Source: an uncultured Syntrophobacteraceae bacterium (lineage in GTDB: Bacteria > Desulfobacterota > Binatia > UBA9968). From it: a DNA stretch of 64,000 nucleotides. Of this stretch, positions 1-64,000 are shown piece after piece. Below the pieces are notes generated by a model. The model saw nothing but the letters and a program-made list of their open reading frames with translations, searched no databases and was not told the DNA's origin. Within the stretch, counting starts at the first letter, position 1; the number at the start of each line of letters is the position of its first letter. Location of the stretch: the NCBI GenBank assembly GCA_964410485.1, contig CAYPHJ010000002.1, forward strand, positions 1,311-65,310, read 5' to 3'. The translations under genes were made by a program, and so were the position numbers.

Positions 1-220
1 CAAAAAACTCCTCGCTTGTGGCATCATTGCTGTCGGCTTGTCAGCAGCGCCTTTCTTGAGTATTAAAATTCCAAACCCACTATCCAATACGGCGTTACTC
101 CAATTATTCGGCCGTTCCCTTCACCTTCCGCGAACCTGGTCCGCCGCACCCTGGGATCAACTGAGGTGAATGTGGGATATTCGAGAAAGTCCGGTTTCTA
201 TGCTAGATGTTTGTGCTACT

Positions 221-307
221 TGGTGCGAAAGGGGGGAGTCGAACCCCCACGGGTGTTACCCCACAGGATCCTGAATCCTGCGCGTCTACCAGTTCCGCCA
301 CTTTCGC
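221..307 (-). tRNA. tRNA-Leu (anticodon CAG), class II with long variable arm, CCA encoded
   Basis: The reverse complement reads GCGAAAG (acceptor), a D-arm, CAGGA-TTCAGGA-TCCTG (anticodon stem-loop, CAG), a long variable arm, GGGGG-TTCGACT-CCCCC (T-arm), then CTTTCGC-A-CCA. The 7-bp acceptor stem pairs perfectly. Confidence 0.9.
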
Positions 308-390
308 GTCGAACCAATGGCTACTTTGTCGATTTTATGTAACGTGGGGTTGTTGAGTTGTCAAGGTAACCAACCGGCAACGGAGTTTCT

Positions 391-858
391 ATGAGCAAGA
401 TTCTTGTTATTGAGCCATATCGAATGCTGCAACATGCCGTCTCTACCACGCTATTTCCGGACCACGAGGTTCAGACGCTGGAATCGGTTCCTGATGAAAT
501 CGTCGGGCTCAATCCTGACCTCGTTATTGTCGATGCTATGTCCTTGCGTACGAGAAATCTGCTCGGCTCCGAGCCGCCCCGATGGCTGCAGGATGGAATT
601 GTCCCGATTGTTTGGGTGGATGATGGAGAGCCCCCGGATGGGTCGAAAACTAAAAAACTGATTGTGGTCCAGATCCCGCTCACCAGAGACAGGCTACTGG
701 CTGCTGTCGCCGAGTGTTTGAAGCTCCTTTCCGAGCAGAACTCTAACGGCCAGGCAAACATGGCACACGCCGCGCCTGAGCAGCAATTGATTGAGCTGGT
801 GGACGTCATCGAGGAGGAGTCCGCAATCAACAGATCAGATTCCGAGAAAGAAAAATAA
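391..858 (+). CDS. Hypothetical protein with degenerate CheY-like receiver fold (pseudo-receiver)
   Basis: The 155-aa ORF begins 'KILVIEPYRML...PDLVIVDAMSL', a receiver-like beta-alpha pattern. The acidic DD pocket is replaced by EP and the conserved Lys-Pro position reads Q-I-P. Confidence 0.45.
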   Translation: MSKILVIEPYRMLQHAVSTTLFPDHEVQTLESVPDEIVGLNPDLVIVDAMSLRTRNLLGSEPPRWLQDGIVPIVWVDDGEPPDGSKTKKLIVVQIPLTRDRLLAAVAECLKLLSEQNSNGQANMAHAAPEQQLIELVDVIEEESAINRSDSEKEK

Positions 859-863
859 ATCCT

Positions 864-3608
864 ATGGAACTCGCCAAAGCTTACTCCCACAAGGACATTG
901 AAGCCAGATGGTATCGTTACTGGCTTGACTTAGGCGCCTTCGAGCCGGCAGAGGAGGGTCCCGTTTTTTCTATGGTGATACCGCCGCCGAACGTGACCGG
1001 CTCGCTTCATATGGGACATGCGCTCAACAATACGCTCCAGGATATCCTCTGCCGCTACAAGAGAATGGACGGATACCGTGTTCTTTGGGTTCCGGGCACA
1101 GATCATGCGGGTATCGCAACGCAAAACGTGGTCGAACGGCGTTTGGCTGATCGCGGCTTGAGTCGAACACAACTTGGCCGATCGAAGTTCATCGAGACCG
1201 TATGGCTTTGGAAGCAGGAAGCCGGCAATGCCATTCTCCACCAGCTCAAAGCGCTTGGGGTTTCATGCGATTGGAAACATGAACGCTTCACTATGGACGA
1301 CGGATTGTCACGCGCGGTGCGTGAAGCTTTTGTACGCCTGTGGGAGGACCGCTTACTGTACCGCGCCAAACGACTCATCAACTGGTGCCCGCGCTGCAAA
1401 ACGGCGCTGGCGGATATCGAAGTCGTTCATGAGGATTCGGACGGCAGCCTTTGGTACATCCGCTACCCGTTGGCCGACGATCCCTCTCGGGCTCTCGTTG
1501 TCGCTACGACGCGTCCTGAAACCATGCTGGGGGATACGGCTGTGGCTGTAAATCCCCAAGATGCGCGTTATCAACAACTTGCCGGTCGAAAGATCTGCCT
1601 GCCAATCACAGGACGGGTGGTGCCGCTGATTTTCGACACTTACGTCGACAAGGAGTTCGGTACCGGGGCGTTAAAGATCACCCCGGGTCATGACTTTAAC
1701 GACTTCGAAATCGGCGAGCGATCCGGGCTTGAGACAATCAGCATCTTCGACGCGGATGCAAAGATCGATCGTGCCGCGTTCACCAGCCGGGGCGAAAGCG
1801 GTGAATGGGTCGAGCGATACCATGGCAAGGATCGCTCTGAAGCGAGGAAACTGGTACTTGCTGAATTGAAAAGGGACGGTTTTATTGAAAAACAGGAACC
1901 CTATCGACATGCGCTGGGACATTGTTATCGCTGCCATACCATAATCGAACCGTACCTGACGCCACAATGGTTCGTCTCGGTCAACGCCTTGGCCGATCCT
2001 GCGATCAAGGCAGTCAAACGAGGCGACATTCGCATGATCCCGGAAGGGTGGAGCAACTCCTACTTCGCATGGATGGAAAATATCAAGGATTGGTGCATCT
2101 CGCGGCAGATCTGGTGGGGCCATCAAATTCCGGCGTGGTACTGCAAGAACTGTAACGCGGGAAACCTCATCGAAACAAAAAGGGGAGAGTTCATTGTATC
2201 GAGTGAGGCACAACCCATCGTTGCGCGGGAAACCCCGTTGCGTTGCCCTCAATGTGGTGGTGAGAAGTTAGTGCAGGACCCGGATGTGTTGGACACGTGG
2301 TTCTCATCGGCCCTGTGGCCATTCTCCACCCTGGGCTGGCCCGGCAAAACCGACGATCTGCGGGTTTTCTACCCCACGTCAACTCTGATCACAGGCTTCG
2401 ACATCCTTTTTTTCTGGGTGGCGCGCATGATCATGATGGGTCTCAAATGCATGGATGACGTGCCGTTTCGCGACGTTTACATCCATGCGTTGGTACGTGA
2501 TGAACAAGGCCAGAAGATGTCAAAATCGAAGGGGAATGTTATCGATCCGCTGGAGGTGATGCAGCAATATGGGACCGATGCATTTCGCTTCACATTGGCA
2601 GCCCTGGCGGCGATGGGGCGCGATATCAAGCTTTCGCAAGACCGGGTTTCCGGCTATCAGAACTTTGTCAACAAGCTTTGGAACGCCGCCCGATTCGTGC
2701 TCCTGAATCTGAACGACGAGGCGCGATTGGATCACCTCGATCTTCTCAATGATAGCAACCTGAACCTGCCCGATCGCTGGATCCGCTCACGGCTCGCCGC
2801 CACGATCGTGGAGGCCAGAAAGACCCTCGAGGCGTACCGGTTTAATGATTTTGCCAACGTTCTTTACCAGTTTACGTGGCATGAGTTCTGTGACTGGTAC
2901 ATCGAAATGAGCAAACTATCTTTGAACGGGACGGTGCCAGGCGAGCCAAAAAAAACTCAGGAACGGCTGGTTCAGATACTGGAACAGATACTTCTTTTAT
3001 TGCACCCGGCGATGCCGTTTGTCACGGAAGAGATTTGGCACGCGTTGAGACCGAACCGCAGCACGATCATGCTGCGAGCTTACCCGAGCCCGGGGGACGG
3101 CTGGCGCGATTTCGATGCCGAGCGGGAGATGGATTTTTTGGTCGGGACGATTCGCGCTGTGAGAAATCTTCGGACAGAAATGAACTGCCCTCCCGGTAAG
3201 GAAGTCACGATTGTAGTCTATGGCTCAAAAACCGATATCGAGACGCTGCGCGCCCACGAGCCTTATTTGCGAGCTTTGGCGCGAATTGGCGAACTGCAAT
3301 ACCTGACCACTGGTGAGCGGCCCAAGGAGGCGGCAACCGCGATTGTCGGGTCCACTGAATTGTACCTTCCGCTCGGAGACTTGCTCGATCTCCAGGAGGA
3401 GCGCGCGCGGCTCAGTAAGGAAATTCGCAAGGTCGAGGAGGATCTGTCGCGCATTCAAAAAAAATTGTCAAATGTGGATTTCTTGAACAAAGCAAAGGAA
3501 GCGGTCGTGCACAAGGAACGCGAGAAAGCGACTCGCCACGAAGAAAAGATTCGCGCCCTAACCCGTAGTCTGGAAAAGATCCAAGAGATTCAGACAGGAA
3601 GGAGTTGA
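864..3608 (+). CDS. valS: Valine--tRNA ligase
   Basis: 914 aa. It has the class I HIGH-type motif 'PPPNVTGSLHMGHAL', the 'KMSKSKGN' loop, and a C-terminal coiled coil typical of ValRS. Confidence 0.97.
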   Translation: MELAKAYSHKDIEARWYRYWLDLGAFEPAEEGPVFSMVIPPPNVTGSLHMGHALNNTLQDILCRYKRMDGYRVLWVPGTDHAGIATQNVVERRLADRGLSRTQLGRSKFIETVWLWKQEAGNAILHQLKALGVSCDWKHERFTMDDGLSRAVREAFVRLWEDRLLYRAKRLINWCPRCKTALADIEVVHEDSDGSLWYIRYPLADDPSRALVVATTRPETMLGDTAVAVNPQDARYQQLAGRKICLPITGRVVPLIFDTYVDKEFGTGALKITPGHDFNDFEIGERSGLETISIFDADAKIDRAAFTSRGESGEWVERYHGKDRSEARKLVLAELKRDGFIEKQEPYRHALGHCYRCHTIIEPYLTPQWFVSVNALADPAIKAVKRGDIRMIPEGWSNSYFAWMENIKDWCISRQIWWGHQIPAWYCKNCNAGNLIETKRGEFIVSSEAQPIVARETPLRCPQCGGEKLVQDPDVLDTWFSSALWPFSTLGWPGKTDDLRVFYPTSTLITGFDILFFWVARMIMMGLKCMDDVPFRDVYIHALVRDEQGQKMSKSKGNVIDPLEVMQQYGTDAFRFTLAALAAMGRDIKLSQDRVSGYQNFVNKLWNAARFVLLNLNDEARLDHLDLLNDSNLNLPDRWIRSRLAATIVEARKTLEAYRFNDFANVLYQFTWHEFCDWYIEMSKLSLNGTVPGEPKKTQERLVQILEQILLLLHPAMPFVTEEIWHALRPNRSTIMLRAYPSPGDGWRDFDAEREMDFLVGTIRAVRNLRTEMNCPPGKEVTIVVYGSKTDIETLRAHEPYLRALARIGELQYLTTGERPKEAATAIVGSTELYLPLGDLLDLQEERARLSKEIRKVEEDLSRIQKKLSNVDFLNKAKEAVVHKEREKATRHEEKIRALTRSLEKIQEIQTGRS

Positions 3609-3612
3609 AGCC

Positions 3613-4461
3613 ATGGACATTCTCGTCAGTCCACAGATCGAAAGGCTAATTCGTGATTCATTGGATGAGGACATAGGCGCCGGCGATTTGGCCACTATGG
3701 CAACTATTCCCGCCGAGGCTCAAGGTACGGGACTGTTTCGCGCCAAAAAGGATGGCGTCGTAGCCGGGCTGGTACTTTTGGATCGCATCTTTTACTTTAT
3801 CGACCCTAAAGTCGTTGTGCGCGTTCTTGTTAAAGACGGCAGTCAAGTGCAGCAAGGCACAGTGGTGGCCGAAGCCCAAGGCCCGGTTCGGGCGCTGCTC
3901 CTCGCTGAACGGACGGCGTTGAATTTCCTTCAACGCTTATCAGGAACGGCCACACTGACGCGGAAATACGTGGAAGCGGTGAAGGATTTTCCGTGCAAGG
4001 TTTTGGACACGAGGAAAACAACGCCCGGACTGCGAACTTTGGAAAAATACGCCGTGCGAATGGGAGGTGGGACCAATCACCGAATTGGCCTATATGACGC
4101 GGCTCTGGTCAAAGACAACCATATCGAGGCGACAGGTTCGATCCGAGAGGCCGTTCAGCTGGTCAGGCGTCACGCCCCGTTCATGGCCAAAGTCGAGGTC
4201 GAAGCGGGTAATTTGAAGCAAGTGCAAGAAGCCATTGAAGCCGGCACGGATGTCATCATGTTGGACAATATGACGATTTCCCAAATGGCGGAAGCCGTAC
4301 GGGTCGTGGACAAGCGTGCTTGGGTGGAAGCGTCGGGGGGAATCACCCTGGAGTCGATTCGGCAGGTGGCCGGCACCGGCGTTGACTTTATCTCTTCGGG
4401 AGCGCTAACGCACTCGGCTCCGGTCGTTGACTTCAACATGAAGATCACGATGAACAATTAA
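3613..4461 (+). CDS. nadC: Nicotinate-nucleotide diphosphorylase (quinolinate phosphoribosyltransferase)
   Basis: 282 aa. 'LLAERTALNFLQRLSGTAT' and 'DTRKTTPGLR...EKYAVRMGGGTNHR' are typical QPRTase signatures. Confidence 0.93.
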   Translation: MDILVSPQIERLIRDSLDEDIGAGDLATMATIPAEAQGTGLFRAKKDGVVAGLVLLDRIFYFIDPKVVVRVLVKDGSQVQQGTVVAEAQGPVRALLLAERTALNFLQRLSGTATLTRKYVEAVKDFPCKVLDTRKTTPGLRTLEKYAVRMGGGTNHRIGLYDAALVKDNHIEATGSIREAVQLVRRHAPFMAKVEVEAGNLKQVQEAIEAGTDVIMLDNMTISQMAEAVRVVDKRAWVEASGGITLESIRQVAGTGVDFISSGALTHSAPVVDFNMKITMNN

Positions 4462-4477
4462 AATCCTCCTTCCAGGC

Positions 4478-5278
4478 GTGAAAGCTCTGCCCCTCCAACT
4501 CGCTCGAGTCGAGAACGATCTCACAACTCAACGTCTGGGCAAGAAATTCCATTATTTTTTTGAGCTCGATTCGACGAATCAGTACGCTCGCATGCTCGCC
4601 GATCAGGGTGCCGCAGAGGGAGAAGTCGTTATTGCCGAGCAGCAGACCCGGGGACGGGGCCGGCTCGGCAGAACATGGATTTCGCCACCCTATGTGAATC
4701 TTTATTTCTCGGTTGTGCTTCGTCCCACGCTCCGTCCGGAGCATGCGCCGCAGGTTACGTTGACCGCCGCTGTGGCGCTTGCGGACGCGGTGGATGCGTT
4801 TAGTCCCACAAGAGCGGCGATCAAGTGGCCCAATGATATTCTCGTCGACGGTCGAAAACTGGCTGGGATTCTCATGGAGGCCTGTTGCAGTCAAGACCGG
4901 GTGGAGTATCTGATTCTGGGGATCGGCATCAACTTGAACTTTTCACTTGAATCCATGCCGCGTGAAATACGCGAGGGCGCTACATCGCTACTGGCGCTCC
5001 GGCACGAAAAAGTCAATCGTGAAGCATTCTTACGTCGATTGATTCAGGACCTCGACCGGTGTTATGGAGTTCTCGAGGGGCGCGGTTTCGGGGCGATTGG
5101 AGCGCGCTGGCAAGATCGCTTCTATCTCAAGGATCGGCGGGTGCGCGTAGTCGGCTTCGATCAGGTGTCTTTCGGGACGGCCATTGGGATTGATTCGGAC
5201 GGGGCATTGATCCTAAGAAAAGAGGATGGCAAGCTCGAACGCATCATTGCCGGTGATGTCATGCCGGTGTTGGAATAA
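4478..5278 (+). CDS. birA: Biotin--[acetyl-CoA-carboxylase] ligase (no obvious N-terminal HTH)
   Basis: 266 aa with a GTG start. It has the 'QTRGRGRLGRTW' biotin-binding loop and 'KWPNDILVDGRKLAGIL'. Confidence 0.9.
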   Translation: MKALPLQLARVENDLTTQRLGKKFHYFFELDSTNQYARMLADQGAAEGEVVIAEQQTRGRGRLGRTWISPPYVNLYFSVVLRPTLRPEHAPQVTLTAAVALADAVDAFSPTRAAIKWPNDILVDGRKLAGILMEACCSQDRVEYLILGIGINLNFSLESMPREIREGATSLLALRHEKVNREAFLRRLIQDLDRCYGVLEGRGFGAIGARWQDRFYLKDRRVRVVGFDQVSFGTAIGIDSDGALILRKEDGKLERIIAGDVMPVLE

Positions 5279-5281
5279 AAC

Positions 5282-6070
5282 ATGCTTCTCGCGATTGATA
5301 TCGGCAACACCAATATCGTGCTGGGCCTATACCAGCGACAAACGCTCATCACGCATTGGCGGTTGCTGACTCAGGCGGAGCAAACCGCAGATGCTTACGG
5401 TGTGATCATTTCTCACCTGGTGGCTGCCGCGGGTTTCCGTTGCGATCACATTCGCGCGATCGTGGCTTCCTGTGTGGTTCCACCCATGGTAAGCGTTACT
5501 CAGGAGCTTGGCGAGAAATTCTTCAAGATCAAGCCTCTGATGGTCGGCCCCGGGGTTAAAACAGGCATGCCGATTCTTTATGACAGCCCCAAGGACGTTG
5601 GCGCGGACCGCATTGTCAACGGGATCGCCGCCTACGAGAAGTTCCGGGACGTCAGCATTGTAGTTGATTTCGGGACGGCCACCACCGTCGATCTTATCTC
5701 CAGAAAAGGGGAATACGTCGGTGGCGCCATTGCTCCGGGACTCCTAATTTCACTGGAAGCATTATTTCAGCGTGCGTCAAAGTTACCACGGATCGAAATC
5801 GTCAAACCCAAGGAAGTGGTGGGGCGGAATACTGTTCAGTCGATTCAATCGGGCGTGTTCTATGGCTATGTCGGGCTGGTGGACGGGATCGTCCGGAGAA
5901 TTCAACAGGAGCACGACGTCCAGGCTAAAGTGGTCGCTACCGGCGGGCTGGCGCCCCTGATCGCACCGGAGTGTGCGACGATAAGCGAAGTAGATGAATT
6001 CCTGACACTGGAGGGACTCAGAATCGTCCACGAAAGAAACTTGGTTCAAGAACTCAAGGCGGCGCGCTGA
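5282..6070 (+). CDS. coaX: Type III pantothenate kinase
   Basis: 262 aa. 'MLLAIDIGNTN' and 'GADRIVN...VVDFGTATT' are ASKHA-fold CoaX motifs. Adjacency to birA is common. Confidence 0.93.
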   Translation: MLLAIDIGNTNIVLGLYQRQTLITHWRLLTQAEQTADAYGVIISHLVAAAGFRCDHIRAIVASCVVPPMVSVTQELGEKFFKIKPLMVGPGVKTGMPILYDSPKDVGADRIVNGIAAYEKFRDVSIVVDFGTATTVDLISRKGEYVGGAIAPGLLISLEALFQRASKLPRIEIVKPKEVVGRNTVQSIQSGVFYGYVGLVDGIVRRIQQEHDVQAKVVATGGLAPLIAPECATISEVDEFLTLEGLRIVHERNLVQELKAAR

Positions 6071-6095
6071 TTACGAAAGGAGGAAGGCCACGATT

Positions 6096-8198
6096 ATGGC
6101 TGCAACGGAGCTGGAAAGACTGCGCAATGTTGGAATGCTTGGACAGGGAGGCTCGGGAAAAACTTCACTGGCCGAGGCGATGTTGTTTACAGCAGGGGCA
6201 ACCCAGAGGCTGGGCAAAGTCCAGGACGGCACCTCCGTCTTTGATCACGAGCCTGAGGAGATCAATCATCTAACATCGATCTCAACCGCATTTCACTCAT
6301 TAGCGTGGAAGAAATACAACATTACTTTGATTGACTCGCCCGGTTATGCGGCATTCTTGGCGGATACTATAAATTGCATGCGTGCTTTCGGGGGCGCTGT
6401 CTTTGTGCTCAATCCTTCCGTCGGACTCCGAGTCGAATCAGAGCGCTTGTGGGAGAGAGCGGGCGCGCTCGGCATGAGCCGGCTTTTCTTCGTCAGCAAA
6501 ATGGATCATGAACAGGGGGATGTGGAGGAACGTGTGAACCCTGTTCTCGAGACATTGGGAGCGAAGGGGGTGTACCTTCAAGTGCCCATCGGAGCGGAAG
6601 CAGGTTTTAAAGGCGTCGCGGACCTGCTTTTAATGAAGGCCTATCTGTATGAGGGGGACACAGGGAAGTTTGTGGAGTCGGAGATTCCGGCCGATTTGAA
6701 CAGTGCGGTCCAGGAAATGCGGCAAAAGCTCGTGGAAGACGTGTCGGAGACTGACGACGCCTTACTGGAGAAATACCTCGATGGTAAAGAGTTGACCGTC
6801 GAGGAGTTGAAAAAGGCGCTTCGCGAGGGTGCCCGACAAGGGAGGCTCTATCCCATTCTGTATGGTTCAGCGACGCGGCAGATTGGTATCCAACAACTGT
6901 TGGACGCTATCGTTGATTATCTGCCTTCGCCATCAGATGAGCGTGAATGGCAAGGAAAGAACCCGCTGACGGAAGAGAGGGAAGCGCGGCGCCACGATCC
7001 GAGCGCGCCCTTTTCGGCTTATGTTTTCAAAACCATCATCGATCCGTTTGCCGGTAAGCTCTCGGTCATGCGTGTGGTGTCCGGTAAAATTGCGCCGGAT
7101 GCGAGTTGCTATGTGGCTAATAAACAGGTCAAAGAGAAGGTCGGCCACCTATTTCGTCTGGAAGGAAAGAAACAGGAACACGTGAAAGAGATCGGGGCGG
7201 GAGATATCGCGGCCGCCGCGAAATTGAACGAAGTCTCCACGGGAGATACGCTTTGCGACGAGAAGGCGCCGATAGAATACGAGGGGCCTGTTCGGTTTGC
7301 GCCCATAATGTCGTTTGCGTTGGAGCCGAAGAGCAAAAAAGACGAAGACAAGCTACCCCAGGCTCTGCAACGAATGATGGAAGAAGACCCTACGATCGAA
7401 GTCCACCGAGACGAAGAAACGAGAGACTTTATTCTTTCCGGCATGGGCCAGCAGCATGTGGAGGTTCTCGTTGAAAAAGCAAAACGAAAATATGGCTCCG
7501 AAGTCGTGCTCAAAGCGCCCAAAGTTCCATATAAAGAAACGATCAGGGCTGCCGCCAGCGCCCAGGGGAGGCTAAAGAAGCAGTCCGGGGGGCGCGGCCA
7601 ATACGGTGATACCTGGCTCAAGATCGAGCCACTGCCGCATGGCAAAGGGTTCGAATTTGTTGACGAGATTGTGGGCGGGGCTATTCCACGAAACTACATC
7701 CCCGCAGTTGAAAAGGGTGTCAGGGAGGCGATGACCGGGGGCTATCTGGCCGGCTACCCCATGGTTGATGTGCGCGTCACTCTGTATGATGGCTCCTACC
7801 ATGATGTCGATTCGTCGGATATGGCCTTCAAAATCGCCGGCTCACTTGGGTTCAAAAATGCCGTGGAAAAGGCCAAACCGGTGCTCCTCGAACCTATTAT
7901 GAATATGGAGATAACCGTTCCCGATGAAAGTATGGGAGACGTAATCGGCGATCTCAACAGCCGCCGGGGAAAGGTTCTCGGCATGGATACCAATGGGCGC
8001 AACCAGGTCATCAAAGCTAAAGTGCCCATGTCGGAAGTTCTGAAATACGCGCCGGATCTTCGCGCACTGACCAGTGGGCGTGGCGAATTTCAACTCGAGT
8101 TTTCTCACTATGAGGAGCTGCCGCCCCATTTAACGGAAAAGGTGGTCAAAGAAGCCAAGGCACGCCAGGCGGCGGAGCAGACTGAACACAAAGCTTGA
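6096..8198 (+). CDS. Divergent elongation factor G paralogue (translational GTPase family)
   Basis: 700 aa with five-domain EF-G collinearity ('GSATRQIGIQQLLDAIVDYLPSP', domain IV 'GSYHDVDSSDMAFK'). The G motifs are non-canonical: G1 'GQGGSGKT', G3 'DSPGY' in place of DTPGH, G4 'SKMD' in place of NKxD. It is not in an rpsL-rpsG-tuf context. Confidence 0.85.
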   Translation: MAATELERLRNVGMLGQGGSGKTSLAEAMLFTAGATQRLGKVQDGTSVFDHEPEEINHLTSISTAFHSLAWKKYNITLIDSPGYAAFLADTINCMRAFGGAVFVLNPSVGLRVESERLWERAGALGMSRLFFVSKMDHEQGDVEERVNPVLETLGAKGVYLQVPIGAEAGFKGVADLLLMKAYLYEGDTGKFVESEIPADLNSAVQEMRQKLVEDVSETDDALLEKYLDGKELTVEELKKALREGARQGRLYPILYGSATRQIGIQQLLDAIVDYLPSPSDEREWQGKNPLTEEREARRHDPSAPFSAYVFKTIIDPFAGKLSVMRVVSGKIAPDASCYVANKQVKEKVGHLFRLEGKKQEHVKEIGAGDIAAAAKLNEVSTGDTLCDEKAPIEYEGPVRFAPIMSFALEPKSKKDEDKLPQALQRMMEEDPTIEVHRDEETRDFILSGMGQQHVEVLVEKAKRKYGSEVVLKAPKVPYKETIRAAASAQGRLKKQSGGRGQYGDTWLKIEPLPHGKGFEFVDEIVGGAIPRNYIPAVEKGVREAMTGGYLAGYPMVDVRVTLYDGSYHDVDSSDMAFKIAGSLGFKNAVEKAKPVLLEPIMNMEITVPDESMGDVIGDLNSRRGKVLGMDTNGRNQVIKAKVPMSEVLKYAPDLRALTSGRGEFQLEFSHYEELPPHLTEKVVKEAKARQAAEQTEHKA

Positions 8199-8218
8199 TC
8201 ATAGACCGAGGTTGTCCT

Positions 8219-8428
8219 ATGGAGCAGTCGTTTGATCAATTCAACGCAGCGTTGTTGTATTGCAATCAGTGCCGGCGGGCAATGCCGGTAAGAGAGCGTT
8301 TGCTGTTGATTCTGCCGGATGGGGAGCTGTATGACTACACCTGCCAAGGCTGCAACAGTTCTATTGGATCGAAGACCGAGCGCGTCAACACCAGGCAAAA
8401 GTTAACGAGAACGAATCTCGGAGGATAG
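8219..8428 (+). CDS. Small zinc-ribbon protein (CxxC...CxxC)
   Basis: The ATG at 8219 is preceded by GAGG. The sequence 'CNQCRR...CQGCNS' is packed between the EF-G paralogue (20-nt gap) and the amidohydrolase (3-nt gap). Confidence 0.55.
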   Translation: MEQSFDQFNAALLYCNQCRRAMPVRERLLLILPDGELYDYTCQGCNSSIGSKTERVNTRQKLTRTNLGG

Positions 8429-8431
8429 TCC

Positions 8432-9460
8432 ATGGCTGTAATTGATGCCGATGCCCATGTGTTAGAGACAGAGCGGAGCTGGGCGTACATGCTCGACTCG
8501 GAGCGAGCCTACAGGCCGCGTGTCGTGCCCACGCCGGACAACGATAGCTCGGGCGGTGAATCCTGGTTCGTGGACGGTACCTATATAGGCAAAGCGCGCA
8601 ACGTTGGTCTTGAGACGCCCAGAGAGTCCAGAGAGATGGACGATATCCAGGCGCGGCTGAAGCATATGGATGAATTGGAAGTGGACGTGCAGGTCCTCTA
8701 CCCGACGATCTTCTTGCGCCCCTTCACCCGCAAGCCGGCAGTCGAGCTCGCCCTGACACGGAGCTACAATCGTTGGCTCATCGATATCTGGAAATCGGCC
8801 CCGCGTCGCTTGCGGTGGGTAGCCGTTCTGCCATTGTTGTCGATGGAGAAAGCACTGGAGGAAGCTCGCTTTGCACGGGAAAACGGCGCGTGCGGCATCT
8901 TCATGCGGGGTCTGGAGGGGGACAAGCGTCTTAGTGATCCCCATTTTTTTCCGCTATATGAAGAAGCGGCGCGCCTCGACATACCGATCTGCGTCCATTC
9001 AGCCACGGGAAGTTTTGCGCTGCACGATTTTTTTGCCAACGAGTGCGGGTTTGCAAAATTCAAGCTGGCCGTGGTGGCTTCTTTCCACGATCTCCTCTTC
9101 AGTAAAGTTCCGTCCAAATTTCCCAGGACGCGTTTTGCTTTCATCGAAGTCAGCTCGCAGTGGGTTCCCTACGCGCTCCACGATTTTTTTCGGCGCTTCC
9201 AGCGTCGCGGTGAGACGGTGGAACAGAAGAACGTGCTGCGCGACAACCGGATCTACGTCGCATGCCAGACCGATGATGATCTTTCATACGTGCTCGGGTA
9301 TTCGGGAGAGGATCAGCTGGTGATCGGCACGGATTACGGCCACAACGACACGTCTTCGGAAATCACCGCACTGCGCAAGCTCAAAGAAGATGGGTCGGTC
9401 GCGCCGCGAGTGGTTCAAAAGATCCTGGATGACAACGCAAGGCGATTGTACGCGATTTAA
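8432..9460 (+). CDS. Amidohydrolase-2 family metal-dependent hydrolase/decarboxylase
   Basis: 342 aa. It has an N-terminal 'IDADAHV' metal-ligand motif and a C-terminal 'GTDYGHND', typical of the ACMSD/amidohydrolase_2 family. Confidence 0.8.
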   Translation: MAVIDADAHVLETERSWAYMLDSERAYRPRVVPTPDNDSSGGESWFVDGTYIGKARNVGLETPRESREMDDIQARLKHMDELEVDVQVLYPTIFLRPFTRKPAVELALTRSYNRWLIDIWKSAPRRLRWVAVLPLLSMEKALEEARFARENGACGIFMRGLEGDKRLSDPHFFPLYEEAARLDIPICVHSATGSFALHDFFANECGFAKFKLAVVASFHDLLFSKVPSKFPRTRFAFIEVSSQWVPYALHDFFRRFQRRGETVEQKNVLRDNRIYVACQTDDDLSYVLGYSGEDQLVIGTDYGHNDTSSEITALRKLKEDGSVAPRVVQKILDDNARRLYAI

Positions 9461-9465
9461 GAAGA

Positions 9466-9510
9466 GTTCAAGACGTTCCAATCGTTCAAGCTGTTCAAGA
9501 CGGTTGGAAC
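9466..9510. repeat. Tandem 9-nt array of the GTTCAAG family (GTTCAAGAC GTTCCAATC GTTCAAGCT GTTCAAGAC GGTTGGAAC)
   Basis: Read directly from the sequence. It is intergenic, immediately after the amidohydrolase stop codon. Confidence 0.85.
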
Positions 9511-9606
9511 CGCTTGTGACGCACAACCGGTTACAAACAGGCCCTTCTGAGATCTGACATGTGTAATTTGAAATGTTGAGCGCAGCGAAGCAGAGGTGGT
9601 GTTCTA

Positions 9607-10632
9607 ATGGTGATAGACTTTCAGGCGCACGTATTTCCCGAAACATATATTGACGAGATGAAACGCCTGGACGGCGCAGTGGTTCTGGAACCGCCCGATC
9701 CGCACAGCGGCATGCAGTATTTTTACGACAAGAAGCTCGGGTGCCGCATCAATACGGCGACCTTTCAGGGACGCGACCTGGAGCGTCGCATCGAACATAT
9801 GGACCGGCTCGGCATCGATGTGCACGTGCTGACGATTCCTGCGCCGGGGGCGGATCGATTCGACGGTCAAGATGCCGTTCGGATTGCGCAAACGGCCAAT
9901 AACGCCATCGCCAGCATCTGCCGTAAGCATCCGCAACGTTTCGTCGGGTTTTTCACGCTGCCAACCGCCTCCGTAGAGGCCTCTTTGGAGGAGCTGGAAC
10001 GAGCAGTCAATGAATTGGGTTTGAAAGGATTTGGTTGTTTTTCGAATCTTAACGGCCAAGGGCTGGACCGCGAAGGGCTATTTCCGATCTATGAGCGATT
10101 GGCCAAGCACAAGTTGCCGGTCTATATCCATCCCACCGCGCCGCTCGCCAGCGAAGCGACACGGATCGACATCATGCCGACTTTGATCTTCGGCTGGGCA
10201 TTTGACAGTACGGTAGCCATGACGCGATTGGTTTACGGTAGAGTCCTGGAGCGATTTCCCGAAATCAACTTCGTTGTCGCCGATGTCGGTGGCGTGCTCG
10301 CCTTCTTTGCCCAACGCGCGGCCAATATCTATACCGGGCGTACCGAAGAAATCCGCCAGCGCTACGGTCTCAAGGAGAATCCGCTAGATTCGTTCAAACG
10401 GTTTTTCGTCGATACCGCCGACCATCCTTCGTCAACCTTGCGCTGTGTAAAGGAGTTCTTCGGCGTAGAGCGGCTTGTGCTGGGCACAAACTATCCCTAC
10501 GGACCAGAGGAGGGCTGTGTGCTGGTGAAAAACAGTTTGAAAGCAATTGAGGAGCTGGGCTTGAATCAGGAAGAAAGAAACAAGATCCTGGGCGGCAACG
10601 CAGCCGAGATTCTTGGGTTGGGAGGGTCATGA
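9607..10632 (+). CDS. Amidohydrolase-2 family protein (paralogue of 8432..9460)
   Basis: 341 aa. It carries 'VIDFQAHVFP' and 'LGTNYPYG' motifs. Confidence 0.8.
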   Translation: MVIDFQAHVFPETYIDEMKRLDGAVVLEPPDPHSGMQYFYDKKLGCRINTATFQGRDLERRIEHMDRLGIDVHVLTIPAPGADRFDGQDAVRIAQTANNAIASICRKHPQRFVGFFTLPTASVEASLEELERAVNELGLKGFGCFSNLNGQGLDREGLFPIYERLAKHKLPVYIHPTAPLASEATRIDIMPTLIFGWAFDSTVAMTRLVYGRVLERFPEINFVVADVGGVLAFFAQRAANIYTGRTEEIRQRYGLKENPLDSFKRFFVDTADHPSSTLRCVKEFFGVERLVLGTNYPYGPEEGCVLVKNSLKAIEELGLNQEERNKILGGNAAEILGLGGS

Positions 10633-12230
10633 ATTTCGTCAAATCAGCAAGACCGGTAGTGATGGGCGACAGAGGAATGGTCTCGGCGGGCCACTATCTT
10701 GGCGCTGTTGCAGGCGTGAAAGCATTGCAGGATGGCGGCAATGCGGTGGACGCGGCCCTGGCAGCGGCATTTGTCATGGCGGTCGTTAAACCGGAATCGT
10801 GCGGGCCCGGCGGCGATCTCTTTGCGCTGGTCTACATCAACAAAACCGGCAAGGTCGAAGCGATCAATGCCAGTGGTCCTGCACCAGGTAAGGCAACGAT
10901 CGAGTACTTCCGTGACAGGGGCTTGAGCCGCATACCCACGTCGGGGCCTCTCAGCGTTGCGGTTCCCGGCGCCGTTGATGGCTGGCTCGAACTGCACAAA
11001 AAGTACGGGACGCTGGATCTCAAGCGCCTCACAGCCGAGGCGATCCATTGCGCGCGTCATGGATTTCCGCTCCACCTCGAACTGGCGGAAGCGATCGAAG
11101 AATTCAGTCCCGAGTTTCCCTCGATCGAGCGCGTCTTTCGCCGACCTTTGGGCGCGGTGAGGCCCGGCAAGTTGGTGGCGCAACCAGGCTTGGCGGACGT
11201 CTTCGAGAACATGGCCGACAAGGGACGGCAGGGGTTCTATAGCGGCAAAACAGCCGAAACGATTTGCCAGGCTCTGGCAAGCGAAGGTGGAATCCTCGCG
11301 ATCGACGATTTGGAGGGAAATGTCGCGCGCTGGCTGGAGCCGCTCAACTCACTTTACCGAGGGTATGTGGTCTACGAGCAGCCGCCTGTATCTCAGGGTT
11401 TTATGGTTTTGGAGATGCTCAACATCGTAGAAGGCTGGCCATTAAAGAACCTCGACATGTCGCGTGCCGATGTTATCCACTGTCAAATCGGCGCCAAGAA
11501 GCTCGCCTTCGAAGACCGGATACGCTACCTCGAAGATCCTGATTTCGGCGATCCGAAGATTGCCATGCTGACCTCCAAGGAATATGCGGCAAAGAGACGC
11601 GCGCTGATCGATGATCAGGGGTGGCAACCACAGCCGACTCAGGCCGCTCTGGGTGGAGATACCACCTATCTCTGCGCGACCGATCGAGAGGGTAACGCGG
11701 TATCGCTGATCCAGAGCATCTTTGCCCCGTTCGGATCGCGCGTCATTGCCGGAGATACCGGAGTGATTATGAACAACCGGCTCTGCAGCTTTGGCCTGGA
11801 TCCCGGTAATGCCAACTCGCTCAAACCGGGGAAGCGGCCTGCCCACACGTTAAATACTTACATGGTCTTCAAAGATGGCCGTTTTTTTGCGGTCGGCGGC
11901 AGCCCTGGAGCCGATGATCAACCACAGACCAACCTCCAGGTACTTCACAATCTCCTCGACTTGGACATGGATCCTCAAGCAGCAGTTGAGGCGCCGCGTT
12001 GGAGCCATCTGCCAGGGACGCCGCCACGCGATCAGGAGCCTGAGCAATTGCGCGTGGAGGCGGGTTTTGACGCTCGGGTGGTGGAGGAGTTGCGTGAGAA
12101 GGGGCACAAAGTCTCCCTTGTCGATCGATGGTCCTTCGGCAGCGCCAAGCTCATTGTGCTCGAACCCGAGAGCGGCACCTGGATGGGGGGCGCCGATTCC
12201 CGGCGCGAGGGCTATGCGCTCGGCTGGTAA
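10629..12230 (+). CDS. ggt: Gamma-glutamyltransferase
   Basis: 533 aa. It has the autoprocessing nucleophile context 'GGDTTYLCATDREGNAVSLIQS' and 'GSPGADDQPQ'. The start overlaps the upstream stop codon. Confidence 0.9.
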   Translation: MNFVKSARPVVMGDRGMVSAGHYLGAVAGVKALQDGGNAVDAALAAAFVMAVVKPESCGPGGDLFALVYINKTGKVEAINASGPAPGKATIEYFRDRGLSRIPTSGPLSVAVPGAVDGWLELHKKYGTLDLKRLTAEAIHCARHGFPLHLELAEAIEEFSPEFPSIERVFRRPLGAVRPGKLVAQPGLADVFENMADKGRQGFYSGKTAETICQALASEGGILAIDDLEGNVARWLEPLNSLYRGYVVYEQPPVSQGFMVLEMLNIVEGWPLKNLDMSRADVIHCQIGAKKLAFEDRIRYLEDPDFGDPKIAMLTSKEYAAKRRALIDDQGWQPQPTQAALGGDTTYLCATDREGNAVSLIQSIFAPFGSRVIAGDTGVIMNNRLCSFGLDPGNANSLKPGKRPAHTLNTYMVFKDGRFFAVGGSPGADDQPQTNLQVLHNLLDLDMDPQAAVEAPRWSHLPGTPPRDQEPEQLRVEAGFDARVVEELREKGHKVSLVDRWSFGSAKLIVLEPESGTWMGGADSRREGYALGW

Positions 12231-12351
12231 GCGCTGTCGCGCTCGACGACCGAAGACCGACGCCGCCGCTCGGATCATGGTACGGAAAATTAGGACGATT
12301 CTCTTCTAGGATGTTGTCGGAGCATTTTGTTGGCACCGCCGGTGCCGTTTT

Positions 12352-12439
12352 GTCATTCTCGCGCAGGCGGGAATCCAGATTTTCCGCGTCTCTCCTGGAT
12401 CGGGGCTCTCGCGTGCGTCCGCCCGCTCGGCTGGATGAC
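12352..12439. repeat. MITE-like palindromic element, GTCATTC...GGAATCCAG type
   Basis: The left arm is GTCATTCTCGCGCAGGCGGGAATCCAG. The right arm's reverse complement is GTCATCCAGCCGAGCGGGCGGACGC...GATCCAGG. Confidence 0.7.
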
Positions 12440-12489
12440 CCTGAACGTATAGCAACGAACCACTAGATAGGACGCACGCCGTATCGCCA

Positions 12490-13545
12490 ATGAATGTTAG
12501 CCTGTTCACGGAGATTCAGTGCCCGGACGGCTCGTCTCCCGCACTGCGTCTGAGCGAATTTCTCGAGCAAGCGGTGCTTGCCGATACTCTTGGCTACCGC
12601 GGCTTTTGGATTGCGGAGATTCATTGCCAACCGCGCTTTTCGCTTCTCTCCGCGCCTTATGTTGTGCTGGGCGCCGCATCGCAAAAGACGCGCCGCTTAC
12701 GCCTGGGCGTGGCGGTTAACACGTTGCCGGTTCATCACCCGGTTCAATTGGCAGAAGAGGCGGCGCTGCTCGATGTCTTGAGCGGCGGGCGCATGGACTT
12801 TGCGGCCGGTGGTGGCCATCCGCACAGTCGCGTGTACGAATGTTTCGACATCAATCACAAGAGTACGCATGAGATGATGGAAGAAAGCCTGACGATCATC
12901 GGCAAAGCATGGCGTGAGGAAACTCTTACGTTTGCCGGCAGGTTTTATAATATTCCCGAGGTGGTGGTGAATCCAAAACCGGTGCAGAACCCGCCGCCGC
13001 CATTTCATATGGCGACCAGTTCGCTCGAGGGCGTGGAGGTCGGCGCGCGGCTGGGGCTTAATTTACTGTTGCCGATCCACACCCGCACACCCGAGCAAGT
13101 AAAGCAATTTGCCGGGGCCTATTGGAAGGGCCTGGAACAACACGGCCACCCTCGAGCGCGCCATGACTTGGGTTTACTAGTGCCTGTGCATCTCGCAAAA
13201 AAGTTGTCTGAAGCCAGACGCCGAGCCGAGGGTGGGATGATGAGCTACTTTAAAATCATTGCCGACATGCGTGCAAATTATATCGAATGGTTGGCCCGTC
13301 GCGGCGAAGCGCTGCCTGCGCGGCTTGGCCGGAGCGGAGCGGGGCTGCCAGTAAGTTATCAAACGGTATGTGCCGATCATGCGGTGATCGGCGATTCGGA
13401 GTTCGCGCGCGAGGCGCTGCAAGAACTGGCCGCAAGAACTGGAGCGGGCCACTTCATTGTTTGGATGAACATGGGTAACATGCCGCATGCGTTGATCATG
13501 GAATCGATGCGCCAGTTTGTCGAAGAAGTCATGCCACACTTATAA
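12490..13545 (+). CDS. LLM-class (luciferase-like) flavin-dependent oxidoreductase
   Basis: 351 aa. 'GFWIAEIH' and 'LDVLSGGRMDFAAGGG' are typical of bacterial luciferase-like monooxygenases. Confidence 0.8.
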   Translation: MNVSLFTEIQCPDGSSPALRLSEFLEQAVLADTLGYRGFWIAEIHCQPRFSLLSAPYVVLGAASQKTRRLRLGVAVNTLPVHHPVQLAEEAALLDVLSGGRMDFAAGGGHPHSRVYECFDINHKSTHEMMEESLTIIGKAWREETLTFAGRFYNIPEVVVNPKPVQNPPPPFHMATSSLEGVEVGARLGLNLLLPIHTRTPEQVKQFAGAYWKGLEQHGHPRARHDLGLLVPVHLAKKLSEARRRAEGGMMSYFKIIADMRANYIEWLARRGEALPARLGRSGAGLPVSYQTVCADHAVIGDSEFAREALQELAARTGAGHFIVWMNMGNMPHALIMESMRQFVEEVMPHL

Positions 13546-13548
13546 CAC

Positions 13549-13624
13549 GGAGTAATGGAAGTATTGGAGTATTGCTTTAAAGCCCAGCACCCATTACTCC
13601 ATCACTCCAATACTCCATTACTCC
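13549..13624. repeat. Unit-array hairpin, GGAGTA/TACTCC family
   Basis: The arms are GGAGTAAT GGAAGTATT GGAGTATT and, after a loop, CATTACTCC ATCACTCC AATACTCC ATTACTCC. Confidence 0.85.
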
Positions 13625-13648
13625 CTAAATACTTGGAGGCGTTAGACC

Positions 13649-14002
13649 ATGGAAGAGTTAACCGAACAGAGATGTGAAGCCTGTCGTGTCGGCGCGCCGG
13701 CTGTGAGCGACGAAGAGAGAAAGCAACTGCAGCCGCAAGTCCCCGAGTGGCAGATCATCAACGAGGATGGTATTCCCAAACTCGACCGATCCTTTCGCTT
13801 CAAAAATTTCCGGGACGCCATTGCATTCACGGATGAAGTCGCAGCAGCGGCGGAAGTGGAAGGGCACCATCCGCGCATCACTACCGAATGGGGCAAGGTC
13901 GCTGTTACCTGGTGGACACACAAGATCCGCAATCTACACAAGAATGATTTCATTATGGCGGCAAAGACCGATCGGCTGTATCACAAATATTCGCAGAACT
14001 AG
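13649..14002 (+). CDS. phhB: 4a-hydroxytetrahydrobiopterin (pterin-4-alpha-carbinolamine) dehydratase
   Basis: 117 aa. 'EGHHPRITTEWGKVAVTWWTH' is the PCD signature. Confidence 0.9.
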   Translation: MEELTEQRCEACRVGAPAVSDEERKQLQPQVPEWQIINEDGIPKLDRSFRFKNFRDAIAFTDEVAAAAEVEGHHPRITTEWGKVAVTWWTHKIRNLHKNDFIMAAKTDRLYHKYSQN

Positions 14003-14012
14003 CCGAAGAGAC

Positions 14013-14046
14013 GGAGTGTTGGAGTCATGGAGTCCTGGAGTATTGG
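14013..14046. repeat. Half-array of the GGAGT family (GGAGTGTT GGAGTCAT GGAGTCCT GGAGTATT GG)
   Basis: Four 8-nt units in one orientation only, directly after the phhB stop codon. Confidence 0.8.
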
Positions 14047-14179
14047 TCTAAACGCCATCGCTCCGAGGTCGTGTCTTCGCGCGCAGCGAAGCACCTGCTT
14101 TGGTCTTGGGTATTTCCTCGCCCTGTGGGGGGGTGAGGGCAGAAAGGGTGACAGAAGAGAATTTGTCAAGGAGGGTTAC

Positions 14180-15229
14180 ATGTTGAGGGCAGCTTTTCGA
14201 TTGACGGTCAGTTTTTTAATGATGGTTTTGATCATCGCTATCACTGCCGTGGGTACGAGTCACGCCGCGGCGGACGACGGGTTTTACAAGGGCAAGAGCA
14301 TGAGAATGATTGTCGCCTTCTCGCCAGGCGGCGGTTTTGACACCTACACCCGCGCCATCGCGCGGCACATGGGCAAACACATTCCTGGCAATCCCTCCAT
14401 TATTGTCGAAAACATGACCGGAGCGGGCGGCTTCATTCATGCGAACTATATGTATCAACAAGCGCGACCCGACGGTCTTACCATCGGCAACAATATCGGC
14501 GGTTTGACCTTGCAGCAGATCATGGGCGCCAAAGGAGCCAAATTCGACGGCAGAAAATTTGAATATCTCGGGGCTCCAAGCGTCGACAATCCGGTCTGCG
14601 CGCTGACCAAAGCAAGCGGGATCACCAATATGGAGCAATGGTTTGCGGCGAAAGAGCCTATCAGGTTGGGCGGCGTCGGCGCAGGTGGAACCGCGTCAGA
14701 TGTGGCTCGAACAATTCAGGCGGCTTTGAAGCTCCCAATCCGATTGGTCGAGCCTTACAAAGGGACTGCAGATATCAAACTTGCTGCGGAAGGCGGCGAG
14801 CTGGCTGGTGGATGCTGGGCATGGGAATCGATCAAAGTCATGTGGTCCAAGGCCATCGAGGCGGGCGATCTCAACGTTGTTCTCATGGTAATGCCCAAAA
14901 AACATCCCGAGTTGCCGCAGGTCCCACTGGCAATCGATTATGCCAAAACCGAAGACGCGCGCCGCCTGCTGAGGTATGGCGTTCACGACATCGCAACCAT
15001 TACCCGCCTGTATTTTACTCCGCCGGGAACGCCTAAAGACCGGATGGCGATTTTACGTACGGCTTTTGCCGATACTCTGAAAGATCCGGAGTTCCTCGCC
15101 GATGCCAAAAAGTCGAGGCTCGATATTGATCCTGTAAGCGGCGAAGAGATGACGAGAGTGGTGCATGACCTCTACAAGATCGAGCCGGCACTGCTCGCCC
15201 GGCTAAAAGAAGTGTTGTTGCCGAAATAG
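14180..15229 (+). CDS. Tripartite tricarboxylate transporter (Bug/TctC family) substrate-binding protein
   Basis: The start is re-set to the ATG at 14180 (GGAGGG RBS, signal peptide 'MLRAAFRLTVSFLMMVLIIAITAVGTSHA'). 'MIVAFSPGGGFDTYTRAIARHM' is Bug-like. The ORF-track start at 14027 runs into the repeat. Confidence 0.85.
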   Translation: MLRAAFRLTVSFLMMVLIIAITAVGTSHAAADDGFYKGKSMRMIVAFSPGGGFDTYTRAIARHMGKHIPGNPSIIVENMTGAGGFIHANYMYQQARPDGLTIGNNIGGLTLQQIMGAKGAKFDGRKFEYLGAPSVDNPVCALTKASGITNMEQWFAAKEPIRLGGVGAGGTASDVARTIQAALKLPIRLVEPYKGTADIKLAAEGGELAGGCWAWESIKVMWSKAIEAGDLNVVLMVMPKKHPELPQVPLAIDYAKTEDARRLLRYGVHDIATITRLYFTPPGTPKDRMAILRTAFADTLKDPEFLADAKKSRLDIDPVSGEEMTRVVHDLYKIEPALLARLKEVLLPK

Positions 15230-15307
15230 GCGGTTGCTAGGCAATCCATCGTCGCGCGTGTCATCGATCAGCGTGCGGGCGATCTTGTAGGATCTCATGA
15301 GGTAAGA

Positions 15308-16642
15308 ATGTGTAGCGCAAGTATTCGACTCTTGCTGTTGTTGCCGTTCGCTCTGCTCGCACCGGCTAACCCGGCCACGGCAAATCTAACGCCAGTCAAA
15401 TGGCAAGAGAAAATCGTAGTTGCCTCGGGTGGTGGATACCAAGGGCCGTGGCGCATGAATGAGTCGGACTGGCGCTACGTGGACGATCCCACCGTCGCCA
15501 TCAACGATGCGGGCGCTATTGCAGTTGCCTGGGCTGACCAGGCGCGGAAAGATATTTTTCTCCAGGTTTACGAGGCCAATGGAAAGCAGCGATTTGATCA
15601 CCCAGTGAACGTCTCCAGAAGCCCGCGCGTTTTTTCCTGGCTGCCGCGCGTGCATATCATGTCAGGCAGCGCAAGCGAGATCTATGTCCTCTGGCAGGAG
15701 ATCGTTTTCTCCGGTGGAACTCATGGTGGCGAGATCTTCTTCGCGCGCTCGGCCGACGGCGGAAAAACCTTCAGTGTTCCGATCAACCTATCAAACACGA
15801 CTGCCGGTGCCGGCAAGGGACGCCTTACCAGACGCCACTGGCACAACGGCAGCCTCGATCTCGCCATCGGGCCTGCGGGCGAAGTCTACGCCGCGTGGAC
15901 GGAATATGAAGGCGCCTTGCGTTTTAGCCGGTCGAGTGATGGGGGCCGAAGCTTTGCGGATCCGGTACATGTTGCGGGAGACGACGCGGTTCCGGCACGC
16001 AGCCCCGCGCTGGCGGTTGATGCAAATGGCACGGTGTATCTTGCCTGGACGGTGGGTGAAAGCAGGACCGCCGATATTCACTTTGCCAAGTCACCCGACG
16101 CTGGGCGGTCATTTGATGGGCCGCGAGTCGTCTTCAAAAGCGGCGGGCACTCCGATGCGCCAAAAATCGCCGTGGATTCCGAAGGCACGGTTCATCTTGT
16201 TTTTGCCGAGAGTCCTGCCGGACCGTTCGAGCGCTATCATATCAGCTACACCCGCTCGACCGATAGCGGGCGTCAATTCGAACAACCGCGGGAGATTTCG
16301 AATGGGCACACGGAAAAATTCGACAGTGTGAGTTTTCCCTCACTTGCGTTTTCTGGCGCAGACAAGATGTACGCAATCTGGGAGCTATTCCCTAGTCGCC
16401 GCGAGTTTCCCCGAGGACTTGGTTTCACCTATTCAAGTGATGGCGGGAAGAGTTTCGGGGCGCCTGCTACCATTCCCGGCAGTGCCGATCCCGCATTTGG
16501 CTTCAATGGTAGCCGTCAAGGCTTTTTGATGCGTAAGCTCGCCGTTAACCGTAGTGGAACGCTCGCCGTCGTCAACAGCTCGTTCAAATGGAACAAAGCC
16601 AGCCGCATCTGGCTCTTCCGCGCGCACACGGGCGCACCCTAG
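15308..16642 (+). CDS. Secreted BNR/Asp-box repeat (sialidase-fold) protein
   Basis: It has a signal peptide and five SxDxGxxF Asp-boxes: 'SADGGKTF', 'SSDGGRSF', 'SPDAGRSF', 'STDSGRQF', 'SSDGGKSF'. Confidence 0.85.
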   Translation: MCSASIRLLLLLPFALLAPANPATANLTPVKWQEKIVVASGGGYQGPWRMNESDWRYVDDPTVAINDAGAIAVAWADQARKDIFLQVYEANGKQRFDHPVNVSRSPRVFSWLPRVHIMSGSASEIYVLWQEIVFSGGTHGGEIFFARSADGGKTFSVPINLSNTTAGAGKGRLTRRHWHNGSLDLAIGPAGEVYAAWTEYEGALRFSRSSDGGRSFADPVHVAGDDAVPARSPALAVDANGTVYLAWTVGESRTADIHFAKSPDAGRSFDGPRVVFKSGGHSDAPKIAVDSEGTVHLVFAESPAGPFERYHISYTRSTDSGRQFEQPREISNGHTEKFDSVSFPSLAFSGADKMYAIWELFPSRREFPRGLGFTYSSDGGKSFGAPATIPGSADPAFGFNGSRQGFLMRKLAVNRSGTLAVVNSSFKWNKASRIWLFRAHTGAP

Positions 16643-16751
16643 AGGCTCTGCGCAATTTAGCCATTTCCAATCGACAGCTCTTACCAGCGTTGAACACCCC
16701 ATGTCCGGCTTGCACAGAAGGAAGCCGCAGGGAGGAAATCCGCGAATCGTT

Positions 16752-16814
16752 GGAGCGAAGCGAATGCACTCGAAATGTAGAGAAAAGCAGATCCCTCGTT
16801 TCGCTCGGGATGAC
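16752..16814. repeat. Degenerate copy of the GTCATCC...GATCTG element (clear right arm CAGATCCCTCGTTTCGCTCGGGATGAC)
   Basis: The right arm matches the arms at 23849..23941 and 40100..40200. The left arm is eroded (GGAGCGAAGCGAATG). Confidence 0.6.
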
Positions 16815-16886
16815 ACAGAGGGGAGTCAGGATGACAGGTCGGGAGAAGGTCGGAATCTTTGTTAAAGGGGGGTTCACCCAGTACAT

Positions 16887-18515
16887 TTATTTGGCTATTT
16901 GATCCAGAACGATGTCGGCGTTCTTTGCGCCGACTTCCACCGGCTGTTTCGACCCACCGGATAAGTCTCCTGGGTCACGCGTCATGGCGTCGCCGTCTTT
17001 GTCGAGACGCGCGCTGATGAGCAGTTTGCCGCTGAACGGAGTTCCCTGGATCATGACATTTTCAGGGCCGAGGGAATAGGATAGTGGAAAACTTGGTGTA
17101 TCGATTCTTTTCACGGCCAATGGCGGTCCGCCGGATCCTCCGGCAGGGCGCGCGATGATGAACAATGTCGCTTGCTTGTCCACTTTCCCCTGGAGCTTTG
17201 GATCGACGCGAATCGTGCCGCTGATTTGCGCCCCCGCAGATGGTGCGGGTGCCGGCGACGCACTCTGAGAAATTTCGGCAAGCGCTTTTTCCACTTCGCT
17301 GCGCTCTTGACCCGGCGGTAGCAAGGCCGCGAGTTTTTCCAGGGTTTGCCGGGCTCCTGTTGCATCCTGCTTGGCTTGGTACAACGTCATGCCCTTGCCC
17401 CAGAGAGCCATCGGGAGATCCGGCGCGATAGCAAGTGCTCTGTCGAAAGCCATCAGCGCACCCTCTGCATGCCCTGCCTGAACCAGGATGTATCCCATGT
17501 AGGTGTGGGCCTCGGGCTCGTTGGGGTCCAGGGTGAGAACCCTCTTGAAAGCCTCAATGGCCTTGGGCCAGTCTTGCTGTGCGAAAGCGGCCTTGCCGTC
17601 GTTTAAAGACGATTGAACGTCGCGGCGCGGGCTGGTGCCGGTGAGAAAATCTCCGGTGATCGAGTCGCTTTCGGATAGTCGGGGGCGAAGGGAGCCCGTC
17701 AACGCGATACCCAGCGTCAAACCGAAGAGCAGCAGGAAGGCTCCTCCCGTTGCAAGCTTCCAACCGCGAATCGGTTTGTGGGCTGGCGAAGGGGCCACGG
17801 CCCGTTGGGTCTTCTCCGGTTGTGTTTTTAAATTGAGCCCTGCGCCGGGCTCAGGACCAACGGCTGGCGGCTCGGCCACCACAGTTCGGTCAGACTCTTC
17901 CAGCAGCCTTGCTGCTTTCAGTTCTATCTCGCGGCGCAAATCATGAAAGTCTTCCTCAGACAGTTTGCCCGCCTGATAGTCGAATTGAAGCTCGCTCAAG
18001 TCGGCATAGAGCCGCGCACGTTCGCGCGCCAATGGCGAGCGTGGCTCGGAATCGTCCGGTTCCATAGCTTGCTCGGACAACATCTCACTTTGGACGCGGG
18101 CGAGTAAGGCCGGATCAACCGTACGATCGTCGACCTTTTGTTTGCGCCGCGCCCAGTGCCAGGCTAGCCCAATGGCGACTGCCAGCCCTGCCACCAGAGC
18201 GACAAAGGGAAGGACCCAAAGCAAAAGACTGAACCCTTTTGGCGTCGGCGCGAGCAGCACCCATTCCCCATACCTTGAAACGAAGTAGCTTCTCACTTCG
18301 TCGGGCGTTTTTCCTGCTGCGAGTTGGTCGCGCACAATGGCGCGCATCTGCTGCGCCATCTCCGACGGAGAGTCAGCGACAGACAAGTTCTGACACACCA
18401 CACAGCGCAACTCGCTGGCAATAACGCGGGTCTTTTCTTCGAGTTCATCGCCGCTCAACGCCCACAGCGGAGTGGCCACGAACAGGACAACAAAAACGAT
18501 CAAGCGGGCAAACAT
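16887..18515 (-). CDS. ccmH: Cytochrome c maturation protein CcmH fused to CcmI-like TPR and C-terminal domain
   Basis: The start is re-set to the ATG at 18515, 4 nt after the ccmG stop codon. It has a signal/TM segment and the 'LRCVVCQNLSVADS' CcmH motif, then a TM segment, a TPR region ('EAHTYMGYILVQAGHAEGAL') and a CcmI-type C-terminal domain. Confidence 0.9.
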   Translation of the reverse strand: MFARLIVFVVLFVATPLWALSGDELEEKTRVIASELRCVVCQNLSVADSPSEMAQQMRAIVRDQLAAGKTPDEVRSYFVSRYGEWVLLAPTPKGFSLLLWVLPFVALVAGLAVAIGLAWHWARRKQKVDDRTVDPALLARVQSEMLSEQAMEPDDSEPRSPLARERARLYADLSELQFDYQAGKLSEEDFHDLRREIELKAARLLEESDRTVVAEPPAVGPEPGAGLNLKTQPEKTQRAVAPSPAHKPIRGWKLATGGAFLLLFGLTLGIALTGSLRPRLSESDSITGDFLTGTSPRRDVQSSLNDGKAAFAQQDWPKAIEAFKRVLTLDPNEPEAHTYMGYILVQAGHAEGALMAFDRALAIAPDLPMALWGKGMTLYQAKQDATGARQTLEKLAALLPPGQERSEVEKALAEISQSASPAPAPSAGAQISGTIRVDPKLQGKVDKQATLFIIARPAGGSGGPPLAVKRIDTPSFPLSYSLGPENVMIQGTPFSGKLLISARLDKDGDAMTRDPGDLSGGSKQPVEVGAKNADIVLDQIAK

Positions 18516-18519
18516 AAAA

Positions 18520-19089
18520 TCACCGTATGGGCTGATAGTTTTTTCGCCCTTCTCTCGCGCTGACAATCCCCCGCGCCGCCTCTTCGAGTTTGGCGATCAC
18601 GGTTGCCGAACCAATGGCGCCCACGTGCTTGTATGTGATTCGCCCTTGCGGATCTATGAAGAAACTCTCCGGGATACCCCACACGCCGTATTCCACAGCG
18701 ATCGTTCCGCTCTCGTCTCTGCCGTTAGGATAGGTAATCCCGAACTCTTCGAGGAACCCCTTCGACGCTTTTTCCGTGTCCTGAAGCGCCACTCCGATGA
18801 AAATCACATGATCCTTGCCTTTGACTTTTTGCCACGCCGCTTCCAGGTCCCTTGCTTCGGCGCGGCACGGAGCGCACCAGGAGGCCCAGAAATTTAGAAA
18901 GACAGCTTTGCCGCGCAGGCCCTCGAGCGTTACCGTCTCGCCATTGAAAAGCGTGACTGTAAACGGCGCTGCCGGCTTGGCCACCAGCGGCGACGCGATA
19001 TAACGGGCATCGCGGCTGAAGCCAAACGCCAGCAACCAGAGAATCGGCGCGACGATGAGGACCACAATAGCCAGACGGCGCCAGGCCAT
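18520..19089 (-). CDS. ccmG: Thiol:disulfide oxidoreductase CcmG/DsbE
   Basis: 189 aa with an N-terminal TM anchor, 'WASWCAPC' and the '[12 protein letters not shown]' TlpA/DsbE signature. Confidence 0.93.
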
Positions 19090-19090
19090 T

Positions 19091-21052
19091 TTACACTTCC
19101 TGACGGGAGACCCGTCCCATAGGCAGCAGGCAGATCAAAGTTCCCAGAAAAATGACGAAGCCGCCGATCCAAATCCATATGACGAGAGGCCGCACAAGTG
19201 CCTTCAGGGTTGCTTCGTTTTTTTCCAGCTCGCTGAAACCCGAAAGGATCAGATAGATATCTTCGCCGAGCGTGCTTCGATGCACAGCACGTCCCACAGG
19301 GGAGTCCTGAGTGGGATAAAACCTGAGCGCAGGGGATAAGAGCCCCACTTCACGGTTATCATTGAGAACTCTGAAGAGACCTTCAACGCGAAAATGAGTG
19401 GCATGTTGCGACCCTTTCAACCCTTCGAACTGGATGAGATAGCGGCCGATCTGGAGACGTTCCTTCATCCCCAGTGTGGCTTGCCGCTCCACGCTGTAGG
19501 ACATGGAACCGGCGATTCCCATGATGATCAGCACGACTCCAAGATGAACCACGAGGCCGCCGTAGCGCCGTTGGTTCCGCCGGGTAAGCGTCGCCAGTCC
19601 GCTGAGAATCCCCTCACCGGCTACGCGGCGACGAGCGCGCAGCGCAAGCGCGGTGTCATAGATAATTGTCAGCACTACAAACGCTAACAGCGTAAAGCCC
19701 AGCAATGGCCAGAAATCGCGCACCTGCCAGATGAACAATACGAGCCCGATCAGCAGTGAGCCGCTGGCGGGCCAGAGAAAATTGCGTTTGAGATTGTCCC
19801 AGGACGCCTTGCGCCACGCGATCATCGGCCCCACGCCCATGAGGAAGACCATGAAGACAAACAACGGTGTCGTAACGGCATTGAAATAAGGAGCGCCGAC
19901 GCTCACCTGAACGCCCGCCACGGCTTCAGAAATGAGCGGGAAGATTGTGCCAAGAAAAACCGTGAAGAGCGCCGAGACCAAAACGATATTGTTGAGCAAG
20001 AAAGCCGACTCGCGGCTAACCATTGAATCGAGCTCGGGTTGGCCTTTCAGGTGTTCCGAGCGGTAGGCCAGCAAGCCAAACGATCCCAAGAGCACGAAGC
20101 CGAGAAATACCAGAAAGAAAGCGCCCACTGGACCGGAAGAAAAGGCATGAATGGACGAAAGAATGCCGGAGCGCGTGAGAAAAGTGGCAAAAATCGTAAG
20201 GCTGAACGCGAGGATGATCAACGAGAGATTCCAGACCTTCAGCATCTGGCGCCGTTCCTGCACCTGGATCGAATGGAGGAAAGCAGTGGCTGGCAGCCAC
20301 GGCATAATCGCGGCATTTTCAACCGGGTCCCACGCCCAATAACCGCCCCAACCCAAAACGTGATAGGACCACCATGCCCCGACGAGATTCCCCAGTGTCA
20401 AAAAGAACCAGGCAATAATCGTCCAGCGGCGCGTCGTGACAACCCATACGTCGTCGAGCCTGCCACGAATGAGCGCCGCCATTGCAAAAGCGTAAGGGAC
20501 GGTTAGGCCGACAAACCCAGTGTACAGAAGGGGCGGATGGGTCATCATGTTGGCGTCTTCGAGTAGCGGGTTTAAGCCGCGGCCGTCGGCCGGAATCGGC
20601 GAGAGGGTCTCGAACGGATTGGACGCAAAGGCAATGACGCCAAGGAAGAAAGCCGAAACAATTGAAAAGATCATGAGCACCCAGGGCAGGAGATCGCGCT
20701 GACGGTCGCGATACATCCAGGCGACCAGGCCGGAAAAGATGATCAGGATCCACTCCCACAGCAAAAGCGAACCTTCGAGCGCGCCCCAGAATCCGGTGAC
20801 GCGGTAATAGATCGGTGTGGCGCGCGTCGTATTGAAAGCCACGTACCTGATGGAAAAATCTGTGATGACGAAGCCGTAGATAAGAGACAAAGCGGCCAGC
20901 GTCACCAACGCGAACTGACCGTAGATCGCCAGGCGGGCCCATGCGAAGTAATGCTCGCGCCCACGCCGCGAGGCGAGAACCGCGACGGCGATCCCGACGA
21001 GGGCTAGGAGAAATGCCAGAAGAATGCTGGTATGGCCGATGACTGCAATCAC
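19091..21052 (-). CDS. ccmF: Cytochrome c heme lyase subunit CcmF
   Basis: 653-aa polytopic protein with a GTG start overlapping the ccmE stop codon. The WWD-type motif is 'WGGYWAWDPVEN'. Confidence 0.95.
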   Translation of the reverse strand: MIAVIGHTSILLAFLLALVGIAVAVLASRRGREHYFAWARLAIYGQFALVTLAALSLIYGFVITDFSIRYVAFNTTRATPIYYRVTGFWGALEGSLLLWEWILIIFSGLVAWMYRDRQRDLLPWVLMIFSIVSAFFLGVIAFASNPFETLSPIPADGRGLNPLLEDANMMTHPPLLYTGFVGLTVPYAFAMAALIRGRLDDVWVVTTRRWTIIAWFFLTLGNLVGAWWSYHVLGWGGYWAWDPVENAAIMPWLPATAFLHSIQVQERRQMLKVWNLSLIILAFSLTIFATFLTRSGILSSIHAFSSGPVGAFFLVFLGFVLLGSFGLLAYRSEHLKGQPELDSMVSRESAFLLNNIVLVSALFTVFLGTIFPLISEAVAGVQVSVGAPYFNAVTTPLFVFMVFLMGVGPMIAWRKASWDNLKRNFLWPASGSLLIGLVLFIWQVRDFWPLLGFTLLAFVVLTIIYDTALALRARRRVAGEGILSGLATLTRRNQRRYGGLVVHLGVVLIIMGIAGSMSYSVERQATLGMKERLQIGRYLIQFEGLKGSQHATHFRVEGLFRVLNDNREVGLLSPALRFYPTQDSPVGRAVHRSTLGEDIYLILSGFSELEKNEATLKALVRPLVIWIWIGGFVIFLGTLICLLPMGRVSRQEV

Positions 21053-21492
21053 TTCCCGGTGAAATCCTTACCAGGAACGAAACTCTTGGGGTACGCATCG
21101 GTCCCCTCGGCATGCGGGCTGTACTCCTCGGCGTGCTTGGCCATGATTGTGGTGGCTTGAAAGACGCCGTCCTGGCCGATGCGACCTTCCACCACGGCGC
21201 CCTTCCCCTCGGAGAAGAGATCCGGCGGCATGCCTTTAAAAAATACCGGAATCGAAGCCGTGCCGTCAGTGAGATTAAAGCGGTAAGTGAGATTCTTGAC
21301 GTCCTTCTCAAGCGAGCCCTGAACAACCATGCCGCCCATCCGAATAAACTGCTTCATCGTAGGGGGCTCCGCCTGGAGCTCCGAGGGCGTCTTGAAATAG
21401 ACGATGGCTTCCCGCATTCCGCCGTAAATAATGTAGGCCAGAGCGCCGACGATGATCAGCCCGCCAATAGCGAACCGCCTATTTTTGTTCAT
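21049..21492 (-). CDS. ccmE: Heme chaperone CcmE
   Basis: The start is re-set to 'MNKNRRFAIGGLIIVGA' (ATG at 21492). It has a single TM and an OB fold, with 'AKHAEEYSPH' at the heme-His position. Confidence 0.9.
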   Translation of the reverse strand: MNKNRRFAIGGLIIVGALAYIIYGGMREAIVYFKTPSELQAEPPTMKQFIRMGGMVVQGSLEKDVKNLTYRFNLTDGTASIPVFFKGMPPDLFSEGKGAVVEGRIGQDGVFQATTIMAKHAEEYSPHAEGTDAYPKSFVPGKDFTGK

Positions 21493-21634
21493 CGCTGGAA
21501 AACTCCTCCGCCGAGCGCAGCTCTGCGAGCTCAAGCTCGGCGCGCTTGAGCCTCCGTTTCAGGCCCACAAGATACAGGAGAATTGCGGTCCATACGATCC
21601 CATAAGCTAGAAAGACAAAGCCCCAAGCGCTCAT
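21479..21634 (-). CDS. ccmD: Heme exporter protein CcmD (51 aa, below the ORF-track cutoff)
   Basis: Manual translation gives MSAWGFVFLAYGIVWTAILLYLVGLKRRLKRAELELAELRSAEEFSSDEQK. It has one TM followed by a basic stretch, lies between ccmC and ccmE, and overlaps the ccmE start. Confidence 0.85.
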   Translation of the reverse strand: MSAWGFVFLAYGIVWTAILLYLVGLKRRLKRAELELAELRSAEEFSSDEQK

Positions 21635-21636
21635 GG

Positions 21637-22344
21637 CTACGCTCGATTCAGCCTCAATGATCTGATCTCTTCTTTTATTTCGCCGAGACGAAGACGAAGC
21701 GAGAGCAGATAAAAAAATAACAAAATGAACCCTACGAAATTGATGCCGAGAGCCGCCAGCATTTCCGGATGCACGTTATCCCACGGAGCTTTGTCGGGCC
21801 GCAGGATCGATGGCGGCTGATGAAGCGTGCGCCACCAGTAGACCGACATGTGAATCAGGGGGATATCGAGAAATCCAATAATGCCCAGTACCGCGGCCGA
21901 GGGGGCAACGCGGCTTTCGTCTTCACTGAGAGCGCGAAGCATCAAATATCCGGTGAAAATCAACAGCAGGACCGCAGTCAGCGTCAGGCGCGCATCCCAC
22001 GTCCACCATACTCCCCAGGTAGGTTTGCCCCAGATCGAACCCTCGATGATGGTCAGCGCCGTAAAGAGGACGCCGATTTCCGCCGCTGAGTGAGCAAGAA
22101 TATCATCGCGTCGCTCCCTTTTCCACAAGTAGAGGCAACTGCCCACGAACACTATAAAGAAAGATAGATATGCGGTGAGAATGCTCGGAACATGCAAGTA
22201 CATGATCCGTTGAACGTCGCCCTGAAATGCGTCAGCCGGCGCGTGAATGAGTCCCCAATACAAACCGACGATGATGAAAATCAGCGCAAGAGCGCCGAGC
22301 GCGCCGCTTTTTTTCCGGCGCGCGCCGTGACGGACTGGAGCCAT
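21637..22344 (-). CDS. ccmC: Heme exporter protein CcmC
   Basis: 235 aa with the WWD motif 'WGVWWTWDARLT'. Confidence 0.95.
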   Translation of the reverse strand: MAPVRHGARRKKSGALGALALIFIIVGLYWGLIHAPADAFQGDVQRIMYLHVPSILTAYLSFFIVFVGSCLYLWKRERRDDILAHSAAEIGVLFTALTIIEGSIWGKPTWGVWWTWDARLTLTAVLLLIFTGYLMLRALSEDESRVAPSAAVLGIIGFLDIPLIHMSVYWWRTLHQPPSILRPDKAPWDNVHPEMLAALGINFVGFILLFFYLLSLRLRLGEIKEEIRSLRLNRA

Positions 22345-22347
22345 AGA

Positions 22348-23025
22348 TCAGTTATCAATCACCCAATCGAACATCAGTATGCCGGCAGTGAGAAACATCA
22401 CATCAAATCCAATCAGCAGACGCAACCAGTGGGCGCCCTCGGACAGCTCCCCGCTTTGAATGAACGCCTCCATGCAGCGGATTGTCGCCAAAATGACCGG
22501 AATCATGAGCGGAAAGAGAATCAACGGCAGCAGCAGCTCACGCGCCCTGGCGCGCAGAGTCATCGCGGCCAGGAGCGTGCCGAGCACGCAAAATCCCACC
22601 GTTCCCAACACCGTGATAATAAAGAGAAACGGCAGCAGATTCCAGCCGGGCAAATTAAAAAGAACCCAGAACAGCGGTATCACCACTATTTCCACCAGGA
22701 CCATCAGGACAAGGGTAAAGCAGACTTTGGCAAGAAAGAAAGCGCCCCTATCCAGGGGTGACATGAGTAGGGCATCCAGGCAGTGGTTCTGGCGCTCGGA
22801 TTGAAACAACTGCGCCAGCCCCAACGTGCCGGTGAATAGAAAAGCGAGCCAGAGCAGGGCGGGGGCCATATCGAGCGCCTTCTCGGGCGCCAGATCGAAA
22901 GAAAAGTGGAATACGAAAAGCAGGAGCGTGCCGAAAAAAAACATCGTCAGCAGAGTTTCCCGCCGGCGCAGCTCCAGGCGCACATCCTTGACGAGGAGCA
23001 AGCGTGTCTGCTTGAGAAAACTCAT
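22348..23025 (-). CDS. ccmB: Heme exporter permease CcmB
   Basis: 225-aa six-TM protein positioned between ccmA and ccmC. Confidence 0.9.
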   Translation of the reverse strand: MSFLKQTRLLLVKDVRLELRRRETLLTMFFFGTLLLFVFHFSFDLAPEKALDMAPALLWLAFLFTGTLGLAQLFQSERQNHCLDALLMSPLDRGAFFLAKVCFTLVLMVLVEIVVIPLFWVLFNLPGWNLLPFLFIITVLGTVGFCVLGTLLAAMTLRARARELLLPLILFPLMIPVILATIRCMEAFIQSGELSEGAHWLRLLIGFDVMFLTAGILMFDWVIDN

Positions 23026-23729
23026 CTTTCCCCGCGCGGCAGGAACTCGCTGAAGGCGCGTGCGAAATTATCCCAGGGTTGCTGCCGGGGCTCATCGAAC
23101 TTGAGCCTCCCCTGGTCCAAGATAAGCGCGCGGCTGCAGAGATCGAGCACGCGCGAAACGTGGTGTGATGCGATGACGACGATGCGGCCCTTGGCGCATT
23201 GCTGCTTGAGAAACGTCTCCAGCAGGTCTATCCCGCGCCCGTCTAACACCCCGTAAGGCTCATCGAGTAGTAAAAGCTCGGGATCGAGCAGCTGCCATTT
23301 GGCTATAGCCAGGCGGCATTTCATGCCGCTCGACAGCGTTTCTCCGAGCTCGTTTGAGCGGCTGATCAGGTTCACTGCCTGCAGGGTATGGTTAAGCTCG
23401 GCGGGAGAAATTCTCTTTTGGTAAATGCCGGCGAAGAATTCCAGGTTTTCCCGTACCGTCAGGTTGTCGTACAGGTGTTCTCCTGGCACAAGGAAGCCGA
23501 TCTTGGCGCGCCATGCCGTGGCTTGCCGTGCCAGAGGTTCTCCGTCGAACTGGATCGCACCATGCGTTGGCTGGATCAGGCCGCCCAGGAGTTTCAACAG
23601 GGTGGTCTTGCCGGCCCCGTTCGGGCCGAGAAGAGCAATCAGGTCGCCTGGCGAGAAATCGCAAGTGATGTCTTTAAGCGCCCATAGCAGTCCATACGCT
23701 CTGGCAAGCTGACGAATCGTTATGTGCAA
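23022..23729 (-). CDS. ccmA: Heme exporter ATP-binding protein CcmA
   Basis: 235 aa with Walker A 'GPNGAGKTT', signature 'LSSGMKCR' and Walker B 'LLLLDEP'. It has a TTG start. Confidence 0.93.
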   Translation of the reverse strand: MHITIRQLARAYGLLWALKDITCDFSPGDLIALLGPNGAGKTTLLKLLGGLIQPTHGAIQFDGEPLARQATAWRAKIGFLVPGEHLYDNLTVRENLEFFAGIYQKRISPAELNHTLQAVNLISRSNELGETLSSGMKCRLAIAKWQLLDPELLLLDEPYGVLDGRGIDLLETFLKQQCAKGRIVVIASHHVSRVLDLCSRALILDQGRLKFDEPRQQPWDNFARAFSEFLPRGER

Positions 23730-23848
23730 CGTGGAAGTCCCAATGCGCGAGTTTGTTGTGGCCGGCCCAGATTCCGAAAGACTATAGTGGTCAGGGAAGG
23801 GGGATTCAAGTGGCCGGAGGGCTAGGGTATCCTCGTTGCCCTGTTCCG

Positions 23849-23941
23849 GTCATCCTGAGCGGCAGCGAAGGATCTGGTTTTCCCGTTGCTTGAAGCCCGG
23901 CCCAAAAGCAGATTCTTCGTCACGGTGTTCCTCAGGATCAC
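23849..23941. mobile_element. MITE-like element with inverted termini GTCATCCTGAGC..GAAGGATCTG / CAGATTCTTCG..CTCAGGATCAC
   Basis: Both arms were read directly and are separated by a spacer of about 32 nt. It lies in the 406-bp gap upstream of ccmA. Confidence 0.75.
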
Positions 23942-24135
23942 ACAGCAGGAATACACTCTGCGAGACCGTCACGATAACTCCAAATCGGACGCAACAGATG
24001 CGGTCAAGAGTGCTGGGGTGGTATACCCAAACACCATCTCCTGCCGTGACGCTGACCGCAAAATGCAAGTTGACATTTTCGGCTTGCCTCCCCTATGTAG
24101 TAGGGTCATAACATTACCGGTCCAGGGGAGGAACT

Positions 24136-24825
24136 ATGAATCCTGTGGTTGCCGTAAGCGGATTCTGGGATGCCTTTGTGGCTCGAATCGCCGTGTTCTT
24201 ACCGAACCTTTTGTTTGCTATTGCCATCATTCTGGTAGGTTGGGCTGTCTGCAATATCGTCAAGCGTATCACGGTCCGCCTGCTCAGATTGTTCCAGTTC
24301 GATGTGGTCGCGGATCGTACCGGGATCAAGCAGGCGCTCGACCGCGGCGGCATCCGCCAAACCCCGTCTGAAATCGTCGGGCTGCTGGTTTTTTGGTTTC
24401 TGTTTTTGATTGTGATTGTGACCACATTGGAAACGCTCAACTTGAGCGGCGCTACCGATACACTGCACACGATTTATCTTTATATTCCCAAGATCGCGGC
24501 GGCGCTCGTCGTGCTGATCCTGGGACTTTACTTTGCCAATTTCCTTGAAACGGTAACCCGGACCTCCTGCGCTAACGCGGGACTGGCGCAAGCGGCCTCT
24601 ATCGGCCGGGTCGTGTACATTGCCACAGTCGTCTTTGTCGTTGCCGGAGTGCTCGAAATCCTGGAGATTGCCTCGGAAATCGTGATCTGGGCATTTATCC
24701 TGGTCTTTGGCGCGCTCTGCCTGGCGCTTGCCCTCGCCTTCGGTTTGGGAGGCCGTGATGTGGCAGCGTCTTATCTGCAGAAGTGGTTGGAACCAAAGAA
24801 GAATAATGAAATCACACCACCTTGA
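24136..24825 (+). CDS. Membrane protein with repeated TM-helix modules (mechanosensitive-channel-associated 'conserved TM helix' type)
   Basis: 229 aa with about 4-5 hydrophobic helices in a repeated pattern. Family assignment is by resemblance only. Confidence 0.6.
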   Translation: MNPVVAVSGFWDAFVARIAVFLPNLLFAIAIILVGWAVCNIVKRITVRLLRLFQFDVVADRTGIKQALDRGGIRQTPSEIVGLLVFWFLFLIVIVTTLETLNLSGATDTLHTIYLYIPKIAAALVVLILGLYFANFLETVTRTSCANAGLAQAASIGRVVYIATVVFVVAGVLEILEIASEIVIWAFILVFGALCLALALAFGLGGRDVAASYLQKWLEPKKNNEITPP

Positions 24826-24877
24826 CTCTCCCTTGGTTATGGGCTAAGTTCAACGCGTTTAAAAACTTTTCAAGCTA

Positions 24878-24925
24878 AATAGCCTAAGGGGGGCGCCAAG
24901 GCTGAATTCCCTTAGGCTATTTTTG
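24878..24925 (+). terminator. Rho-independent terminator
   Basis: AATAGCCTAAGG, a 20-nt loop, CCTTAGGCTATT, then a T-run. It lies 50 nt after the upstream stop codon and just before the icd RBS. Confidence 0.6.
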
Positions 24926-24940
24926 CGCATGAGGAAGACT

Positions 24941-26347
<1,407 letters not shown>

Positions 26348-26355
26348 AGGATGCA

Positions 26356-26439
26356 GGTTAAGGTTTAAGGCTCAGGAAAACATCGGGCTATGACCTTCCG
26401 GGTGCCGAAACTCGTAACCCGAAACTCGTAACTCGAAAC
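26356..26439. repeat. Two short-period tandem arrays in the icd-mdh spacer (GGTTAAG GTTTAAG GCTCAGG; CGAAACT CGTAACC CGAAACT CGTAACT CGAAAC)
   Basis: Read directly from the sequence. Both have a 7-nt period. Confidence 0.8.
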
Positions 26440-26456
26440 AGGACATAGAGGAAGTT

Positions 26457-27398
26457 ATGGCACGAAAGAAAATCGCCTTGATTGGCGCCGGAAATATTGG
26501 CGGCAGCATGGCCCATCTCTGTTTGCTCAAGCGCTTGGGCGATGTGGTTCTTTTTGACGTGATAGAGGGTCTGCCGCAAGGCAAAGCGCTCGATCTTTCT
26601 CATGCGGGACCGGTGGAAGGCTTCGACGGCAATGTGATCGGAACGAACAAATACGAAGATATTGCCGGCGCCGATGTTTGCATCGTCACGGCCGGGGTTG
26701 CGCGCAAGCCTGGCATGAGCCGCGACGATCTGGTCGGAACCAATGCCAAGATCATTAGCTCGGTTGCGGAGAACATAAAGAAACACGCGCCGAACAGTTT
26801 CGTCATCGTGGTTACAAACCCCTTGGATGCCATGGTGACGTTGACAAAGCGCGTTACCGGTTTTCCCAAAAATCGCGTTGTTGGCCAGTCGGGCATTCTC
26901 GACTCCTCGCGCTATCGATCTTTCATCGCACGTGATCTCAACGTCTCCGTCAACAGTGTTGCGGCTATGGTTCTTGGCGGGCACGGCGATGACATGGTTC
27001 CGCTTCGAAGTACCTGCTTTATCGGCGGTGTGCCTGTTGAAAAACTGATTTCCGATAAGCGCCTCGCCGAGATCGAAAGCCGTGTCCGCAACGCCGGGGG
27101 GGAAGTCGTTGCCTTGTTGAAAACGGGTTCGGCTTATTTTTCCCCCGCCTCCGCGGCGATTCGTATGACCGAGGCATATTTCCTCGACACCAAAGAGATA
27201 CTGCCATGCGCAGCGCTGCTGGAAGGCGAGTATGGAGTCACCGGCTACTATTTCTGCGTTCCGGTGATGATCGGCGCCGGGGGCGTGGAGAAAATCATTG
27301 AGATTGCTCTCAACGCCGCGGACAAGAAAGCGTTTGATGAGTCACTGAGCCATGTGAAAGACATTGTTCAGGCCATGGATCGCATTTTGGCCGTTTGA
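26457..27398 (+). CDS. mdh: Malate dehydrogenase (LDH-like type)
   Basis: 313 aa with '[12 protein letters not shown]', '[13 protein letters not shown]' and '[11 protein letters not shown]'. Confidence 0.95.
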
Positions 27399-27403
27399 CC
27401 GAA

Positions 27404-27455
27404 TCGTGGCTCGTGTTCGTGGTTCGTGTTCGTTCGATCGCGAGCACGAGCACGA
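27404..27455. repeat. Unit-array hairpin, TCGTG(G/T) / CACGAGC family
   Basis: TCGTGGC TCGTGT TCGTGGT TCGTGT TCGTTCG, a loop, then CGAGCACGAGCACGA. It fills almost the entire 64-nt mdh-sucC spacer. Confidence 0.85.
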
Positions 27456-27462
27456 TGACTCT

Positions 27463-28620
27463 ATGAACATTCACGAATACCAAGCGAAGGAAATCCTGCG
27501 GCGTTACGGCGTCTGGGTGCCCCGGGGGAAGATCGCAGTGACGCCGGCCGAAGCGAAAGCCGCTGCCGTGGAACTGGGTGGCCGTTGCGTAGTCAAAGCG
27601 CAAATTCACGCCGGCGGGCGCGGTAAAGCAGGAGGCGTCAAGCTCGCGACGAGTCCCGAGGATGCCGAAACGAAGGCGCGCGAGATCTTGGGGCGAAAGC
27701 TGGTGACGCATCAGACCGGGCCGGAAGGACGGCAGGTAAGAAAAGTACTGGTCGAGGAAGGCGTCGATATTGACCGGGAGCTTTACCTTGGGATGGTTCT
27801 CGATCGCTCCCAGTCCCGGGTTGCGGTGATCGTCTCTTCGGAAGGTGGTGTCGAGATCGAGGAGGTTGCGGCCAAGAGCCCCGAGAAGATACTGAAGGAG
27901 CTCATCGACCCCGTTCTTGGTCTTCAACCGTTTCAATGCCGTAAGCTAGGCTACGCGCTGGAGGTTCCACAGCCACTGTTGCCCAGGCTGGTAGCGATGA
28001 TGCAGGGATTGTATAGGGCTTTCGATGAATGTGACTGCTCGTTGGCCGAGATCAACCCGCTTATCTTGACTAGGGATGGGCAGGTTATGGCTTTGGACGC
28101 CAAGATGAACTTCGACAGCAACGCTTTTTTCCGCCAGAAAGAGATCCTGGCGCTGCGTGATCTGAATGAGGAAGACCCCCGCGAGATCGAAGCGAGCAAA
28201 TACGATCTTTCCTATATATCCCTGGACGGGAACATTGCATGCATGGTCAACGGCGCTGGTCTGGCGATGGCGACCATGGATATCATTAAACTCGCGGGCG
28301 GAGAGCCGGCGAACTTCCTCGACGTGGGTGGTGGAGCGAGCAAGGAGAAGGTCGCTCAGGCTTTCAGGATCCTGTTAGCGGATTCACGAGTGCGCGGCGT
28401 TCTCATCAATATTTTCGGGGGAATCATGCGCTGCGATGTTCTGGCGCAGGGTGTGGTGGAGGCGGCCCGGGAATTGAATGTGGGCGTCCCGTTGGTGGTG
28501 CGCATGCAGGGTACGAACGTGGAAATCGGTAGACAAATACTTGCTGGCTCCGGCTTGGCGATTATTCCGGCCGAGACCATGGCCGAGGCCGCGGAGAAGG
28601 TTGTCGCCGCAGTCAATTAA
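27463..28620 (+). CDS. sucC: Succinate--CoA ligase (ADP-forming) beta subunit
   Basis: The start is re-set to '[17 protein letters not shown]' (ATG at 27463). The ORF-track start at 27364 reads through the repeat and overlaps mdh. Confidence 0.96.
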
Positions 28621-28700
28621 CCGACTAGCATCGTCAGGAGTTTTGTAGGAGGGCATTTCGACTCGCGATTGTAAGACTAATCAACGAGCGCATACGATTA

Positions 28701-28778
28701 CACCACGAAGGACGCGAAGGACACGAAGGTTCGGAAAATTACTTTCTTGAATCTCCTAACTTCGTGACCTTCGTGGTT
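28701..28778. repeat. Unit-array hairpin, CACGAAGG family (copy A1)
   Basis: CACCACGAAGGA CGCGAAGGA CACGAAGGT, an A/T-rich loop, then AACTTCGTGACCTTCGTGG. It lies in the 182-nt sucC-sucD spacer. Confidence 0.9.
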
Positions 28779-28802
28779 AACTCCACTGTTTCTGCTTTTG
28801 AT

Positions 28803-29678
28803 ATGGCTATACTGGTCAATAAAGACACGCGCGTTCTGACCCAGGGGATTACCGGCGCCACCGGTCAATTTCATACCCGCGCCTGCAAGGAATATGGAAC
28901 GCAAATGGTTGCCGGGGTTACGCCGGGCAAGGGTGGAAGCTCTTTTGAAGGCATTCCGATATTCGATACCGTGGCCCGCGCGGTTGCGGAAACGGGAGCC
29001 AACGCGACCGTGATCTATGTGCCTCCTCCGTCTGCGGCTGATGCGATTTTGGAAGCGGCAGACGCCGGTGTTGCGCTGCTGATTTGTATTACCGAAGGAG
29101 TGCCGGTTCGAGACATGGTGCGGGTCAAGAGGTATTTGAGCGGTCGCGCTTCGAAGCTTCTTGGGCCAAATTGTCCCGGGGCCATTACTCCGGGTGAATG
29201 CAAGATCGGTATCATGCCCGGTCATATCCATAGGCCCGGCCATATCGGGGTGGTATCGCGCAGCGGCACCTTAACTTATGAAGCCGTGGATCAGTTAACC
29301 CGGTTGGGTTTGGGTCAGTCCACTTGTGTCGGCATCGGAGGCGATCCCGTGCATGGCTTGGAATTTGTCGACATCCTGGACTTTTTCAATCGCGATCCCG
29401 AAACCGAAGCGGTCATCATGATCGGTGAGATCGGCGGGAGCGCTGAAGAAGAAGCAGCGGCCTGGATCGCGGCGAATATGCGCAAACCTGTAGTTGGCTT
29501 CATAGCGGGACAAACGGCGCCGCCGGGAAAGAGAATGGGCCACGCGGGCGCGATCATTTCGGGCGGGAAAGGCACGGCCCATGAGAAAATCGCAGCAATG
29601 ACTCAAGCCGGAGTCCAAATCACTCCGTCGCCGGCGTTGATCGGAGAAACGATGCGGGAGGTTCTAGGCAGAAAATGA
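28803..29678 (+). CDS. sucD: Succinate--CoA ligase alpha subunit
   Basis: The start is re-set to '[18 protein letters not shown]' (ATG at 28803). It has the phospho-His loop '[15 protein letters not shown]'. Confidence 0.96.
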
Positions 29679-30106
29679 GCTTGGAGAGGACATTATCGAT
29701 GATCAAACCGGATGCCGTGGAGCGCCGGTTAATTGGTGAGATTCTGAAGCGTTTCGAGGCCGCGGGCCTGAAAATCGCTGCGGCCAAATTGGTCCGTCTA
29801 ACGCCGGAAAGTGCCCAGGCCTTCTACGCAGTCCACAAGGAACGACCGTTCTTCGCGAGTCTTTGCGCATACATGTCGTCGGGACCGATTTTCGTTTCGG
29901 TGCTGGAAGGGGAGAACGCCATTGCGAAAAATCGCGAGATCATGGGCGCCACGGATCCTGCGAAGGCGGCAGTCGGAACCATACGCAAGGACTGCGGCCA
30001 AGACGTGGAGAAAAATGCCGTCCACGGCTCGGACAGCAATGAAACCGCGGCAACCGAGATTGCCTTCTTTTTCAAACCCACCGAAGTTTTTTCGTCAGCG
30101 GGATAG
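29675..30106 (+). CDS. ndk: Nucleoside-diphosphate kinase
   Basis: 143 aa with '[12 protein letters not shown]' and the 'NAVHGSDS' active-site His. Confidence 0.96.
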
Positions 30107-30126
30107 TTAGATTGTCTTGCCCGCTG

Positions 30127-31389
30127 ATGGCCAACGCGTGGCCTGTGAAATTGAACATCAAAGATTTAAGTCTGACGGAATTTGAAACTTATTTGACGGA
30201 ACATGGCCAACCGGCTTACCGCGCCAGGCAAGTGTGGCAGTGGTTGTACCAAAAGCAGGCAACTTCCTTTGCCGCAATGACCAATCTTTCCGCCTCGCTA
30301 CGTTCTCAGCTGGATCGCGATTTCACGATGAGCGGGCTTTCGTTGGCGCGCAAATCGGAGTCGAGCGATGGCACCGTAAAGTTTCTCTTTACCCTGGATG
30401 ATGACAAGACTATCGAAAGCGTGCTGATTCCGGAAACCAAGCGTCTCACGCTTTGTATTTCGACCCAAGCCGGGTGTGGGTTCGGCTGCGCCTTTTGCGC
30501 CACGGCGTTGTTGGGGTTAGAGCGCAACCTGCGCGCAAGTGAAATCATCGACCAAGTACTCGAAGTCAGTCGAACACTAGACCCTCACCCCTCCCTCTCC
30601 CAAAGGGAGAGGGTGGCAGCGAACGATGAAACACCATCCCCACCGCACAAGCGAGCTCTGGATTCCCGTCAAAAACACCCGGGAATGACGTACGGAGAAA
30701 GGCTGGAACAACCCTCTTTTGCCCTCTCCCTTCCAGGGAGAGGGAGGGGTGAGGGTTCGCCAAGTAGGATAACCCATGTCGTGCTCATGGGCATGGGTGA
30801 GCCGCTCGCCAATTACGGACAAACCTTGAAGGCGTTGGAAGTGCTTAGCGAGCCCAGTTGGGGCATTGGCATTTCGCCTCGAAGGATCACCTTGTCCACC
30901 GTCGGCTTGATTCCTCAAATGGAGAAGCTGATGGCAGAGACGCGCGTGAATCTTGCTGTTTCGTTACACGCCCCCAACGAAGCGCTGCGCAGCCGGCTGA
31001 TGCCCGTCAACCGGAAGTATTCGCTTAAGAAGCTCATGGAGGCCTGCCGTTCTCTGCCCATTCCGCGCCGCAAAAGGATCACGTTTGAATATGTGTTGCT
31101 GCGGGGCATAAACGATTCAGAGGAACATGCAGCAGAGCTCTGCAAGCTTCTTAAAGGCATTCGCTCTAAAGTGAATGTGATTCCTTTCAACCCGCATCCC
31201 GGCAGTAGCTTTCAACGACCGAAAGATACGGAAATAGAACGCTTTCAACAGGTCCTGCAATCTCAGGGCGTTCAAGTCAACGTACGCCGTCCGAGGGGCG
31301 ACGACATCCAGGCCGCCTGTGGGCAGCTGCAAGGAGAGGAGTCTCGGCCGCGGCGCAACTCTCTTGCCGTATTGACCGAGGCGCAATAA
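30127..31389 (+). CDS. rlmN: 23S rRNA/tRNA adenine-C2 methyltransferase RlmN (radical SAM) carrying an in-frame repeat-derived insertion
   Basis: It has the radical-SAM cluster motif 'GCGFGCAFCAT', 'HVVLMGMGEPLAN' and 'CGQL'. An alternative TTG start lies at 30112. About 55-58 extra residues sit between 'ASEIIDQVLEV' and 'ITHVVLMGMGEPL'. Confidence 0.9.
   Translation: MANAWPVKLNIKDLSLTEFETYLTEHGQPAYRARQVWQWLYQKQATSFAAMTNLSASLRSQLDRDFTMSGLSLARKSESSDGTVKFLFTLDDDKTIESVLIPETKRLTLCISTQAGCGFGCAFCATALLGLERNLRASEIIDQVLEVSRTLDPHPSLSQRERVAANDETPSPPHKRALDSRQKHPGMTYGERLEQPSFALSLPGRGRGEGSPSRITHVVLMGMGEPLANYGQTLKALEVLSEPSWGIGISPRRITLSTVGLIPQMEKLMAETRVNLAVSLHAPNEALRSRLMPVNRKYSLKKLMEACRSLPIPRRKRITFEYVLLRGINDSEEHAAELCKLLKGIRSKVNVIPFNPHPGSSFQRPKDTEIERFQQVLQSQGVQVNVRRPRGDDIQAACGQLQGEESRPRRNSLAVLTEAQ
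30581..30755. mobile_element. 175-bp composite palindromic element embedded in-frame in rlmN
   Basis: The termini are ACCCTCACCCCTCCCTCTCCC-AAA-GGGAGAGGG (30581..30613) and CCCTCTCCC-TTCCA-GGGAGAGGGAGGGGTGAGGGT (30722..30755). These are 21-nt perfect inverted repeats, each with its own hairpin. The interior holds CTGGATTCCCG..CCCGGGAATGAC (30658..30689), the reverse complement of the GTCATTC...GGAATCCAG module seen at 12352. Confidence 0.8.
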
Positions 31390-31395
31390 GCATCG

Positions 31396-32259
31396 ATGCG
31401 CAAAAGCATTCTTGGGGTCATTGGCGGCAGCGGGTTGTACCAGATGGAGGGTTTGGAAAAGGTACGCGAGGTGGGGGTCACGACTCCCTTCGGCAAGCCC
31501 TCGGACAAGCTCATCAAGGGATGGCTGGGAAAAACGGAGTTGCTGTTCCTGCCACGCCATGGCCGGGGCCACCGCCTGTTGCCAACCGAAATAAATTTTC
31601 GGGCAAACATTTTTGCCATGAAAAAGCTTGGCGTTGAGCGGCTCATTTCCGTCAGCGCTGTTGGCAGCTTGCGCGCGGAGATCGAACCGGGGCACATCGT
31701 CGTGCCGCATCAGTTTATTGACCGTACGACGCAACGCGCCAGCAGTTTTTTCGGCAGAGGAATCGTGGCGCACGTTAGTCTGGCAGATCCCTTTTGTAGC
31801 GAGTTTACGCGGCTACTCGCCCAGGCCGCAACGCAAGAAGGCGCCCCCGCGGTTCATGGGGAGGGAACTTACTTGTGCATGGAGGGGCCGCAGTTTTCAA
31901 CCCGAGCGGAATCAAATTTGTACCGAACTTGGGGAGCGGACGTTATCGGAATGACCAATCTTCAGGAGGCGAAACTGGCGCGCGAAGCGGAGATTTGTTT
32001 TGGCACGTTGGCGCTGGCCACGGACTATGACTGCTGGAATCAAGCCGCGGGGGACGTGGAAATTGAACACGTTCTGGCAGTACTCAAACAAAACGCGGAC
32101 CTGGCGCAACGGACGATCCGGCGGGTTGCCATGGCGCTGGGTGAGGCGCGTTCCTGCGCCTGTGCCTCTGCCTTAAAGGATGCTATTATTACCGACAGAT
32201 CGCGCATCCCGAGAAAGATCAGAAGCGATCTGCGACCAATCATCGGGAAGTACCTATGA
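31396..32259 (+). CDS. mtnP: S-methyl-5'-thioadenosine phosphorylase
   Basis: 287 aa with 'LGVIGGSGLY', 'FLPRHGRGH' and 'GMTNLQEAKLAREAEICF'. Confidence 0.92.
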   Translation: MRKSILGVIGGSGLYQMEGLEKVREVGVTTPFGKPSDKLIKGWLGKTELLFLPRHGRGHRLLPTEINFRANIFAMKKLGVERLISVSAVGSLRAEIEPGHIVVPHQFIDRTTQRASSFFGRGIVAHVSLADPFCSEFTRLLAQAATQEGAPAVHGEGTYLCMEGPQFSTRAESNLYRTWGADVIGMTNLQEAKLAREAEICFGTLALATDYDCWNQAAGDVEIEHVLAVLKQNADLAQRTIRRVAMALGEARSCACASALKDAIITDRSRIPRKIRSDLRPIIGKYL

Positions 32260-33161
32260 GCGTGCTGGTTGTCGGTACCGTTGCCTTCGATTCCATCGAG
32301 ACCCCGTTCGGCTCCGCGGAGCGGATCCTCGGGGGCTCCGCATCTTACTTTGCGTTGGCTGCAAGTTTCTTCACAAACGTGCGTCTCGTCGGTGTCGTAG
32401 GGCAGGATTTTCCTGGAGAGCACTTGGAGCTTTTTACGCAGCGGAGCATCGATCTGGAGGGCCTCCAAAGAGACAAGGGCGAAACGTTTCATTGGCGCGG
32501 CCGTTACCACGAAGACATCAATGTGCGCGACACCCTGGAATTGCACCTGAACGTCGTAGAAGGATTTGTGCCGCGTTTGCCCGAGCGTTATCGCGATGCC
32601 GAATACGTCTTTCTGGGCAACATCGATCCATGTATACAGATTGAAGTTTTGGAACAGCTGCGGCGGGTGAAGCTGGTCGCGTGCGATACCATGGATCATT
32701 GGATTCGTGAGAGCCTCGAGCACCTCAAAAACGTCCTGCAACGCGTCGAGGTCCTGGTTATCAATGACTCGGAGGCGCGCCTACTAAGCGGCTATAACAA
32801 TATCGTTCGGGCGGCGCGCGCGATCTTGAAAATGGGCCCGCGCGTGGTCTTAATCAAGCGCGGCGAGTATGGAGTGTTGCAGTTCACCGATTCATCGGTC
32901 TTTGCGACTCCCGCCTATCCGTTGGAGGAGGTATTCGACCCCACGGGGGCCGGAGACTCATTCGCCGGGGGCTTTCTTGGCCAGCTGGCGCGGACGGAGG
33001 ATGAGAGCCAACGAGGCTTTCGCCGGGCTATTGTCTACGGTTCGGTGGTCGCGTCGTTTACAGTCGAGGATTTTGGCGTGAAGCGTTTGGCGACAACCTC
33101 TCTGGCCGATATCGAGGACCGCTACCAGCGCTTCGTACGATTGACGGACTTTCAGACGTGA
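32256..33161 (+). CDS. PfkB-family carbohydrate/nucleoside kinase
   Basis: 301 aa with the 'DPTGAGDSFAGGFL' PfkB signature 2. The start overlaps the mtnP stop codon. Confidence 0.85.
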   Translation: MSVLVVGTVAFDSIETPFGSAERILGGSASYFALAASFFTNVRLVGVVGQDFPGEHLELFTQRSIDLEGLQRDKGETFHWRGRYHEDINVRDTLELHLNVVEGFVPRLPERYRDAEYVFLGNIDPCIQIEVLEQLRRVKLVACDTMDHWIRESLEHLKNVLQRVEVLVINDSEARLLSGYNNIVRAARAILKMGPRVVLIKRGEYGVLQFTDSSVFATPAYPLEEVFDPTGAGDSFAGGFLGQLARTEDESQRGFRRAIVYGSVVASFTVEDFGVKRLATTSLADIEDRYQRFVRLTDFQT

Positions 33162-33233
33162 CCCTCTAGCAATGCTGGCACGAACCTGCCTCGAACGCAT
33201 GGGCTTATGCTCGCTCGTAGAGAATGAAACCTG

Positions 33234-33266
33234 CCCTCACCCTCGCCCTCTCCCGGAGGGAGAGCG
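33234..33266. repeat. Solo hairpin of the CCCTCACCC..CCCTCTCCC-GGGAGAG family
   Basis: CCCTCACCCTCGCCCTCTCCCGGAGGGAGAGCG has the same module as the termini of the rlmN insertion. Confidence 0.8.
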
Positions 33267-33396
33267 AATCGCGGAACAAGCAAACCTTTCATGCAAGCCG
33301 GCCGTCCTTGGCGATTTCAACCAATCGGATGGTTTTCTTATCCTCGCCCTTTGGCAGGGAGGAACGCGTGAACAACCTCGTTCCGGCTACCATGTA

Positions 33397-33420
33397 GGGG
33401 CAGACCTGTGTGTCTGCCCC
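33397..33420. repeat. GGGGCAGAC...GTCTGCCCC hairpin repeat
   Basis: GGGGCAGACCTGTGTGTCTGCCCC forms a 9-bp stem (GGGGCAGAC / GTCTGCCCC) around a 6-nt loop. A related hairpin lies at 45839..45861. Confidence 0.75.
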
Positions 33421-33548
33421 AAGCGACAACGCAGGGCCGGCCGCACACATTCCCGATACCGAATCCCGTTCGTGAGGGTAAATCTTCCAAAAGCGCGGGA
33501 GTGGCGCGTGTTAGTAGTCAGAGAAGCTCTAGCTGAAGGAGAAGGGGC

Positions 33549-34853
33549 ATGAAGATCGCGGTTGTTGGGACGGGCTATGTAGGTCTGGTGGCGGGTACCT
33601 GTTTTGCTGAGACCGGCAATGACGTTATCTGTGTCGATATCGATGAACAAAAAATCTCGACGCTGCAACAGGGAAAAGTTCCTATTTACGAACCCGGGTT
33701 GGAAGAAATGGTCCGGCGCAATCTTGAAGAGCAGCGGTTGTCTTTTACCATGGACCTGGATGTTGCGGTGAAACAATCCACTGTCATCTTCATCGCAGTG
33801 GGAACGCCGCAGGGGCCCAATGGTGTTGCTAACCTGGAATTCGTTCGTTCGACGGCTAAACAGATCGCCAGAGCGATGGATGGCTACAGGATTATCGTGA
33901 CGAAAAGCACCGTTCCGGTAGGCACAGCCGATCGGATTACCGGCTGGGTCGCGGAAGAAACTCCGCATGCTTTCGCAGTGATTTCCAATCCGGAATTTCT
34001 CAAGGAAGGGGCGGCGGTGGAGGACTTCATGAAGCCCGACCGCGTTGTTCTAGGCGGGAACAACGCCGAGGCTTTGGAGGCCCTCAAAGAGCTATACGAA
34101 CCGTTTGTGCGTACCGGCAATCCCATTCTCGTGATGGATAGCCGTAGCGCCGAGATGAGCAAGTATGCGGCCAACGCCATGCTCGCCACCAAGATTTCTT
34201 TCATCAACGAAGTGGCGCGCCTGTGCGAGACCGTAGGCGCCGACGTCGCGGAGGTTCGCCGCGCCATTGGTCTGGACCGGCGCGTGGGTCCCCACTTCAT
34301 TTTTCCGGGACTGGGCTATGGCGGTTCCTGTTTTCCTAAGGATATACGGGCGATGATCAGCATGGGCGGCAATCATTCCGAGATGATCCTGCTCAAGTCG
34401 GTAGAGAAAGTAAACGAGCGGCAAAAAATCTTCATGGTCGAGAAAGTTATGCGGCATTTTGGCCGGAAGCTGTCCGGTCTGACCTTCGCTGTCTGGGGGC
34501 TGGCGTTCAAGCCTCGCACCGACGACATGAGAGATGCCCCCTCCATTACCGTTATAGAGGCTCTCCTGGCTGCGGAGGCGCGCATTCAGGCTTACGATCC
34601 CGAAGCCATGGAAGAGGCAAGGAAGATCTTTGGCGATCGCATCGATTATGCCAAGCGGAACTACGACGCGCTGCCCGGGGCGGATGGTTTGTTGGTTCTC
34701 ACTGAATGGAACGAGTTTCGCCGTCCCGATTTCCCGCGCATCAAGGAGTTGCTCAAGCAAGCGGTGGTCTTCGATGGACGCAATATCTACGATGCGGCGG
34801 AATTGAGGAAGCTTGGTTTTAAATACTACTCGATTGGGCGGCGCGATGGCTAA
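33549..34853 (+). CDS. ugd: UDP-glucose 6-dehydrogenase
   Basis: 434 aa with '[14 protein letters not shown]' and the catalytic '[10 protein letters not shown]'. Confidence 0.95.
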
Positions 34854-35793
34854 ATACCTGATTACCGGTGGTGCGGGCTTTATCGGCTCTCATCTGTGCG
34901 AGCATTTTCTCAAACAGGGCCATGACGTTATCTGTATGGACAATTACTCGACCGGCGCCCAGGAAAACATCGCCGGTTTCGCCGCGCATCCGAGATTCAG
35001 CTTCGTAAACCATAACGTCAGCACGTTTATTGATGTGCCCGGTCCGGTAGACTGCGTGCTCCATTTTGCGTCGCCGGCAAGTCCGGTGGATTACCTGGAT
35101 CTGCCCATTCCTACGCTCAAGGTTGGCTCCCTCGGCACTCACAACGCGCTGGGACTGGCAAAGGCCAAACGGGCGGTGTTTCTCCTTGCCTCGACGTCCG
35201 AGGTGTACGGTGATCCCCTGGTGCGCCCACAAAACGAAGAGTACTGGGGCAATGTCAACCCGGTGGGGCCTCGTGGGGTGTACGACGAAGCCAAACGTTT
35301 TGCCGAAGCTATAACCATGGCCTATCATCGTTATCATGGTTTGGACACTCGTATCGTTAGAATTTTCAACACATACGGTCCGCGCATGCGAATGCGCGAT
35401 GGCCGTGTCGTACCCAATTTCATCATTCAGGCGTTGAAAGGGGATCCGCTAACCGTCTATGGCAAAGGTGAGCAGACCCGCAGCTTTCAATATATCGACG
35501 ACCTCGTGGCGGGCATTGATCTGTTGCTGCGTTCGACGGAGCACTTGCCGGTCAACATCGGCAACCCGCAGGAGATGACCGTCCTTCAGTTTGCCAAAAA
35601 GATACTGGAATTGACCGGCTCCAACAGCGCCATCGTGTACAAGCCGCTGCCTCAGGACGATCCGCAGGTGCGGCAACCCGATATTTCCAAGGCCCGAAGA
35701 ATCCTTGGATGGGAACCCAAGGTGTCTCTCGATGAAGGGTTGGTGAAAACCGTTGAATACTTTCGCCGGCACTTGAAGGAGCAGCAAACGTGA
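34846..35793 (+). CDS. uxs: UDP-glucuronate decarboxylase (UDP-xylose synthase)
   Basis: The start is re-set to '[16 protein letters not shown]' (ATG at 34846, overlapping the ugd stop codon). It has 'YDEAKRFAE' and '[10 protein letters not shown]'. Confidence 0.88.
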
Positions 35794-36716
35794 GAATAGT
35801 CGTCACGGGCGGCGCGGGTTTTATCGCATCCCATGTAGTCGACGCGTACCTGGAGCAGGGTCACGATGTCACGATCATCGATGACTTTTCCACCGGGCAG
35901 CAGGCCAATATCAATCCTCAGGCCACAATCCACCGTTTGGATATCTCGGACCCGCTGGCGGCCAAATTGATTGCAGAGGTCAAGCCGGATGTGCTGAATC
36001 ACCACGCGGCGCAAATGGACGTGCGGCGCTCGGTTGCCGATCCGGCCTTCGACGCCCGGGTCAACATCATTGGTTTTGTTAATCTGCTTGAAGCATGTAA
36101 AGATACCGGCATAAAAAAAGTTATTTTTTCTTCGTCCGGGGGGGCGATTTACGGCGACGAACAGCCCATACCGGCCAGCGAAGAGCACGCGACTCTACCA
36201 CTAAGTCCGTATGGCGTGAGTAAGTTGAGCGGCGAATTTTATCTAACCTATTACCACCTGGTGTTCGGACTGCCATACGTGGCGCTGCGCTATGCCAATG
36301 TTTACGGGCCGCGCCAGTCAAACCACGGCGAAGCCGGTGTCGTCGCCATTTTTATCTCTAGATTTCTTGCCGGGCAAAAGCCGGTGATCAACGGCGATGG
36401 CAAGCAGACCCGAGATTATGTATTTGTCGGCGACGTTGTGAAAGCCAACCTTGCGGCCCTCGAAACGTCTTACAGTGGTGCCGTAAACATTGGGACCGCC
36501 AAGGAGACGGATGTGGTGACCCTGTGCCGGTTGTTGCGCGAAGCTCTGGAGTCCAGCATTGAGCCGGTTCACGGGCCGGCCAAAACCGGCGAGCAGCGGC
36601 GCAGCTGCCTCGAGATTTCCCGCGCGGCCAAGGTTCTGGGCTGGCATCCGCGGACCGAGTTGAAAGACGGATTGGCGCAAACCGTGGCTTTTTGCCGCAC
36701 GACGCAGGTTTCATGA
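35790..36716 (+). CDS. NAD-dependent nucleotide-sugar epimerase (GalE-like short-chain dehydrogenase)
   Basis: 308 aa with a GTG start overlapping the uxs stop codon. It has '[12 protein letters not shown]' and 'YGVSKLSGE' (the YxxxK motif). Confidence 0.85.
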
Positions 36717-38506
36717 ATTTGGAGCACATTAGAAATTTTTCGATCATCGCCCACATCGACCACGGCAAGTCGACCCTTGCCGATCGCCTGTTGGAATTTA
36801 CCGGCGCAGTTAGCCAGCGCGAGAAAACCGATCAGATCCTTGACAGTATGGAGCTGGAGCGCGAGCGCGGCATCACCATCAAAGCGAGCCCTGTCTGCTT
36901 GCGCTATCGCGCCAAAGATGGCCAGGAGTACAAGCTAAATTTGATTGATACGCCGGGCCACGTCGATTTCACGTACGAGGTGTCGCGCAGTCTGGCCGCT
37001 TGTGAGGGAGCTTTGCTGGTGGTGGATGCAGCCCAGGGGGTTGAGGCGCAAACGGTGGCAAATGTTCATATGGCGCTGGATCACGATCTGGAGATTCTCC
37101 CGGTGATCAACAAGATTGATCTCCCCAGCGCGGAACCAGAGCGCGTGCAAAAGGAAATCGAGGACGTCATCGGTCTCGATGCGTCCAACGCGATTCTCGC
37201 CAGCGCCAAAGAAGGGATCGGGACGGAGCAGATCCTGGAGGGAATTGTGCGCCACCTTCCCCCGCCCAGAGGAGACCCCGAGGGACGCTTGCGGGCGTTG
37301 ATTATCGATAGTTGGTTCGATCCGTACCACGGCGCGGTGGTCATGCTGCGTCTATTCGACGGCATGCTGCGCAAGGGCGCGCGCATTCGCATGGTGTCGA
37401 GCGGCCGGAGCTTCGAGGTGACGCGCCTTGGAATATTTGCGCCCGGACCTGTCGAAGTTGCTGAGATGCGTGCAGGCGAAGTCGGTTTTCTGATGGCGGG
37501 CATCAAGGAGGTTACGGAGACTCGAATAGGGGATACCATCACTGCTGAAGACGACCCCGCGAGCGAGCCGTTGCCGGGTTTCAAGCCCATGAAGCCGATG
37601 GTTTTCAGTGGTCTTTACCCCACAGACGCCGGACAGTACCAGGCTCTGCGCGAGGCGCTGGACAAGCTGCGACTCAACGATTCCTCGTTTACCTTTGAGC
37701 CGGAGACCTCCCAGGCCCTCGGTTTTGGTTTCCGTTGCGGGTTTTTAGGGTTGCTCCATATGGATATCGTGCGCGAGCGACTCGAACGCGAGTTTGCCCT
37801 GACCCTGATCACCACGGCCGCGACGGTTGTCTATCAAGTGGCCACCGTCAAGGGAGAAACGCTATACATTGACAATCCCGTGAAGCTCCCGCCAGAATCG
37901 GAGATCGAGCGCATCGAAGAACCGGCCATTTTGGCCACTGTCCATGTGCCGCAGGAGTTTCTCGGCGCCGTACTCGGCTTGTGTGAGGAAAAGCGTGGTA
38001 CGCAAAAGGAAATTCGTTATCTAGGCCCGAAAAGGGTGATGCTCATGTACGAGCTGCCGCTCAACGAGATCGTTGTTGATTTTTATGACCGGCTGAAGTC
38101 GGTCAGTCGCGGCTATGCCTCTATGGATTACGAGATCGCGGGCTACCGGCCGGCAGATTTGGTCAAATTGGATGTCCGGATCAATGGTGATATTGTGGAT
38201 GCGATGTCTATGATCGTGCACCGTGACAAAGCCTACTATCGCGGCCGCGATCTGGTGCAGCGGATGCGCGAGTTGATTCCTCGACAGCTATTCGAAGTCG
38301 TTATTCAAGCCGCCATCGGAAGCCGAGTGATTGCGCGGGAGTCGGTCAAGCCGCTGCGCAAGAACGTGACGGCAAAATGCTATGGCGGCGACATCACGCG
38401 CAAGCGCAAGCTGTTGGAGAAACAAAAAGAAGGCAAAAAAAGAATGAAACAAGTCGGCAGAGTCGAGATTCCTCAGGAGGCCTTTCTCGCGGCCTTGAAA
38501 GTCTAA
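36713..38506 (+). CDS. lepA: Translation elongation factor 4 (LepA)
   Basis: The start is re-set to '[21 protein letters not shown]' (ATG at 36713). It has the canonical 'DTPGHVDF' and 'NKID' motifs and the LepA C-terminal domain. Confidence 0.97.
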
Positions 38507-38516
38507 CGGAGAGTTC

Positions 38517-39185
38517 ATGTCGTTGCACAAAAGCGGGAAGCTCAAAGAACAAGCCGCGGCCGAAGGTCGATCTGCCATTAAGACCAAGTCAACATTCCGG
38601 GAATACGTTGAAGCCATCGGCATGGCGCTGCTGTTGGCTTTGTTCATTCGCACTTTTATCGTTCAAGCCTTCAAGATTCCCTCCGGGTCCATGATTCCGA
38701 CGCTGCAAATCGGCGACCATATTCTGGTCAATAAGCTGTCCTACGGTATCCGCGTTCCTTTCTGGGAGAACTATCTCGTCAATTATGGACAGATTCAGCG
38801 CGGGGACGTCGTCGTGTTCGTGTTCCCGGAAGATCGCTCGAAGGACTTTATTAAACGGGTGATAGGGGTGCCGGGTGACACCGTGGAGGTTCGCGGGAAA
38901 AAAGTTTTTATCAACGGCAAGGAAGTCGACGATCCCCACGCTCACTTCGAAGGTGACGATCCCCAGTTCATGGCCCTGCACACGCGTGACGATTACGGTC
39001 CAAAAATCGTCCCTCCCCACCAGTTGTTCGTCCTTGGAGACAATCGCGATAAGAGTTATGACAGCCGCTTTTGGGGATTCGTCGATCTGAAGGATGTGAG
39101 GGGCAAAGCGTTTTTGATCTACTGGTCGTGGGATGGCACCGATCGCTGGGTGCGCTGGGAGCGGCTGGGCAGTCTGATTTATTAG
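38517..39185 (+). CDS. lepB: Signal peptidase I
   Basis: 222 aa with the catalytic 'SGSMIPTL', the 'KRVIGVPGD' Lys box and 'GDNRDKSYDSRFWG'. Confidence 0.95.
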   Translation: MSLHKSGKLKEQAAAEGRSAIKTKSTFREYVEAIGMALLLALFIRTFIVQAFKIPSGSMIPTLQIGDHILVNKLSYGIRVPFWENYLVNYGQIQRGDVVVFVFPEDRSKDFIKRVIGVPGDTVEVRGKKVFINGKEVDDPHAHFEGDDPQFMALHTRDDYGPKIVPPHQLFVLGDNRDKSYDSRFWGFVDLKDVRGKAFLIYWSWDGTDRWVRWERLGSLIY

Positions 39186-39199
39186 AACCGTGGTCTTTT

Positions 39200-39244
39200 C
39201 TCGTGCTCGGCTCGGACAACACGAGTCACGAACACGGATCACGA
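39200..39244. repeat. Unit-array hairpin, CTCGTG / CACGA family (second copy)
   Basis: CTCGTGCTCGGCTCGG...CACGAGTCACGAACACGGATCACGA, directly after the lepB stop codon. Confidence 0.75.
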
Positions 39245-39266
39245 AATTTTCGCGTCGAGATCACCG

Positions 39267-39557
39267 ATGGCTTTTCTAGGAAAAATTGGCATTCTCACGC
39301 CTTTGGCAGGCTTGATCCTGGTCCTGGTCGTCTTGAACGTGCTGCTGAGCCTCGGCAATCAGTCGCTCCGCCAGGACGTCAATGAACGGCAGCAGATCGT
39401 TACGCAGACATTTCAGGTCGAAGCTTTGAATCGGGAGATCATCGGCGTTTTGGCCGGTATCGCGCTCGAGGAAAAAGATCAACAGCTGCTGGAGTTGCTG
39501 GCAGCTCACGGCATTACGTTTGGCCTGCCGCCGCCGGGGGGAAAAGCGGCAAAATAG
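39267..39557 (+). CDS. Hypothetical small membrane-anchored protein
   Basis: 96 aa with an N-terminal TM segment 'ILTPLAGLILVLVVLNVLLSL' followed by a Q/E-rich helix. No family was recognised. Confidence 0.5.
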   Translation: MAFLGKIGILTPLAGLILVLVVLNVLLSLGNQSLRQDVNERQQIVTQTFQVEALNREIIGVLAGIALEEKDQQLLELLAAHGITFGLPPPGGKAAK

Positions 39558-39565
39558 ACGTTGTT

Positions 39566-39907
39566 ATGGAAATTGAACCACGGCCCAGTGAAGAGGTTTC
39601 CAATGAGGAGCGTACGGAGCTTTCGCGTGTCGAGAGACCGGCGTCTCGCGTTCCTCAGATTTTGACGATTATAGCTCTGCTGCTGTGGTTTGGGTTTCAG
39701 ACTATAGAGCTGGCGGTAGAGCGCAGTCATTTGACCGCCTTTAGACAGACTCTCGAAGGAGCCACACAAGAAGCGCAAAAAATTCAAGCCCAGTTGCAGG
39801 GTCTGATCACCAAAACCGCGGAGCTAGCCGCCAAGGGCCATCCCGGAGCCAAAAAAGCCGCCGCCGAGCTCGAGAAACGCGGCATCCCGATCAGGCCCAC
39901 GCAGTAA
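39566..39907 (+). CDS. Hypothetical small membrane protein with C-terminal coiled coil
   Basis: 113 aa with an acidic N-terminus, the TM segment 'ILTIIALLLWFGFQTI' and a helical Q/A/K-rich tail. It starts 8 nt after the previous ORF. Confidence 0.5.
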   Translation: MEIEPRPSEEVSNEERTELSRVERPASRVPQILTIIALLLWFGFQTIELAVERSHLTAFRQTLEGATQEAQKIQAQLQGLITKTAELAAKGHPGAKKAAAELEKRGIPIRPTQ

Positions 39908-40016
39908 GGGCCGGCATATGCTTCGTGGCCGTTGTACCACTATGTTCGAGACTTTTCGCGGCGCGCGTAATCAGTTGTACGTTGTAACGTCCTGAGTTGG
40001 TAAGCAAATACCATTG

Positions 40017-40084
40017 CACCACGAAGGACGTGAAGAATACGAAGTTCGGATAAGGGGTTCGAAAAAACCTTTCTTCCTTCGTGC
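40017..40084. repeat. Unit-array hairpin, CACGAAGG family (copy A2)
   Basis: CACCACGAAGGA CGTGAAGAA TACGAAGTT, a loop, then CCTTCGTGC. Confidence 0.85.
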
Positions 40085-40099
40085 TCCCCTAAACCCCAA

Positions 40100-40200
40100 C
40101 TGTCATTCTGAGGAGCGCTGCGACGAAGAATCTGTCTTTTTCTTCCAGACGGAACAAGAACCATAAAAAGCAGATCCCTCACTTCCGTTCGGGATGACAG
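40100..40200. mobile_element. MITE-like element, GTCATTCTGAGG..GAAGAATCTG / CAGATCCCTC..GGGATGACAG
   Basis: The inverted termini were read directly. It belongs to the same family as 23849..23941. Confidence 0.75.
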
Positions 40201-40357
40201 TCCTGTGGTGGCGGGACAGATCGTGGGCCACTTTCATCGTATGTGGGCGAGCGTAAGATCATGAAACACTCGTGATGAATGATTTCATTGAGCACATGTG
40301 AGAAGGTGCTAACTGCCGCAAGGCCCAGAGGACCTAGAAGAACCAAGAAATCAGCAC

Positions 40358-43300
40358 ATGAGTAGTTTCGACGAGACAGTCAATTTTCACCCCGTTGTCT
40401 GGCGCTGGTTTAGCCGGCGTTTCAATGCGCCCACCCCGCCGCAGAGACAGGGGTGGGAAGCTATCGCTTCGGGGCGGTCCACCTTGATTGCCGCGCCAAC
40501 CGGTTCGGGTAAAACGCTGGCGGCGTTTCTCTGGTCGATCGACCGCCTGGTGCAAAAAGCCCTGAGCGGCGAGCTTCGGGACGCGACCCAGGTCGTGTAC
40601 GTGTCACCGCTGAAAGCGCTCGGCAATGATATTGCGATCAATCTGCAAACTCCGCTGGCGGAAATTTTTCAACTCGCCTGGTCGGAGGGCTATATTCTTC
40701 CCGAGATCCGTGTGGCGGTCCGCTCGGGTGACACGCCTTCCCAGGAACGGCAGTCCATGGTGCACAAACCGCCGCACATTCTGATTACGACCCCCGAGTC
40801 GCTGTACATTCTTCTCACCTCCGAGCGGAGCCGCCGGTTTCTCAAAACTACTGAGACGGTCATTTTGGATGAGATCCATGCCGTAGCGCAAGACAAACGG
40901 GGCGCGCATCTGGCGCTTTCCGTGGAACGGCTGGAGGAGTTGGCTGGCAAACCGCTGCAACGCGTCGGGCTAAGCGCCACGCAAAAGCCTCTCGACGAGG
41001 TAGCCCGGCTGTTGGTAGGGAACCCGACGGATGGCGATGGCAAGTCGCCCTGCTCTGTCATCGATGTGGGCCATCAACGGCATTTGGACCTGCAGATTGA
41101 GCTGCCGGATCAGGAACTCGGCGCCATCGTCACCCACGATTTATGGGCCGGCGTCTATGAGAGAATCGTTGCGCAGGTGAAGGCGCACCGTACCACACTC
41201 GTGTTCGTCAACACCCGGCGCCTGGTGGAACGTGTAGCGCACCAGTTGAGCGAACGACTGGGAGCAGGCAAGGTGGGCGCCCATCACGGAAGTCTTTCGC
41301 GCCAGACCCGGCTCGATGTCGAGTCGAAGCTCAAGTCAGGGGTCCTGCCGGTAGTGGTCGCTACGGCATCGCTGGAGTTGGGCATCGATATCGGTCATGT
41401 GGATGCCGTGTGTCACATCGGCTCGCCGCGCAGCTTGAGCGTTTTGCTCCAGCGCGTTGGCCGCTCCGGCCATTGGCTGGGGGCAGTGCCCAAAGGCATT
41501 TTCTATCCGCTTACGCGCGACGATCTTCTTCAGTCGGTGGCGGCAATCCGGGCAGTGAGGCAAGGACAACTGGACAGGCTCTGTATTCCCGAAAAGCCGC
41601 TCGATATTCTGGCTCAGCAGATGGTGGCGATCGTGGCCAGCGTGGCGCCTGAAGGAAGACCGTCGACCGAAGACGGACGACCGACGCCAAACAACGGGAC
41701 CGCGGGCGGACAGTCGACCAGCGACGATTTCCGGTCAAACGAAGCGACTCGTGAGGCCGGCAAGCCGGGCCTTTCTGAGGAGACCTTGTGGAGTCTGGTG
41801 CGTCGCGCCTATCCTTACCGCAATTTGACCCGCGAAGAGTTCGAGCAAACTCTCGAGATGCTCTCCGAAGGCATTGCCACGCGCAAAGGCCGGCGCAGCG
41901 CTTACATTCACCGCGACCGCATCAACGGCGTATTGAGGCCGCGGCGCGGTGCCCGATTGGCGGCAATCACCAGCGGCGGTGCAATACCGGATACGGCCGA
42001 CTACGACGTCATTCAATTTCCGGATGAAACCTTTGTCGGCAAGGTAAATGAGGACTTCGCCATTGAGAGTTTGGCGGGGGATATCTTTTTACTGGGCAAT
42101 CGTTCCTGGCGTATTCGCCGGGTCGGGTCAGGGAAGGTCTGGGTCGAAGACGCTGAAGGCTTACCGCCCAGCGTGCCCTTTTGGCTTGGTGAAGCGCCGG
42201 CGCGCACTCGTGAGTTGTCGGCCGCGGTTTCCACGTTGCGCCAGGAAGTCTATGACCGGCTCGAAGATCCGGGAGAGGCCAAAAGATGGTTGTTGGCCGG
42301 TGCCATACCATTGGCCGCGGCCGAGCAAGTCCTTGGCTACATCGAAGAAACCGCAGCCGTCTTGGGCTCGATTCCGGTGCAGCATCGAATCATTGCGGAG
42401 CGGTTTTTTGACGAAGCCGGCGGCATGCAGTTGGTTATCCATTCACCCTGGGGTGGCAGAATCAACCGCGCCTGGGGGATGGCGCTGCGCAAACGGTTTT
42501 GCCTGAACTTTGATCGTGAACTACAAGCTGCGGCAACCGACGATGGCATTGTGCTGTCCCTGGTGGAGCAACATTCCTTTCCGGTTTCCGATGTCTTTCA
42601 GATGCTGCAACCGGCCGTACTCGAGCGCGCGCTGACGCAGGCGCTGCTTGCCTCGCCCTTCTTCACCAATCGTTGGCGTTGGAACGCTACGAGGGCGCTG
42701 GCAGTGATGCGCCAGAGCGGCGGAAAAAAAGTTCCAGTGGCTCTGCAGCGCATGCGCGCCGAAGATCTACTGGCCGCTGTTTTTCCGGAGCAGGTGATGT
42801 GCCAGGACAATCGCTCCGGACCCGTTGAAATTCCGGATCATCCGCTTGTGAAGGAAACGCTGCACGATTGTCTTCATGAAGCGATGGATCTCGATGGCCT
42901 GACAGAGATCCTCGAGCTTATCAGAAAAGGCGAAATCCGCACGAGCGCCGTGGATACGCCGGCGCCTTCGCCGATGGCTCATGAAATCCTGAACGCGAAT
43001 CCATACGCCTTTCTTGATGATGCGCCGCTGGAGGAGCGACGAGCACGCGCCGTATCACTACGGCGGGTGGAGCCGGCCCTGGGTCGCGATCTGGGTCGCC
43101 TCGATCCACAAGCCATCGAAGAGGTCCGTCGGCAAGCGTGGCCGGATATTCGAAACGCGGACGAGCTTCACGATTTTTTGCTCAGCGTTTGCCTGCTGCC
43201 CCTGAGCGAACAGGACGAGTGGGCCCAATTTGCGCCGGAGCTGCTTCAGACAAGAAGAGCAACGATTGCCACATGGCCCGCCACGCCCGCTCAAGTACCG

Positions 43301-44806
43301 ATGCGGGGTTATGTGGCGGCCGAACGTTGGGTGGTGACAAAGGCGGCCATTGGCGAGGCTGAGAGCGATCCGCCGGTGGTCTTGCCAACCGGCTGGTCTC
43401 GCGACGTCATTCCCCAAGAGGCGGCAGTGCGAAAGATCGTTCAGGGCTGGATGGAGGTGCTGGGACCTGTGACAGTACCCGCGCTGGCGCAACGATTGGG
43501 ATTGGCGGGAGCGAAAATCGAAGCGGCTTTGCTGGCGCTCGAAGGCGATGGAGTGGTGTTGCGCGGCGAGTTTACCGGCAGCCCCACTGGCGGATTGGAG
43601 TGGTGCGACCGGGCGCTCCTTGCGCGCATCCATCGCTTGACATTGGGACGGATGCGCAGGGAGATCGAAGCGGTTTCGCCCGCGGACTTCATGCAATTTC
43701 TCCTGGTATGGCAGCACGTCTCTCCGGGTACCCAGTTGCGCGGACGCGAGGGAGTTTTGGAAGTCATCCGCCAGCTTCAAGGGTTGGAGCTGCCGGCGCC
43801 GGCCTGGGAGCAATTCGTTCTGCCGGCACGAGTCAAAGAGTACGATCCTTCGGATCTGGAAAATCTTTGCCTCGCCGGTTCGGTGACTTGGGGTCGTCTG
43901 CGTCCCAATATAGAGCAGCCCGAAACAGATGCATCGAGCCAGACAGTCAAGCGCCGCCGCCGGCGCTTCCTGGCGCCGACTCGAACCGCGCCAATTTCAT
44001 TTTTGCTGCGCGAGGAGCTGGACTTTTTTCTCGAAGGTTTGCTTCTCGCATGGGATGAGGCGAGAGACCTTTCTACCGCCGCGCGCGAAGTCGGGCGCTA
44101 TCTTGAACGCCGCGGCGCCTCATTTTTGAACGACATTGCGCGGGCGACGGGTTTGCTTAAAGTCAAAACCGAAGAAGCTCTTTGGCAGCTTGTCGCCCAT
44201 GGCTACGCCACTGGGGACGGCATTGCAGGTTTGCGCGTCCTCCTGACGCCCGCTGCAAAGAGATTGACCGGCCGCCGCCGGCTTCGCGTTATCGCCGGAG
44301 GTCGCGCAGCGGAGCGCTTGATGCCGGTCGGGCGTTGGTCGCTGTGGCGGGAGATAAACCATGACACGGAGCTCAGTCCCGAGCAAATCGCCGAGCGCCG
44401 TGCGTGGCAGCTCCTCCGCCGCTACGGGATCGTCATTCGCGAGTTGCTGGCGCGTGAGTCGTCGGCGCCCCCATGGAGAAGTCTACTTAAGATTTACCGC
44501 CGGCTGGAAGCCAGAGGAGAGATTCGCGGCGGTCGGTTCGTCAACGGATTTGTCGGCGAGCAGTTTGCTCTTCCCGAAGCCGTGGAAAGATTGCGCGAGT
44601 TACGGCGCGACAAACATGACAACGAGCCGGTGCTCCTGAGCAGCGCCGACCCGCTTAATCTAGTCGGCATTTTGACACCCGGATCGCGCTTGTCCCCCTA
44701 TTCAACCCAGGTTATTGCTTACCGCAAGGGGATTTCGGTTGATACCGGTCCGCTCGCCGCGGTGATGAGCAGGCTGCAGAACGGCGAAGCCGAGACCGCA
44801 GAATAA
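40358..44806 (+). CDS. lhr: Lhr-family ATP-dependent DNA/RNA helicase, full length (helicase core plus C-terminal domain)
   Basis: 1482 aa with motif I 'APTGSGKT', motif II 'DEIH', 'VATASLELGIDIG' and 'QRVGRSGH'. It has the long Lhr-type C-terminal extension. Confidence 0.93.
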   Translation: MSSFDETVNFHPVVWRWFSRRFNAPTPPQRQGWEAIASGRSTLIAAPTGSGKTLAAFLWSIDRLVQKALSGELRDATQVVYVSPLKALGNDIAINLQTPLAEIFQLAWSEGYILPEIRVAVRSGDTPSQERQSMVHKPPHILITTPESLYILLTSERSRRFLKTTETVILDEIHAVAQDKRGAHLALSVERLEELAGKPLQRVGLSATQKPLDEVARLLVGNPTDGDGKSPCSVIDVGHQRHLDLQIELPDQELGAIVTHDLWAGVYERIVAQVKAHRTTLVFVNTRRLVERVAHQLSERLGAGKVGAHHGSLSRQTRLDVESKLKSGVLPVVVATASLELGIDIGHVDAVCHIGSPRSLSVLLQRVGRSGHWLGAVPKGIFYPLTRDDLLQSVAAIRAVRQGQLDRLCIPEKPLDILAQQMVAIVASVAPEGRPSTEDGRPTPNNGTAGGQSTSDDFRSNEATREAGKPGLSEETLWSLVRRAYPYRNLTREEFEQTLEMLSEGIATRKGRRSAYIHRDRINGVLRPRRGARLAAITSGGAIPDTADYDVIQFPDETFVGKVNEDFAIESLAGDIFLLGNRSWRIRRVGSGKVWVEDAEGLPPSVPFWLGEAPARTRELSAAVSTLRQEVYDRLEDPGEAKRWLLAGAIPLAAAEQVLGYIEETAAVLGSIPVQHRIIAERFFDEAGGMQLVIHSPWGGRINRAWGMALRKRFCLNFDRELQAAATDDGIVLSLVEQHSFPVSDVFQMLQPAVLERALTQALLASPFFTNRWRWNATRALAVMRQSGGKKVPVALQRMRAEDLLAAVFPEQVMCQDNRSGPVEIPDHPLVKETLHDCLHEAMDLDGLTEILELIRKGEIRTSAVDTPAPSPMAHEILNANPYAFLDDAPLEERRARAVSLRRVEPALGRDLGRLDPQAIEEVRRQAWPDIRNADELHDFLLSVCLLPLSEQDEWAQFAPELLQTRRATIATWPATPAQVPMRGYVAAERWVVTKAAIGEAESDPPVVLPTGWSRDVIPQEAAVRKIVQGWMEVLGPVTVPALAQRLGLAGAKIEAALLALEGDGVVLRGEFTGSPTGGLEWCDRALLARIHRLTLGRMRREIEAVSPADFMQFLLVWQHVSPGTQLRGREGVLEVIRQLQGLELPAPAWEQFVLPARVKEYDPSDLENLCLAGSVTWGRLRPNIEQPETDASSQTVKRRRRRFLAPTRTAPISFLLREELDFFLEGLLLAWDEARDLSTAAREVGRYLERRGASFLNDIARATGLLKVKTEEALWQLVAHGYATGDGIAGLRVLLTPAAKRLTGRRRLRVIAGGRAAERLMPVGRWSLWREINHDTELSPEQIAERRAWQLLRRYGIVIRELLARESSAPPWRSLLKIYRRLEARGEIRGGRFVNGFVGEQFALPEAVERLRELRRDKHDNEPVLLSSADPLNLVGILTPGSRLSPYSTQVIAYRKGISVDTGPLAAVMSRLQNGEAETAE

Positions 44807-44909
44807 CAATGGACACGTAGGCGGCAACGGCGCGAACAAGTCCGAAACGGGGACCTTACCACTGAGATCCTAGCGCGGCAGAGCCGCAACCCAAGAGGAA
44901 AGAACACGT

Positions 44910-44996
44910 CACCACGAAGGCCACGAAGAGCGCGAAGAAAGAAATTTGTTTTTATAACTCCTTTCCGAACTTCGTGACCTTCGTGTGCTTCGTGGT
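44910..44996. repeat. Unit-array hairpin, CACGAAGG family (copy A3)
   Basis: CACCACGAAGGC CACGAAGAG CGCGAAGAA, an A/T-rich loop, then AACTTCGTGACCTTCGTG TGCTTCGTGGT. It shares the 18-mer AACTTCGTGACCTTCGTG with A1. Confidence 0.9.
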
Positions 44997-45031
44997 AGGA
45001 GTGTATCTACATCAATCAGGAGGAGTTTCCT

Positions 45032-45823
45032 ATGGAAGTTTGTTTTCTCGGCACCGGCGCGCCCTATCCCGATCCACTGCGCGGGAGTTCGGCAATTCTC
45101 GTTGATGTTGCGTCTTCCCGGCTCTTGCTCGATTGTGGCAGGGCTTGTGTTCAACAGATGGCGCGCCTTCGTATCGAGCCGGCCACTGTGACGCATTGCT
45201 TTCTCACTCATGGCCACTACGATCACGTGGCCGATTATGCATTGCTGGTATTGACCTCCTGGAGGTTCGGCAGATCTCACACGTTGCAAGTGTACGGACC
45301 ACCCGGTACTCGCGCGATGTCGGATGCGTTGTTCCACGAAGCGTACAAGATCGACATTACGGCGCGCAAAATGCTGAACAAATCGGAAGCGGCATCGGAC
45401 ATCAACATCAAAGTCACTGAAATGCGGGACGGCTCGGTTGCGGAAGGAGAGGGATGGCGAGTACGCGCCGTAGAGGTGGCGCACTGGCCGATCCCGCTAT
45501 CTCTGGGTTTTCTTATTGAGGGGGAAGGCAAACGGGTGTTTTTTACAGGCGATACATCTCCCTGTGACGCCGTCAGAGAAGGCGCGGGCGGTGTTGATAT
45601 GTTGATTCATGAAGCGATGTATTTCTCGCCCGAATCCGGACACTACCGAAGCCACAGTCATCCTGAGCGCGTCGGTGAAGTGGCGCGCCAAGCCGGAGTG
45701 GGCCAGCTTGTTTTGACACACCTGCAACCCAACACCGAAAAAGGAAGACTGTTGACCGACGCTAGCAAACACTACGCGCGGCAGATCGTCATGGCCGCCG
45801 ACCAGATGCGCCTGGTCGTGTAG
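45032..45823 (+). CDS. MBL-fold metallo-hydrolase (RNase Z/BN-like)
   Basis: 263 aa with 'MEVCFLGTGAP', the HxHxDH motif 'THGHYDHV' and a C-terminal 'LVLTHL'. Confidence 0.85.
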   Translation: MEVCFLGTGAPYPDPLRGSSAILVDVASSRLLLDCGRACVQQMARLRIEPATVTHCFLTHGHYDHVADYALLVLTSWRFGRSHTLQVYGPPGTRAMSDALFHEAYKIDITARKMLNKSEAASDINIKVTEMRDGSVAEGEGWRVRAVEVAHWPIPLSLGFLIEGEGKRVFFTGDTSPCDAVREGAGGVDMLIHEAMYFSPESGHYRSHSHPERVGEVARQAGVGQLVLTHLQPNTEKGRLLTDASKHYARQIVMAADQMRLVV

Positions 45824-45838
45824 CGTTTAACAGATGCA

Positions 45839-45861
45839 GGGGCAATCGCCTGTGATCGCCC
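45839..45861. repeat. GGGGCAATCGCC..GATCGCCC hairpin between convergent genes
   Basis: Read directly from the sequence. It resembles the hairpin at 33397. Confidence 0.55.
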
Positions 45862-45894
45862 TCTCTTTACGCCCGCGGCGGTTATCTCATAGGC

Positions 45895-46179
45895 CTATCG
45901 GGTGCCGCCGTTCACCGCGCCGCCCGAATTCGCCATGACCTCTTTGAGGATCCTGATTTCGACCACCTCTTCCTGCAGTCGCGTCAGTCCTTCTTTGGCG
46001 CGATGAATTTCATTCAGCAGGTTGTCCAACTCTCCCATCGAGATGGATTCGAGGGTTTCACGAATCTTGCGATTCAGTCCGAAAAGATTTTGCACGCCGC
46101 CATGATCCGATATCTTGGTATCGATATCGAAGTAAAGCCGCGTCACGTTCTCCATTTGGTTCTTGACTTCGTCCACCAT
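45895..46179 (-). CDS. Hypothetical protein (94 aa, helical, no recognised family)
   Basis: The ORF has plausible codon usage and diverges from the XDH-family gene across an A/T-rich spacer. Confidence 0.5.
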   Translation of the reverse strand: MVDEVKNQMENVTRLYFDIDTKISDHGGVQNLFGLNRKIRETLESISMGELDNLLNEIHRAKEGLTRLQEEVVEIRILKEVMANSGGAVNGGTR

Positions 46180-46341
46180 TCCTCCTGTGCCCTTGCGGGA
46201 AATGTTGTTTTTATTGTAACTAGCAGAAAATATCGATTTGGTCAGAGTGACTGAGACGAATTATGTTCGCTGTCTATACACGAAAGTGATCTCAAGCGCA
46301 AAGAAAAAATTTTACTTCTTGCCGTTTTTTAGAAATGGTTT

Positions 46342-46360
46342 TTCAAAAAAGTTTTTTGAA
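46342..46360. promoter_or_regulatory. Perfect 9-1-9 palindrome TTCAAAAAA-G-TTTTTTGAA immediately upstream of the RBS of the XDH-family gene (candidate operator)
   Basis: Read directly from the sequence. It lies 2 nt upstream of the GAGG RBS (46362..46365), with the ATG at 46372. Confidence 0.45.
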
Positions 46361-46371
46361 GAGGTGAGCGT

Positions 46372-48648
46372 ATGACAGAAAATCGAGTCTTGGGTATTCC
46401 GAGCCCGCGAGTCGAGGGCGAAGAGAAGGTGGGCGGAAAAGCCGTTTATGCCGTCGACGTCGTATTGCCGGGAATGCTTTGGGTAAAGGTCATTCGCAGC
46501 CCCATAGCTCACGGCCGGATCAAGCGCATTGACTTGTCAAAGGCGCATGCCGTTGCGAGAGTCAACACGATCCTAACCGGGCAGGATCTTGCGGGCATCA
46601 GGATTGGCAAGAAGGTCGTCGATATGCCTATCCTGGCCGATGGCGTTGTTCGCTACATTGGTGAAAAAGTGGCTGCTGTGGCGGCAGAAACGGAAGAGGT
46701 GGCGGAGCGCGCAGCGGAGTTGGTCGAGGTTGAGTACGAAGAGTTGCCGACAGTAATCGATCCCGTCGATGCCATGCTTCCTTCGGCGCCGCTGTTACAT
46801 CCCACGCTTGCCGAATATAAAGGGCTGCTGCACCCAATCGAGACGCCGAGCAATGTCTTTGTCCATTTGACCTGGAAGAAAGGTGATGTCGAGGAGGGGT
46901 TCAGGCAGTCCGATGTGATTGTCGAAAACAGTTTCGAGGTGCCAGCAGTCCATCAGGGCTACATCGAGCCCCACTCGTGTGTTGTAAGGGTAAACGGTGA
47001 TGACTCCGCGGACGTCTGGGCGTCGACCAAAAGCCCGTTCGCGATGCGTGAGCAAGTCGGCAGTGCCTTACAAATTTCACCAGGCGCGCTTGTCATCCAC
47101 CCCTGTTATGTCGGCGGCGATTTTGGTGGCAAGGGGGATGCCAACGAGGTGGCGCTTTGTTACATGCTCGCCAAACGGAGCGGCCGGCCGGTGAAATTTC
47201 TCATCGATTATACTGAAGAATTAATGGCCGGCAATCCGCGGCACGGCGCCAAGATCAGAATTAAAACCGGGGTGAAGAGGAACGGACTGCTCATCGCACA
47301 GCAAATCGAATACGTCTTCGACAGCGGCGCTTACGGCGCGTACCGGCCTCAGGGCTACCTGGTCGGCGCGCACGATGCATCCGGTCCCTACCGCATTCCG
47401 AATACCTATATCGAGGAGAAATACGTCTACACCAACAAATTTCCGTGCGGTTACATGCGCGCTCCCGGCCATCCGCAGGGTGCGTTTGCGAGCGAGAGCC
47501 AGGCGGATATCGTGGCGAAGACGCTGGGAATGGATCCGGCCGAGTACAGACGCATGAACTTTATGCAGGACGGCGACCGCTTCCCCGTGGGGGAAAGCAT
47601 CGCTCACGTGAAGGCCACCGAGACATTGAAGATGGCGCTGGAGGAGTCCGGTTATTACGACAAGAAGCCAAAGAATGTCGGCCGTGGCTGTGCCGTCGGT
47701 AATTGGGTGTCAAAAGGCGGCGAGTCTTACGCTTTCGTGAAGATCGATGACAAGGGCGACATTACGTTGTCGACAGCGGTAACGGACACGGGTCCGGGCG
47801 CGTACACGATCATGCGCCAGATCGTAAGCGAAGAGCTCAAGGTGCCGCTGGATGCGATCAAAATGGAGATTGTCGATACGACCAGGGTGGTCAAAGACAC
47901 CGGCGTGCGCGGCAGCAGCAGCACGCGGGTGCATGGTGGATCGGCATTGGAGGCGGCAAAGAACGCGCGCCAGGAAATCTTGCGCGCCGCTGCCAGCGCC
48001 ATGAATGCGTCGCCGGACGAGCTCATTTTGGTTGACGGTGGTGTCACACATGGCCGCGCCGAGCGGCGCATGAACTTTGCCGATATCGTGCGAGTCAACG
48101 GCAGCCCCATTGTCGTCGAAGGACACTATGCCAACATGAAAGAAGGACCGGAGACTTCCACCGTTGCACAGGTGGCGGAAGTCGAGGTGGACGCGGAAAC
48201 GGGCGAAGTCATGATCAAGCGCTTGACGACCGCCCACAACACGGGGACGGTTCTCAATCCCCTGACGCATCAGGGGCAAATCGATGGTGCGGTGATTATG
48301 GGTGTGGGTTATGGTGCGATGGAGGAGCTGATCGTGGATGACAGCGGGCGGGTGATGACGGCCAATTTGGGCGATTACAAGATTCCCAACATCAAGGATA
48401 TTCCTCTGCTCAGGACGGCGATCTTACAGTCGAATGTCGGCAGCGGCCCCTACAACAGTATGAGCATTGGCGAGACCGCGATCATTCCCACCGCGGCCGC
48501 GATCGCGAACGCGGTGGAGGATGCCGTCGGCGTAAGGATCAAGTCATTGCCCATTACGGCCGAGAAGGTCCTGAACGCGCTGCGCGAGCGCGAAAAGCCT
48601 CCGTCTCGGGTCTCGGGTTCCGGGTCTCACGTTGAAGAGGAGGGATAA
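46372..48648 (+). CDS. Xanthine dehydrogenase/aldehyde oxidase/CO-dehydrogenase family molybdopterin-binding large subunit
   Basis: 758 aa with an N-terminal a/b-hammerhead ('VEGEEKVGGKAVYAVDV...IRSPIAHGRI') and Mo-cofactor domains ('GGDFGGKG', 'GETAIIPTAAAIANAV'). Confidence 0.9.
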   Translation: MTENRVLGIPSPRVEGEEKVGGKAVYAVDVVLPGMLWVKVIRSPIAHGRIKRIDLSKAHAVARVNTILTGQDLAGIRIGKKVVDMPILADGVVRYIGEKVAAVAAETEEVAERAAELVEVEYEELPTVIDPVDAMLPSAPLLHPTLAEYKGLLHPIETPSNVFVHLTWKKGDVEEGFRQSDVIVENSFEVPAVHQGYIEPHSCVVRVNGDDSADVWASTKSPFAMREQVGSALQISPGALVIHPCYVGGDFGGKGDANEVALCYMLAKRSGRPVKFLIDYTEELMAGNPRHGAKIRIKTGVKRNGLLIAQQIEYVFDSGAYGAYRPQGYLVGAHDASGPYRIPNTYIEEKYVYTNKFPCGYMRAPGHPQGAFASESQADIVAKTLGMDPAEYRRMNFMQDGDRFPVGESIAHVKATETLKMALEESGYYDKKPKNVGRGCAVGNWVSKGGESYAFVKIDDKGDITLSTAVTDTGPGAYTIMRQIVSEELKVPLDAIKMEIVDTTRVVKDTGVRGSSSTRVHGGSALEAAKNARQEILRAAASAMNASPDELILVDGGVTHGRAERRMNFADIVRVNGSPIVVEGHYANMKEGPETSTVAQVAEVEVDAETGEVMIKRLTTAHNTGTVLNPLTHQGQIDGAVIMGVGYGAMEELIVDDSGRVMTANLGDYKIPNIKDIPLLRTAILQSNVGSGPYNSMSIGETAIIPTAAAIANAVEDAVGVRIKSLPITAEKVLNALREREKPPSRVSGSGSHVEEEG

Positions 48649-48810
48649 CTGGAGACTTCACACCTGAAATTCGGAACGATTGAGTGTGCCATCGCTCCGC
48701 AGGACTCATCGCTCGATTACAGCGTGTCGCGTTTTTCCTTCTGTGCGTGAAAACCGGGCTAAGAACCAGAGAAACTATCCGTTAATGAATCCTCAGAGTC
48801 GCTGACGTCA

Positions 48811-49191
48811 ATGGATTATGGCCGAGATCCTGCAGAGCGCGGGCTTGTCGCGCGGCTGGTCCGGGCGACTCTGATATCGCTCAAGGGACTGCGCGCTGCA
48901 TTCCGTACGCAAGCGGCCTTTCGGTTGGAGCTTGTGGTCCTGCTCGCGGCAGTCCCGCTCGCGCTTATTCTCACCGGAGACCCCGTCAAGCGGATTTTGT
49001 TGATCGGGAGTTGGCTCCTGGTTATCGTCGTCGAAATCGTGAACTCGGCGATTGAAACCGTGGTGGACAGGATTGGGACAGAGCACCATGAGCTTTCGGG
49101 GCGAGCCAAAGATCTCGGATCGGCCGCGGTATTTTGCTCGATCCTGCTTTCGGCGGGAGTGTGGGCTGTTTTGCTCTTTGCGCCAGAGTGA
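48811..49191 (+). CDS. dgkA: Diacylglycerol kinase (prokaryotic DgkA type)
   Basis: 126 aa with three TM segments and 'EIVNSAIETVVDRIG...SGRAKDLGSAAV'. Confidence 0.9.
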   Translation: MDYGRDPAERGLVARLVRATLISLKGLRAAFRTQAAFRLELVVLLAAVPLALILTGDPVKRILLIGSWLLVIVVEIVNSAIETVVDRIGTEHHELSGRAKDLGSAAVFCSILLSAGVWAVLLFAPE

Positions 49192-49202
49192 TAGTCTCTG
49201 AC

Positions 49203-50189
49203 TCAATTTTCCCGCTTCACGTCCGGGTTGAGCAGTGGGAGCGGCTTTCCGTCCAGGAAGTCGAGAATATTCCTAATTGCCTCCTGGTAACGCGCGCTTA
49301 AAATATCCACGGTTGCGTATCCCCGATGGGAGAGAAGAATTGCGTTATCGAAGCGGCGCAAAGGGTGATCCATGGGGAGGGGTTCGACCTCGAACACGTC
49401 AAGGCCAACGCCGCCCAGACGGCCATTTTCGATAGCAGCGATCAACGCCTTTTCCTCAATCAAAGCCCCGCGCGACGTGTTCACCAGCAGCGCTTTAGGT
49501 TTCATCATCCCAAGCTCTCTCTCTCCAATCATACCGCGCGTGTTCGAATTGAGCGGCACGTGCAGCGTGACCACGTCCGATTCTTTCAGCAGGGTATCGA
49601 GTGGCACGCATTCGGCGCCGATTTCGGCGGTAGCAGCCGGTGTCAAAGTCCTGGAGTAAGCGAGAACACGCGCGTCGAATGCCGCTAAAAGGCGCGCGAC
49701 TTCTTTGCCGATTCTGCCAAAGCCAAGTACGCCGGCGGTTTTTCCTTTGAGCAGGCGCCCCGCAATCGGCGGCCAACTCTCCTGGCGCATGCGCCGGTCG
49801 ACATGAGGTATCCATCGCATGAGCGAGAGGATGAGCCCGATCGTGAGTTCTTTTGTGGACGTGCCGTCGTCGGCCGGCGTTCCCACAACGGCAATGCCGC
49901 GGCGGGTAGCCGCAGGCAAATCGAGATGCCTGCTGGTGCGGCCGGTCTGGGAAATAAACTTGAGACTTGGCAACAGGTTGTATTCACTCTCGCTGAGAGA
50001 GGTACGTTCCCGCATGAGGAGCAAAGCGTCCATCTTTCCCAATGCCCGTTGTATTTTTTCCGGGGAGTCCAGCCGTTCGCGGAAAATTGTTACATCGGCG
50101 CGTGCTTTGAGCGTTTCATAGGCCGGCACGGTATCGGCGAGCTTCTCAAAATCATCCAGTATTGCTACACGAAAGTTTGCTATCGACAT
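49203..50189 (-). CDS. D-isomer-specific 2-hydroxyacid dehydrogenase
   Basis: 328 aa with the NAD motif 'GVLGFGRIGKEVA' and 'LVNTSRGALIEEKAL...GVGLDVFEVEP'. Confidence 0.87.
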   Translation of the reverse strand: MSIANFRVAILDDFEKLADTVPAYETLKARADVTIFRERLDSPEKIQRALGKMDALLLMRERTSLSESEYNLLPSLKFISQTGRTSRHLDLPAATRRGIAVVGTPADDGTSTKELTIGLILSLMRWIPHVDRRMRQESWPPIAGRLLKGKTAGVLGFGRIGKEVARLLAAFDARVLAYSRTLTPAATAEIGAECVPLDTLLKESDVVTLHVPLNSNTRGMIGERELGMMKPKALLVNTSRGALIEEKALIAAIENGRLGGVGLDVFEVEPLPMDHPLRRFDNAILLSHRGYATVDILSARYQEAIRNILDFLDGKPLPLLNPDVKREN

Positions 50190-50195
50190 AAGTTC

Positions 50196-50876
50196 TTATA
50201 ACCTCGCTGTGACTTCGACTTCGATGAGCTTGCCTTCCGAGGAGTAGCCATCGACGTGGAAATAGTCCATCTCGGGAATTTGGGCCTGGACTTCTCTTTT
50301 AAACAACTCTCGAAGTGCTTCGAACTTCTGGCTTCTGTGAAGCAGGAATGAAGCTTTGACGGCGCGACTCCAGGAACTACCGGCGTCTTTTAAGGACCCT
50401 TCGATGCGCGGCAAGATATCCGCCATTTGGTCCTCCAACGTCGGTAAGACTGCTGTCACGCCGGAGAGGAACACAATGGAATCATAAATCAGATAGCGCA
50501 GCGGCGTGATCGGCGGATCGTATTCTTTGAGTGTTTTTTTTAGATCGGAACGCGAGGGACGCATTGCGACCAGGTCAACGGCAACCCGGGCATCCGAATC
50601 AAAATGGATCGGAGAAATAAAACTGGAGCTGGCGGAACGCGCCGCGCCGGAAAGAATCTTCACTCGTTCCGTGCTGCCTTCATCGCGACTCGCCCGGTCC
50701 CTCCCCCATAGCCGGGTGCGCACGGTGTTGTCCAGTGAAAGCCCCAGGCCGCCAAGTTCCTGGCCAAAGCGATGGAAGATGTCGCGGGTCTGATCCGTCG
50801 GTGAAAGCGCGGCCTTTCCCTCACCGCATAATGCCACGAATTCTCTATTGAGCCATTGGAATACTCTCTTGCGCAT
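50196..50876 (-). CDS. Hypothetical protein, possibly tandem YjgF/RidA-like fold
   Basis: The ATG at 50876 is preferred over the TTG at 50894. The two halves have a similar beta-alpha pattern. The assignment is tentative. Confidence 0.4.
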   Translation of the reverse strand: MRKRVFQWLNREFVALCGEGKAALSPTDQTRDIFHRFGQELGGLGLSLDNTVRTRLWGRDRASRDEGSTERVKILSGAARSASSSFISPIHFDSDARVAVDLVAMRPSRSDLKKTLKEYDPPITPLRYLIYDSIVFLSGVTAVLPTLEDQMADILPRIEGSLKDAGSSWSRAVKASFLLHRSQKFEALRELFKREVQAQIPEMDYFHVDGYSSEGKLIEVEVTARL

Positions 50877-51009
50877 GATTGTCTCGTTTCTCAATCGTCA
50901 GTTTGAAAACACTGAGCCTATAACAGGCGGCAGCGTGGATCAACGCAATCGATCCGCTTTCTTAACGCGGGATCATCTCGGTCGCCTGCTCTCCTTCGTG
51001 GCGCTCGGC

Positions 51010-52536
51010 TCAAGAGCCTGTCAGCGCCGCCGGCATGATCGTCAGCGACTTCTCCCAATCGTTGCGCAGATCGGCGGAGGAAGGGAAGCGAATGCCATTT
51101 TCGTCGAGGATCTTGTTGGTTGACTGCAACAGCTCAGCCCGGTTGAACACCATGATTTCGTGGTTGCGGTGAACAACCCTGGCGAGTTTTACGACGACCT
51201 GTGGCTGCTCGTTGTCGCGCAGGACTTCAACCAGGTGGCGGAGATTTCTTATTGGGACGTCGTTTACATGGGTGATGATCGAGCGCTCGGCGTCATCGTA
51301 TCCTTTGGTAATCCGATCGGGGAACATGGGCGACGAAACCACGACTAATTCTTCGCCCTCGAACCTCGGTCTATCATAGCGCCGGACCAGGAGCGGGCTT
51401 ATTTGACTCGAGGGCATAGGTCTCTGCGCATGCATCCGCTCAATGTACTCTTGGGTCGCTTGAGAAAAGACCAGAGGCCCAAAAATGAAATAACGCGGGG
51501 TGGTATTCAACAGATAAGGAACGACCAGGTCACGGCGGGAAGGAACCGGCATGTTCACTTCGACAAATTTGCCGTCCCGAAAAACGGTCATACCGATCAC
51601 TCCGTTTGTCGCGTATTTCTGAACCAGATACAAAGCCGACAAGCGCAGATCGTACCTCACGATGACTTTTCCATCACTGTCGATTGGCGTGTCGCCGATT
51701 TTTGTGATCACATCCCACTCGCGCAGCGGGTAATCGGAGTCGCTGCGATAAGGCTCTGATACCATGATCCCGTTTGTTCCGGATGGGAGCCCCAGTTTTT
51801 GCCGTAACGCGCCATTTTCGACAGTCTGTAAACGATCGAGAAGCTGTGGTTTGCCGTCAAAGCTGCCGTTGGCGATACCCGCCAAAAACAACTGGATTTC
51901 TTCCACAGGAATCAGATAGCCGATGTTCTGCGCGTTTTGAATCAAGCTGAAAACAAGGCCCACCAGCCTGCCGTCGGAAACCGCGGGCCCGCCACTGTTG
52001 CCGAAGTTGAGGGCAGCGTCCACCTGAATGCGCAACCCGCTGGTTTGATAATAGTAGTCGGTGTATTCGATGCGTGAGACGATTCCCTGAGTCACGGAAA
52101 GCTCCGTTCCTCCCGTCGGATATCCGTACACATTGACAGTGTCCTTGACCCGAGGCAATTCCTCGGCGAACGGAATTGCTCCGCGGTTGTGAAAAAAGGA
52201 CTCATCATCGAGTGTCAAAATGGCCAAATCCATAGCCGGCGCCATTGCTTCGACGCGCGCCGGTATGCGACTCGAAGATTGATTGGGCTGGACATAAATC
52301 TGCCGCGCGTATGAGACGACATGGGCATTGGTAAGAATGCGATTGCCCGAAATGACCACACCGGAGCCTTTGACCTGCTGAGGAATACCTCTCATCCATG
52401 GGCGCAGGACATCGGGGCTTTGCCGTGTCGCGTGAATCTTGACGACCAGATCGCGGATCTGGTCCTCCGCACGGACAATCAGTGGATGGCCGAGAAATAA
52501 ACCGATGAACAGCAATGCGAGCACGATTCCCTGCAT
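51010..52536 (-). CDS. Secreted trypsin-like (S1C-type) serine protease with C-terminal extension
   Basis: The start is re-set to 'MQGIVLALLFIGLFLGHPLIVRA' (ATG at 52536). It has the His box 'ILTNAHVV' and the Ser box 'GNSGGPAV'. Confidence 0.85.
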   Translation of the reverse strand: MQGIVLALLFIGLFLGHPLIVRAEDQIRDLVVKIHATRQSPDVLRPWMRGIPQQVKGSGVVISGNRILTNAHVVSYARQIYVQPNQSSSRIPARVEAMAPAMDLAILTLDDESFFHNRGAIPFAEELPRVKDTVNVYGYPTGGTELSVTQGIVSRIEYTDYYYQTSGLRIQVDAALNFGNSGGPAVSDGRLVGLVFSLIQNAQNIGYLIPVEEIQLFLAGIANGSFDGKPQLLDRLQTVENGALRQKLGLPSGTNGIMVSEPYRSDSDYPLREWDVITKIGDTPIDSDGKVIVRYDLRLSALYLVQKYATNGVIGMTVFRDGKFVEVNMPVPSRRDLVVPYLLNTTPRYFIFGPLVFSQATQEYIERMHAQRPMPSSQISPLLVRRYDRPRFEGEELVVVSSPMFPDRITKGYDDAERSIITHVNDVPIRNLRHLVEVLRDNEQPQVVVKLARVVHRNHEIMVFNRAELLQSTNKILDENGIRFPSSADLRNDWEKSLTIMPAALTGS

Positions 52537-53044
52537 GGTAGCTCCTGTTTTTTTGTTTCCCCTGCCGCTGGAACGGCCACTATTATAGCAAAGAACACCT
52601 GCAGGTAAATGACCCAAAAATTGGAGTGGTGGAATCAACCGAATATTTATTTTATCCAGACTGCTTGACACGTCTTGGCTTGCGCGCTAGAAAAAAGTTG
52701 AGCCCCGATCTCTAGGGGTGGGTTGCGAGAGCGAAGCGCGCCGTTTACTCGCTATCCAAAATGGAGGGGAATATGGTAGGCGAGAATCCACCGGGCCAAT
52801 ATCGCCCGCTGACGGCGGGCACACGAAATTCGTCCGCGACTCACGACGGGCTTCGAGCTGCCTGAACAAGTCCCCAACTTTTGGTACCAAAAGCGTACCC
52901 TCGTAGAGCGAGAAACAGGAGGGACTTACCCGAAGCAGATTTAGAGCCCGTTTGAAATGATTCCGGATGGGAGGACGGGTGCACCGGTGCCGGCGGGCTT
53001 GAACAAAAGTGATGTTTCCGACGACGCGGATAGCGTCAAGGATA

Positions 53045-53077
53045 GGGCTTCTTCCCGGGAAGAAGCCCTGTTTTTTT
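53045..53077 (+). terminator. Strong rho-independent terminator oriented for the plus strand, with no annotated plus-strand gene upstream
   Basis: A perfect 24-nt palindrome GGGCTTCTTCCCGGGAAGAAGCCC is followed by TGTTTTTTT. Confidence 0.7.
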
Positions 53078-53093
53078 GTTGGCTGCTGATCGC

Positions 53094-53801
53094 CTAGCGA
53101 AGCAGTTGCCCGAAGCCCGGTAAAGAAACCTTCATGCCGAGTTGTTGCAGCACCCACCAAAGCGACGCAGCGGTGGTGGAGATGACGGATCGATCGGTAT
53201 CCCTTTCCAATTCCTCGACATACGCCACGGAGCGCCAGCGGCCCTGAATAACGATGGCATCGACGGATGGCATGCGACGGAACAAACCGCGCGCTACTCT
53301 ATAGGAGGCGTATTCCGGTAGCTTTGCCTGTTCCACCGGTTTGGTGACCTCCAGGCCGTTGATCGCCGAAACGGCGAATCCTGCATCCCGGTAATAGCGG
53401 CTCACCTGTTGATTGATCTTTTCCATGTAAGCGGTGGCAATGATGATGTTTTTCGCTTCGCAGTGCTTCAGCGCTTCCGCCGTTGCGTTCATTCCCGTGC
53501 TAATCGGCAGGCCCATCCGGCGTGACAGCGCCCCGACGATGTCTTGCTCGGCGCGGTATCCGCGTTGAGTTCCCAAAGTGATCCCCCCGAGAAGAATCGC
53601 ATCGCACTCCTCTGCGGTAAAAACCCCCAGCGCCGTCTCGAGCGCTGCTATTGCTTTGTCGAACTCCTGGCTTGTGTGCGCTTGCACGTTCAGGCCGGAG
53701 GCGACAATCGTGAATCCCGCCGGTAGGATGAGATCCCAATCCGAAGGTGTTTCAAAAACCGATGGAGACAAATAACCGATGCGAGCCTTCCATCCCGGCA
53801 T
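53094..53801 (-). CDS. Asp/Glu racemase superfamily protein (maleate isomerase / arylmalonate decarboxylase-like)
   Basis: 235 aa. 'RIGYLSPS', 'CDAILLGG' and 'VDAIVIQG' follow the two-lobe racemase pattern. Confidence 0.7.
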   Translation of the reverse strand: MPGWKARIGYLSPSVFETPSDWDLILPAGFTIVASGLNVQAHTSQEFDKAIAALETALGVFTAEECDAILLGGITLGTQRGYRAEQDIVGALSRRMGLPISTGMNATAEALKHCEAKNIIIATAYMEKINQQVSRYYRDAGFAVSAINGLEVTKPVEQAKLPEYASYRVARGLFRRMPSVDAIVIQGRWRSVAYVEELERDTDRSVISTTAASLWWVLQQLGMKVSLPGFGQLLR

Positions 53802-53852
53802 GTTGGCTACCCCTGAATGTTGTCAATGACTTGGATTTATAAATCTCCTGCA

Positions 53853-54593
53853 TCAGTTGAGAGCAGGCATTTCCGCCAGCAGGCTGCCGTAACCGGTGAT
53901 CGGGCAACGCAATCCCAGCCGTAGCTGTGTCTCCCAACAGCGCGCCGCACCGGGGTGAATCACCGGCAGACCGAGACTTTCTTCCAGGCGTTCGATAATG
54001 TCAAGCGTCTTCCACGCCGAGCCCAGCATGTAGATCCCATCGGCATCCTTGTATCTGGCGGCGATGTTGCTGATGAATGCGAAAATCTGTCCAGGCGGAA
54101 CCGCCGGGACATCAGCAAAGGGAGCGTTGATTCCTTCCATGGCCAGCACCTCAAAACCGGCTTCAGTGAAGTAGCGTGCAAAGATCGCGTTCATTGTCTC
54201 AGGAAAGTAACTTGCACCAACGAACCTTTTTACGCCAAGCGTCCTGAGGGCGCGCACGTGGTTCTGGCCCGAAGTGAACATCTGAGCGCCGTACTTGTTC
54301 TCCCAGCGTTCGATGATCTCTTGCTCGCCCGTGTAACCCAACAACATAAACGGCGGCGCGCCACTCGGCCGAATAAGCGTTGCCCCTGAATGCGCGAGCT
54401 CTGCGACCTTCGCTTCATAGCCCGGCATAGAGGACCTGAACTCCGCCTCATCGCCGCGCGTGAAGTTCATGGTGCGGCTCAAAAATTTGATTGGCGCCGG
54501 GATCTTTTCGTCGAGGTCGATCTCCTGACCGGCTTCCGGCCGGTTCGTGGGTCGCACGGTTCCGACGATGTATTGTTTTTCCATTGCAGTCAT
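53853..54593 (-). CDS. Asp/Glu racemase superfamily protein (paralogue of 53094..53801)
   Basis: The start is re-set to the ATG at 54593 (GGAGGA RBS). It has the same fold pattern ('ADGIYMLGSAWKTLD'). Confidence 0.7.
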   Translation of the reverse strand: MTAMEKQYIVGTVRPTNRPEAGQEIDLDEKIPAPIKFLSRTMNFTRGDEAEFRSSMPGYEAKVAELAHSGATLIRPSGAPPFMLLGYTGEQEIIERWENKYGAQMFTSGQNHVRALRTLGVKRFVGASYFPETMNAIFARYFTEAGFEVLAMEGINAPFADVPAVPPGQIFAFISNIAARYKDADGIYMLGSAWKTLDIIERLEESLGLPVIHPGAARCWETQLRLGLRCPITGYGSLLAEMPALN

Positions 54594-54620
54594 AAGTCCT
54601 CCAGCTGCGGTTGAAGATGC

Positions 54621-54696
54621 GTTCAATAGTTCAAGTGTTCACGATGGCGAAGAGGGGACATTGACCTTTTGAACCTTTGAATCTTGAACACTATTG
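54621..54696. repeat. Unit-array hairpin, GTTCAAG family (copy C2)
   Basis: GTTCAATAGTTCAAGTGTTCA, a loop, then TTGAACCTTTGAATCTTGAACACTATTG. It abuts the stop codon of the ParB-like gene. Confidence 0.8.
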
Positions 54697-55701
54697 GTCT
54701 TCGGGAGCGCCGCCCGATTTGGCCAGATCATCCATTTTGATTTTCTCAACATTGAGTTTAGCGGCAGCTTTTTTCATCCGTTCAATAACTTCGTCGAAGC
54801 TCAGCGGTGCCGCGTCTTTGGGACGGAAGCGGATTGGATTCAATCGAGCGACGACAAAGCTTTTGAGGTAAGGACTGCTTAAACCTCGTGACTTCAAGGT
54901 CTCGACTTTCTCGACGACCAGATCGTCTATTTGCATGAGAGCAGTTGCCCGTTGTTGTCGAAATTTCAGAGCTTCAGCCAGCGGTTTTTTGAAAAATCCA
55001 TCGGCGCGCCTGAGAATAGGATGATAGGCGCCGCCGCTGAAGCGCGGTCGTTCCAGATAGCAGAGTCCGAGTGTGATCAAAGCGGCCTCTTCGAATTCCA
55101 ACGCATACGTTTCCTCGGTCGCATGGTCGAGCACTGCCAACTCGCGGTACATTTTAACGACTTCAAGCGCGCGTTCGCGCAAGTTATGCGCTTTCTCGGT
55201 GTTGAGCGCCAGTATCTGATACGCTGCGGAGGGATCCGGCACGACGATCGCAACAATGGTTTTTGCGCCGAGCGTCCGTAACGCGGCGAGTCGATGATTT
55301 CCATTTGGCGTCCAGTAGCGCACTGTATCGGGTGTTTCTTTACCGCGAACGACGATAATGGGATCGATGAAACGGCCCAACTTAGCGATCACGGTCTCGA
55401 GCTTGCGCACATGTGCATCGGATAGATTGCGTTGATAGGGCGTCGGTTCGACCTGTTCGATAGGTAGGGCGGCCATGAGCAGCCAGTGTCCTCCAAAAGG
55501 TTCACGATAAGCCGCCAAAAGCTTGCCGCCGTCGCGTTCAATAGCTCTCTCTAGTTCGATGACATCACCGGGGGGATGTCCCGCCACCGATTCTGCAGCA
55601 GTCAAACCGACGGAATGCCCGGCGAGCTTTCGTCGTCTGCGCCCTTTGGCTAAAGTATTTCCCGCTTTCTTGGACGGCATGCCTGGTCGATTGCTTAACA
55701 C
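54691..55701 (-). CDS. ParB/Srx-fold N-terminal domain protein (orphan, no ParA)
   Basis: 336 aa with 'PTPYQRNLSDAHVRKL' and 'TPNGNHRLAALRTLG' (a ParB box II-like GxxRxxA). It starts at the GTG at 55701 or the ATG at 55680. Confidence 0.7.
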   Translation of the reverse strand: MLSNRPGMPSKKAGNTLAKGRRRRKLAGHSVGLTAAESVAGHPPGDVIELERAIERDGGKLLAAYREPFGGHWLLMAALPIEQVEPTPYQRNLSDAHVRKLETVIAKLGRFIDPIIVVRGKETPDTVRYWTPNGNHRLAALRTLGAKTIVAIVVPDPSAAYQILALNTEKAHNLRERALEVVKMYRELAVLDHATEETYALEFEEAALITLGLCYLERPRFSGGAYHPILRRADGFFKKPLAEALKFRQQRATALMQIDDLVVEKVETLKSRGLSSPYLKSFVVARLNPIRFRPKDAAPLSFDEVIERMKKAAAKLNVEKIKMDDLAKSGGAPEDQ

Positions 55702-55725
55702 ATGAAACGCTACTGTGCCAAATCT

Positions 55726-56964
55726 CTAATTTCTCGTTTTAAACGAGAGAACGGCCAGAGCCATCCCGGTTACCAGGAAACCTCCCACGGCCACGGCCGT
55801 GGGAGCACCGGCGAACTCCGCGATGGTGCCCGAGACCATTCCACCCACCGGCATCAAGTCCCAGGTTAGGCCGAAAATGCCCATCACGCGTCCACGAAAC
55901 TGTTCGGGCAAACGCAATTGGAGCACTGTATTGATCGTCGTCATGTAGTACTGGCTGGTAAAGCCAAGGACAAATGCCAGCGCCAGAGAAAGGGGATAAG
56001 AGGTAGACACTGCAAAGAAAACCAGCAGAATGCCAAAGCCGGTCGCACCCATAAGCGCGCGTCTGACGCCCTTTTCTTCTACGTGAGCGAAGTAGGCGAC
56101 GGCGAGCGTACCGGCCAATGCGCCCGCGCCACCAAGGCTCTGCAAAAAACCGAAACCACGCGAGCCGACTGCCAAGATATCTCGGGCAAAGACCGGCATC
56201 AGGATCAAGTAAGACATGCCGAAGACGCTATTGAAGAACGTCATGGCGATGAGTGTGTAGAAGATCTCTTCAGTGCGGATGAAATTCAAACCATCCATGA
56301 CGTGCTGCAACAGACCTCTGCTTGCTACTGATTGCACGCGTGCCTCCGTGCGAATGAACAGCCAGAGAAGGACTGCTGTGAAAGACGCGACGGCGCAAAC
56401 GCCATAGGTAAGCGCGAGTCCCAGGAGATGGATCATGATCCCGGCCATGGCCGGGCCGACAAGCCGGTTCAATTGCCAGATGGTGCCGCCGACGGCGACG
56501 GCACTGGCCATATCGTCCTTTGGCACCATCTCTGGTAGCAGCGCCATTCGGCTCGGCCTGTCAAAAGCCCGGATCGCGCCCGAACAGAAGGCAAGGGCCA
56601 TAACCAACCAGAGAGCGGCCGCGCCTGTAGCGACAACAAGACTCAAGCAAAGAAAAATGGCGCCCGATCCGCACTGGCTGGCGATCATGATGCGTCGGCG
56701 ATCCTTCCGATCGGCCACAACCCCGCCCACGAGCGTCAGCGTGATCGTGGGAACTGCGTGAGCCAAGCCGGTCAAGCCTAGCGCCAGGGGTGAATTCGTC
56801 AATTCAAGCACCAGCCAGCTTTGGGCCACGTGCTCCATGTTCATCGCAAGAACGGAAAACAGCTGACCCAACCAGTAGAGGCGGTAGTTGCGATGGCGCA
56901 GCGCGGTTAGAGTCTGGCTAATTTTCCGCGTGCGCGGTCGCGATGATGCAGTTGGTTTCGGCAT
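55726..56964 (-). CDS. MFS transporter
   Basis: 412 aa with about 12 TM segments and the MFS loop motif 'GGVVADRKDRRR'. Confidence 0.87.
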   Translation of the reverse strand: MPKPTASSRPRTRKISQTLTALRHRNYRLYWLGQLFSVLAMNMEHVAQSWLVLELTNSPLALGLTGLAHAVPTITLTLVGGVVADRKDRRRIMIASQCGSGAIFLCLSLVVATGAAALWLVMALAFCSGAIRAFDRPSRMALLPEMVPKDDMASAVAVGGTIWQLNRLVGPAMAGIMIHLLGLALTYGVCAVASFTAVLLWLFIRTEARVQSVASRGLLQHVMDGLNFIRTEEIFYTLIAMTFFNSVFGMSYLILMPVFARDILAVGSRGFGFLQSLGGAGALAGTLAVAYFAHVEEKGVRRALMGATGFGILLVFFAVSTSYPLSLALAFVLGFTSQYYMTTINTVLQLRLPEQFRGRVMGIFGLTWDLMPVGGMVSGTIAEFAGAPTAVAVGGFLVTGMALAVLSFKTRN

Positions 56965-57104
56965 TGGTGGTATCGGTAGAGTATAGAGCTAGGGTACTGT
57001 TAGACATGAACGGGGCGCCGGTGTCAAAAGATTTTCGCAGCGGTTGAGCAATCGTTGACTAACTTTTATCATCTGCCGACAACAACTCAGAGGAGGGATC
57101 CGAG

Positions 57105-58457
57105 ATGGCTCAGTACGATTATGATCTTTTTACGATCGGTGCCGGTTCGGGGGGTGTGCGAGCAAGCCGGGTGTCAGCTTTTTACGGGGCTCGAGTCGCT
57201 ATTGCAGAAGAGCGCTACTTCGGAGGCACTTGCGTGAATGTCGGCTGCATTCCCAAAAAGCTCTTGGTCTACGCCTCTCATTTTGGCGAAGACTTCGAGG
57301 ACGCGGCCGCATACGGGTGGACCCTCGGTGAACGGCGTGTCGATTGGGCTAAACTGATCGAGAACAAAGACAGAGAGATTAGCCGCCTCAATAATGTATA
57401 CCGCAAACTCTTGCATGATGCCGGTGTGACAATCATCGATGGTCATGCGCAGGTCATCGATCCGCACACTGTCTCGGTCGATGGTAAAAGGTATAGCGCC
57501 AAATACATTCTCATAGCCACCGGCAGCTGGCCCCTTGTTCCAGAGATTCCTGGATCGGAGAACGCCATTACCTCCAATGAGGCATTCTATCTGCCGAACC
57601 TGCCGCGCAAGGTCATGATCGTCGGCGGCGGCTACATCGGCGTCGAGTTTGCCGGTATCTTTCACGGCCTGGGGGCAGAGGTGACGCAGCTTTATTATGG
57701 GCCCTTGTTTTTGCGCGGCTTCGACGACGATGTGCGCGAGATATTGGCGCAGGAGATGAAAAAGCGTGGGATCGATCTTCGCTTTAACACGGATGTACTA
57801 CGCATCGAAAAGCTGAGCCAGAGTTTGAAGGCCACACTCACCGGAGGAATTACACTGGACGTGGAGCAGATTCTCTACGCCACTGGACGCGTTCCCAATA
57901 CCCACTCATTGGGGTTGGAAAAGGCCGGAGTCATGCTCAACTTGAGCGGCGCCGTTTCGGTCGATGATTATTCTCGAACATCCATCGAGAGCATCTATGC
58001 GATAGGCGATTGCACGGATCGTCTCATGCTGACTCCGGTAGCCATTGCCGAAGGGCGAGCCCTTGCCGAGACGCTGTTTAACAACAATCCCGTGAAGCCA
58101 AGCTACGTTAATGTTCCAACGGCGGTTTTCAGTAATCCGAATGTGGGAACCGTTGGGTTTACCGAAGCTGAGGCGCGTGAGCGGTTTGGCAAGGTGGATG
58201 TCTACAAAACTACGTTCAAACCCCTCAAGTATACGCTTACGTGGCGGGATGAGAAAACGATGATGAAAATCGTTGTCGATGCGGTGACTGACAAGGTGGT
58301 CGGCTGTCATATGGTTGGAGCCGATGCGGGAGAGATTATTCAGGGCCTTGCTGTTGCAATGAACTGCGGCGCAACTAAAGCGCAGTTCGATGCGACCATT
58401 GGTATTCATCCAACGGCGGCGGAAGAGTTTGTCACGATGAGGACAAAAGTGGCGTAA
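57105..58457 (+). CDS. gor: Glutathione-disulfide reductase
   Basis: 450 aa with 'GAGSGGV', the redox disulfide '[13 protein letters not shown]' and the C-terminal '[14 protein letters not shown]'. Confidence 0.88.
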
Positions 58458-58686
58458 TCGAGAGCGCGAAGGCTTTTGCCGGCCTCGCGCGCCGATATCA
58501 TGAGATAGCAATGCTTCGATACGTCTTTTACGGCGGTTAGGGGAGCAATTTCGCCGGAATTTCCAAGTCGGGCGAGAACGACCGGTTTTTCTGAAATAGG
58601 AATGTGCAAATCCAAGCAGTTATGCTTGGCATGGGGGTTGCGCTCTCAAGGCATCTTGCGAAACTAAACTATGGAGTCATATAGCG

Positions 58687-59466
58687 ATGAATCGTGACCA
58701 ATTCTGTGATGCGCTCCTGGGGATAATGGAACGTAAGGATCATTGGGCCTGGCCGGCTTTTACTTCAGGGAGAGTTCCCAAAGATCGTCTTCAGGTTCAT
58801 TTCGAGCAGGAATATGCCACGTACGTGCGTGATTTTCCTATCATGGTCGGCTGGGCATACGTTCAATGTCCTATACCGGAGGTCCGGCGCAGTTTGGCTG
58901 AAAATCTTTACGAGGAAGAGACCGGTGGTCTGGTCGCGGGCAAGCCCCATCCCCAGCTGTTTCTCGAGTACCCGCGCGGCTTGAATATGGATCTGGACCG
59001 ATTTGCCCACGTCCAATTGATTCCTGCCGCCAGACGTTATCGTGCTTTTCTCGACGATGCCACGCAACGGCGTGGATGGGAAGTCGCTGCGGCAGTGGTT
59101 ACGATTTTCGTCGAAGGAACAAAGGATGAACGGGCGGTAATCGAACCGACCGCACAGAAACCCGCTGTGTGCCAACTCGAAGAACATCCGTTGGTCAAGC
59201 ACTACGGTATGCCTATTGAGTATCTGGCTCTCACCAAAGCTCATCGCGCAGTTGAAGGTCATCATCGCGCCGCCGCCTGGAACGGGGTTTTAGATCACGT
59301 GCCAGAAACCAGAAGACTAGCGGTTGTCAGCGCGATGAGCGATGCCTTACATCTATGGTTGGCCTATCGCGACGCAGTTGCCGTACTCTGCGGGGTCAGG
59401 CGTAACGGGAAAAAGTCGGATCCCTGCCGTTCAGTTTTTCAAGTCAAAAGCGAACTCGATCCGTAG
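58687..59466 (+). CDS. Heme-oxygenase-like diiron (HDO; TenA/PqqC/CADD-like) protein
   Basis: 259 aa. The helical ligand pattern is 'ENLYEEETGG...HPQLF', 'IFVEG' and 'AHRAVEGHH'. Confidence 0.65.
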   Translation: MNRDQFCDALLGIMERKDHWAWPAFTSGRVPKDRLQVHFEQEYATYVRDFPIMVGWAYVQCPIPEVRRSLAENLYEEETGGLVAGKPHPQLFLEYPRGLNMDLDRFAHVQLIPAARRYRAFLDDATQRRGWEVAAAVVTIFVEGTKDERAVIEPTAQKPAVCQLEEHPLVKHYGMPIEYLALTKAHRAVEGHHRAAAWNGVLDHVPETRRLAVVSAMSDALHLWLAYRDAVAVLCGVRRNGKKSDPCRSVFQVKSELDP

Positions 59467-59734
59467 ATCTTCTATCCCTTGACATCTTCGCGCCGGGGAA
59501 ATTTCTCAGGTTGCATCTCCACAGATGGACAGCAGCCATGGCGAAATTACTTCGGTTTCAAAAGTCAAATTGACACAAGACCAGGGTAAACCTCCCCGCC
59601 TGATGCCGGCGCTTTCTCAAGTTACCTGGCGTAGTTCCTGGTTTAGAGGCGAAACTTGGAAGGCGGAACTACGCGCGGTGCGCGCTCTGTAACATTTGCC
59701 AGGTCGCCGCGTCCAATGAGGCAAGGAGGTTCTT

Positions 59735-60079
59735 ATGATGGCCAGAAAAAAACTCATCACTTGTCTTGGTATCGTCGCTTTCTCGGTAGTTGCGATCGGC
59801 GAGGCGAGCGCCGATTCACGAGGCCTGTCGCGCCCGGAACTGCGCAGCGAGCGGCGTGAAATACTGAACAGGCGAGCCGAGATCCGAAGAGATATTCACG
59901 TTCTAAACAGGAGGACACAGGATCTCAGGCGAGATCTTCGGCCTACGCCGCCGCGACAGACATACATTCCGAGACATTCTTATCGCGGTTACCATCGTGA
60001 CCATCGCGGGATCGGCTGGTACGGTCATCCCAACGGTCGCTGGTACCGTTACCCGCCTCGCTATGGCTGGTGGCGATAG
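59735..60079 (+). CDS. Secreted small protein with Arg-rich helix and R/Y/W/G/H-rich C-terminus
   Basis: It has an AGGAGG RBS and the signal peptide 'KKLITCLGIVAFSVVAIGEASA'. The tail reads 'RHSYRGYHRDHRGIGWYGHPNGRWYRYPPRYGWWR'. Confidence 0.65.
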   Translation: MMARKKLITCLGIVAFSVVAIGEASADSRGLSRPELRSERREILNRRAEIRRDIHVLNRRTQDLRRDLRPTPPRQTYIPRHSYRGYHRDHRGIGWYGHPNGRWYRYPPRYGWWR

Positions 60080-60100
60080 AGCCTCAAAAACTTGACCTCT

Positions 60101-60222
60101 GTCCTCCCCCGCGCGCCCTTCGATACGCCGCGCAGACGGCGGCTACTCAGGGCGGCCGGTTTCCCGAGTAGGCCCTGAGTAGCTTGCGTAGCGAAGGGCC
60201 GTAGCGAGGGACGGGGGAAGGA
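60101..60222. repeat. Long imperfect palindromic element (about 120 nt)
   Basis: The pairings are CTACTCAGGGC (60143..60153) with GCCCTGAGTAG (60172..60182), CCCTTCG with CGAAGGG, and TCCTCCCCCG with CGGGGGAAGGA. Confidence 0.75.
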
Positions 60223-60307
60223 TGAAAGAAGGGAATCTGAGATAAGAGGCGCCTTCCGAGTCCGACTTGACTCGTACCTGACGCAGTTTTATAAGCGGTT
60301 TAGGTCG

Positions 60308-60796
60308 ATGGCAATCCCCGGACGGTACAATTCAGGTTACAACATTGGTGTTGGAGGCGCGGTGCTTCATCAGGGCAAGCTTCTGATGGTGCGGCGTGCT
60401 TCGCGACACGGTCGAGGCAACTGGCAGTTGCCAGGCGGTTTTATTGAACCCGACGAAACCATAGAACAAGCGGTGGTACGCGAGGTCTTGGAAGAAGCAG
60501 GCGTGACAGCGGAAGTGGAAGGTGTCTTGGGTCTCCGCAATCGCTACGATCCGGATTCGGGAAACGGCATCTACATTATTTTACTCTTGCACGCCGTGCG
60601 TGGTGAGCCCAAGCCGGATGGCAATGAAGTCGATCATGCCGGGTATTTTTCGCTCGATCAAATCCAAGAGCTCAGCCCATTGCCACCGGTCAATTGGGAA
60701 ATCGCGCAGCGAGTGCTCTCGCCCGACCGCCGGCTTCTGCATCCCAAGCCGCTGACAAATCTCAACGGCGCGCGATTCATGCTGTTTGTCGGCTAA
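60308..60796 (+). CDS. NUDIX hydrolase
   Basis: 162 aa with the Nudix box 'GGFIEPDETIEQAVVREVLEEAGV'. Confidence 0.9.
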   Translation: MAIPGRYNSGYNIGVGGAVLHQGKLLMVRRASRHGRGNWQLPGGFIEPDETIEQAVVREVLEEAGVTAEVEGVLGLRNRYDPDSGNGIYIILLLHAVRGEPKPDGNEVDHAGYFSLDQIQELSPLPPVNWEIAQRVLSPDRRLLHPKPLTNLNGARFMLFVG

Positions 60797-60814
60797 TCGT
60801 CGCCGCTAGGCGGC

Positions 60815-60889
60815 GGTTCAAAAGTTCAAATGTTCAAAGTTCAAGCTGGCGAGGGAACCTTGAACTTTTGAACCCTGGAACATTTGAAC
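60815..60889. repeat. Unit-array hairpin, GTTCAAG family (copy C3)
   Basis: GGTTCAAAA GTTCAAAT GTTCAAA GTTCAAG, a loop, then CTTGAAC TTTTGAAC CCTGGAAC ATTTGAAC. Confidence 0.9.
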
Positions 60890-60905
60890 GTGAAGCGAAG
60901 CGAGC

Positions 60906-61838
60906 CTACACCGGTGTCTTCCACAAATGGCTGAACTGTGTGGCGATCACCTGCTCGTAGGCGACGGGCGCTGCCAGTAATCCGGTCTGTTGAGCAAAGC
61001 GATTCATATTCGCGACCACTTCTTCGGAGATCGTCGGTTCATAATAAGGAAGATCGCGCCGGATTAATTCGGCAATAAGAGCCGCTTCGGATTCTGGAAA
61101 ACGTTTCTTGCCCACTTCGGTTGCACGGTTCACGTCTTCCCGCAGGGCTTTGTGCGCTCTCATGATGGCGCGGATTGCAGCAGCGGCGCTCTCGGTGTGT
61201 TTCTCGATTGTGTGATCCGTGGCGACGAGAGCGGGAAACGTGTAATGCCGGGCCGCTGGGGGTCCGTCGCCGCGGCGGACGTCCAAGACCATTGTTCCAA
61301 CGCCGCGCCGCGCTGCAACTTCGCATCCCATGCCGTTGGCCCAAAATCCATCGAGCTTATCTTCTTCAAGGGCCTTGGCTGCGGAAAGTCCAAAAGACAC
61401 ATTCGCACCCGTTGCGCCTGGTATTGGCATGATCCGAACATTATTTTTCACCGGATCGATGCCCGCCTCAATCAGTAGCTGCCTGAGACTCAGGTCGACC
61501 CCCGGTGCCGCTCCTATGCGCAAGCCTTTGACAACGCGCAGGTCACCGCGAGATGGCTTGAGATCACTTCGAATCACGAGAAACCAATAGGTGTGCTGGG
61601 CGACAGCGGAAAGCAGCTTGGCTCCTTTCCAGTCGGGAAATGCCAACAGCGTGGCGTGCGCTGAGCCGACGACGAAGTCGAGTTGTCCGTCCCGCAGAGC
61701 CTCATATGTCTTCGGAATAGGAAACAGCAGGTCAACGCTGGCGTCGAACCCTTCAGCTTTGAAAAATCCGAGCTCGACAGCGGCAATAACAGGGAAATAG
61801 GAGTTGGACACGAGATCGGGAACGGCAATGCGGATCAT
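60906..61838 (-). CDS. NMT1/SsuA-like periplasmic-binding-fold protein (ABC substrate-binding type, no obvious signal peptide)
   Basis: The start is re-set to 'MIRIAVPDLVSNSYFPV' (ATG at 61838, GAGGAG RBS). This is the typical NMT1/THI5-like N-terminus. Confidence 0.75.
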   Translation of the reverse strand: MIRIAVPDLVSNSYFPVIAAVELGFFKAEGFDASVDLLFPIPKTYEALRDGQLDFVVGSAHATLLAFPDWKGAKLLSAVAQHTYWFLVIRSDLKPSRGDLRVVKGLRIGAAPGVDLSLRQLLIEAGIDPVKNNVRIMPIPGATGANVSFGLSAAKALEEDKLDGFWANGMGCEVAARRGVGTMVLDVRRGDGPPAARHYTFPALVATDHTIEKHTESAAAAIRAIMRAHKALREDVNRATEVGKKRFPESEAALIAELIRRDLPYYEPTISEEVVANMNRFAQQTGLLAAPVAYEQVIATQFSHLWKTPV

Positions 61839-61967
61839 GCGGAACTGCTCCTCGCAGCCTTTGGCTGCACCAACGCCATGGTAGGCGATTCGTTTATTTC
61901 TGACAGTTGTGCTCGCGACAGAAATAACCAAAAGATTTGGAACGGCTTGAACGCTTAACCTGGATGA

Positions 61968-62390
61968 TTAGATCTTAAACTTCAGTCCCGCGGCTTCAAT
62001 GCCGGCAACCACGCAGGTTTCATCTTCATCTGATGTGCCGCCACTGGCTCCCGCAGCGCCAATAATTGACTCACCGTCCATGATCAACACGCCACCTGCC
62101 ACCGGTACCACCCGTCCCCCAGACATATCCGACAACGCACCCAAAAAAGCCGTCCGGTCTTTTAATCGCTCGCCAAGGGCGCGGCTTGACTCGCCCATTC
62201 CGATGGCGCCCCACGCTTTGCCGATAGCGATATGCGGCCGTAAGACGCTGGCCCCGTCTTCGCGCTTAAGCGCCCTCAGATGCCCGCCGTCATCCAGCAC
62301 GGCGACGCAGAGCGGCCGTATTTTCATCTGGCGCGCCTTCGCTAGTGCCTGATCGACCACGATAGAGGCTTGTTCCAGGGTCAGTTTCAT
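61968..62390 (-). CDS. GlcG/HbpS-family (DUF336) heme-binding protein
   Basis: The start is re-set to the ATG at 62390 (GGAGGGG RBS). The signature is 'GGVLIMDGESIIGAAGASGGTSDEDE'. Confidence 0.8.
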   Translation of the reverse strand: MKLTLEQASIVVDQALAKARQMKIRPLCVAVLDDGGHLRALKREDGASVLRPHIAIGKAWGAIGMGESSRALGERLKDRTAFLGALSDMSGGRVVPVAGGVLIMDGESIIGAAGASGGTSDEDETCVVAGIEAAGLKFKI

Positions 62391-62438
62391 AGTCCCCTCC
62401 AATGCAACTGCGAGATCGCTCGGCAATTCCTCCCGACG

Positions 62439-63080
62439 TTACAGCTTGAATTGGCGTCTGTCCATCGCTTGGCGCCATTTGCTGGTCGCTTCTTTGCCAA
62501 ATATCAACGCTTGGTCCGCGCCGACAACAAACCAGGCATTGCCCTTTAGTTCTGTCTCGAGTTGACCCGGCGCCCATCCGGCATAGCCAAACATGAATAG
62601 CCATTGGCTTGGGCCTTTGCCATGCGCGAGATCTTGGACGAGTCTTGAATCGGACGTAACCGCAATCCCGTCTTTAATCCTGGTCGAGCTGTCGAGTAAA
62701 ATATCGTCGGTATGGAGAATAAAGCCGTCCCCCGGATTCAGCGGGCCGCCGTAGTGAACGACGATTTCGCCTTTCGCTCCTTCGCTGTCTGCGCCGAAAC
62801 TTTTTAACAGATCTTCGATCGGACCCTTTGCCAGCGGCCGATTGATTACCAAGCCCAGTGTTCCCGAATTGTCATGCTTGACGATGTAAATTACCGCTTC
62901 AGTAAAGCGGGGATCGCGCATATCGGGCGATGCCACCAGCAAGTGGCCTGTGAGAGTATCGGTTTGACCGGCGGAGTTGCTGTGAAGGCTACCAAGGAGT
63001 AATGCCAGCAATAGAATACTACCGGCAACAGCGCTGCGCATCTTCGCGCGGCGGAAAAAATTCGACAACGTCTCTTTCAT
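62439..63080 (-). CDS. YqgE/AlgH-family protein with apparent N-terminal signal peptide
   Basis: It has 'LLVASPDMRDPRFTEAVIYIVKHD', 'GLVINRP', 'YGGPL' and 'GYAGWAPGQLE'. The start is the ATG at 63080 (or 63041). The ORF-track start at 63335 is over-extended. Confidence 0.8.
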   Translation of the reverse strand: MKETLSNFFRRAKMRSAVAGSILLLALLLGSLHSNSAGQTDTLTGHLLVASPDMRDPRFTEAVIYIVKHDNSGTLGLVINRPLAKGPIEDLLKSFGADSEGAKGEIVVHYGGPLNPGDGFILHTDDILLDSSTRIKDGIAVTSDSRLVQDLAHGKGPSQWLFMFGYAGWAPGQLETELKGNAWFVVGADQALIFGKEATSKWRQAMDRRQFKL

Positions 63081-63258
63081 ATCAGGGCAAAGGTAGAATA
63101 GTCGCCAAATTGATGCAAGGCCCACTCGTCTCCCGCTCGATTTTTGCGCGCTTGACCATGAGCATGCATCTCCTATAAAAGCTCGTAGTAGGTGCGGGAA
63201 TGACAGACTTCTTGAATATCGGCTTGTATATGATGTTGCGGGCCGAAGGTTTTGTGCC

Positions 63259-63942
63259 ATGACCAATCGGTCTGTGAAATTGCCTGAGATTTTACCGGTA
63301 TTCCCGTTGACGGGTGTCCTGCTTTTCCCCGGCATGACGTTGCCGCTGCATATTTTTGAGGCGCGCTATCGCCATATGGTCGAGGATGCTCTCGAGGGTG
63401 ACAAGATCTTCGGCATGATTCAGCCATTCGTGCCGCGGCAGGATAATCGGCCGTTGCCTGGGGCCGAAAAGGAAGCGCCAGAACTCTACAAAATCGGCTG
63501 CGCTGGGTATATCGACAGCTGGGAAAAGTCTGCGGATGGACGGTTTTTCATTCAATTGAAAGGAGTCAAGCGCTTCCGCTTTGAGGAGGAGTTACCGCTT
63601 TATCGAGGTTACCGGCGTGTCAAGCCGATCTACGAAGGATTCGCCGACGACACAGAAGCCTCGGGTTGGCATTGCGAGCGGACAGCGGTTTTAACCGCGC
63701 TCACACAGTACGGTAAAGCTCACGGCATGGAGGTCAAGCCCGAACAGGCGGAAAGATTCACCGATGTCGAGCTGGTGAATCTTCTGGGCGCATCCTTGCC
63801 GTTTCACCCGGCTGAGAAACAAGCCTTACTGGAAGCACCGACTCTGAAGCAGCGGGAGATGATACTTATCGATCTACTACGTCTCGGCACGAGTTCGCCG
63901 GATCCTTCCGACCCAGAGACCAAGCCACGCACGCTGAACTAA
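63259..63942 (+). CDS. LON N-terminal substrate-binding domain protein
   Basis: 227 aa. 'LPVFPLTGVLLFPGMTLPLHIFEARYRHMV' is the LON_substr_bdg signature. Confidence 0.85.
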   Translation: MTNRSVKLPEILPVFPLTGVLLFPGMTLPLHIFEARYRHMVEDALEGDKIFGMIQPFVPRQDNRPLPGAEKEAPELYKIGCAGYIDSWEKSADGRFFIQLKGVKRFRFEEELPLYRGYRRVKPIYEGFADDTEASGWHCERTAVLTALTQYGKAHGMEVKPEQAERFTDVELVNLLGASLPFHPAEKQALLEAPTLKQREMILIDLLRLGTSSPDPSDPETKPRTLN

Positions 63943-64000
63943 AGGCAGAGAATAACCGCAAAGTAACTCATGTACCAAACGTACAACACAGCGGATGAAA

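Follow-up and report, generated by a model that had tools for sequence, protein, structure and literature searches.

Intergenic hairpins with periodic arms resemble a poorly understood bacterial repeat type and recur across soil metagenomes

The closest description of the repeats considered here is that of the paired GGGAATC heptamer arrays of Xanthomonas (Rehm et al. 2015, PLoS One, PMC4692102). The (GGGANTN)n arrays, mostly of 4 units, are 89-93% intergenic, and in 70-75 cases per genome two nearby convergent arrays lie on opposite strands and are able to form stem-loops or cruciforms. For the tandem repeats of cyanobacteria and Beggiatoaceae, published proposals include a role close to start codons and recognition by an unidentified protein. 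REPs, at least as outlined in PMC3733652, are 20-40 nt long and tagged on one side by GTAG or CGTC. An earlier, sequence-only reading of the DNA analysed here, a stretch of 64,000 nt that we call the window, was aware of no formal description of hairpins with periodic arms; one exists in the Xanthomonas work, and the design is similar to that repeat type, which is known from Xanthomonas and also from cyanobacteria but poorly understood.

That reading assigned one shared design to at least 12 loci. Tandem units of 6-9 nt are indeed present at all 12 coordinates given, but only 5 loci are strong two-armed periodic hairpins (fold z of -3.7 to -7.2 against dinucleotide shuffles); 3 are moderate, and the other 4, in which the second arm is a single unit or decayed, fold no better than the shuffles. 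The loci are as follows, with a strand assigned only to the copies of the CACGAAGG family.

9464..9522: GTTCAAG family, between two co-directional amidohydrolase genes; 5' array of 4 units (GTTCAAGAC GTTCCAATC GTTCAAGCT GTTCAAGAC), degenerate 3' arm GGTTGGAACCGCTTGTGAC; moderate, z -2.1
13549..13626: GGAGTA(A/T)T family, two-armed, 13549-13574 (3 units) and 13590-13626 (4 units), period 8; strong, -31.7 kcal/mol, z -7.2
14013..14064: GGAGT family, 4-unit 5' array (14013-14046) and a single reverse-complement unit CCATCGCTCC; z -1.2
26356..26439: GTyyCGr family, icd/mdh spacer; decayed 5' arm GGTTAAGGTTTAAGG (26356-26370), intact 3' array CGAAACT/CGTAACC x5 (26405-26439); z -0.8
27402..27457: TCGTG(G/T)/CACGAGC hairpin filling the 64-nt mdh/sucC spacer, arms 27404-27433 and 27439-27456, period 6-7; strong, -33.4 kcal/mol, z -5.8
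28701..28778, plus strand: CACGAAGG family copy, sucC/sucD spacer, arms 28702-28729 (3 units) and 28759-28778 (2 units); strong, -35.5 kcal/mol, z -6.5
39200..39245: degenerate TCGTG/CACGA hairpin, TCGTGCTCGGCTCGG ... CACGAGTCACGAACACGGATCACGA; moderate, z -2.6
40017..40086, plus strand: decayed CACGAAGG family copy, 5' arm 3 units, 3' arm 1, in a 450-nt mosaic spacer adjoining a GTCATTCTGAGG... repeat; z -1.4
44910..44996, minus strand (reverse orientation): CACGAAGG family copy, 3+3 units, period 9; strong, -40 kcal/mol, z -6.7
48601..48676: GTyyCGr family; 5' array GTCTCGG GTCTCGG GTTCCGG GTCTCAC inside the last codons (3' end) of ORF 46372-48648, decayed 3' arm GGAGAC..TTCGGAAC past its stop codon; z -0.07
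54621..54690: GTTCAA family, 3+3 units, filling a 64-nt spacer between two minus-strand genes; moderate, z -2.1
60815..60889: GTTCAA family, 4+4 units of 7-9 nt, between convergent genes; strong, -27.2 kcal/mol, z -3.7

Under a strict k-mer rule (two or more forward units followed by two or more in reverse complement, with a minimum total of 5), the whole window holds 5 loci, all intergenic, whereas 100 dinucleotide shuffles average 0.04; in intergenic DNA, 4 were observed against 0 in 1000 shuffles of every spacer, and the window's 58 kb of coding DNA gave 0 matches. By this census, the recurrence of one architecture with different unit sequences is far above chance, and the loci are commoner than shuffled intergenic sequence predicts. 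The observation is real but overstated. Arrays lie in about 11-12 of the 27 spacers of at least 40 nt between 9466 and 60889, so that 'most gene junctions' was too strong. The sub-family assignments stand overall, except that the 5' arm at 26406 had been missed and that, by comparison with relatives, 48604 (GTCTCGG/GTTCCGG) and 26406 (CGAAACT/CGTAACC) are a single alphabet, GTyyCGr, on opposite strands. Slippable hairpins, pairing in several registers, are plausible, with the MFE structure accounting for only 3-36% of the ensemble and, at 60815 (3%), the centroid in a different register from the MFE. The expectation that many mismatches become G-U pairs in RNA fails: sense-strand arm mismatches comprise 80 of G-U type versus 74 of A-C type.

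Beyond the window, periodic-arm hairpins are widespread in soil metagenomes and are not local oddities. A single strict pattern for the CACGAAGG type matches at least 120 soil-metagenome contigs, whose copies share an almost identical consensus of ~90 nt (TTTTCACCACGAAGGACACGAAGAGCACGAAGTTCGGA-loop-TCCGAAmCCTTCGTGTCCTTCGTGmTCTTCGTGGTGAA; fold of a consensus copy -48.8 kcal/mol, z -9.2); 41 of 45 copies are intergenic, and the three window copies, in either orientation, can be aligned from end to end, 5' flank and asymmetric inner part included. The same contigs hold the other alphabets of the window (GGAGTnnT, GTTCAAnn, GTTTCGr) along with several more: among 91 periodic hairpins in L082-L161, 23 are in alphabets other than the CACGAAGG type, among them the window types GGAGT, GTTCAA and GTTTCG as well as GAGGAT, TGGAAC, GGATTTT, CACGAAA and CACAGAG, and the GGAGTA(A/T)T family of 13549 is present also in L088, L128, L133 and L152. 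In all, the window has at least 5 alphabets and the lineage at least 10, most of which cannot form G4. Each alphabet forms a dispersed family in its own right, whose copies are homologous and alike in their conserved termini, inner stem and loop. Some alphabets are derived from one another, CACAGAG and CACGAAA having the CACCAC terminus in common with CACGAAG. Hence, the proposal of a common mechanism rather than one family decaying was only half right, the alphabets being families of homologous copies, some of them derived from others. Arrays of CACGAAG are paired in 92 cases versus 42 solo, and the solo arrays look like decayed or split hairpins.

Homology between the copies extends from end to end, and many related genomes have them in abundance. 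Elements have been gained and lost, replaced or inverted, and also occur nested within other repeats; their arms lengthen and shorten by whole units. The presence/absence differences that the sequence-only reading had suggested looking for among close relatives are seen, as are alphabet replacement, inversion and whole-unit change at orthologous junctions. In L001, syntenic with the window at about 70-77% nucleotide identity, the icd/mdh and sucC/sucD spacers are ~20 nt each and element-free; the sucC/sucD junction carries four alphabets among relatives with Mdh in the same 90%-identity cluster; relatives at the icd/mdh junction have the array in the reverse complement (GTTTCGr) of the window's 26406 array, with 3-6 units. 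Copies at the same site in L109 and L176 are mutual reverse complements, a composite insertion in L084 is missing from L186 between flanks that are 91% identical, arm length differs in whole units between L128 and L194, and the 3' arm ranges across copies from 2 to 4 units. Moreover, in ~19 contigs the hairpin lies inside a MITE of ~175 bp with terminal inverted repeats and 8-bp target duplications, and the loops of hairpins are themselves insertion sites of other elements. Transposition of the bare hairpin is something that we infer, because target-site duplications are absent around bare hairpins and the comparisons yielded no empty site whose boundaries were clean and exact.

The anatomy of the unit points to what might be recognized. 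Each unit consists of a conserved core of 6-7 nt and a variable spacer of 1-3 loosely constrained bases; per position, the information content is 1.6-2 bits in cores that did not serve as search anchors, 0.4-1.6 in spacers and 0.2-1.4 in the loop. In-register spacer positions form Watson-Crick pairs in just 0-17% of copies, covariation is absent, and the fold at 44910 consists of three helices of 7-9 bp with 2x2 internal loops between them at the spacers. The suggestion that something reads a periodic motif fits this pattern, in which cores are conserved and spacers neither pair nor covary.

It seems to us probable, if only modestly so, that the loci are copies of several small non-autonomous dispersed palindromic families, functional analogues of REP/BIME, with cores that are read in trans. 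Residing in gene spacers of a soil lineage, probably Binatia, such an element is an inverted repeat of 55-95 nt with arms made of arrays of 3-4 units. The cores would be the part that matters, serving in both arms as repeated binding sites for a trans-acting protein encoded elsewhere, conceivably a transposase or recombinase responsible for copying or maintaining them, with one cognate or paralogous reader per alphabet. Replication slippage between identical cores would add or remove units. Where an element lies in a transcribed spacer, an RNA hairpin can form, with possible incidental effects on the 3' ends or the processing of mRNA.

The window holds no RAYT or transposase, as noted before, and Pfam searches of 50 of its about 57 ORFs returned housekeeping families only; a tblastn search for Y1 transposases in 790 kb, a weak test with approximate query sequences, gave no match. 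Membership in the REP class, to which the earlier REP/RAYT-like candidate pointed, is not supported: the defining REP features are lacking, a GTAG/CGTC-type tetranucleotide occurring near an end in only 6 of 118 copies. Some observations count against the explanation by dispersed copies read in trans, namely that several alphabets would need several readers while no paralogous candidate family was identified, and that no partner gene was found in the window or recurring beside copies in 436 kb of contigs. Two others do so too: hairpins at orthologous sites are ~90% identical next to non-coding DNA that is unalignable, which could reflect host-level selection rather than recent insertion, and a stem-loop is kept at mdh/sucC.

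Selection by the host is the core of another reading, which we regard as unlikely, namely, that these are cis-acting RNA elements at operon junctions (3' exonuclease barriers, RNase III sites or partial terminators), recruited from repeats and kept since a stem-loop is needed between cistrons. Their location in transcribed spacers of housekeeping operons (icd-mdh-sucC-sucD) agrees with this, as do the convergent contexts, more numerous than divergent ones (14 versus 9), the transcripts that in Xanthomonas start or stop at such repeats more than at controls (PMC4692102), and the altered reporter expression caused by Nostoc heptamer arrays. At mdh/sucC, most relatives have a stem-loop of some kind, a different, ordinary hairpin replacing TCGTG(G/T)/CACGAGC; it is found in L001, L202, L206, L211, L216 and the window despite unrelated sequences, which hints at a host function for the hairpin at that junction. 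However, nothing in the sequence data suggests that selection acts to maintain RNA pairing: the sense strand has no excess of G-U mismatches, the hairpins have no clear preference of orientation with respect to flanking genes (13 same versus 8 opposite), no U-tract follows the hairpins, and no Rfam family matches. Invariant cores beside spacers that neither pair nor covary are the opposite of structure-only selection, the folds of several arrays are no better than shuffles, and L001 dispenses with the hairpin at 2 of the 3 junctions.

Somewhat more doubtful is the proposal that the arrays are platforms for a host DNA- or RNA-binding protein (nucleoid-associated, of cold-shock/OB-fold type, or a regulator), the inverted layout reflecting binding on both strands and the dispersal mechanism being secondary. 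The conserved core and variable spacer, common to all alphabets and to Xanthomonas (GGGANTN)n, would suit such a protein, solo arrays lie directly 5' of start codons (e.g. 26406 and two CheY-like genes of L147), and cold-shock proteins, one per heptamer, have been proposed in the literature. Nevertheless, at least 8 unrelated cores in one lineage are hard to fit with a single host protein, alphabets are swapped freely at junctions, and in 67 co-directional cases the distance from the hairpin to the upstream stop is not shorter than that to the downstream start (medians of 42 and 39 nt).

We give little credence to a generic mutational product without any trans factor, in which short palindromes grow by slipped-strand unit duplication and arm template switching in genomes that tolerate long spacers: unit-number changes at orthologous sites, the concerted change of the core in every unit of both arms in derived sub-families, and the same architecture with lineage-specific units in Acidobacteriota, Methylomirabilota, Desulfonema, Verrucomicrobia and an alphaproteobacterial MAG would be expected, but >100 contigs differing in GC content and gene context agree in the whole ~90-nt consensus, down to the non-periodic termini, the inner stem and the order of units, which requires copying and not independent growth, template switching would give complementary spacers, which these are not, and about 15 Firmicutes loci (~21 kb each) gave one match only, resembling a coding repeat.

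Among known systems, bacterial MITEs (Correia/NEMIS, ERIC, RUP) are likewise small non-autonomous inverted repeats in spacers, co-transcribed with neighbours and variably present among relatives, but they have terminal inverted repeats and target-site duplications made by a DDE transposase; target duplications are seen in the ~175-bp element that often carries a hairpin and not in the bare hairpins. The cyanobacterial STRR/heptamer and Beggiatoaceae TAACTGA repeats are also intergenic tandem 7-mers, usually in 2-6 copies, with several alphabets in one genome in Microcystis and Nostoc; they are described as direct arrays (1 inverted set in 170 in a Beggiatoa genome, few pairs in Nostoc), whereas here the inverted pair is the basic unit. 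With REP/BIME/REPIN the elements share short palindromic intergenic copies in the hundreds, which lie within operons as well as at the 3' ends of genes and may face either way, the absence of target-site duplication, mosaics with other motifs, and a consensus, not positions, conserved between related species; the RAYT (Y1) partner enzyme encoded at a single distant locus is counted as a further likeness, although no RAYT was found here by Pfam in the window or by the Y1 search. They differ from REPs in length and in the rarity of a tag-like tetranucleotide, and their arms, unlike those of REPINs, are internally periodic and not palindromes themselves. The Xanthomonas repeats (PMC4692102) share tandem units with conserved and variable positions, mostly intergenic location, equal use of both strands, convergent contexts exceeding divergent ones, no linkage to IS elements, and unit numbers that vary between related species. 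In Xanthomonas, the period is 7 (6-9 nt here), the upstream-stop bias is 28 and 160 nt (none here), and there is one G-rich alphabet, explained by way of G-quadruplexes, in contrast to the many alphabets of the window and its lineage; here, moreover, what is conserved and dispersed as a family is the entire hairpin, termini, inner stem and loop included.

The hairpins with periodic arms are real, well beyond chance; with their several alphabets, they add a new version to a repeat type that is on record but still unexplained. Tandem units of 6-9 nt are present at all 12 loci flagged between 9466 and 60889 by the sequence-only reading, where they form several alphabets, that is, unit sequences that each define one hairpin sub-family. 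In every alphabet, a core of 6-7 nt is conserved, and the 1-3 spacer bases between cores vary. The claim that the loci are hairpins stood in part: five fold strongly (z -3.7 to -7.2 relative to dinucleotide shuffles) and three moderately (z -2.1 to -2.6), and the remaining four fold like the shuffles because the second arm consists of one unit or has decayed.

Periodic-arm loci of the window
9466 and 54621, GTTCAA, moderate RNA fold
13549, GGAGTA, strong RNA fold
14013, GGAGTA, fold not separable from dinucleotide shuffles
26406 and 48604, GTyyCGr, fold not separable from dinucleotide shuffles
27404, TCGTG, strong RNA fold
28701 and 44910, CACGAAGG (CACGAAG family), strong RNA fold
39200, TCGTG, moderate RNA fold
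40017, CACGAAGG, fold not separable from dinucleotide shuffles
60815, GTTCAA, strong RNA fold

The elements span 55-95 nt, with arms of 20-35 nt that contain 3-4 units each. A strict k-mer census counted a locus where two or more tandem copies of a 5-mer were followed within 70 nt by two or more copies of the reverse complement, with no fewer than five occurrences in total; it returned five loci in the whole window against 0.04 expected from shuffles; in the spacers, there were four loci against none in 1000 shuffles per spacer, and the 58 kb of coding DNA yielded no hits. The excess in spacers together with the zero in coding DNA implies, therefore, that the architecture is real and spacer-specific. 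A detector of tandem periods that paired the arms without gaps recovered three loci only and, being too strict because unit length varies, was dropped for the k-mer census. That such elements occupy most gene junctions proved to be an overstatement, given that arrays lie in about 11-12 of the 27 spacers of at least 40 nt. The surrounding genes are housekeeping ones, ValRS, EF-G, ccm genes, icd-mdh-sucC-sucD-ndk-rlmN, LepA, and Lhr among them, with a single tRNA gene and a GC content of 54-60%. Immediately 3' of three hairpins lies a GC(A)GCGAAGC motif (9586-9600, GAGCGCAGCGAAGCAGAGG; 14078-14092, GCGCGCAGCGAAGCACC; 60889-60903, GTGAAGCGAAGCGAGCC) that may be a further mosaic module. Tandem 7-nt units GACCGAC/GACCGAA also occur at 12243-12264, in an intergenic spacer, and at 41655-41686, inside the Lhr helicase ORF, at both sites without a complementary arm.

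The three CACGAAGG copies of the window can be aligned over their whole length, with one copy reversed, and the alignment takes in the 5' flank (ATAC..ATT.CACCACGAAGG) as well as an asymmetric inner segment (ACGAAG(G)TTCGGA ... TTTCTT). A pattern derived from these copies found at least 120 matching stretches among JGI metagenome contigs, 80 of which were examined (contigs L082-L161; 436 kb, GC 0.50-0.66). The copies have in common a near-identical consensus, TTTTCACCACGAAGGACACGAAGAGCACGAAGTTCGGA-(AT-rich loop)-TCCGAAmCCTTCGTGTCCTTCGTGmTCTTCGTGGTGAA, which folds at -48.8 kcal/mol (z -9.2). CACGAAG arrays are paired in 92 cases and solo in 42, and 41 of 45 CACGAAGG copies are intergenic; the family is high-copy, intergenic, and dispersed, and in this respect is of the REP type. 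Although picked for CACGAAGG alone, the same contigs hold 23 periodic hairpins of other alphabets, some of which recur from the window (TGGAGTnnT, GTTCAAnn, GTTTCGr) and others of which are additional (GAGGATsG, TGGAAC, GGATTTT, CACGAAA, CACAGAG, TCAGC). The (A/C)ACCAC terminus of the CACGAAG hairpins is found on CACAGAG and CACGAAA hairpins, too, and thus, some alphabets derive from others, with the core changed in every unit of both arms.

In co-directional contexts, CACGAAGG runs with the genes in 13 cases and against them in eight, and the 142 hairpins of all alphabets include 67 in co-directional, 14 in convergent, and nine in divergent contexts. The stop-codon proximity characteristic of Xanthomonas arrays was not found, the median distances being 42 nt for the upstream stop and 39 nt for the downstream start. 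In about 19 contigs (L143, L144, L127, L105, L091, and some 14 others), the CACGAAGG hairpin sits at the centre of a MITE of about 175 bp that has GGTTCTTCCGGGTTTACTGTG / CACACAAAAGCCTGAAGAACC as its terminal inverted repeats and shows AT-rich target duplications of 8 bp (L127 has ATTTCTAA and L120 AAAAATTT, for instance); a BLAST search of PLSDB with this carrier found neither a match nor a corresponding insertion sequence. Outside the MITE, the hairpin adjoins other recurrent modules in metagenome contigs, hairpin loops receive other elements, and back-to-back hairpins also occur. Contig L099 (966-1300 and 2975-3428, identical in L126) carries 77-nt tandem satellite arrays on both sides of a 466-aa ORF, composed of same-strand half-elements (CACCACGAAGG..TTCGGAT plus CACCACGGAGGCACGGAGAAGAGAGGAC) without complementary arms. 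Another family of repeats, in which GTCATyCTGAG..GCGAAGrATC is paired with GATCCCTC..CGGGATGAC (CCGTCATTCC..GGAATCCAGG in the relatives), occupies large mosaic spacers together with the periodic hairpins (window 16830-16860, 23830-23960, and 40095-40215; metagenome contigs L088, 5200-5400, and L154). Within the rlmN ORF of the window (30112-31389), an insertion of about 58 aa that keeps the reading frame (30588-30747), absent in the relative L206 (425 vs 356 aa), coincides with a palindromic repeat of about 170 nt (GACCCTCACCCCTCCCTCTCCC ... GGGAGAGGGAGGGGTGAGGGTTC) that contains a GGATTCCCG...CGGGAATGACG module; such an in-frame repeat within a housekeeping gene is reminiscent of the palindromic elements of Rickettsia.

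Orthologous junctions show how the elements turn over. The 90%-identity cluster of the window Mdh comprises 550 proteins, and the probable placement of the lineage in Binatia depends on the single member named 'Candidatus Binatia bacterium'. The relatives whose Mdh belongs to it (L202, L206-208, L211-212, and L216-217) have coding-DNA identities of 72-78%; another locus, L001, matches window 22462-38396 in synteny, with a nt identity of about 70-77%, and was the only close match in a SucC homologue search of genome contigs that returned mostly distant homologues. Exact-protein searches with the window SucC and Mdh recovered only short Logan contigs, which, being 100% identical to the window, carry no polymorphism information. 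Between icd and mdh, every Mdh-cluster relative has a GTTTCGr array of 3-6 units that begins 6-8 nt past the stop codon and differs among them by unit indels and point changes. Both arms are present in L211; in the window, the 5' arm has decayed and the 3' arm, read CGAAACT/CGTAACC, is strong; L001 has no array at this junction. It follows from this comparison that one-armed arrays are decayed hairpins evolving in place. Between mdh and sucC, L001 (5990-6030), L202, L206 (6425-6465), and L211 have in common an ordinary hairpin (GAGACCCTrGGCTAA..TTAGyCTyAGGGTCT), conserved across relatives of about 70-78% nt identity, which may be a functional stem-loop between cistrons. In L202, it is interrupted by an insertion of about 180 nt; in the window, a TCGTG/CACGAG hairpin stands in its place; and L216 has a different stem-loop again. 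Between sucC and sucD, a single junction has hosted four alphabets across the window and its Mdh-cluster relatives.

Elements at the sucC-sucD junction
Window: CACGAAGG
L202: AAAATCA/TTTTnAA
L206, L208, L211, and L212: TGAGGCG/CCTCACn, the first unit including the stop codon
L216: GATTTTs/sAAAATC
L001: spacer of about 20 nt without an element

The metagenome contigs tell of similar turnover. A composite insertion with a hairpin, present in L084, is absent from L186, where the flanks are 91% identical. In the contig pairs L088/L178 and L128/L194, the same-site hairpins are about 90% identical and the adjoining non-coding DNA is unalignable; the L128 and L194 hairpins differ by one whole unit. 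At an orthologous site, the CACGAAGG hairpins of L109 (1505-1577) and L176 (about 2615-2690) are reverse complements of each other, loop included, which points to an inversion in place, between the arms, or else to two independent insertions at one position.

What is conserved within the elements bears on what maintains them. In 54 aligned CACGAAG copies, with only the outer cores as anchors, the information content per position is 1.6-2 bits in the inner cores, as against 0.4-1.6 in the spacers and 0.2-1.4 in the loop. The spacers of the 5' arm (GA, AG) and those of the 3' arm, read as the reverse complement (AG/AT, GA), are not mirror images, so that in-register pairing would leave 2x2 internal loops; Watson-Crick pairing at spacer positions occurs in just 0-17% of the copies, and the variable outer spacer shows no covariation with its would-be partner. 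An RNA hairpin of operon junctions selected by the host appears unlikely in the light of these data: selection for RNA structure was rejected given the lack of covariation and of any G-U excess. The argument that many arm mismatches become G-U pairs in RNA did not survive counting (on the sense strand, 80 mismatches of G-U type against 74 of A-C type), and the complementarity that seemed to emerge when the registers were offset by one unit, again without covariation, is the frozen ancestry of a family master. Invariant cores with unpaired, non-covarying spacers fit recognition of the core sequence, rather than selection for structure, and also argue against arm-to-arm template correction.

With slightly more than even confidence, we take the elements to be REP/BIME-like and non-autonomous, with cores that would be repeated binding sites of a trans-acting protein encoded elsewhere, and with slippage between identical cores changing the number of units. 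We infer such a reader, its nature, and the mode of copying; the data themselves show that the copies are homologous and abundant, turn over, invert, nest, and gain or lose units, and that cores contrast with spacers. The same cores would also serve a protein-binding platform of the host, a reading that we consider distinctly improbable next to the changes of alphabet at a single junction. A purely mutational origin, to which the unit indels might lend themselves, is very doubtful for dispersed copies that are homologous through their flanks.

The REP/BIME-like reading does not make the elements canonical REPs. At 55-95 nt, the elements depart from the canonical REP, an imperfect palindrome of 20-40 nt, and GTAG, CTAC, CGTC, or GACG lies within 8 nt of an end in only six of 118 CACGAAG copies, the consensus ends being TCAC / GTGA; accordingly, both the length and the GTAG/CGTC tag of canonical REPs are wanting. 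Other identities were rejected as well: a canonical MITE, as the bare hairpins have no flanking direct duplication; a G-quadruplex, as no window alphabet (CACGAAG, GTTCAA, GGAGTA, TCGTG, GTyyCGr) has a run of at least three Gs per unit; an intrinsic terminator, given the lack of a U-tract and a terminator scan of 26000-45999 that reports no full hairpin, its sole overlap, at 27400, being a sub-stem within one arm; and integron attC sites and CRISPR, the neighbours being housekeeping operons, not cassettes, and the L099 77-nt arrays having no spacers. The hairpin flanks are T-rich on the 5' side and A-rich on the 3' side. Rfam at the gathering score found only the tRNA in the window, and with an E-value threshold, merely sub-threshold matches to eukaryotic miRNA precursors. 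The 64-kb window, with 50 of its about 57 ORFs compared with Pfam, contains no transposase or RAYT gene, as had been noticed from the sequence. Clustering of 411 ORFs from hairpin-bearing contigs found no partner gene, the recurrent families being only transporter-binding proteins, amidohydrolases, and the like. A tblastn search for Y1 transposases, a weak test with IS200 TnpA and E. coli RayT as queries, gave no match; neither did BLAST of the hairpin consensus against PLSDB plasmids nor a pattern scan of IMG/VR viral contigs.

Bacteria have been known since 1990 to carry short tandem repeats of the heptamer type, which are still without explanation. The present lineage is favourable for their study, with one architecture in many alphabets, abundance in public soil metagenomes, and fast turnover at orthologous operon junctions; a gene that tracks an alphabet across genomes, if found, would identify the core reader, the mode of spread, and any effect on operon expression. 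On the practical side, periodic hairpins fragment assemblies and generate spurious ORFs, such as FTTKDTKSTKFG or FVSFVLFVV, and masking is advised in the annotation of soil MAGs.

Per kb, the strict census finds 0.078 hits for the window, 0.05 for the Mdh-cluster relatives, 0.0006 for shuffles, and 0.012 for 1.27 Mb of unrelated bacterial loci, where the hits are concentrated in a few genomes, with units differing per genome: Acidobacteriota (L025, L030, L075), Methylomirabilota (L068), Desulfonema (L064), a Verrucomicrobia MAG, and an alphaproteobacterial MAG. About 15 Firmicutes loci gave a single, coding-repeat-like hit. It is conceivable, if rather improbable, that a single cross-phylum system is at work, in which a trans-acting protein family reads a 6-7-nt core that occurs 3-4 times in each of the two arms, in a paralogue-specific manner, and copies or maintains the elements; under this same improbable joint reading, its members would be the Binatia hairpins, the Xanthomonas GGGAATC pairs, the cyanobacterial STRRs, the Beggiatoa TAACTGA repeats, and the Acidobacteriota and Methylomirabilota versions. 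If true, such elements would stand beside REP/RAYT as a separate class of DNA, mobile or domesticated.

Direct heptamer arrays occur in Calothrix, Nostoc, Microcystis, and Beggiatoaceae; a protein that binds them has been postulated, without having been found. Xanthomonas genomes each contain 183-186 (GGGANTN)n arrays, mostly of four units, 89-93% intergenic, equally on both strands, and unconnected with insertion sequences; each genome has 70-75 cases in which two convergent arrays lie near enough for a stem-loop to be possible (Rehm et al. 2015, PMC4692102). Unit number varies between Xanthomonas species, the single or paired type is mostly kept, and transcripts start or stop at the arrays more frequently than at controls (PMC4692102). 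The impression that no formal description of this class exists needs correction: paired heptamer arrays have been reported (PMC4692102). Our search of the literature found no description of multi-alphabet hairpin families or of Binatia repeats. Unlike the Xanthomonas arrays, the window alphabets have no G-tracts able to form a G-quadruplex. Like them, they consist of tandem units of about 7 nt with conserved and variable positions, here with 3-4 units per arm, in intergenic DNA, and like the Xanthomonas pairs, they bring together two close, convergent arrays on opposite strands.

Follow-up and report, generated by a model that had tools for sequence, protein, structure and literature searches.

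Within the window (the whole 64-kb stretch of DNA that was analysed), the rlmN gene carries in its reading frame a 176-bp segment which, judged from its sequence, is a palindromic inverted pair of G/C-rich repeats of the BoxC/PIT/TM_ECO type, separated by a spacer that holds a degenerate hairpin of the NTS/Ssn-related-motif kind. We favour, with a probability of about two in three, the explanation that this is a tolerated and translated BoxC-type palindrome, which entered Binatia a single time and was thereafter handed on by descent and recombination and remodelled. The BoxC/PIT/TM repeats have been on record since the 1990s, to our knowledge without their origin, spreading mechanism or function ever having been established. 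What appears to be new is the presence of these repeats, described as strictly intergenic, within rlmN, valS, mutL and apparently a HemN-like gene. By analogy, the phenomenon is that of the Rickettsia palindromic elements (RPEs) with BoxC repeats in their place, the location being unusual and the kind of event known.

The palindrome and its host gene

Compared with the PDB, the rlmN product matches RlmN at E = 3e-86, and Pfam finds both RlmN_N and Radical_SAM in it. The cysteines of the CxxxCxxC motif and both methyl-transfer cysteines (C115 and C403) are invariant across the RlmN alignment, and the ORF remains open across the whole palindrome. The nearest match in protein and genome collections is 72 % identical. 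Because relatives start at 'MKPNIKDL', the true start of the gene may be the GTG at 30145. The features of the gene, the palindrome and the related repeats in the window are as follows.

30112–31389, + strand: rlmN, a 425-aa ORF for a 23S rRNA/tRNA adenine-C2 radical-SAM methyltransferase (from the ORF list, PDB, Pfam and Foldseek)
30583–30765, + strand: inserted coding segment, 61 codons (aa 158–218, PHPSLSQRERV...GRGRGEGSPS), with limits taken from empty-site orthologues
30581–30613, − strand: left BoxC/TM-type module, ACCCTCACCC-CT-CCCTCTCCC-AAA-GGGAGAGGG, which is the three-block triplex motif in reverse complement (PMC4666352)
30614–30721, no strand: central spacer of 108 nt, enclosing the nested hairpin
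30658–30690, − strand: nested NTS/SRM-like hairpin, CGTCATTCCCG-(11-nt loop)-CGGGAATCCAG on that strand
30722–30756, + strand: right BoxC/TM-type module, CCCTCTCCC-TTCCA-GGGAGAGGG-AG-GGGTGAGGG-T, close to E. coli K-12 copy 12
12351–12378, + strand: intergenic NTS/SRM-like hairpin, TGTCATTCTCGCGCAGGCGGGAATCCAG (consensus from PMC11893778)
33234–33266, − strand: intergenic BoxC/TM copy, CCCTCACCC-TCG-CCCTCTCCC-GGA-GGGAGAGCG

As the first-pass annotation had claimed, the extra DNA lies in frame inside rlmN. Alignment with RlmN orthologues delimits the insertion to 30583–30765, and empty-site orthologues from Binatia have three codons, GGC GAG CGG ('GER', in the context ..SRTLDGERRITHV..), where the window has 61, which lengthens the gene by a net 174 nt and the protein by 58 aa; solved RlmN structures have only 6–9 residues opposite query residues 155–217. 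The insertion site is the loop that joins helix α1, which comes after the cluster motif CxxxCxxC, to the GMGEP strand β2. The palindrome itself runs from 30581 to 30756 and ends in perfect 21-nt inverted arms, ACCCTCACCCCTCCCTCTCCC (30581–30601) and GGGAGAGGGAGGGGTGAGGGT (30736–30756), of a length at which none is expected (100 shuffles). The left end and the perfect 21-nt termini agree with the first-pass annotation, and the right end moves by one base, from 30755 to 30756. Both arms carry a separate CCCTCTCCC/GGGAGAGGG hairpin, as had been noted before, at 30593–30613 and at 30722–30744, and CCCTCTCCC occurs five times in the 64-kb window against 0.47 expected. The segment folds strongly both as RNA (−96.4 kcal/mol, z = −8.0 against shuffles) and as DNA (−48 kcal/mol, z = −6.9). 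A blastn search of the 108-nt spacer against all fetched loci returned only the spacer itself, the nested hairpin being its sole part with relatives.

The inserted segment contains no stops in the frame used and one and two in the other frames. In 12 of 12 DNA alleles the length of the insert is a multiple of three and the used frame is stop-free, a frame conservation that was partly ascertained via protein searches, and on this ground we infer that the segment is translated with the gene in vivo. A tolerated surface-loop insertion, one of the possibilities raised by the first-pass annotation, is the most likely of these. Structure prediction gives AlphaFold pLDDT values below 50 for residues 159–212, between helix 142–156 and strand 222–228, and Foldseek superposes the rest of the model on RlmN (TMt 0.86–0.92 to 6fz6, 5hr7 and 3rfa); the model thus predicts that the insert, from which the stretch SLSQRERVAANDETPSPPHK would be read, is a disordered loop in an otherwise normal RlmN fold.

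Relationship to known repeat families

The published pattern of TM_ECO, a G/C-rich motif for intrastrand triplexes, is 5'-CCCTCNCCC N3-6 GGGNGAGGG N3 GGGNGAGGG-3', with one mismatch allowed (PMC4666352; Holder et al., 2015, NAR). The BoxC-type copies in rlmN have the general form CCCTCTCCC-loop-GGGAGAGGG-N2-GGGTGAGGG and contain all three of its blocks, with a first loop of 5 nt (right) or 3 nt (left); their second loop (AG/CT), however, has 2 nt, one fewer than the strict pattern requires. The copy at 33234–33266, which agrees with the strict pattern at one mismatch, is a relative of the terminal module and bears out the earlier report that this module recurs intergenically at 33234. The right module is nearly identical to E. 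coli K-12 copy 12, CCCTCTCCCTTCCAGGGAGAGGGTCGGGGTGAGGGT (Table 1 of PMC4666352), down to the TTCCA loop, and a blastn search of the element against E. coli matched 4420 of 5426 genomes at 80–95 % identity over query positions 134–181, with a median of three places per genome and, among the matches listed, no annotated feature beneath. Further copies of the termini were likewise found in a metagenome scan, in which the pattern CCCTCACCC-N2-3-CCCTCTCCC occurred at at least 120 loci of 32–75 % GC; of 157 metagenome copies, 127 had the complete three-block motif. There were also 17 '+ then −' pairs, comprising 13 composites of 82–379 nt and four simple hairpins of 46–50 nt. Several of the composites, of 82–184 nt, have the inverted-doublet architecture of the window, and one is exactly 176 nt long. 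A literature search on GCGGGAATCCAG returned nothing informative.

The rlmN palindrome shares with the BoxC/PIT/TM_ECO family its three blocks, its inverted ('palindromic') pairs and its local indels and degenerate variants; no mobilizing enzyme is known for the family (PMC4666352). Indel variability is raised around TM_ECO motifs in E. coli (PMC4666352), and the same was observed here: empty, 20-, 30- and 33-aa alleles of rlmN occur among genes that are 95–98 % identical, and the 390-nt stretch around the copy at 33234–33266 is missing a GT2 glycosyltransferase gene that all relatives have there. The motif is, in E. coli K-12, 'always located intergenically' (PMC4666352), whereas the two copies described here fall within the open frame of a conserved gene and would be translated with it. 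Also unlike the published cases, the two copies are separated by 108 nt that hold a second repeat family, and their host belongs to Binatia, the published BoxC census having reported 262 proteobacterial genomes (PMC4666352). Similar copies lie in other genes: the ValRS gene of locus L133 contains an in-frame doublet (43 aa, against 4 in 1GAX), further in-frame copies are in a second ValRS gene and in a MutL linker, and a gene for a HemN-like enzyme, with copies inside a long stop-free frame, apparently also carries them in frame.

The interior of the palindrome points to a second family. Read on the + strand, the hairpin module at 30658–30689 is CTGGATTCCCG-11 nt-CGGGAATGAC, and it had been taken for the reverse complement of the repeat at 12352. 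This holds for the arms, which match those of GTCATTCTCGCGCAGGCGGGAATCCAG at 12352–12378 and share the oriented pair CGTCATTCCCG...CGGGAATCCAG with the copy at 12351–12378, and fails for the loop. The NTS consensus is CGTCATTCCCGCGMAVGCGGGAATCYRG (PMC11893778), from which the copy at 12351–12378 differs by two mismatches; the rlmN hairpin keeps both NTS arms around an enlarged 11-nt loop unlike the consensus. NTS/Ssn-related motifs are targets of SsnA GIY-YIG ssDNA nucleases and are described as intergenic (PMC11893778), whereas the rlmN copy is intragenic; a crude tblastn search with a YhbQ query, together with a regex screen, found no GIY-YIG/ssnA-like gene in the 64-kb window. The proposal that the in-frame DNA is built from two otherwise intergenic repeat families is supported, BoxC/TM-type termini and an NTS-like interior both having intergenic copies in the window.

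Translated palindromes have been described elsewhere. According to the passage of PMC10969869 that summarizes Ogata et al. (2000), RPEs are palindromic repeats of ~100–150 bp that lie in frame in unrelated housekeeping genes, and the likeness to rlmN is a functional analogy only: a palindromic repeat translated where the fold tolerates it. Unlike RPEs, the rlmN palindrome belongs to a G/C-rich, free-living host with a low copy number and occupies a single site with a long allele series spread by recombination; to judge from composition and host, the sequence families are probably unrelated. Coding palindromes in the mitochondria of Nematomorpha (PMC6649704) are also long perfect inverted repeats in protein genes with both arms translated, but they are mitochondrial and eukaryotic, unrelated in sequence and present in many genes per genome.

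Alleles at the rlmN site and their history

Insertions and deletions make the rlmN site hypervariable. Inserts of 9–71 aa occur there in 28 of the best 120 homologues (matches annotated Candidatus Binatia), and these 28 protein variants have 17 different lengths, all open; about 30 of the closest loci in the genome scan have an empty site. Empty, 20-aa and 33-aa alleles are found among the rlmN genes that are 95–98 % identical, nested elements occur in alleles L084 and L085, and the 30-aa alleles contain a tandem duplication. L082 has at precisely this position a different repeat, of 33 aa, with the surrounding sequence otherwise unaltered, and L084 has an intergenic relative of that repeat. 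Related segments at the site do resemble intergenic repeats, as the first-pass interpretation demands. With at least 17 insert lengths, the site lends itself to the study, in nature, of indel instability driven by repeats and of how disordered protein loops are born, since every event there is recorded by selection for an open frame.

Two observations bear on how the rlmN copies are related. The 'CT' spacer, present in both arms of the window and in rlmN alleles L003, L083, L084, L088 and L211, is found in only one of 157 metagenome copies, and intergenic copies in Binatia have 'TCG' in its place. Furthermore, L211 (30-aa insert) and L081 (empty) are identical for ~560 nt downstream of the insert; immediately upstream, in a part where L211 agrees with L003, they differ at 6, 13 and 9 positions per 60 nt; the L211 allele thus sits in a short recombination patch. 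Because the 'CT' spacer is rare and L211 lies in such a patch, the rlmN sequences point to a single insertion long ago, which homologous recombination then spread and which nested repeats and deletions reshaped. Four groups of insert-bearing RlmN proteins were never monophyletic in 100 neighbour-joining bootstraps of a single-gene tree that, with recombination, cannot decide monophyly, and this pattern would follow either from many losses with recombination or from several gains.

We picture the history as follows, with neither repeated capture nor removal. The palindrome would occupy an indel-prone loop of RlmN and pass with the gene into transcript and protein, where it would form a disordered loop of ~58 aa with abundant Pro, Gly, Arg, Glu and Ser and leave the radical-SAM core intact; the segment would be tolerated passenger DNA, retained in the product. 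Entry most likely occurred once, in an ancestor within Binatia, and later passage would have been vertical and by short homologous-recombination patches between lineages, accompanied by tandem duplication, insertion of nested hairpin repeats into the loop, partial deletion and loss, with selection keeping only in-frame, stop-free versions. The insert itself is presumably neutral, and its turnover may be caused by non-B DNA instability (hairpin, triplex or G-quadruplex).

Alternative explanations

One possible alternative, which we consider unlikely, is that the segment actively transposes as a non-autonomous element, whether a MITE or a doublet like those of REPINs, moved in trans by a RAYT/IS200-like or other ssDNA enzyme and targeted repeatedly to the rlmN site, perhaps via a hairpin in the empty allele. 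The first-pass annotation had seen in it the anatomy of a miniature mobile element, and the perfect terminal inverted repeats, the dispersal of the family with its many doublets, and the L082 repeat at an identical site on an unchanged background, with its intergenic relative in L084, all speak for movement. The build is also that of REPINs, in which two short imperfect palindromes are inverted around a spacer to form one long hairpin (Bertels & Rainey, 2011, PMC3116915). Neither in the window nor at other loci, however, is the element flanked by a direct repeat, and no transposase or cognate IS was seen; the missing target-site duplication would fit HUH/Y1 ssDNA transposition, but the flanks of 17 other copies contain no conserved target either. 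REPs are tagged GTAG or CGTC (PMC3733652), and this tag is absent in the window and in the same 17 copies. Unlike REPINs and REP–RAYT systems, with hundreds of extragenic copies, the rlmN pair is intragenic, the density of copies is low (three in the 64-kb window), and no RAYT was found beside the repeats: the window has no match to a RAYT or GIY-YIG gene, and the only RAYT-like gene in ~2 Mb of fetched DNA (in L110) is flanked by unrelated GTAG-type REPs, the RAYT probe being a tblastn search with E. coli RayT, for which absence of a match is weak evidence. No link of the TM_ECO motif with transposons, phages or plasmids was found in the published study (PMC4666352). A small palindrome, CGCTCG-ACGN-CGAGCG, is present at the empty site in L081 and L004, as repeated targeting would have it, but not in L021 and L036, and it was set aside as a candidate target. 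With termini that are BoxC/PIT/TM_ECO repeats and copies that look like one old insertion, the mobile-element reading is not supported as first put; the rare 'CT' in rlmN, set beside 'TCG' in intergenic copies, speaks against repeats having come in again and again from the general pool, and one presence/absence difference is explained by the recombination patch in L211.

A further alternative is selection on the segment itself. Between the window and L003 the repeat blocks are identical at 37 of 38 and 21 of 21 bases, the flanks showing 70 % nucleotide and 46 % third-position identity, and such conservation above that of synonymous sites could reflect constraint at the nucleic-acid level instead of neutrality. 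It is conceivable, if distinctly unlikely, that in-gene BoxC/TM repeats are kept by nucleic-acid selection as a dual-coding palindrome, with arms held complementary by intra-palindrome conversion and serving as an mRNA or DNA signal or as an RGG-like RNA-contact loop; their constancy across phyla would then come from a postulated conserved protein partner that also copies the repeat.

Likewise improbable is exaptation, either as a disordered, Gly/Arg-rich (RGG-like) RNA-contact loop or as a signal in the nucleic acid of the gene itself, for example a G-quadruplex or mRNA hairpin tuning translation or stability, or a DNA structure for recombination. It would account for repeat blocks better conserved than the synonymous sites of a highly conserved gene, for window arms whose 21 nt pair without a mismatch and whose spacers match, for the very stable RNA structure, and for persistence of the insert across lineages with only ~45–50 % third-codon identity in rlmN. 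The G-rich arm, moreover, fits the G4 motif described for E. coli copies, the BoxC motif having also been described as a G-quadruplex–hairpin switch (bioRxiv 10.1101/032615). The blocks are equally conserved, however, when they lie between genes, in E. coli as in Binatia, which makes this conservation a property of the family and not of the gene. Close relatives are polymorphic for presence and length (0 to 71 aa), with the insert missing from ~30 of the closest genome-scan loci; disorder is predicted by the model, and in E. coli PIT elements were found to act neither as promoters nor as terminators (PMC4666352).

Removal of the segment as an intron, an intein or by translational bypass, or its origin as an assembly chimera, is very improbable even with so strong a hairpin and the assembly errors to which palindromes can give rise, since open frames in all alleles would be needless if it were removed, a group I or II intron would need more than 176 nt, Rfam gave for 30000–31500 only a chance match (19 bits, where the gathering score is 40) and Pfam no family and no Hint/intein domain for a 71-aa segment with the insert, and the same architecture is seen in independent assemblies from NCBI, JGI, ENA and Logan. 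Such inserts matter in practice as well: they split BLAST alignments and make the marker genes of metagenome-assembled genomes look more divergent than they are.

Structure and limits of the rlmN insert

The rlmN gene of the window (30112-31389, +) encodes an RlmN of 425 aa within a conserved neighbourhood, sucD-ndk-rlmN-MTAP-pfkB, and is interrupted in frame by a palindrome built from the following parts.

30581-30601 and 30736-30756: arms of a perfect 21-nt inverted repeat, 134 nt apart, inside rlmN
continuing from the left arm: small hairpin CCCTCTCCC-AAA-GGGAGAGGG
continuing from the right arm: small hairpin CCCTCTCCC-TTCCA-GGGAGAGGG
30658-30689: interior hairpin, CTGGATTCCCG-11 nt-CGGGAATGAC
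33234-33266: related terminal module, intergenic

No perfect inverted repeat of 21 nt is expected by chance (0 in shuffled sequence), and the predicted folding energy of the 186-nt stretch is -96.4 kcal/mol (z = -8.0) for RNA and -48 kcal/mol (z = -6.9) for DNA. An intergenic hairpin at 12352, GTCATTCTCGCGCAGGCGGGAATCCAG, has the same arms as the interior hairpin, in reverse complement. The first-pass annotation had described inverted termini, a hairpin in each arm, and interior and terminal modules recurring intergenically, all of which was borne out; its placement of the element also stood, the right end being off by one base. The ORF as listed begins with TTG (30112), and the first residue of relatives aligns to V12 (GTG, 30145); the real start is probably downstream of 30112.

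Alignment with RlmN orthologues, which that annotation had proposed, delimited the insertion: residues 155-217 lie opposite just 6-9 residues in solved RlmN structures, and at the codon level 61 codons (30583-30765) replace 3 in empty alleles (rlmN without an insert), a net gain of 58 aa. Empty sites were likewise found in relatives. In about 30 loci from a scan covering one genome per species, most titled Binatia or Deltaproteobacteria MAGs, the interval from CxxxCxxC to GMGEP is constant at 52 residues ('..SRTLDGERRITHV..'); extra residues are present only in the window and two other loci. The SAM-binding motif and catalytic cysteines are invariant in the alignment. In an AlphaFold model (mean pLDDT 81), residues 159-212, bounded by helix 142-156 and strand 222-228, score below 50, and the remainder superposes with RlmN crystal structures at TM-scores of 0.86-0.92; the insert is thus predicted to be a disordered loop on an intact fold. 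In radical-SAM partial TIM barrels the α1-to-β2 loop is on the side opposite the active site, and from this topology the inserted loop would face away from it.

Identity of the repeats and comparison with known systems

The G-rich strings were traced by full-text literature search to Holder et al. 2015 (PMC4666352). By its sequence the terminal module belongs to the BoxC / PIT / 'TM_ECO' repeats (BoxC/TM), 5'-CCCTCNCCC N3-6 GGGNGAGGG N3 GGGNGAGGG. Escherichia coli K-12 has 23 copies, 'always located intergenically', with inverted pairs at five sites, and 3610 copies were counted in 262 proteobacterial genomes; these repeats are not associated with transposons, phages or plasmids, lack promoter or terminator activity, form triplexes (in vitro only) and show elevated indel variability nearby among strains (PMC4666352). 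The same E. coli sequences have elsewhere been proposed as a putative G-quadruplex-hairpin switch (bioRxiv 10.1101/032615). The window right module is nearly identical to E. coli copy 12 in Table 1 of PMC4666352 (CCCTCTCCCTTCCAGGGAGAGGGTCGGGGTGAGGGT), and the only departure of the rlmN copies from the strict pattern is a second loop of 2 nt. A blastn search of 5426 complete E. coli genomes with the element agreed independently: 4420 of them matched at 80-95% identity across the right module, with no annotated feature beneath the matches listed.

The interior hairpin resembles the NTS / Ssn-related-motif (SRM) family, whose motif CGTCATTCCCGCGMAVGCGGGAATCYRG is the target of SsnA GIY-YIG ssDNA nucleases (PMC11893778): it keeps both oriented NTS arms around an enlarged loop, and the intergenic hairpin at 12351-12378 matches the NTS consensus with two mismatches. 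NTS-like hairpins also lie directly upstream of rlmN in two relatives (L009 62-146, an inverted pair; L090 574-602).

The element is real, but it is no new class of element. We consider it well supported that known 'intergenic' repeats are here intragenic, and presumably translated, at a recombining hypervariable site. The nearest system in behaviour is that of the Rickettsia palindromic elements, which lie in frame in housekeeping genes (PMC10969869). REPINs have a similar doublet build, but their defining tag, RAYT gene and high copy number are absent here. A MITE was rejected, there being no target-site duplication. The earlier description as a 'miniature mobile element' is not upheld, since that duplication is absent and crude probes of the 64 kb of this genome turned up neither a RAYT nor a GIY-YIG gene linked to the repeats. 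One contig (L110 8700-9400) has a RAYT-like gene between classical GTAG-type REPs (CTGTAGGAGCGGCCCATGGCCGCGATAA) and also BoxC/TM copies, the two systems coexisting unlinked.

Alleles at the rlmN site and copies in other genes

Inserts occur at the same site in 28 of the 120 best RlmN protein homologues (the few that bear names are Candidatus Binatia). All are open, with lengths of 9, 10, 11, 16, 20, 24, 30, 32, 33, 37, 38, 46, 52, 63 and 71 aa, against 58 in the window. In the most frequent type, of 20 aa ('PHPSLSLEGRGQGRGISYGA'), the insert is a simple palindrome of four blocks; the 30-aa alleles have, in addition, a tandem duplication of 30 nt. The alleles closest to the window (L087, L086 and L001) have the same inverted arrangement of two modules around other spacers, and L082 has an unrelated 33-aa repeat at the identical point, an intergenic relative of which is found in L084. 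Two alleles carry a second element inside or beside the loop, with perfect 17-nt inverted ends GAGACTGTGTCGCAATT.

L084 (63 aa) 10460-10609: nested GAGACTGTGTCGCAATT-ended element
L085 (71 aa) 1048-1222: nested GAGACTGTGTCGCAATT-ended element, with an additional 30-nt stretch

A 29-nt piece of the nested element recurs in L122. Reverse-complemented, the window right module (30722-30756) agrees at 37/38 positions with the left module that is canonical in other alleles (L003 362-399; loop TGGAA vs TTGAA), and that canonical module resembles it more than it does the window left module (loop AAA); the sequences suggest that the element interior was inverted via recombination between the arms.

All 12 alleles compared as DNA have lengths divisible by three and no stops in the frame used, stops being frequent in the other frames, which favours read-through and disfavours splicing, bypass or an intein. 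Removal at the RNA or protein level, which the first-pass annotation had entertained, is disfavoured on these grounds, and no Rfam or Pfam family was found in the inserted segment. Many relatives have a C-terminal RlmN extension ('..GEQGTKDEGGRRKDEIHPSSFILHP' or '..SSETVSSERWRAGATPHSSPLTPH') overlapping the start of the next gene (L083 11094-11152; proteins P0010, P0011, P0038, P0065, P0103 and others); it looks repeat-derived, the stop codon apparently displaced by another repeat.

Metagenome contigs scanned for the exact pattern CCCTCACCC-N2-3-CCCTCTCCC gave at least 120 loci. Among the matches listed, GC content was 32-75%, 127 of 157 copies had the complete three-block motif, none lay in rlmN, and 17 pairs were oriented + then -. 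Four pairs are simple hairpins (46-50 nt) and 13 are composites (82-379 nt); several composites of 82-184 nt, one of exactly 176 nt, are built like the window element, with outer CCCTCACCC/GGGTGAGGG, two inner hairpins and a variable spacer. No target-site duplication or conserved flank was seen in the 17 pairs, and blastn with the 108-nt centre of the window element against all fetched loci found no relative.

Judged from sequence, BoxC/TM repeats are read as protein beyond rlmN too, as in-frame copies in two ValRS genes and MutL indicate: a doublet in one ValRS (L133 3819-6854, -; 43 additional residues vs 4 in the Thermus thermophilus enzyme), a copy at a different site in another (L191 3959-7012, -) and a copy within the interdomain linker of MutL (L123 3496-5745, -). 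A HemN-like radical-SAM ORF (L179 744-3125, -) has two inverted copies about 786 nt apart enclosing a candidate coding stretch of about 270 aa, stop-free and internally duplicated. It lies between the helix of the cluster motif and the 'GGGTPS' strand, a position equivalent to α1-β2 in RlmN.

Origin, recombination and sequence constancy

With the insert masked, insert-bearing RlmN proteins fell into four groups on a neighbour-joining tree, and their monophyly was recovered in 0 of 100 bootstraps. A single old insertion exchanged between lineages is nevertheless favoured by a spacer common to the rlmN alleles and by a recombination mosaic. Between CCCTCACCC and CCCTCTCCC, both window arms and L003, L083, L084, L088 and L211 have a 'CT' spacer, which occurs in only one of 157 metagenome copies among the matches listed; both Binatia intergenic copies (window 33234; L003 near 2040) have 'TCG'. 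The 30-aa allele L211 is identical to the empty allele L081 across about 560 nt of sequence downstream; directly upstream of the site the two differ by 6, 13 and 9 bases per 60 nt, and L211 matches the more distant L003 exactly where it departs from L081, so that its insert sits on a short homologous-recombination patch. The flanks of L082 and L081 are unaltered, indicating a genuine local indel of a different repeat; both processes are thus at work at the rlmN site.

Between the window and L003 the repeat blocks are identical at 21/21 and 37/38 bases, whereas the flanks share 70% of nucleotides and 46% of third codon positions; the blocks are far more conserved than synonymous sites of rlmN. 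Equal constancy in intergenic copies from E. coli to Binatia makes this a family property and no evidence for a gene-specific function. We infer that the inserted segment is translated and roughly neutral. Its hairpin, triplex and G4 potential may provoke slippage and repair errors that yield length variants, as already proposed for the E. coli copies (PMC4666352), and selection would purge all frame-breaking variants.

Several short palindromic repeat families are present in this genome, further intergenic hairpins of the window including CACCACGAAGGAC..CTTCGTGG, TGTCATTCTGAGGAGCG..GAAGAATCTG and GCAGATCCCTCACTTCCGTTCGGGATGACA.

28687-28780, 40003-40090 and 44896-44996: further intergenic hairpin families
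40101-40134 / 23904-23942 and 40166-40200: further intergenic hairpin families

In every relative, pfkB and the UDP-glucose dehydrogenase gene are separated by a gene for a GT2 glycosyltransferase of 317 aa. In the window this position is occupied by about 390 nt (33162-33548) devoid of GT2 similarity and holding the intergenic BoxC/TM copy, and the GT2 gene has, on this comparison, been lost at a repeat site.
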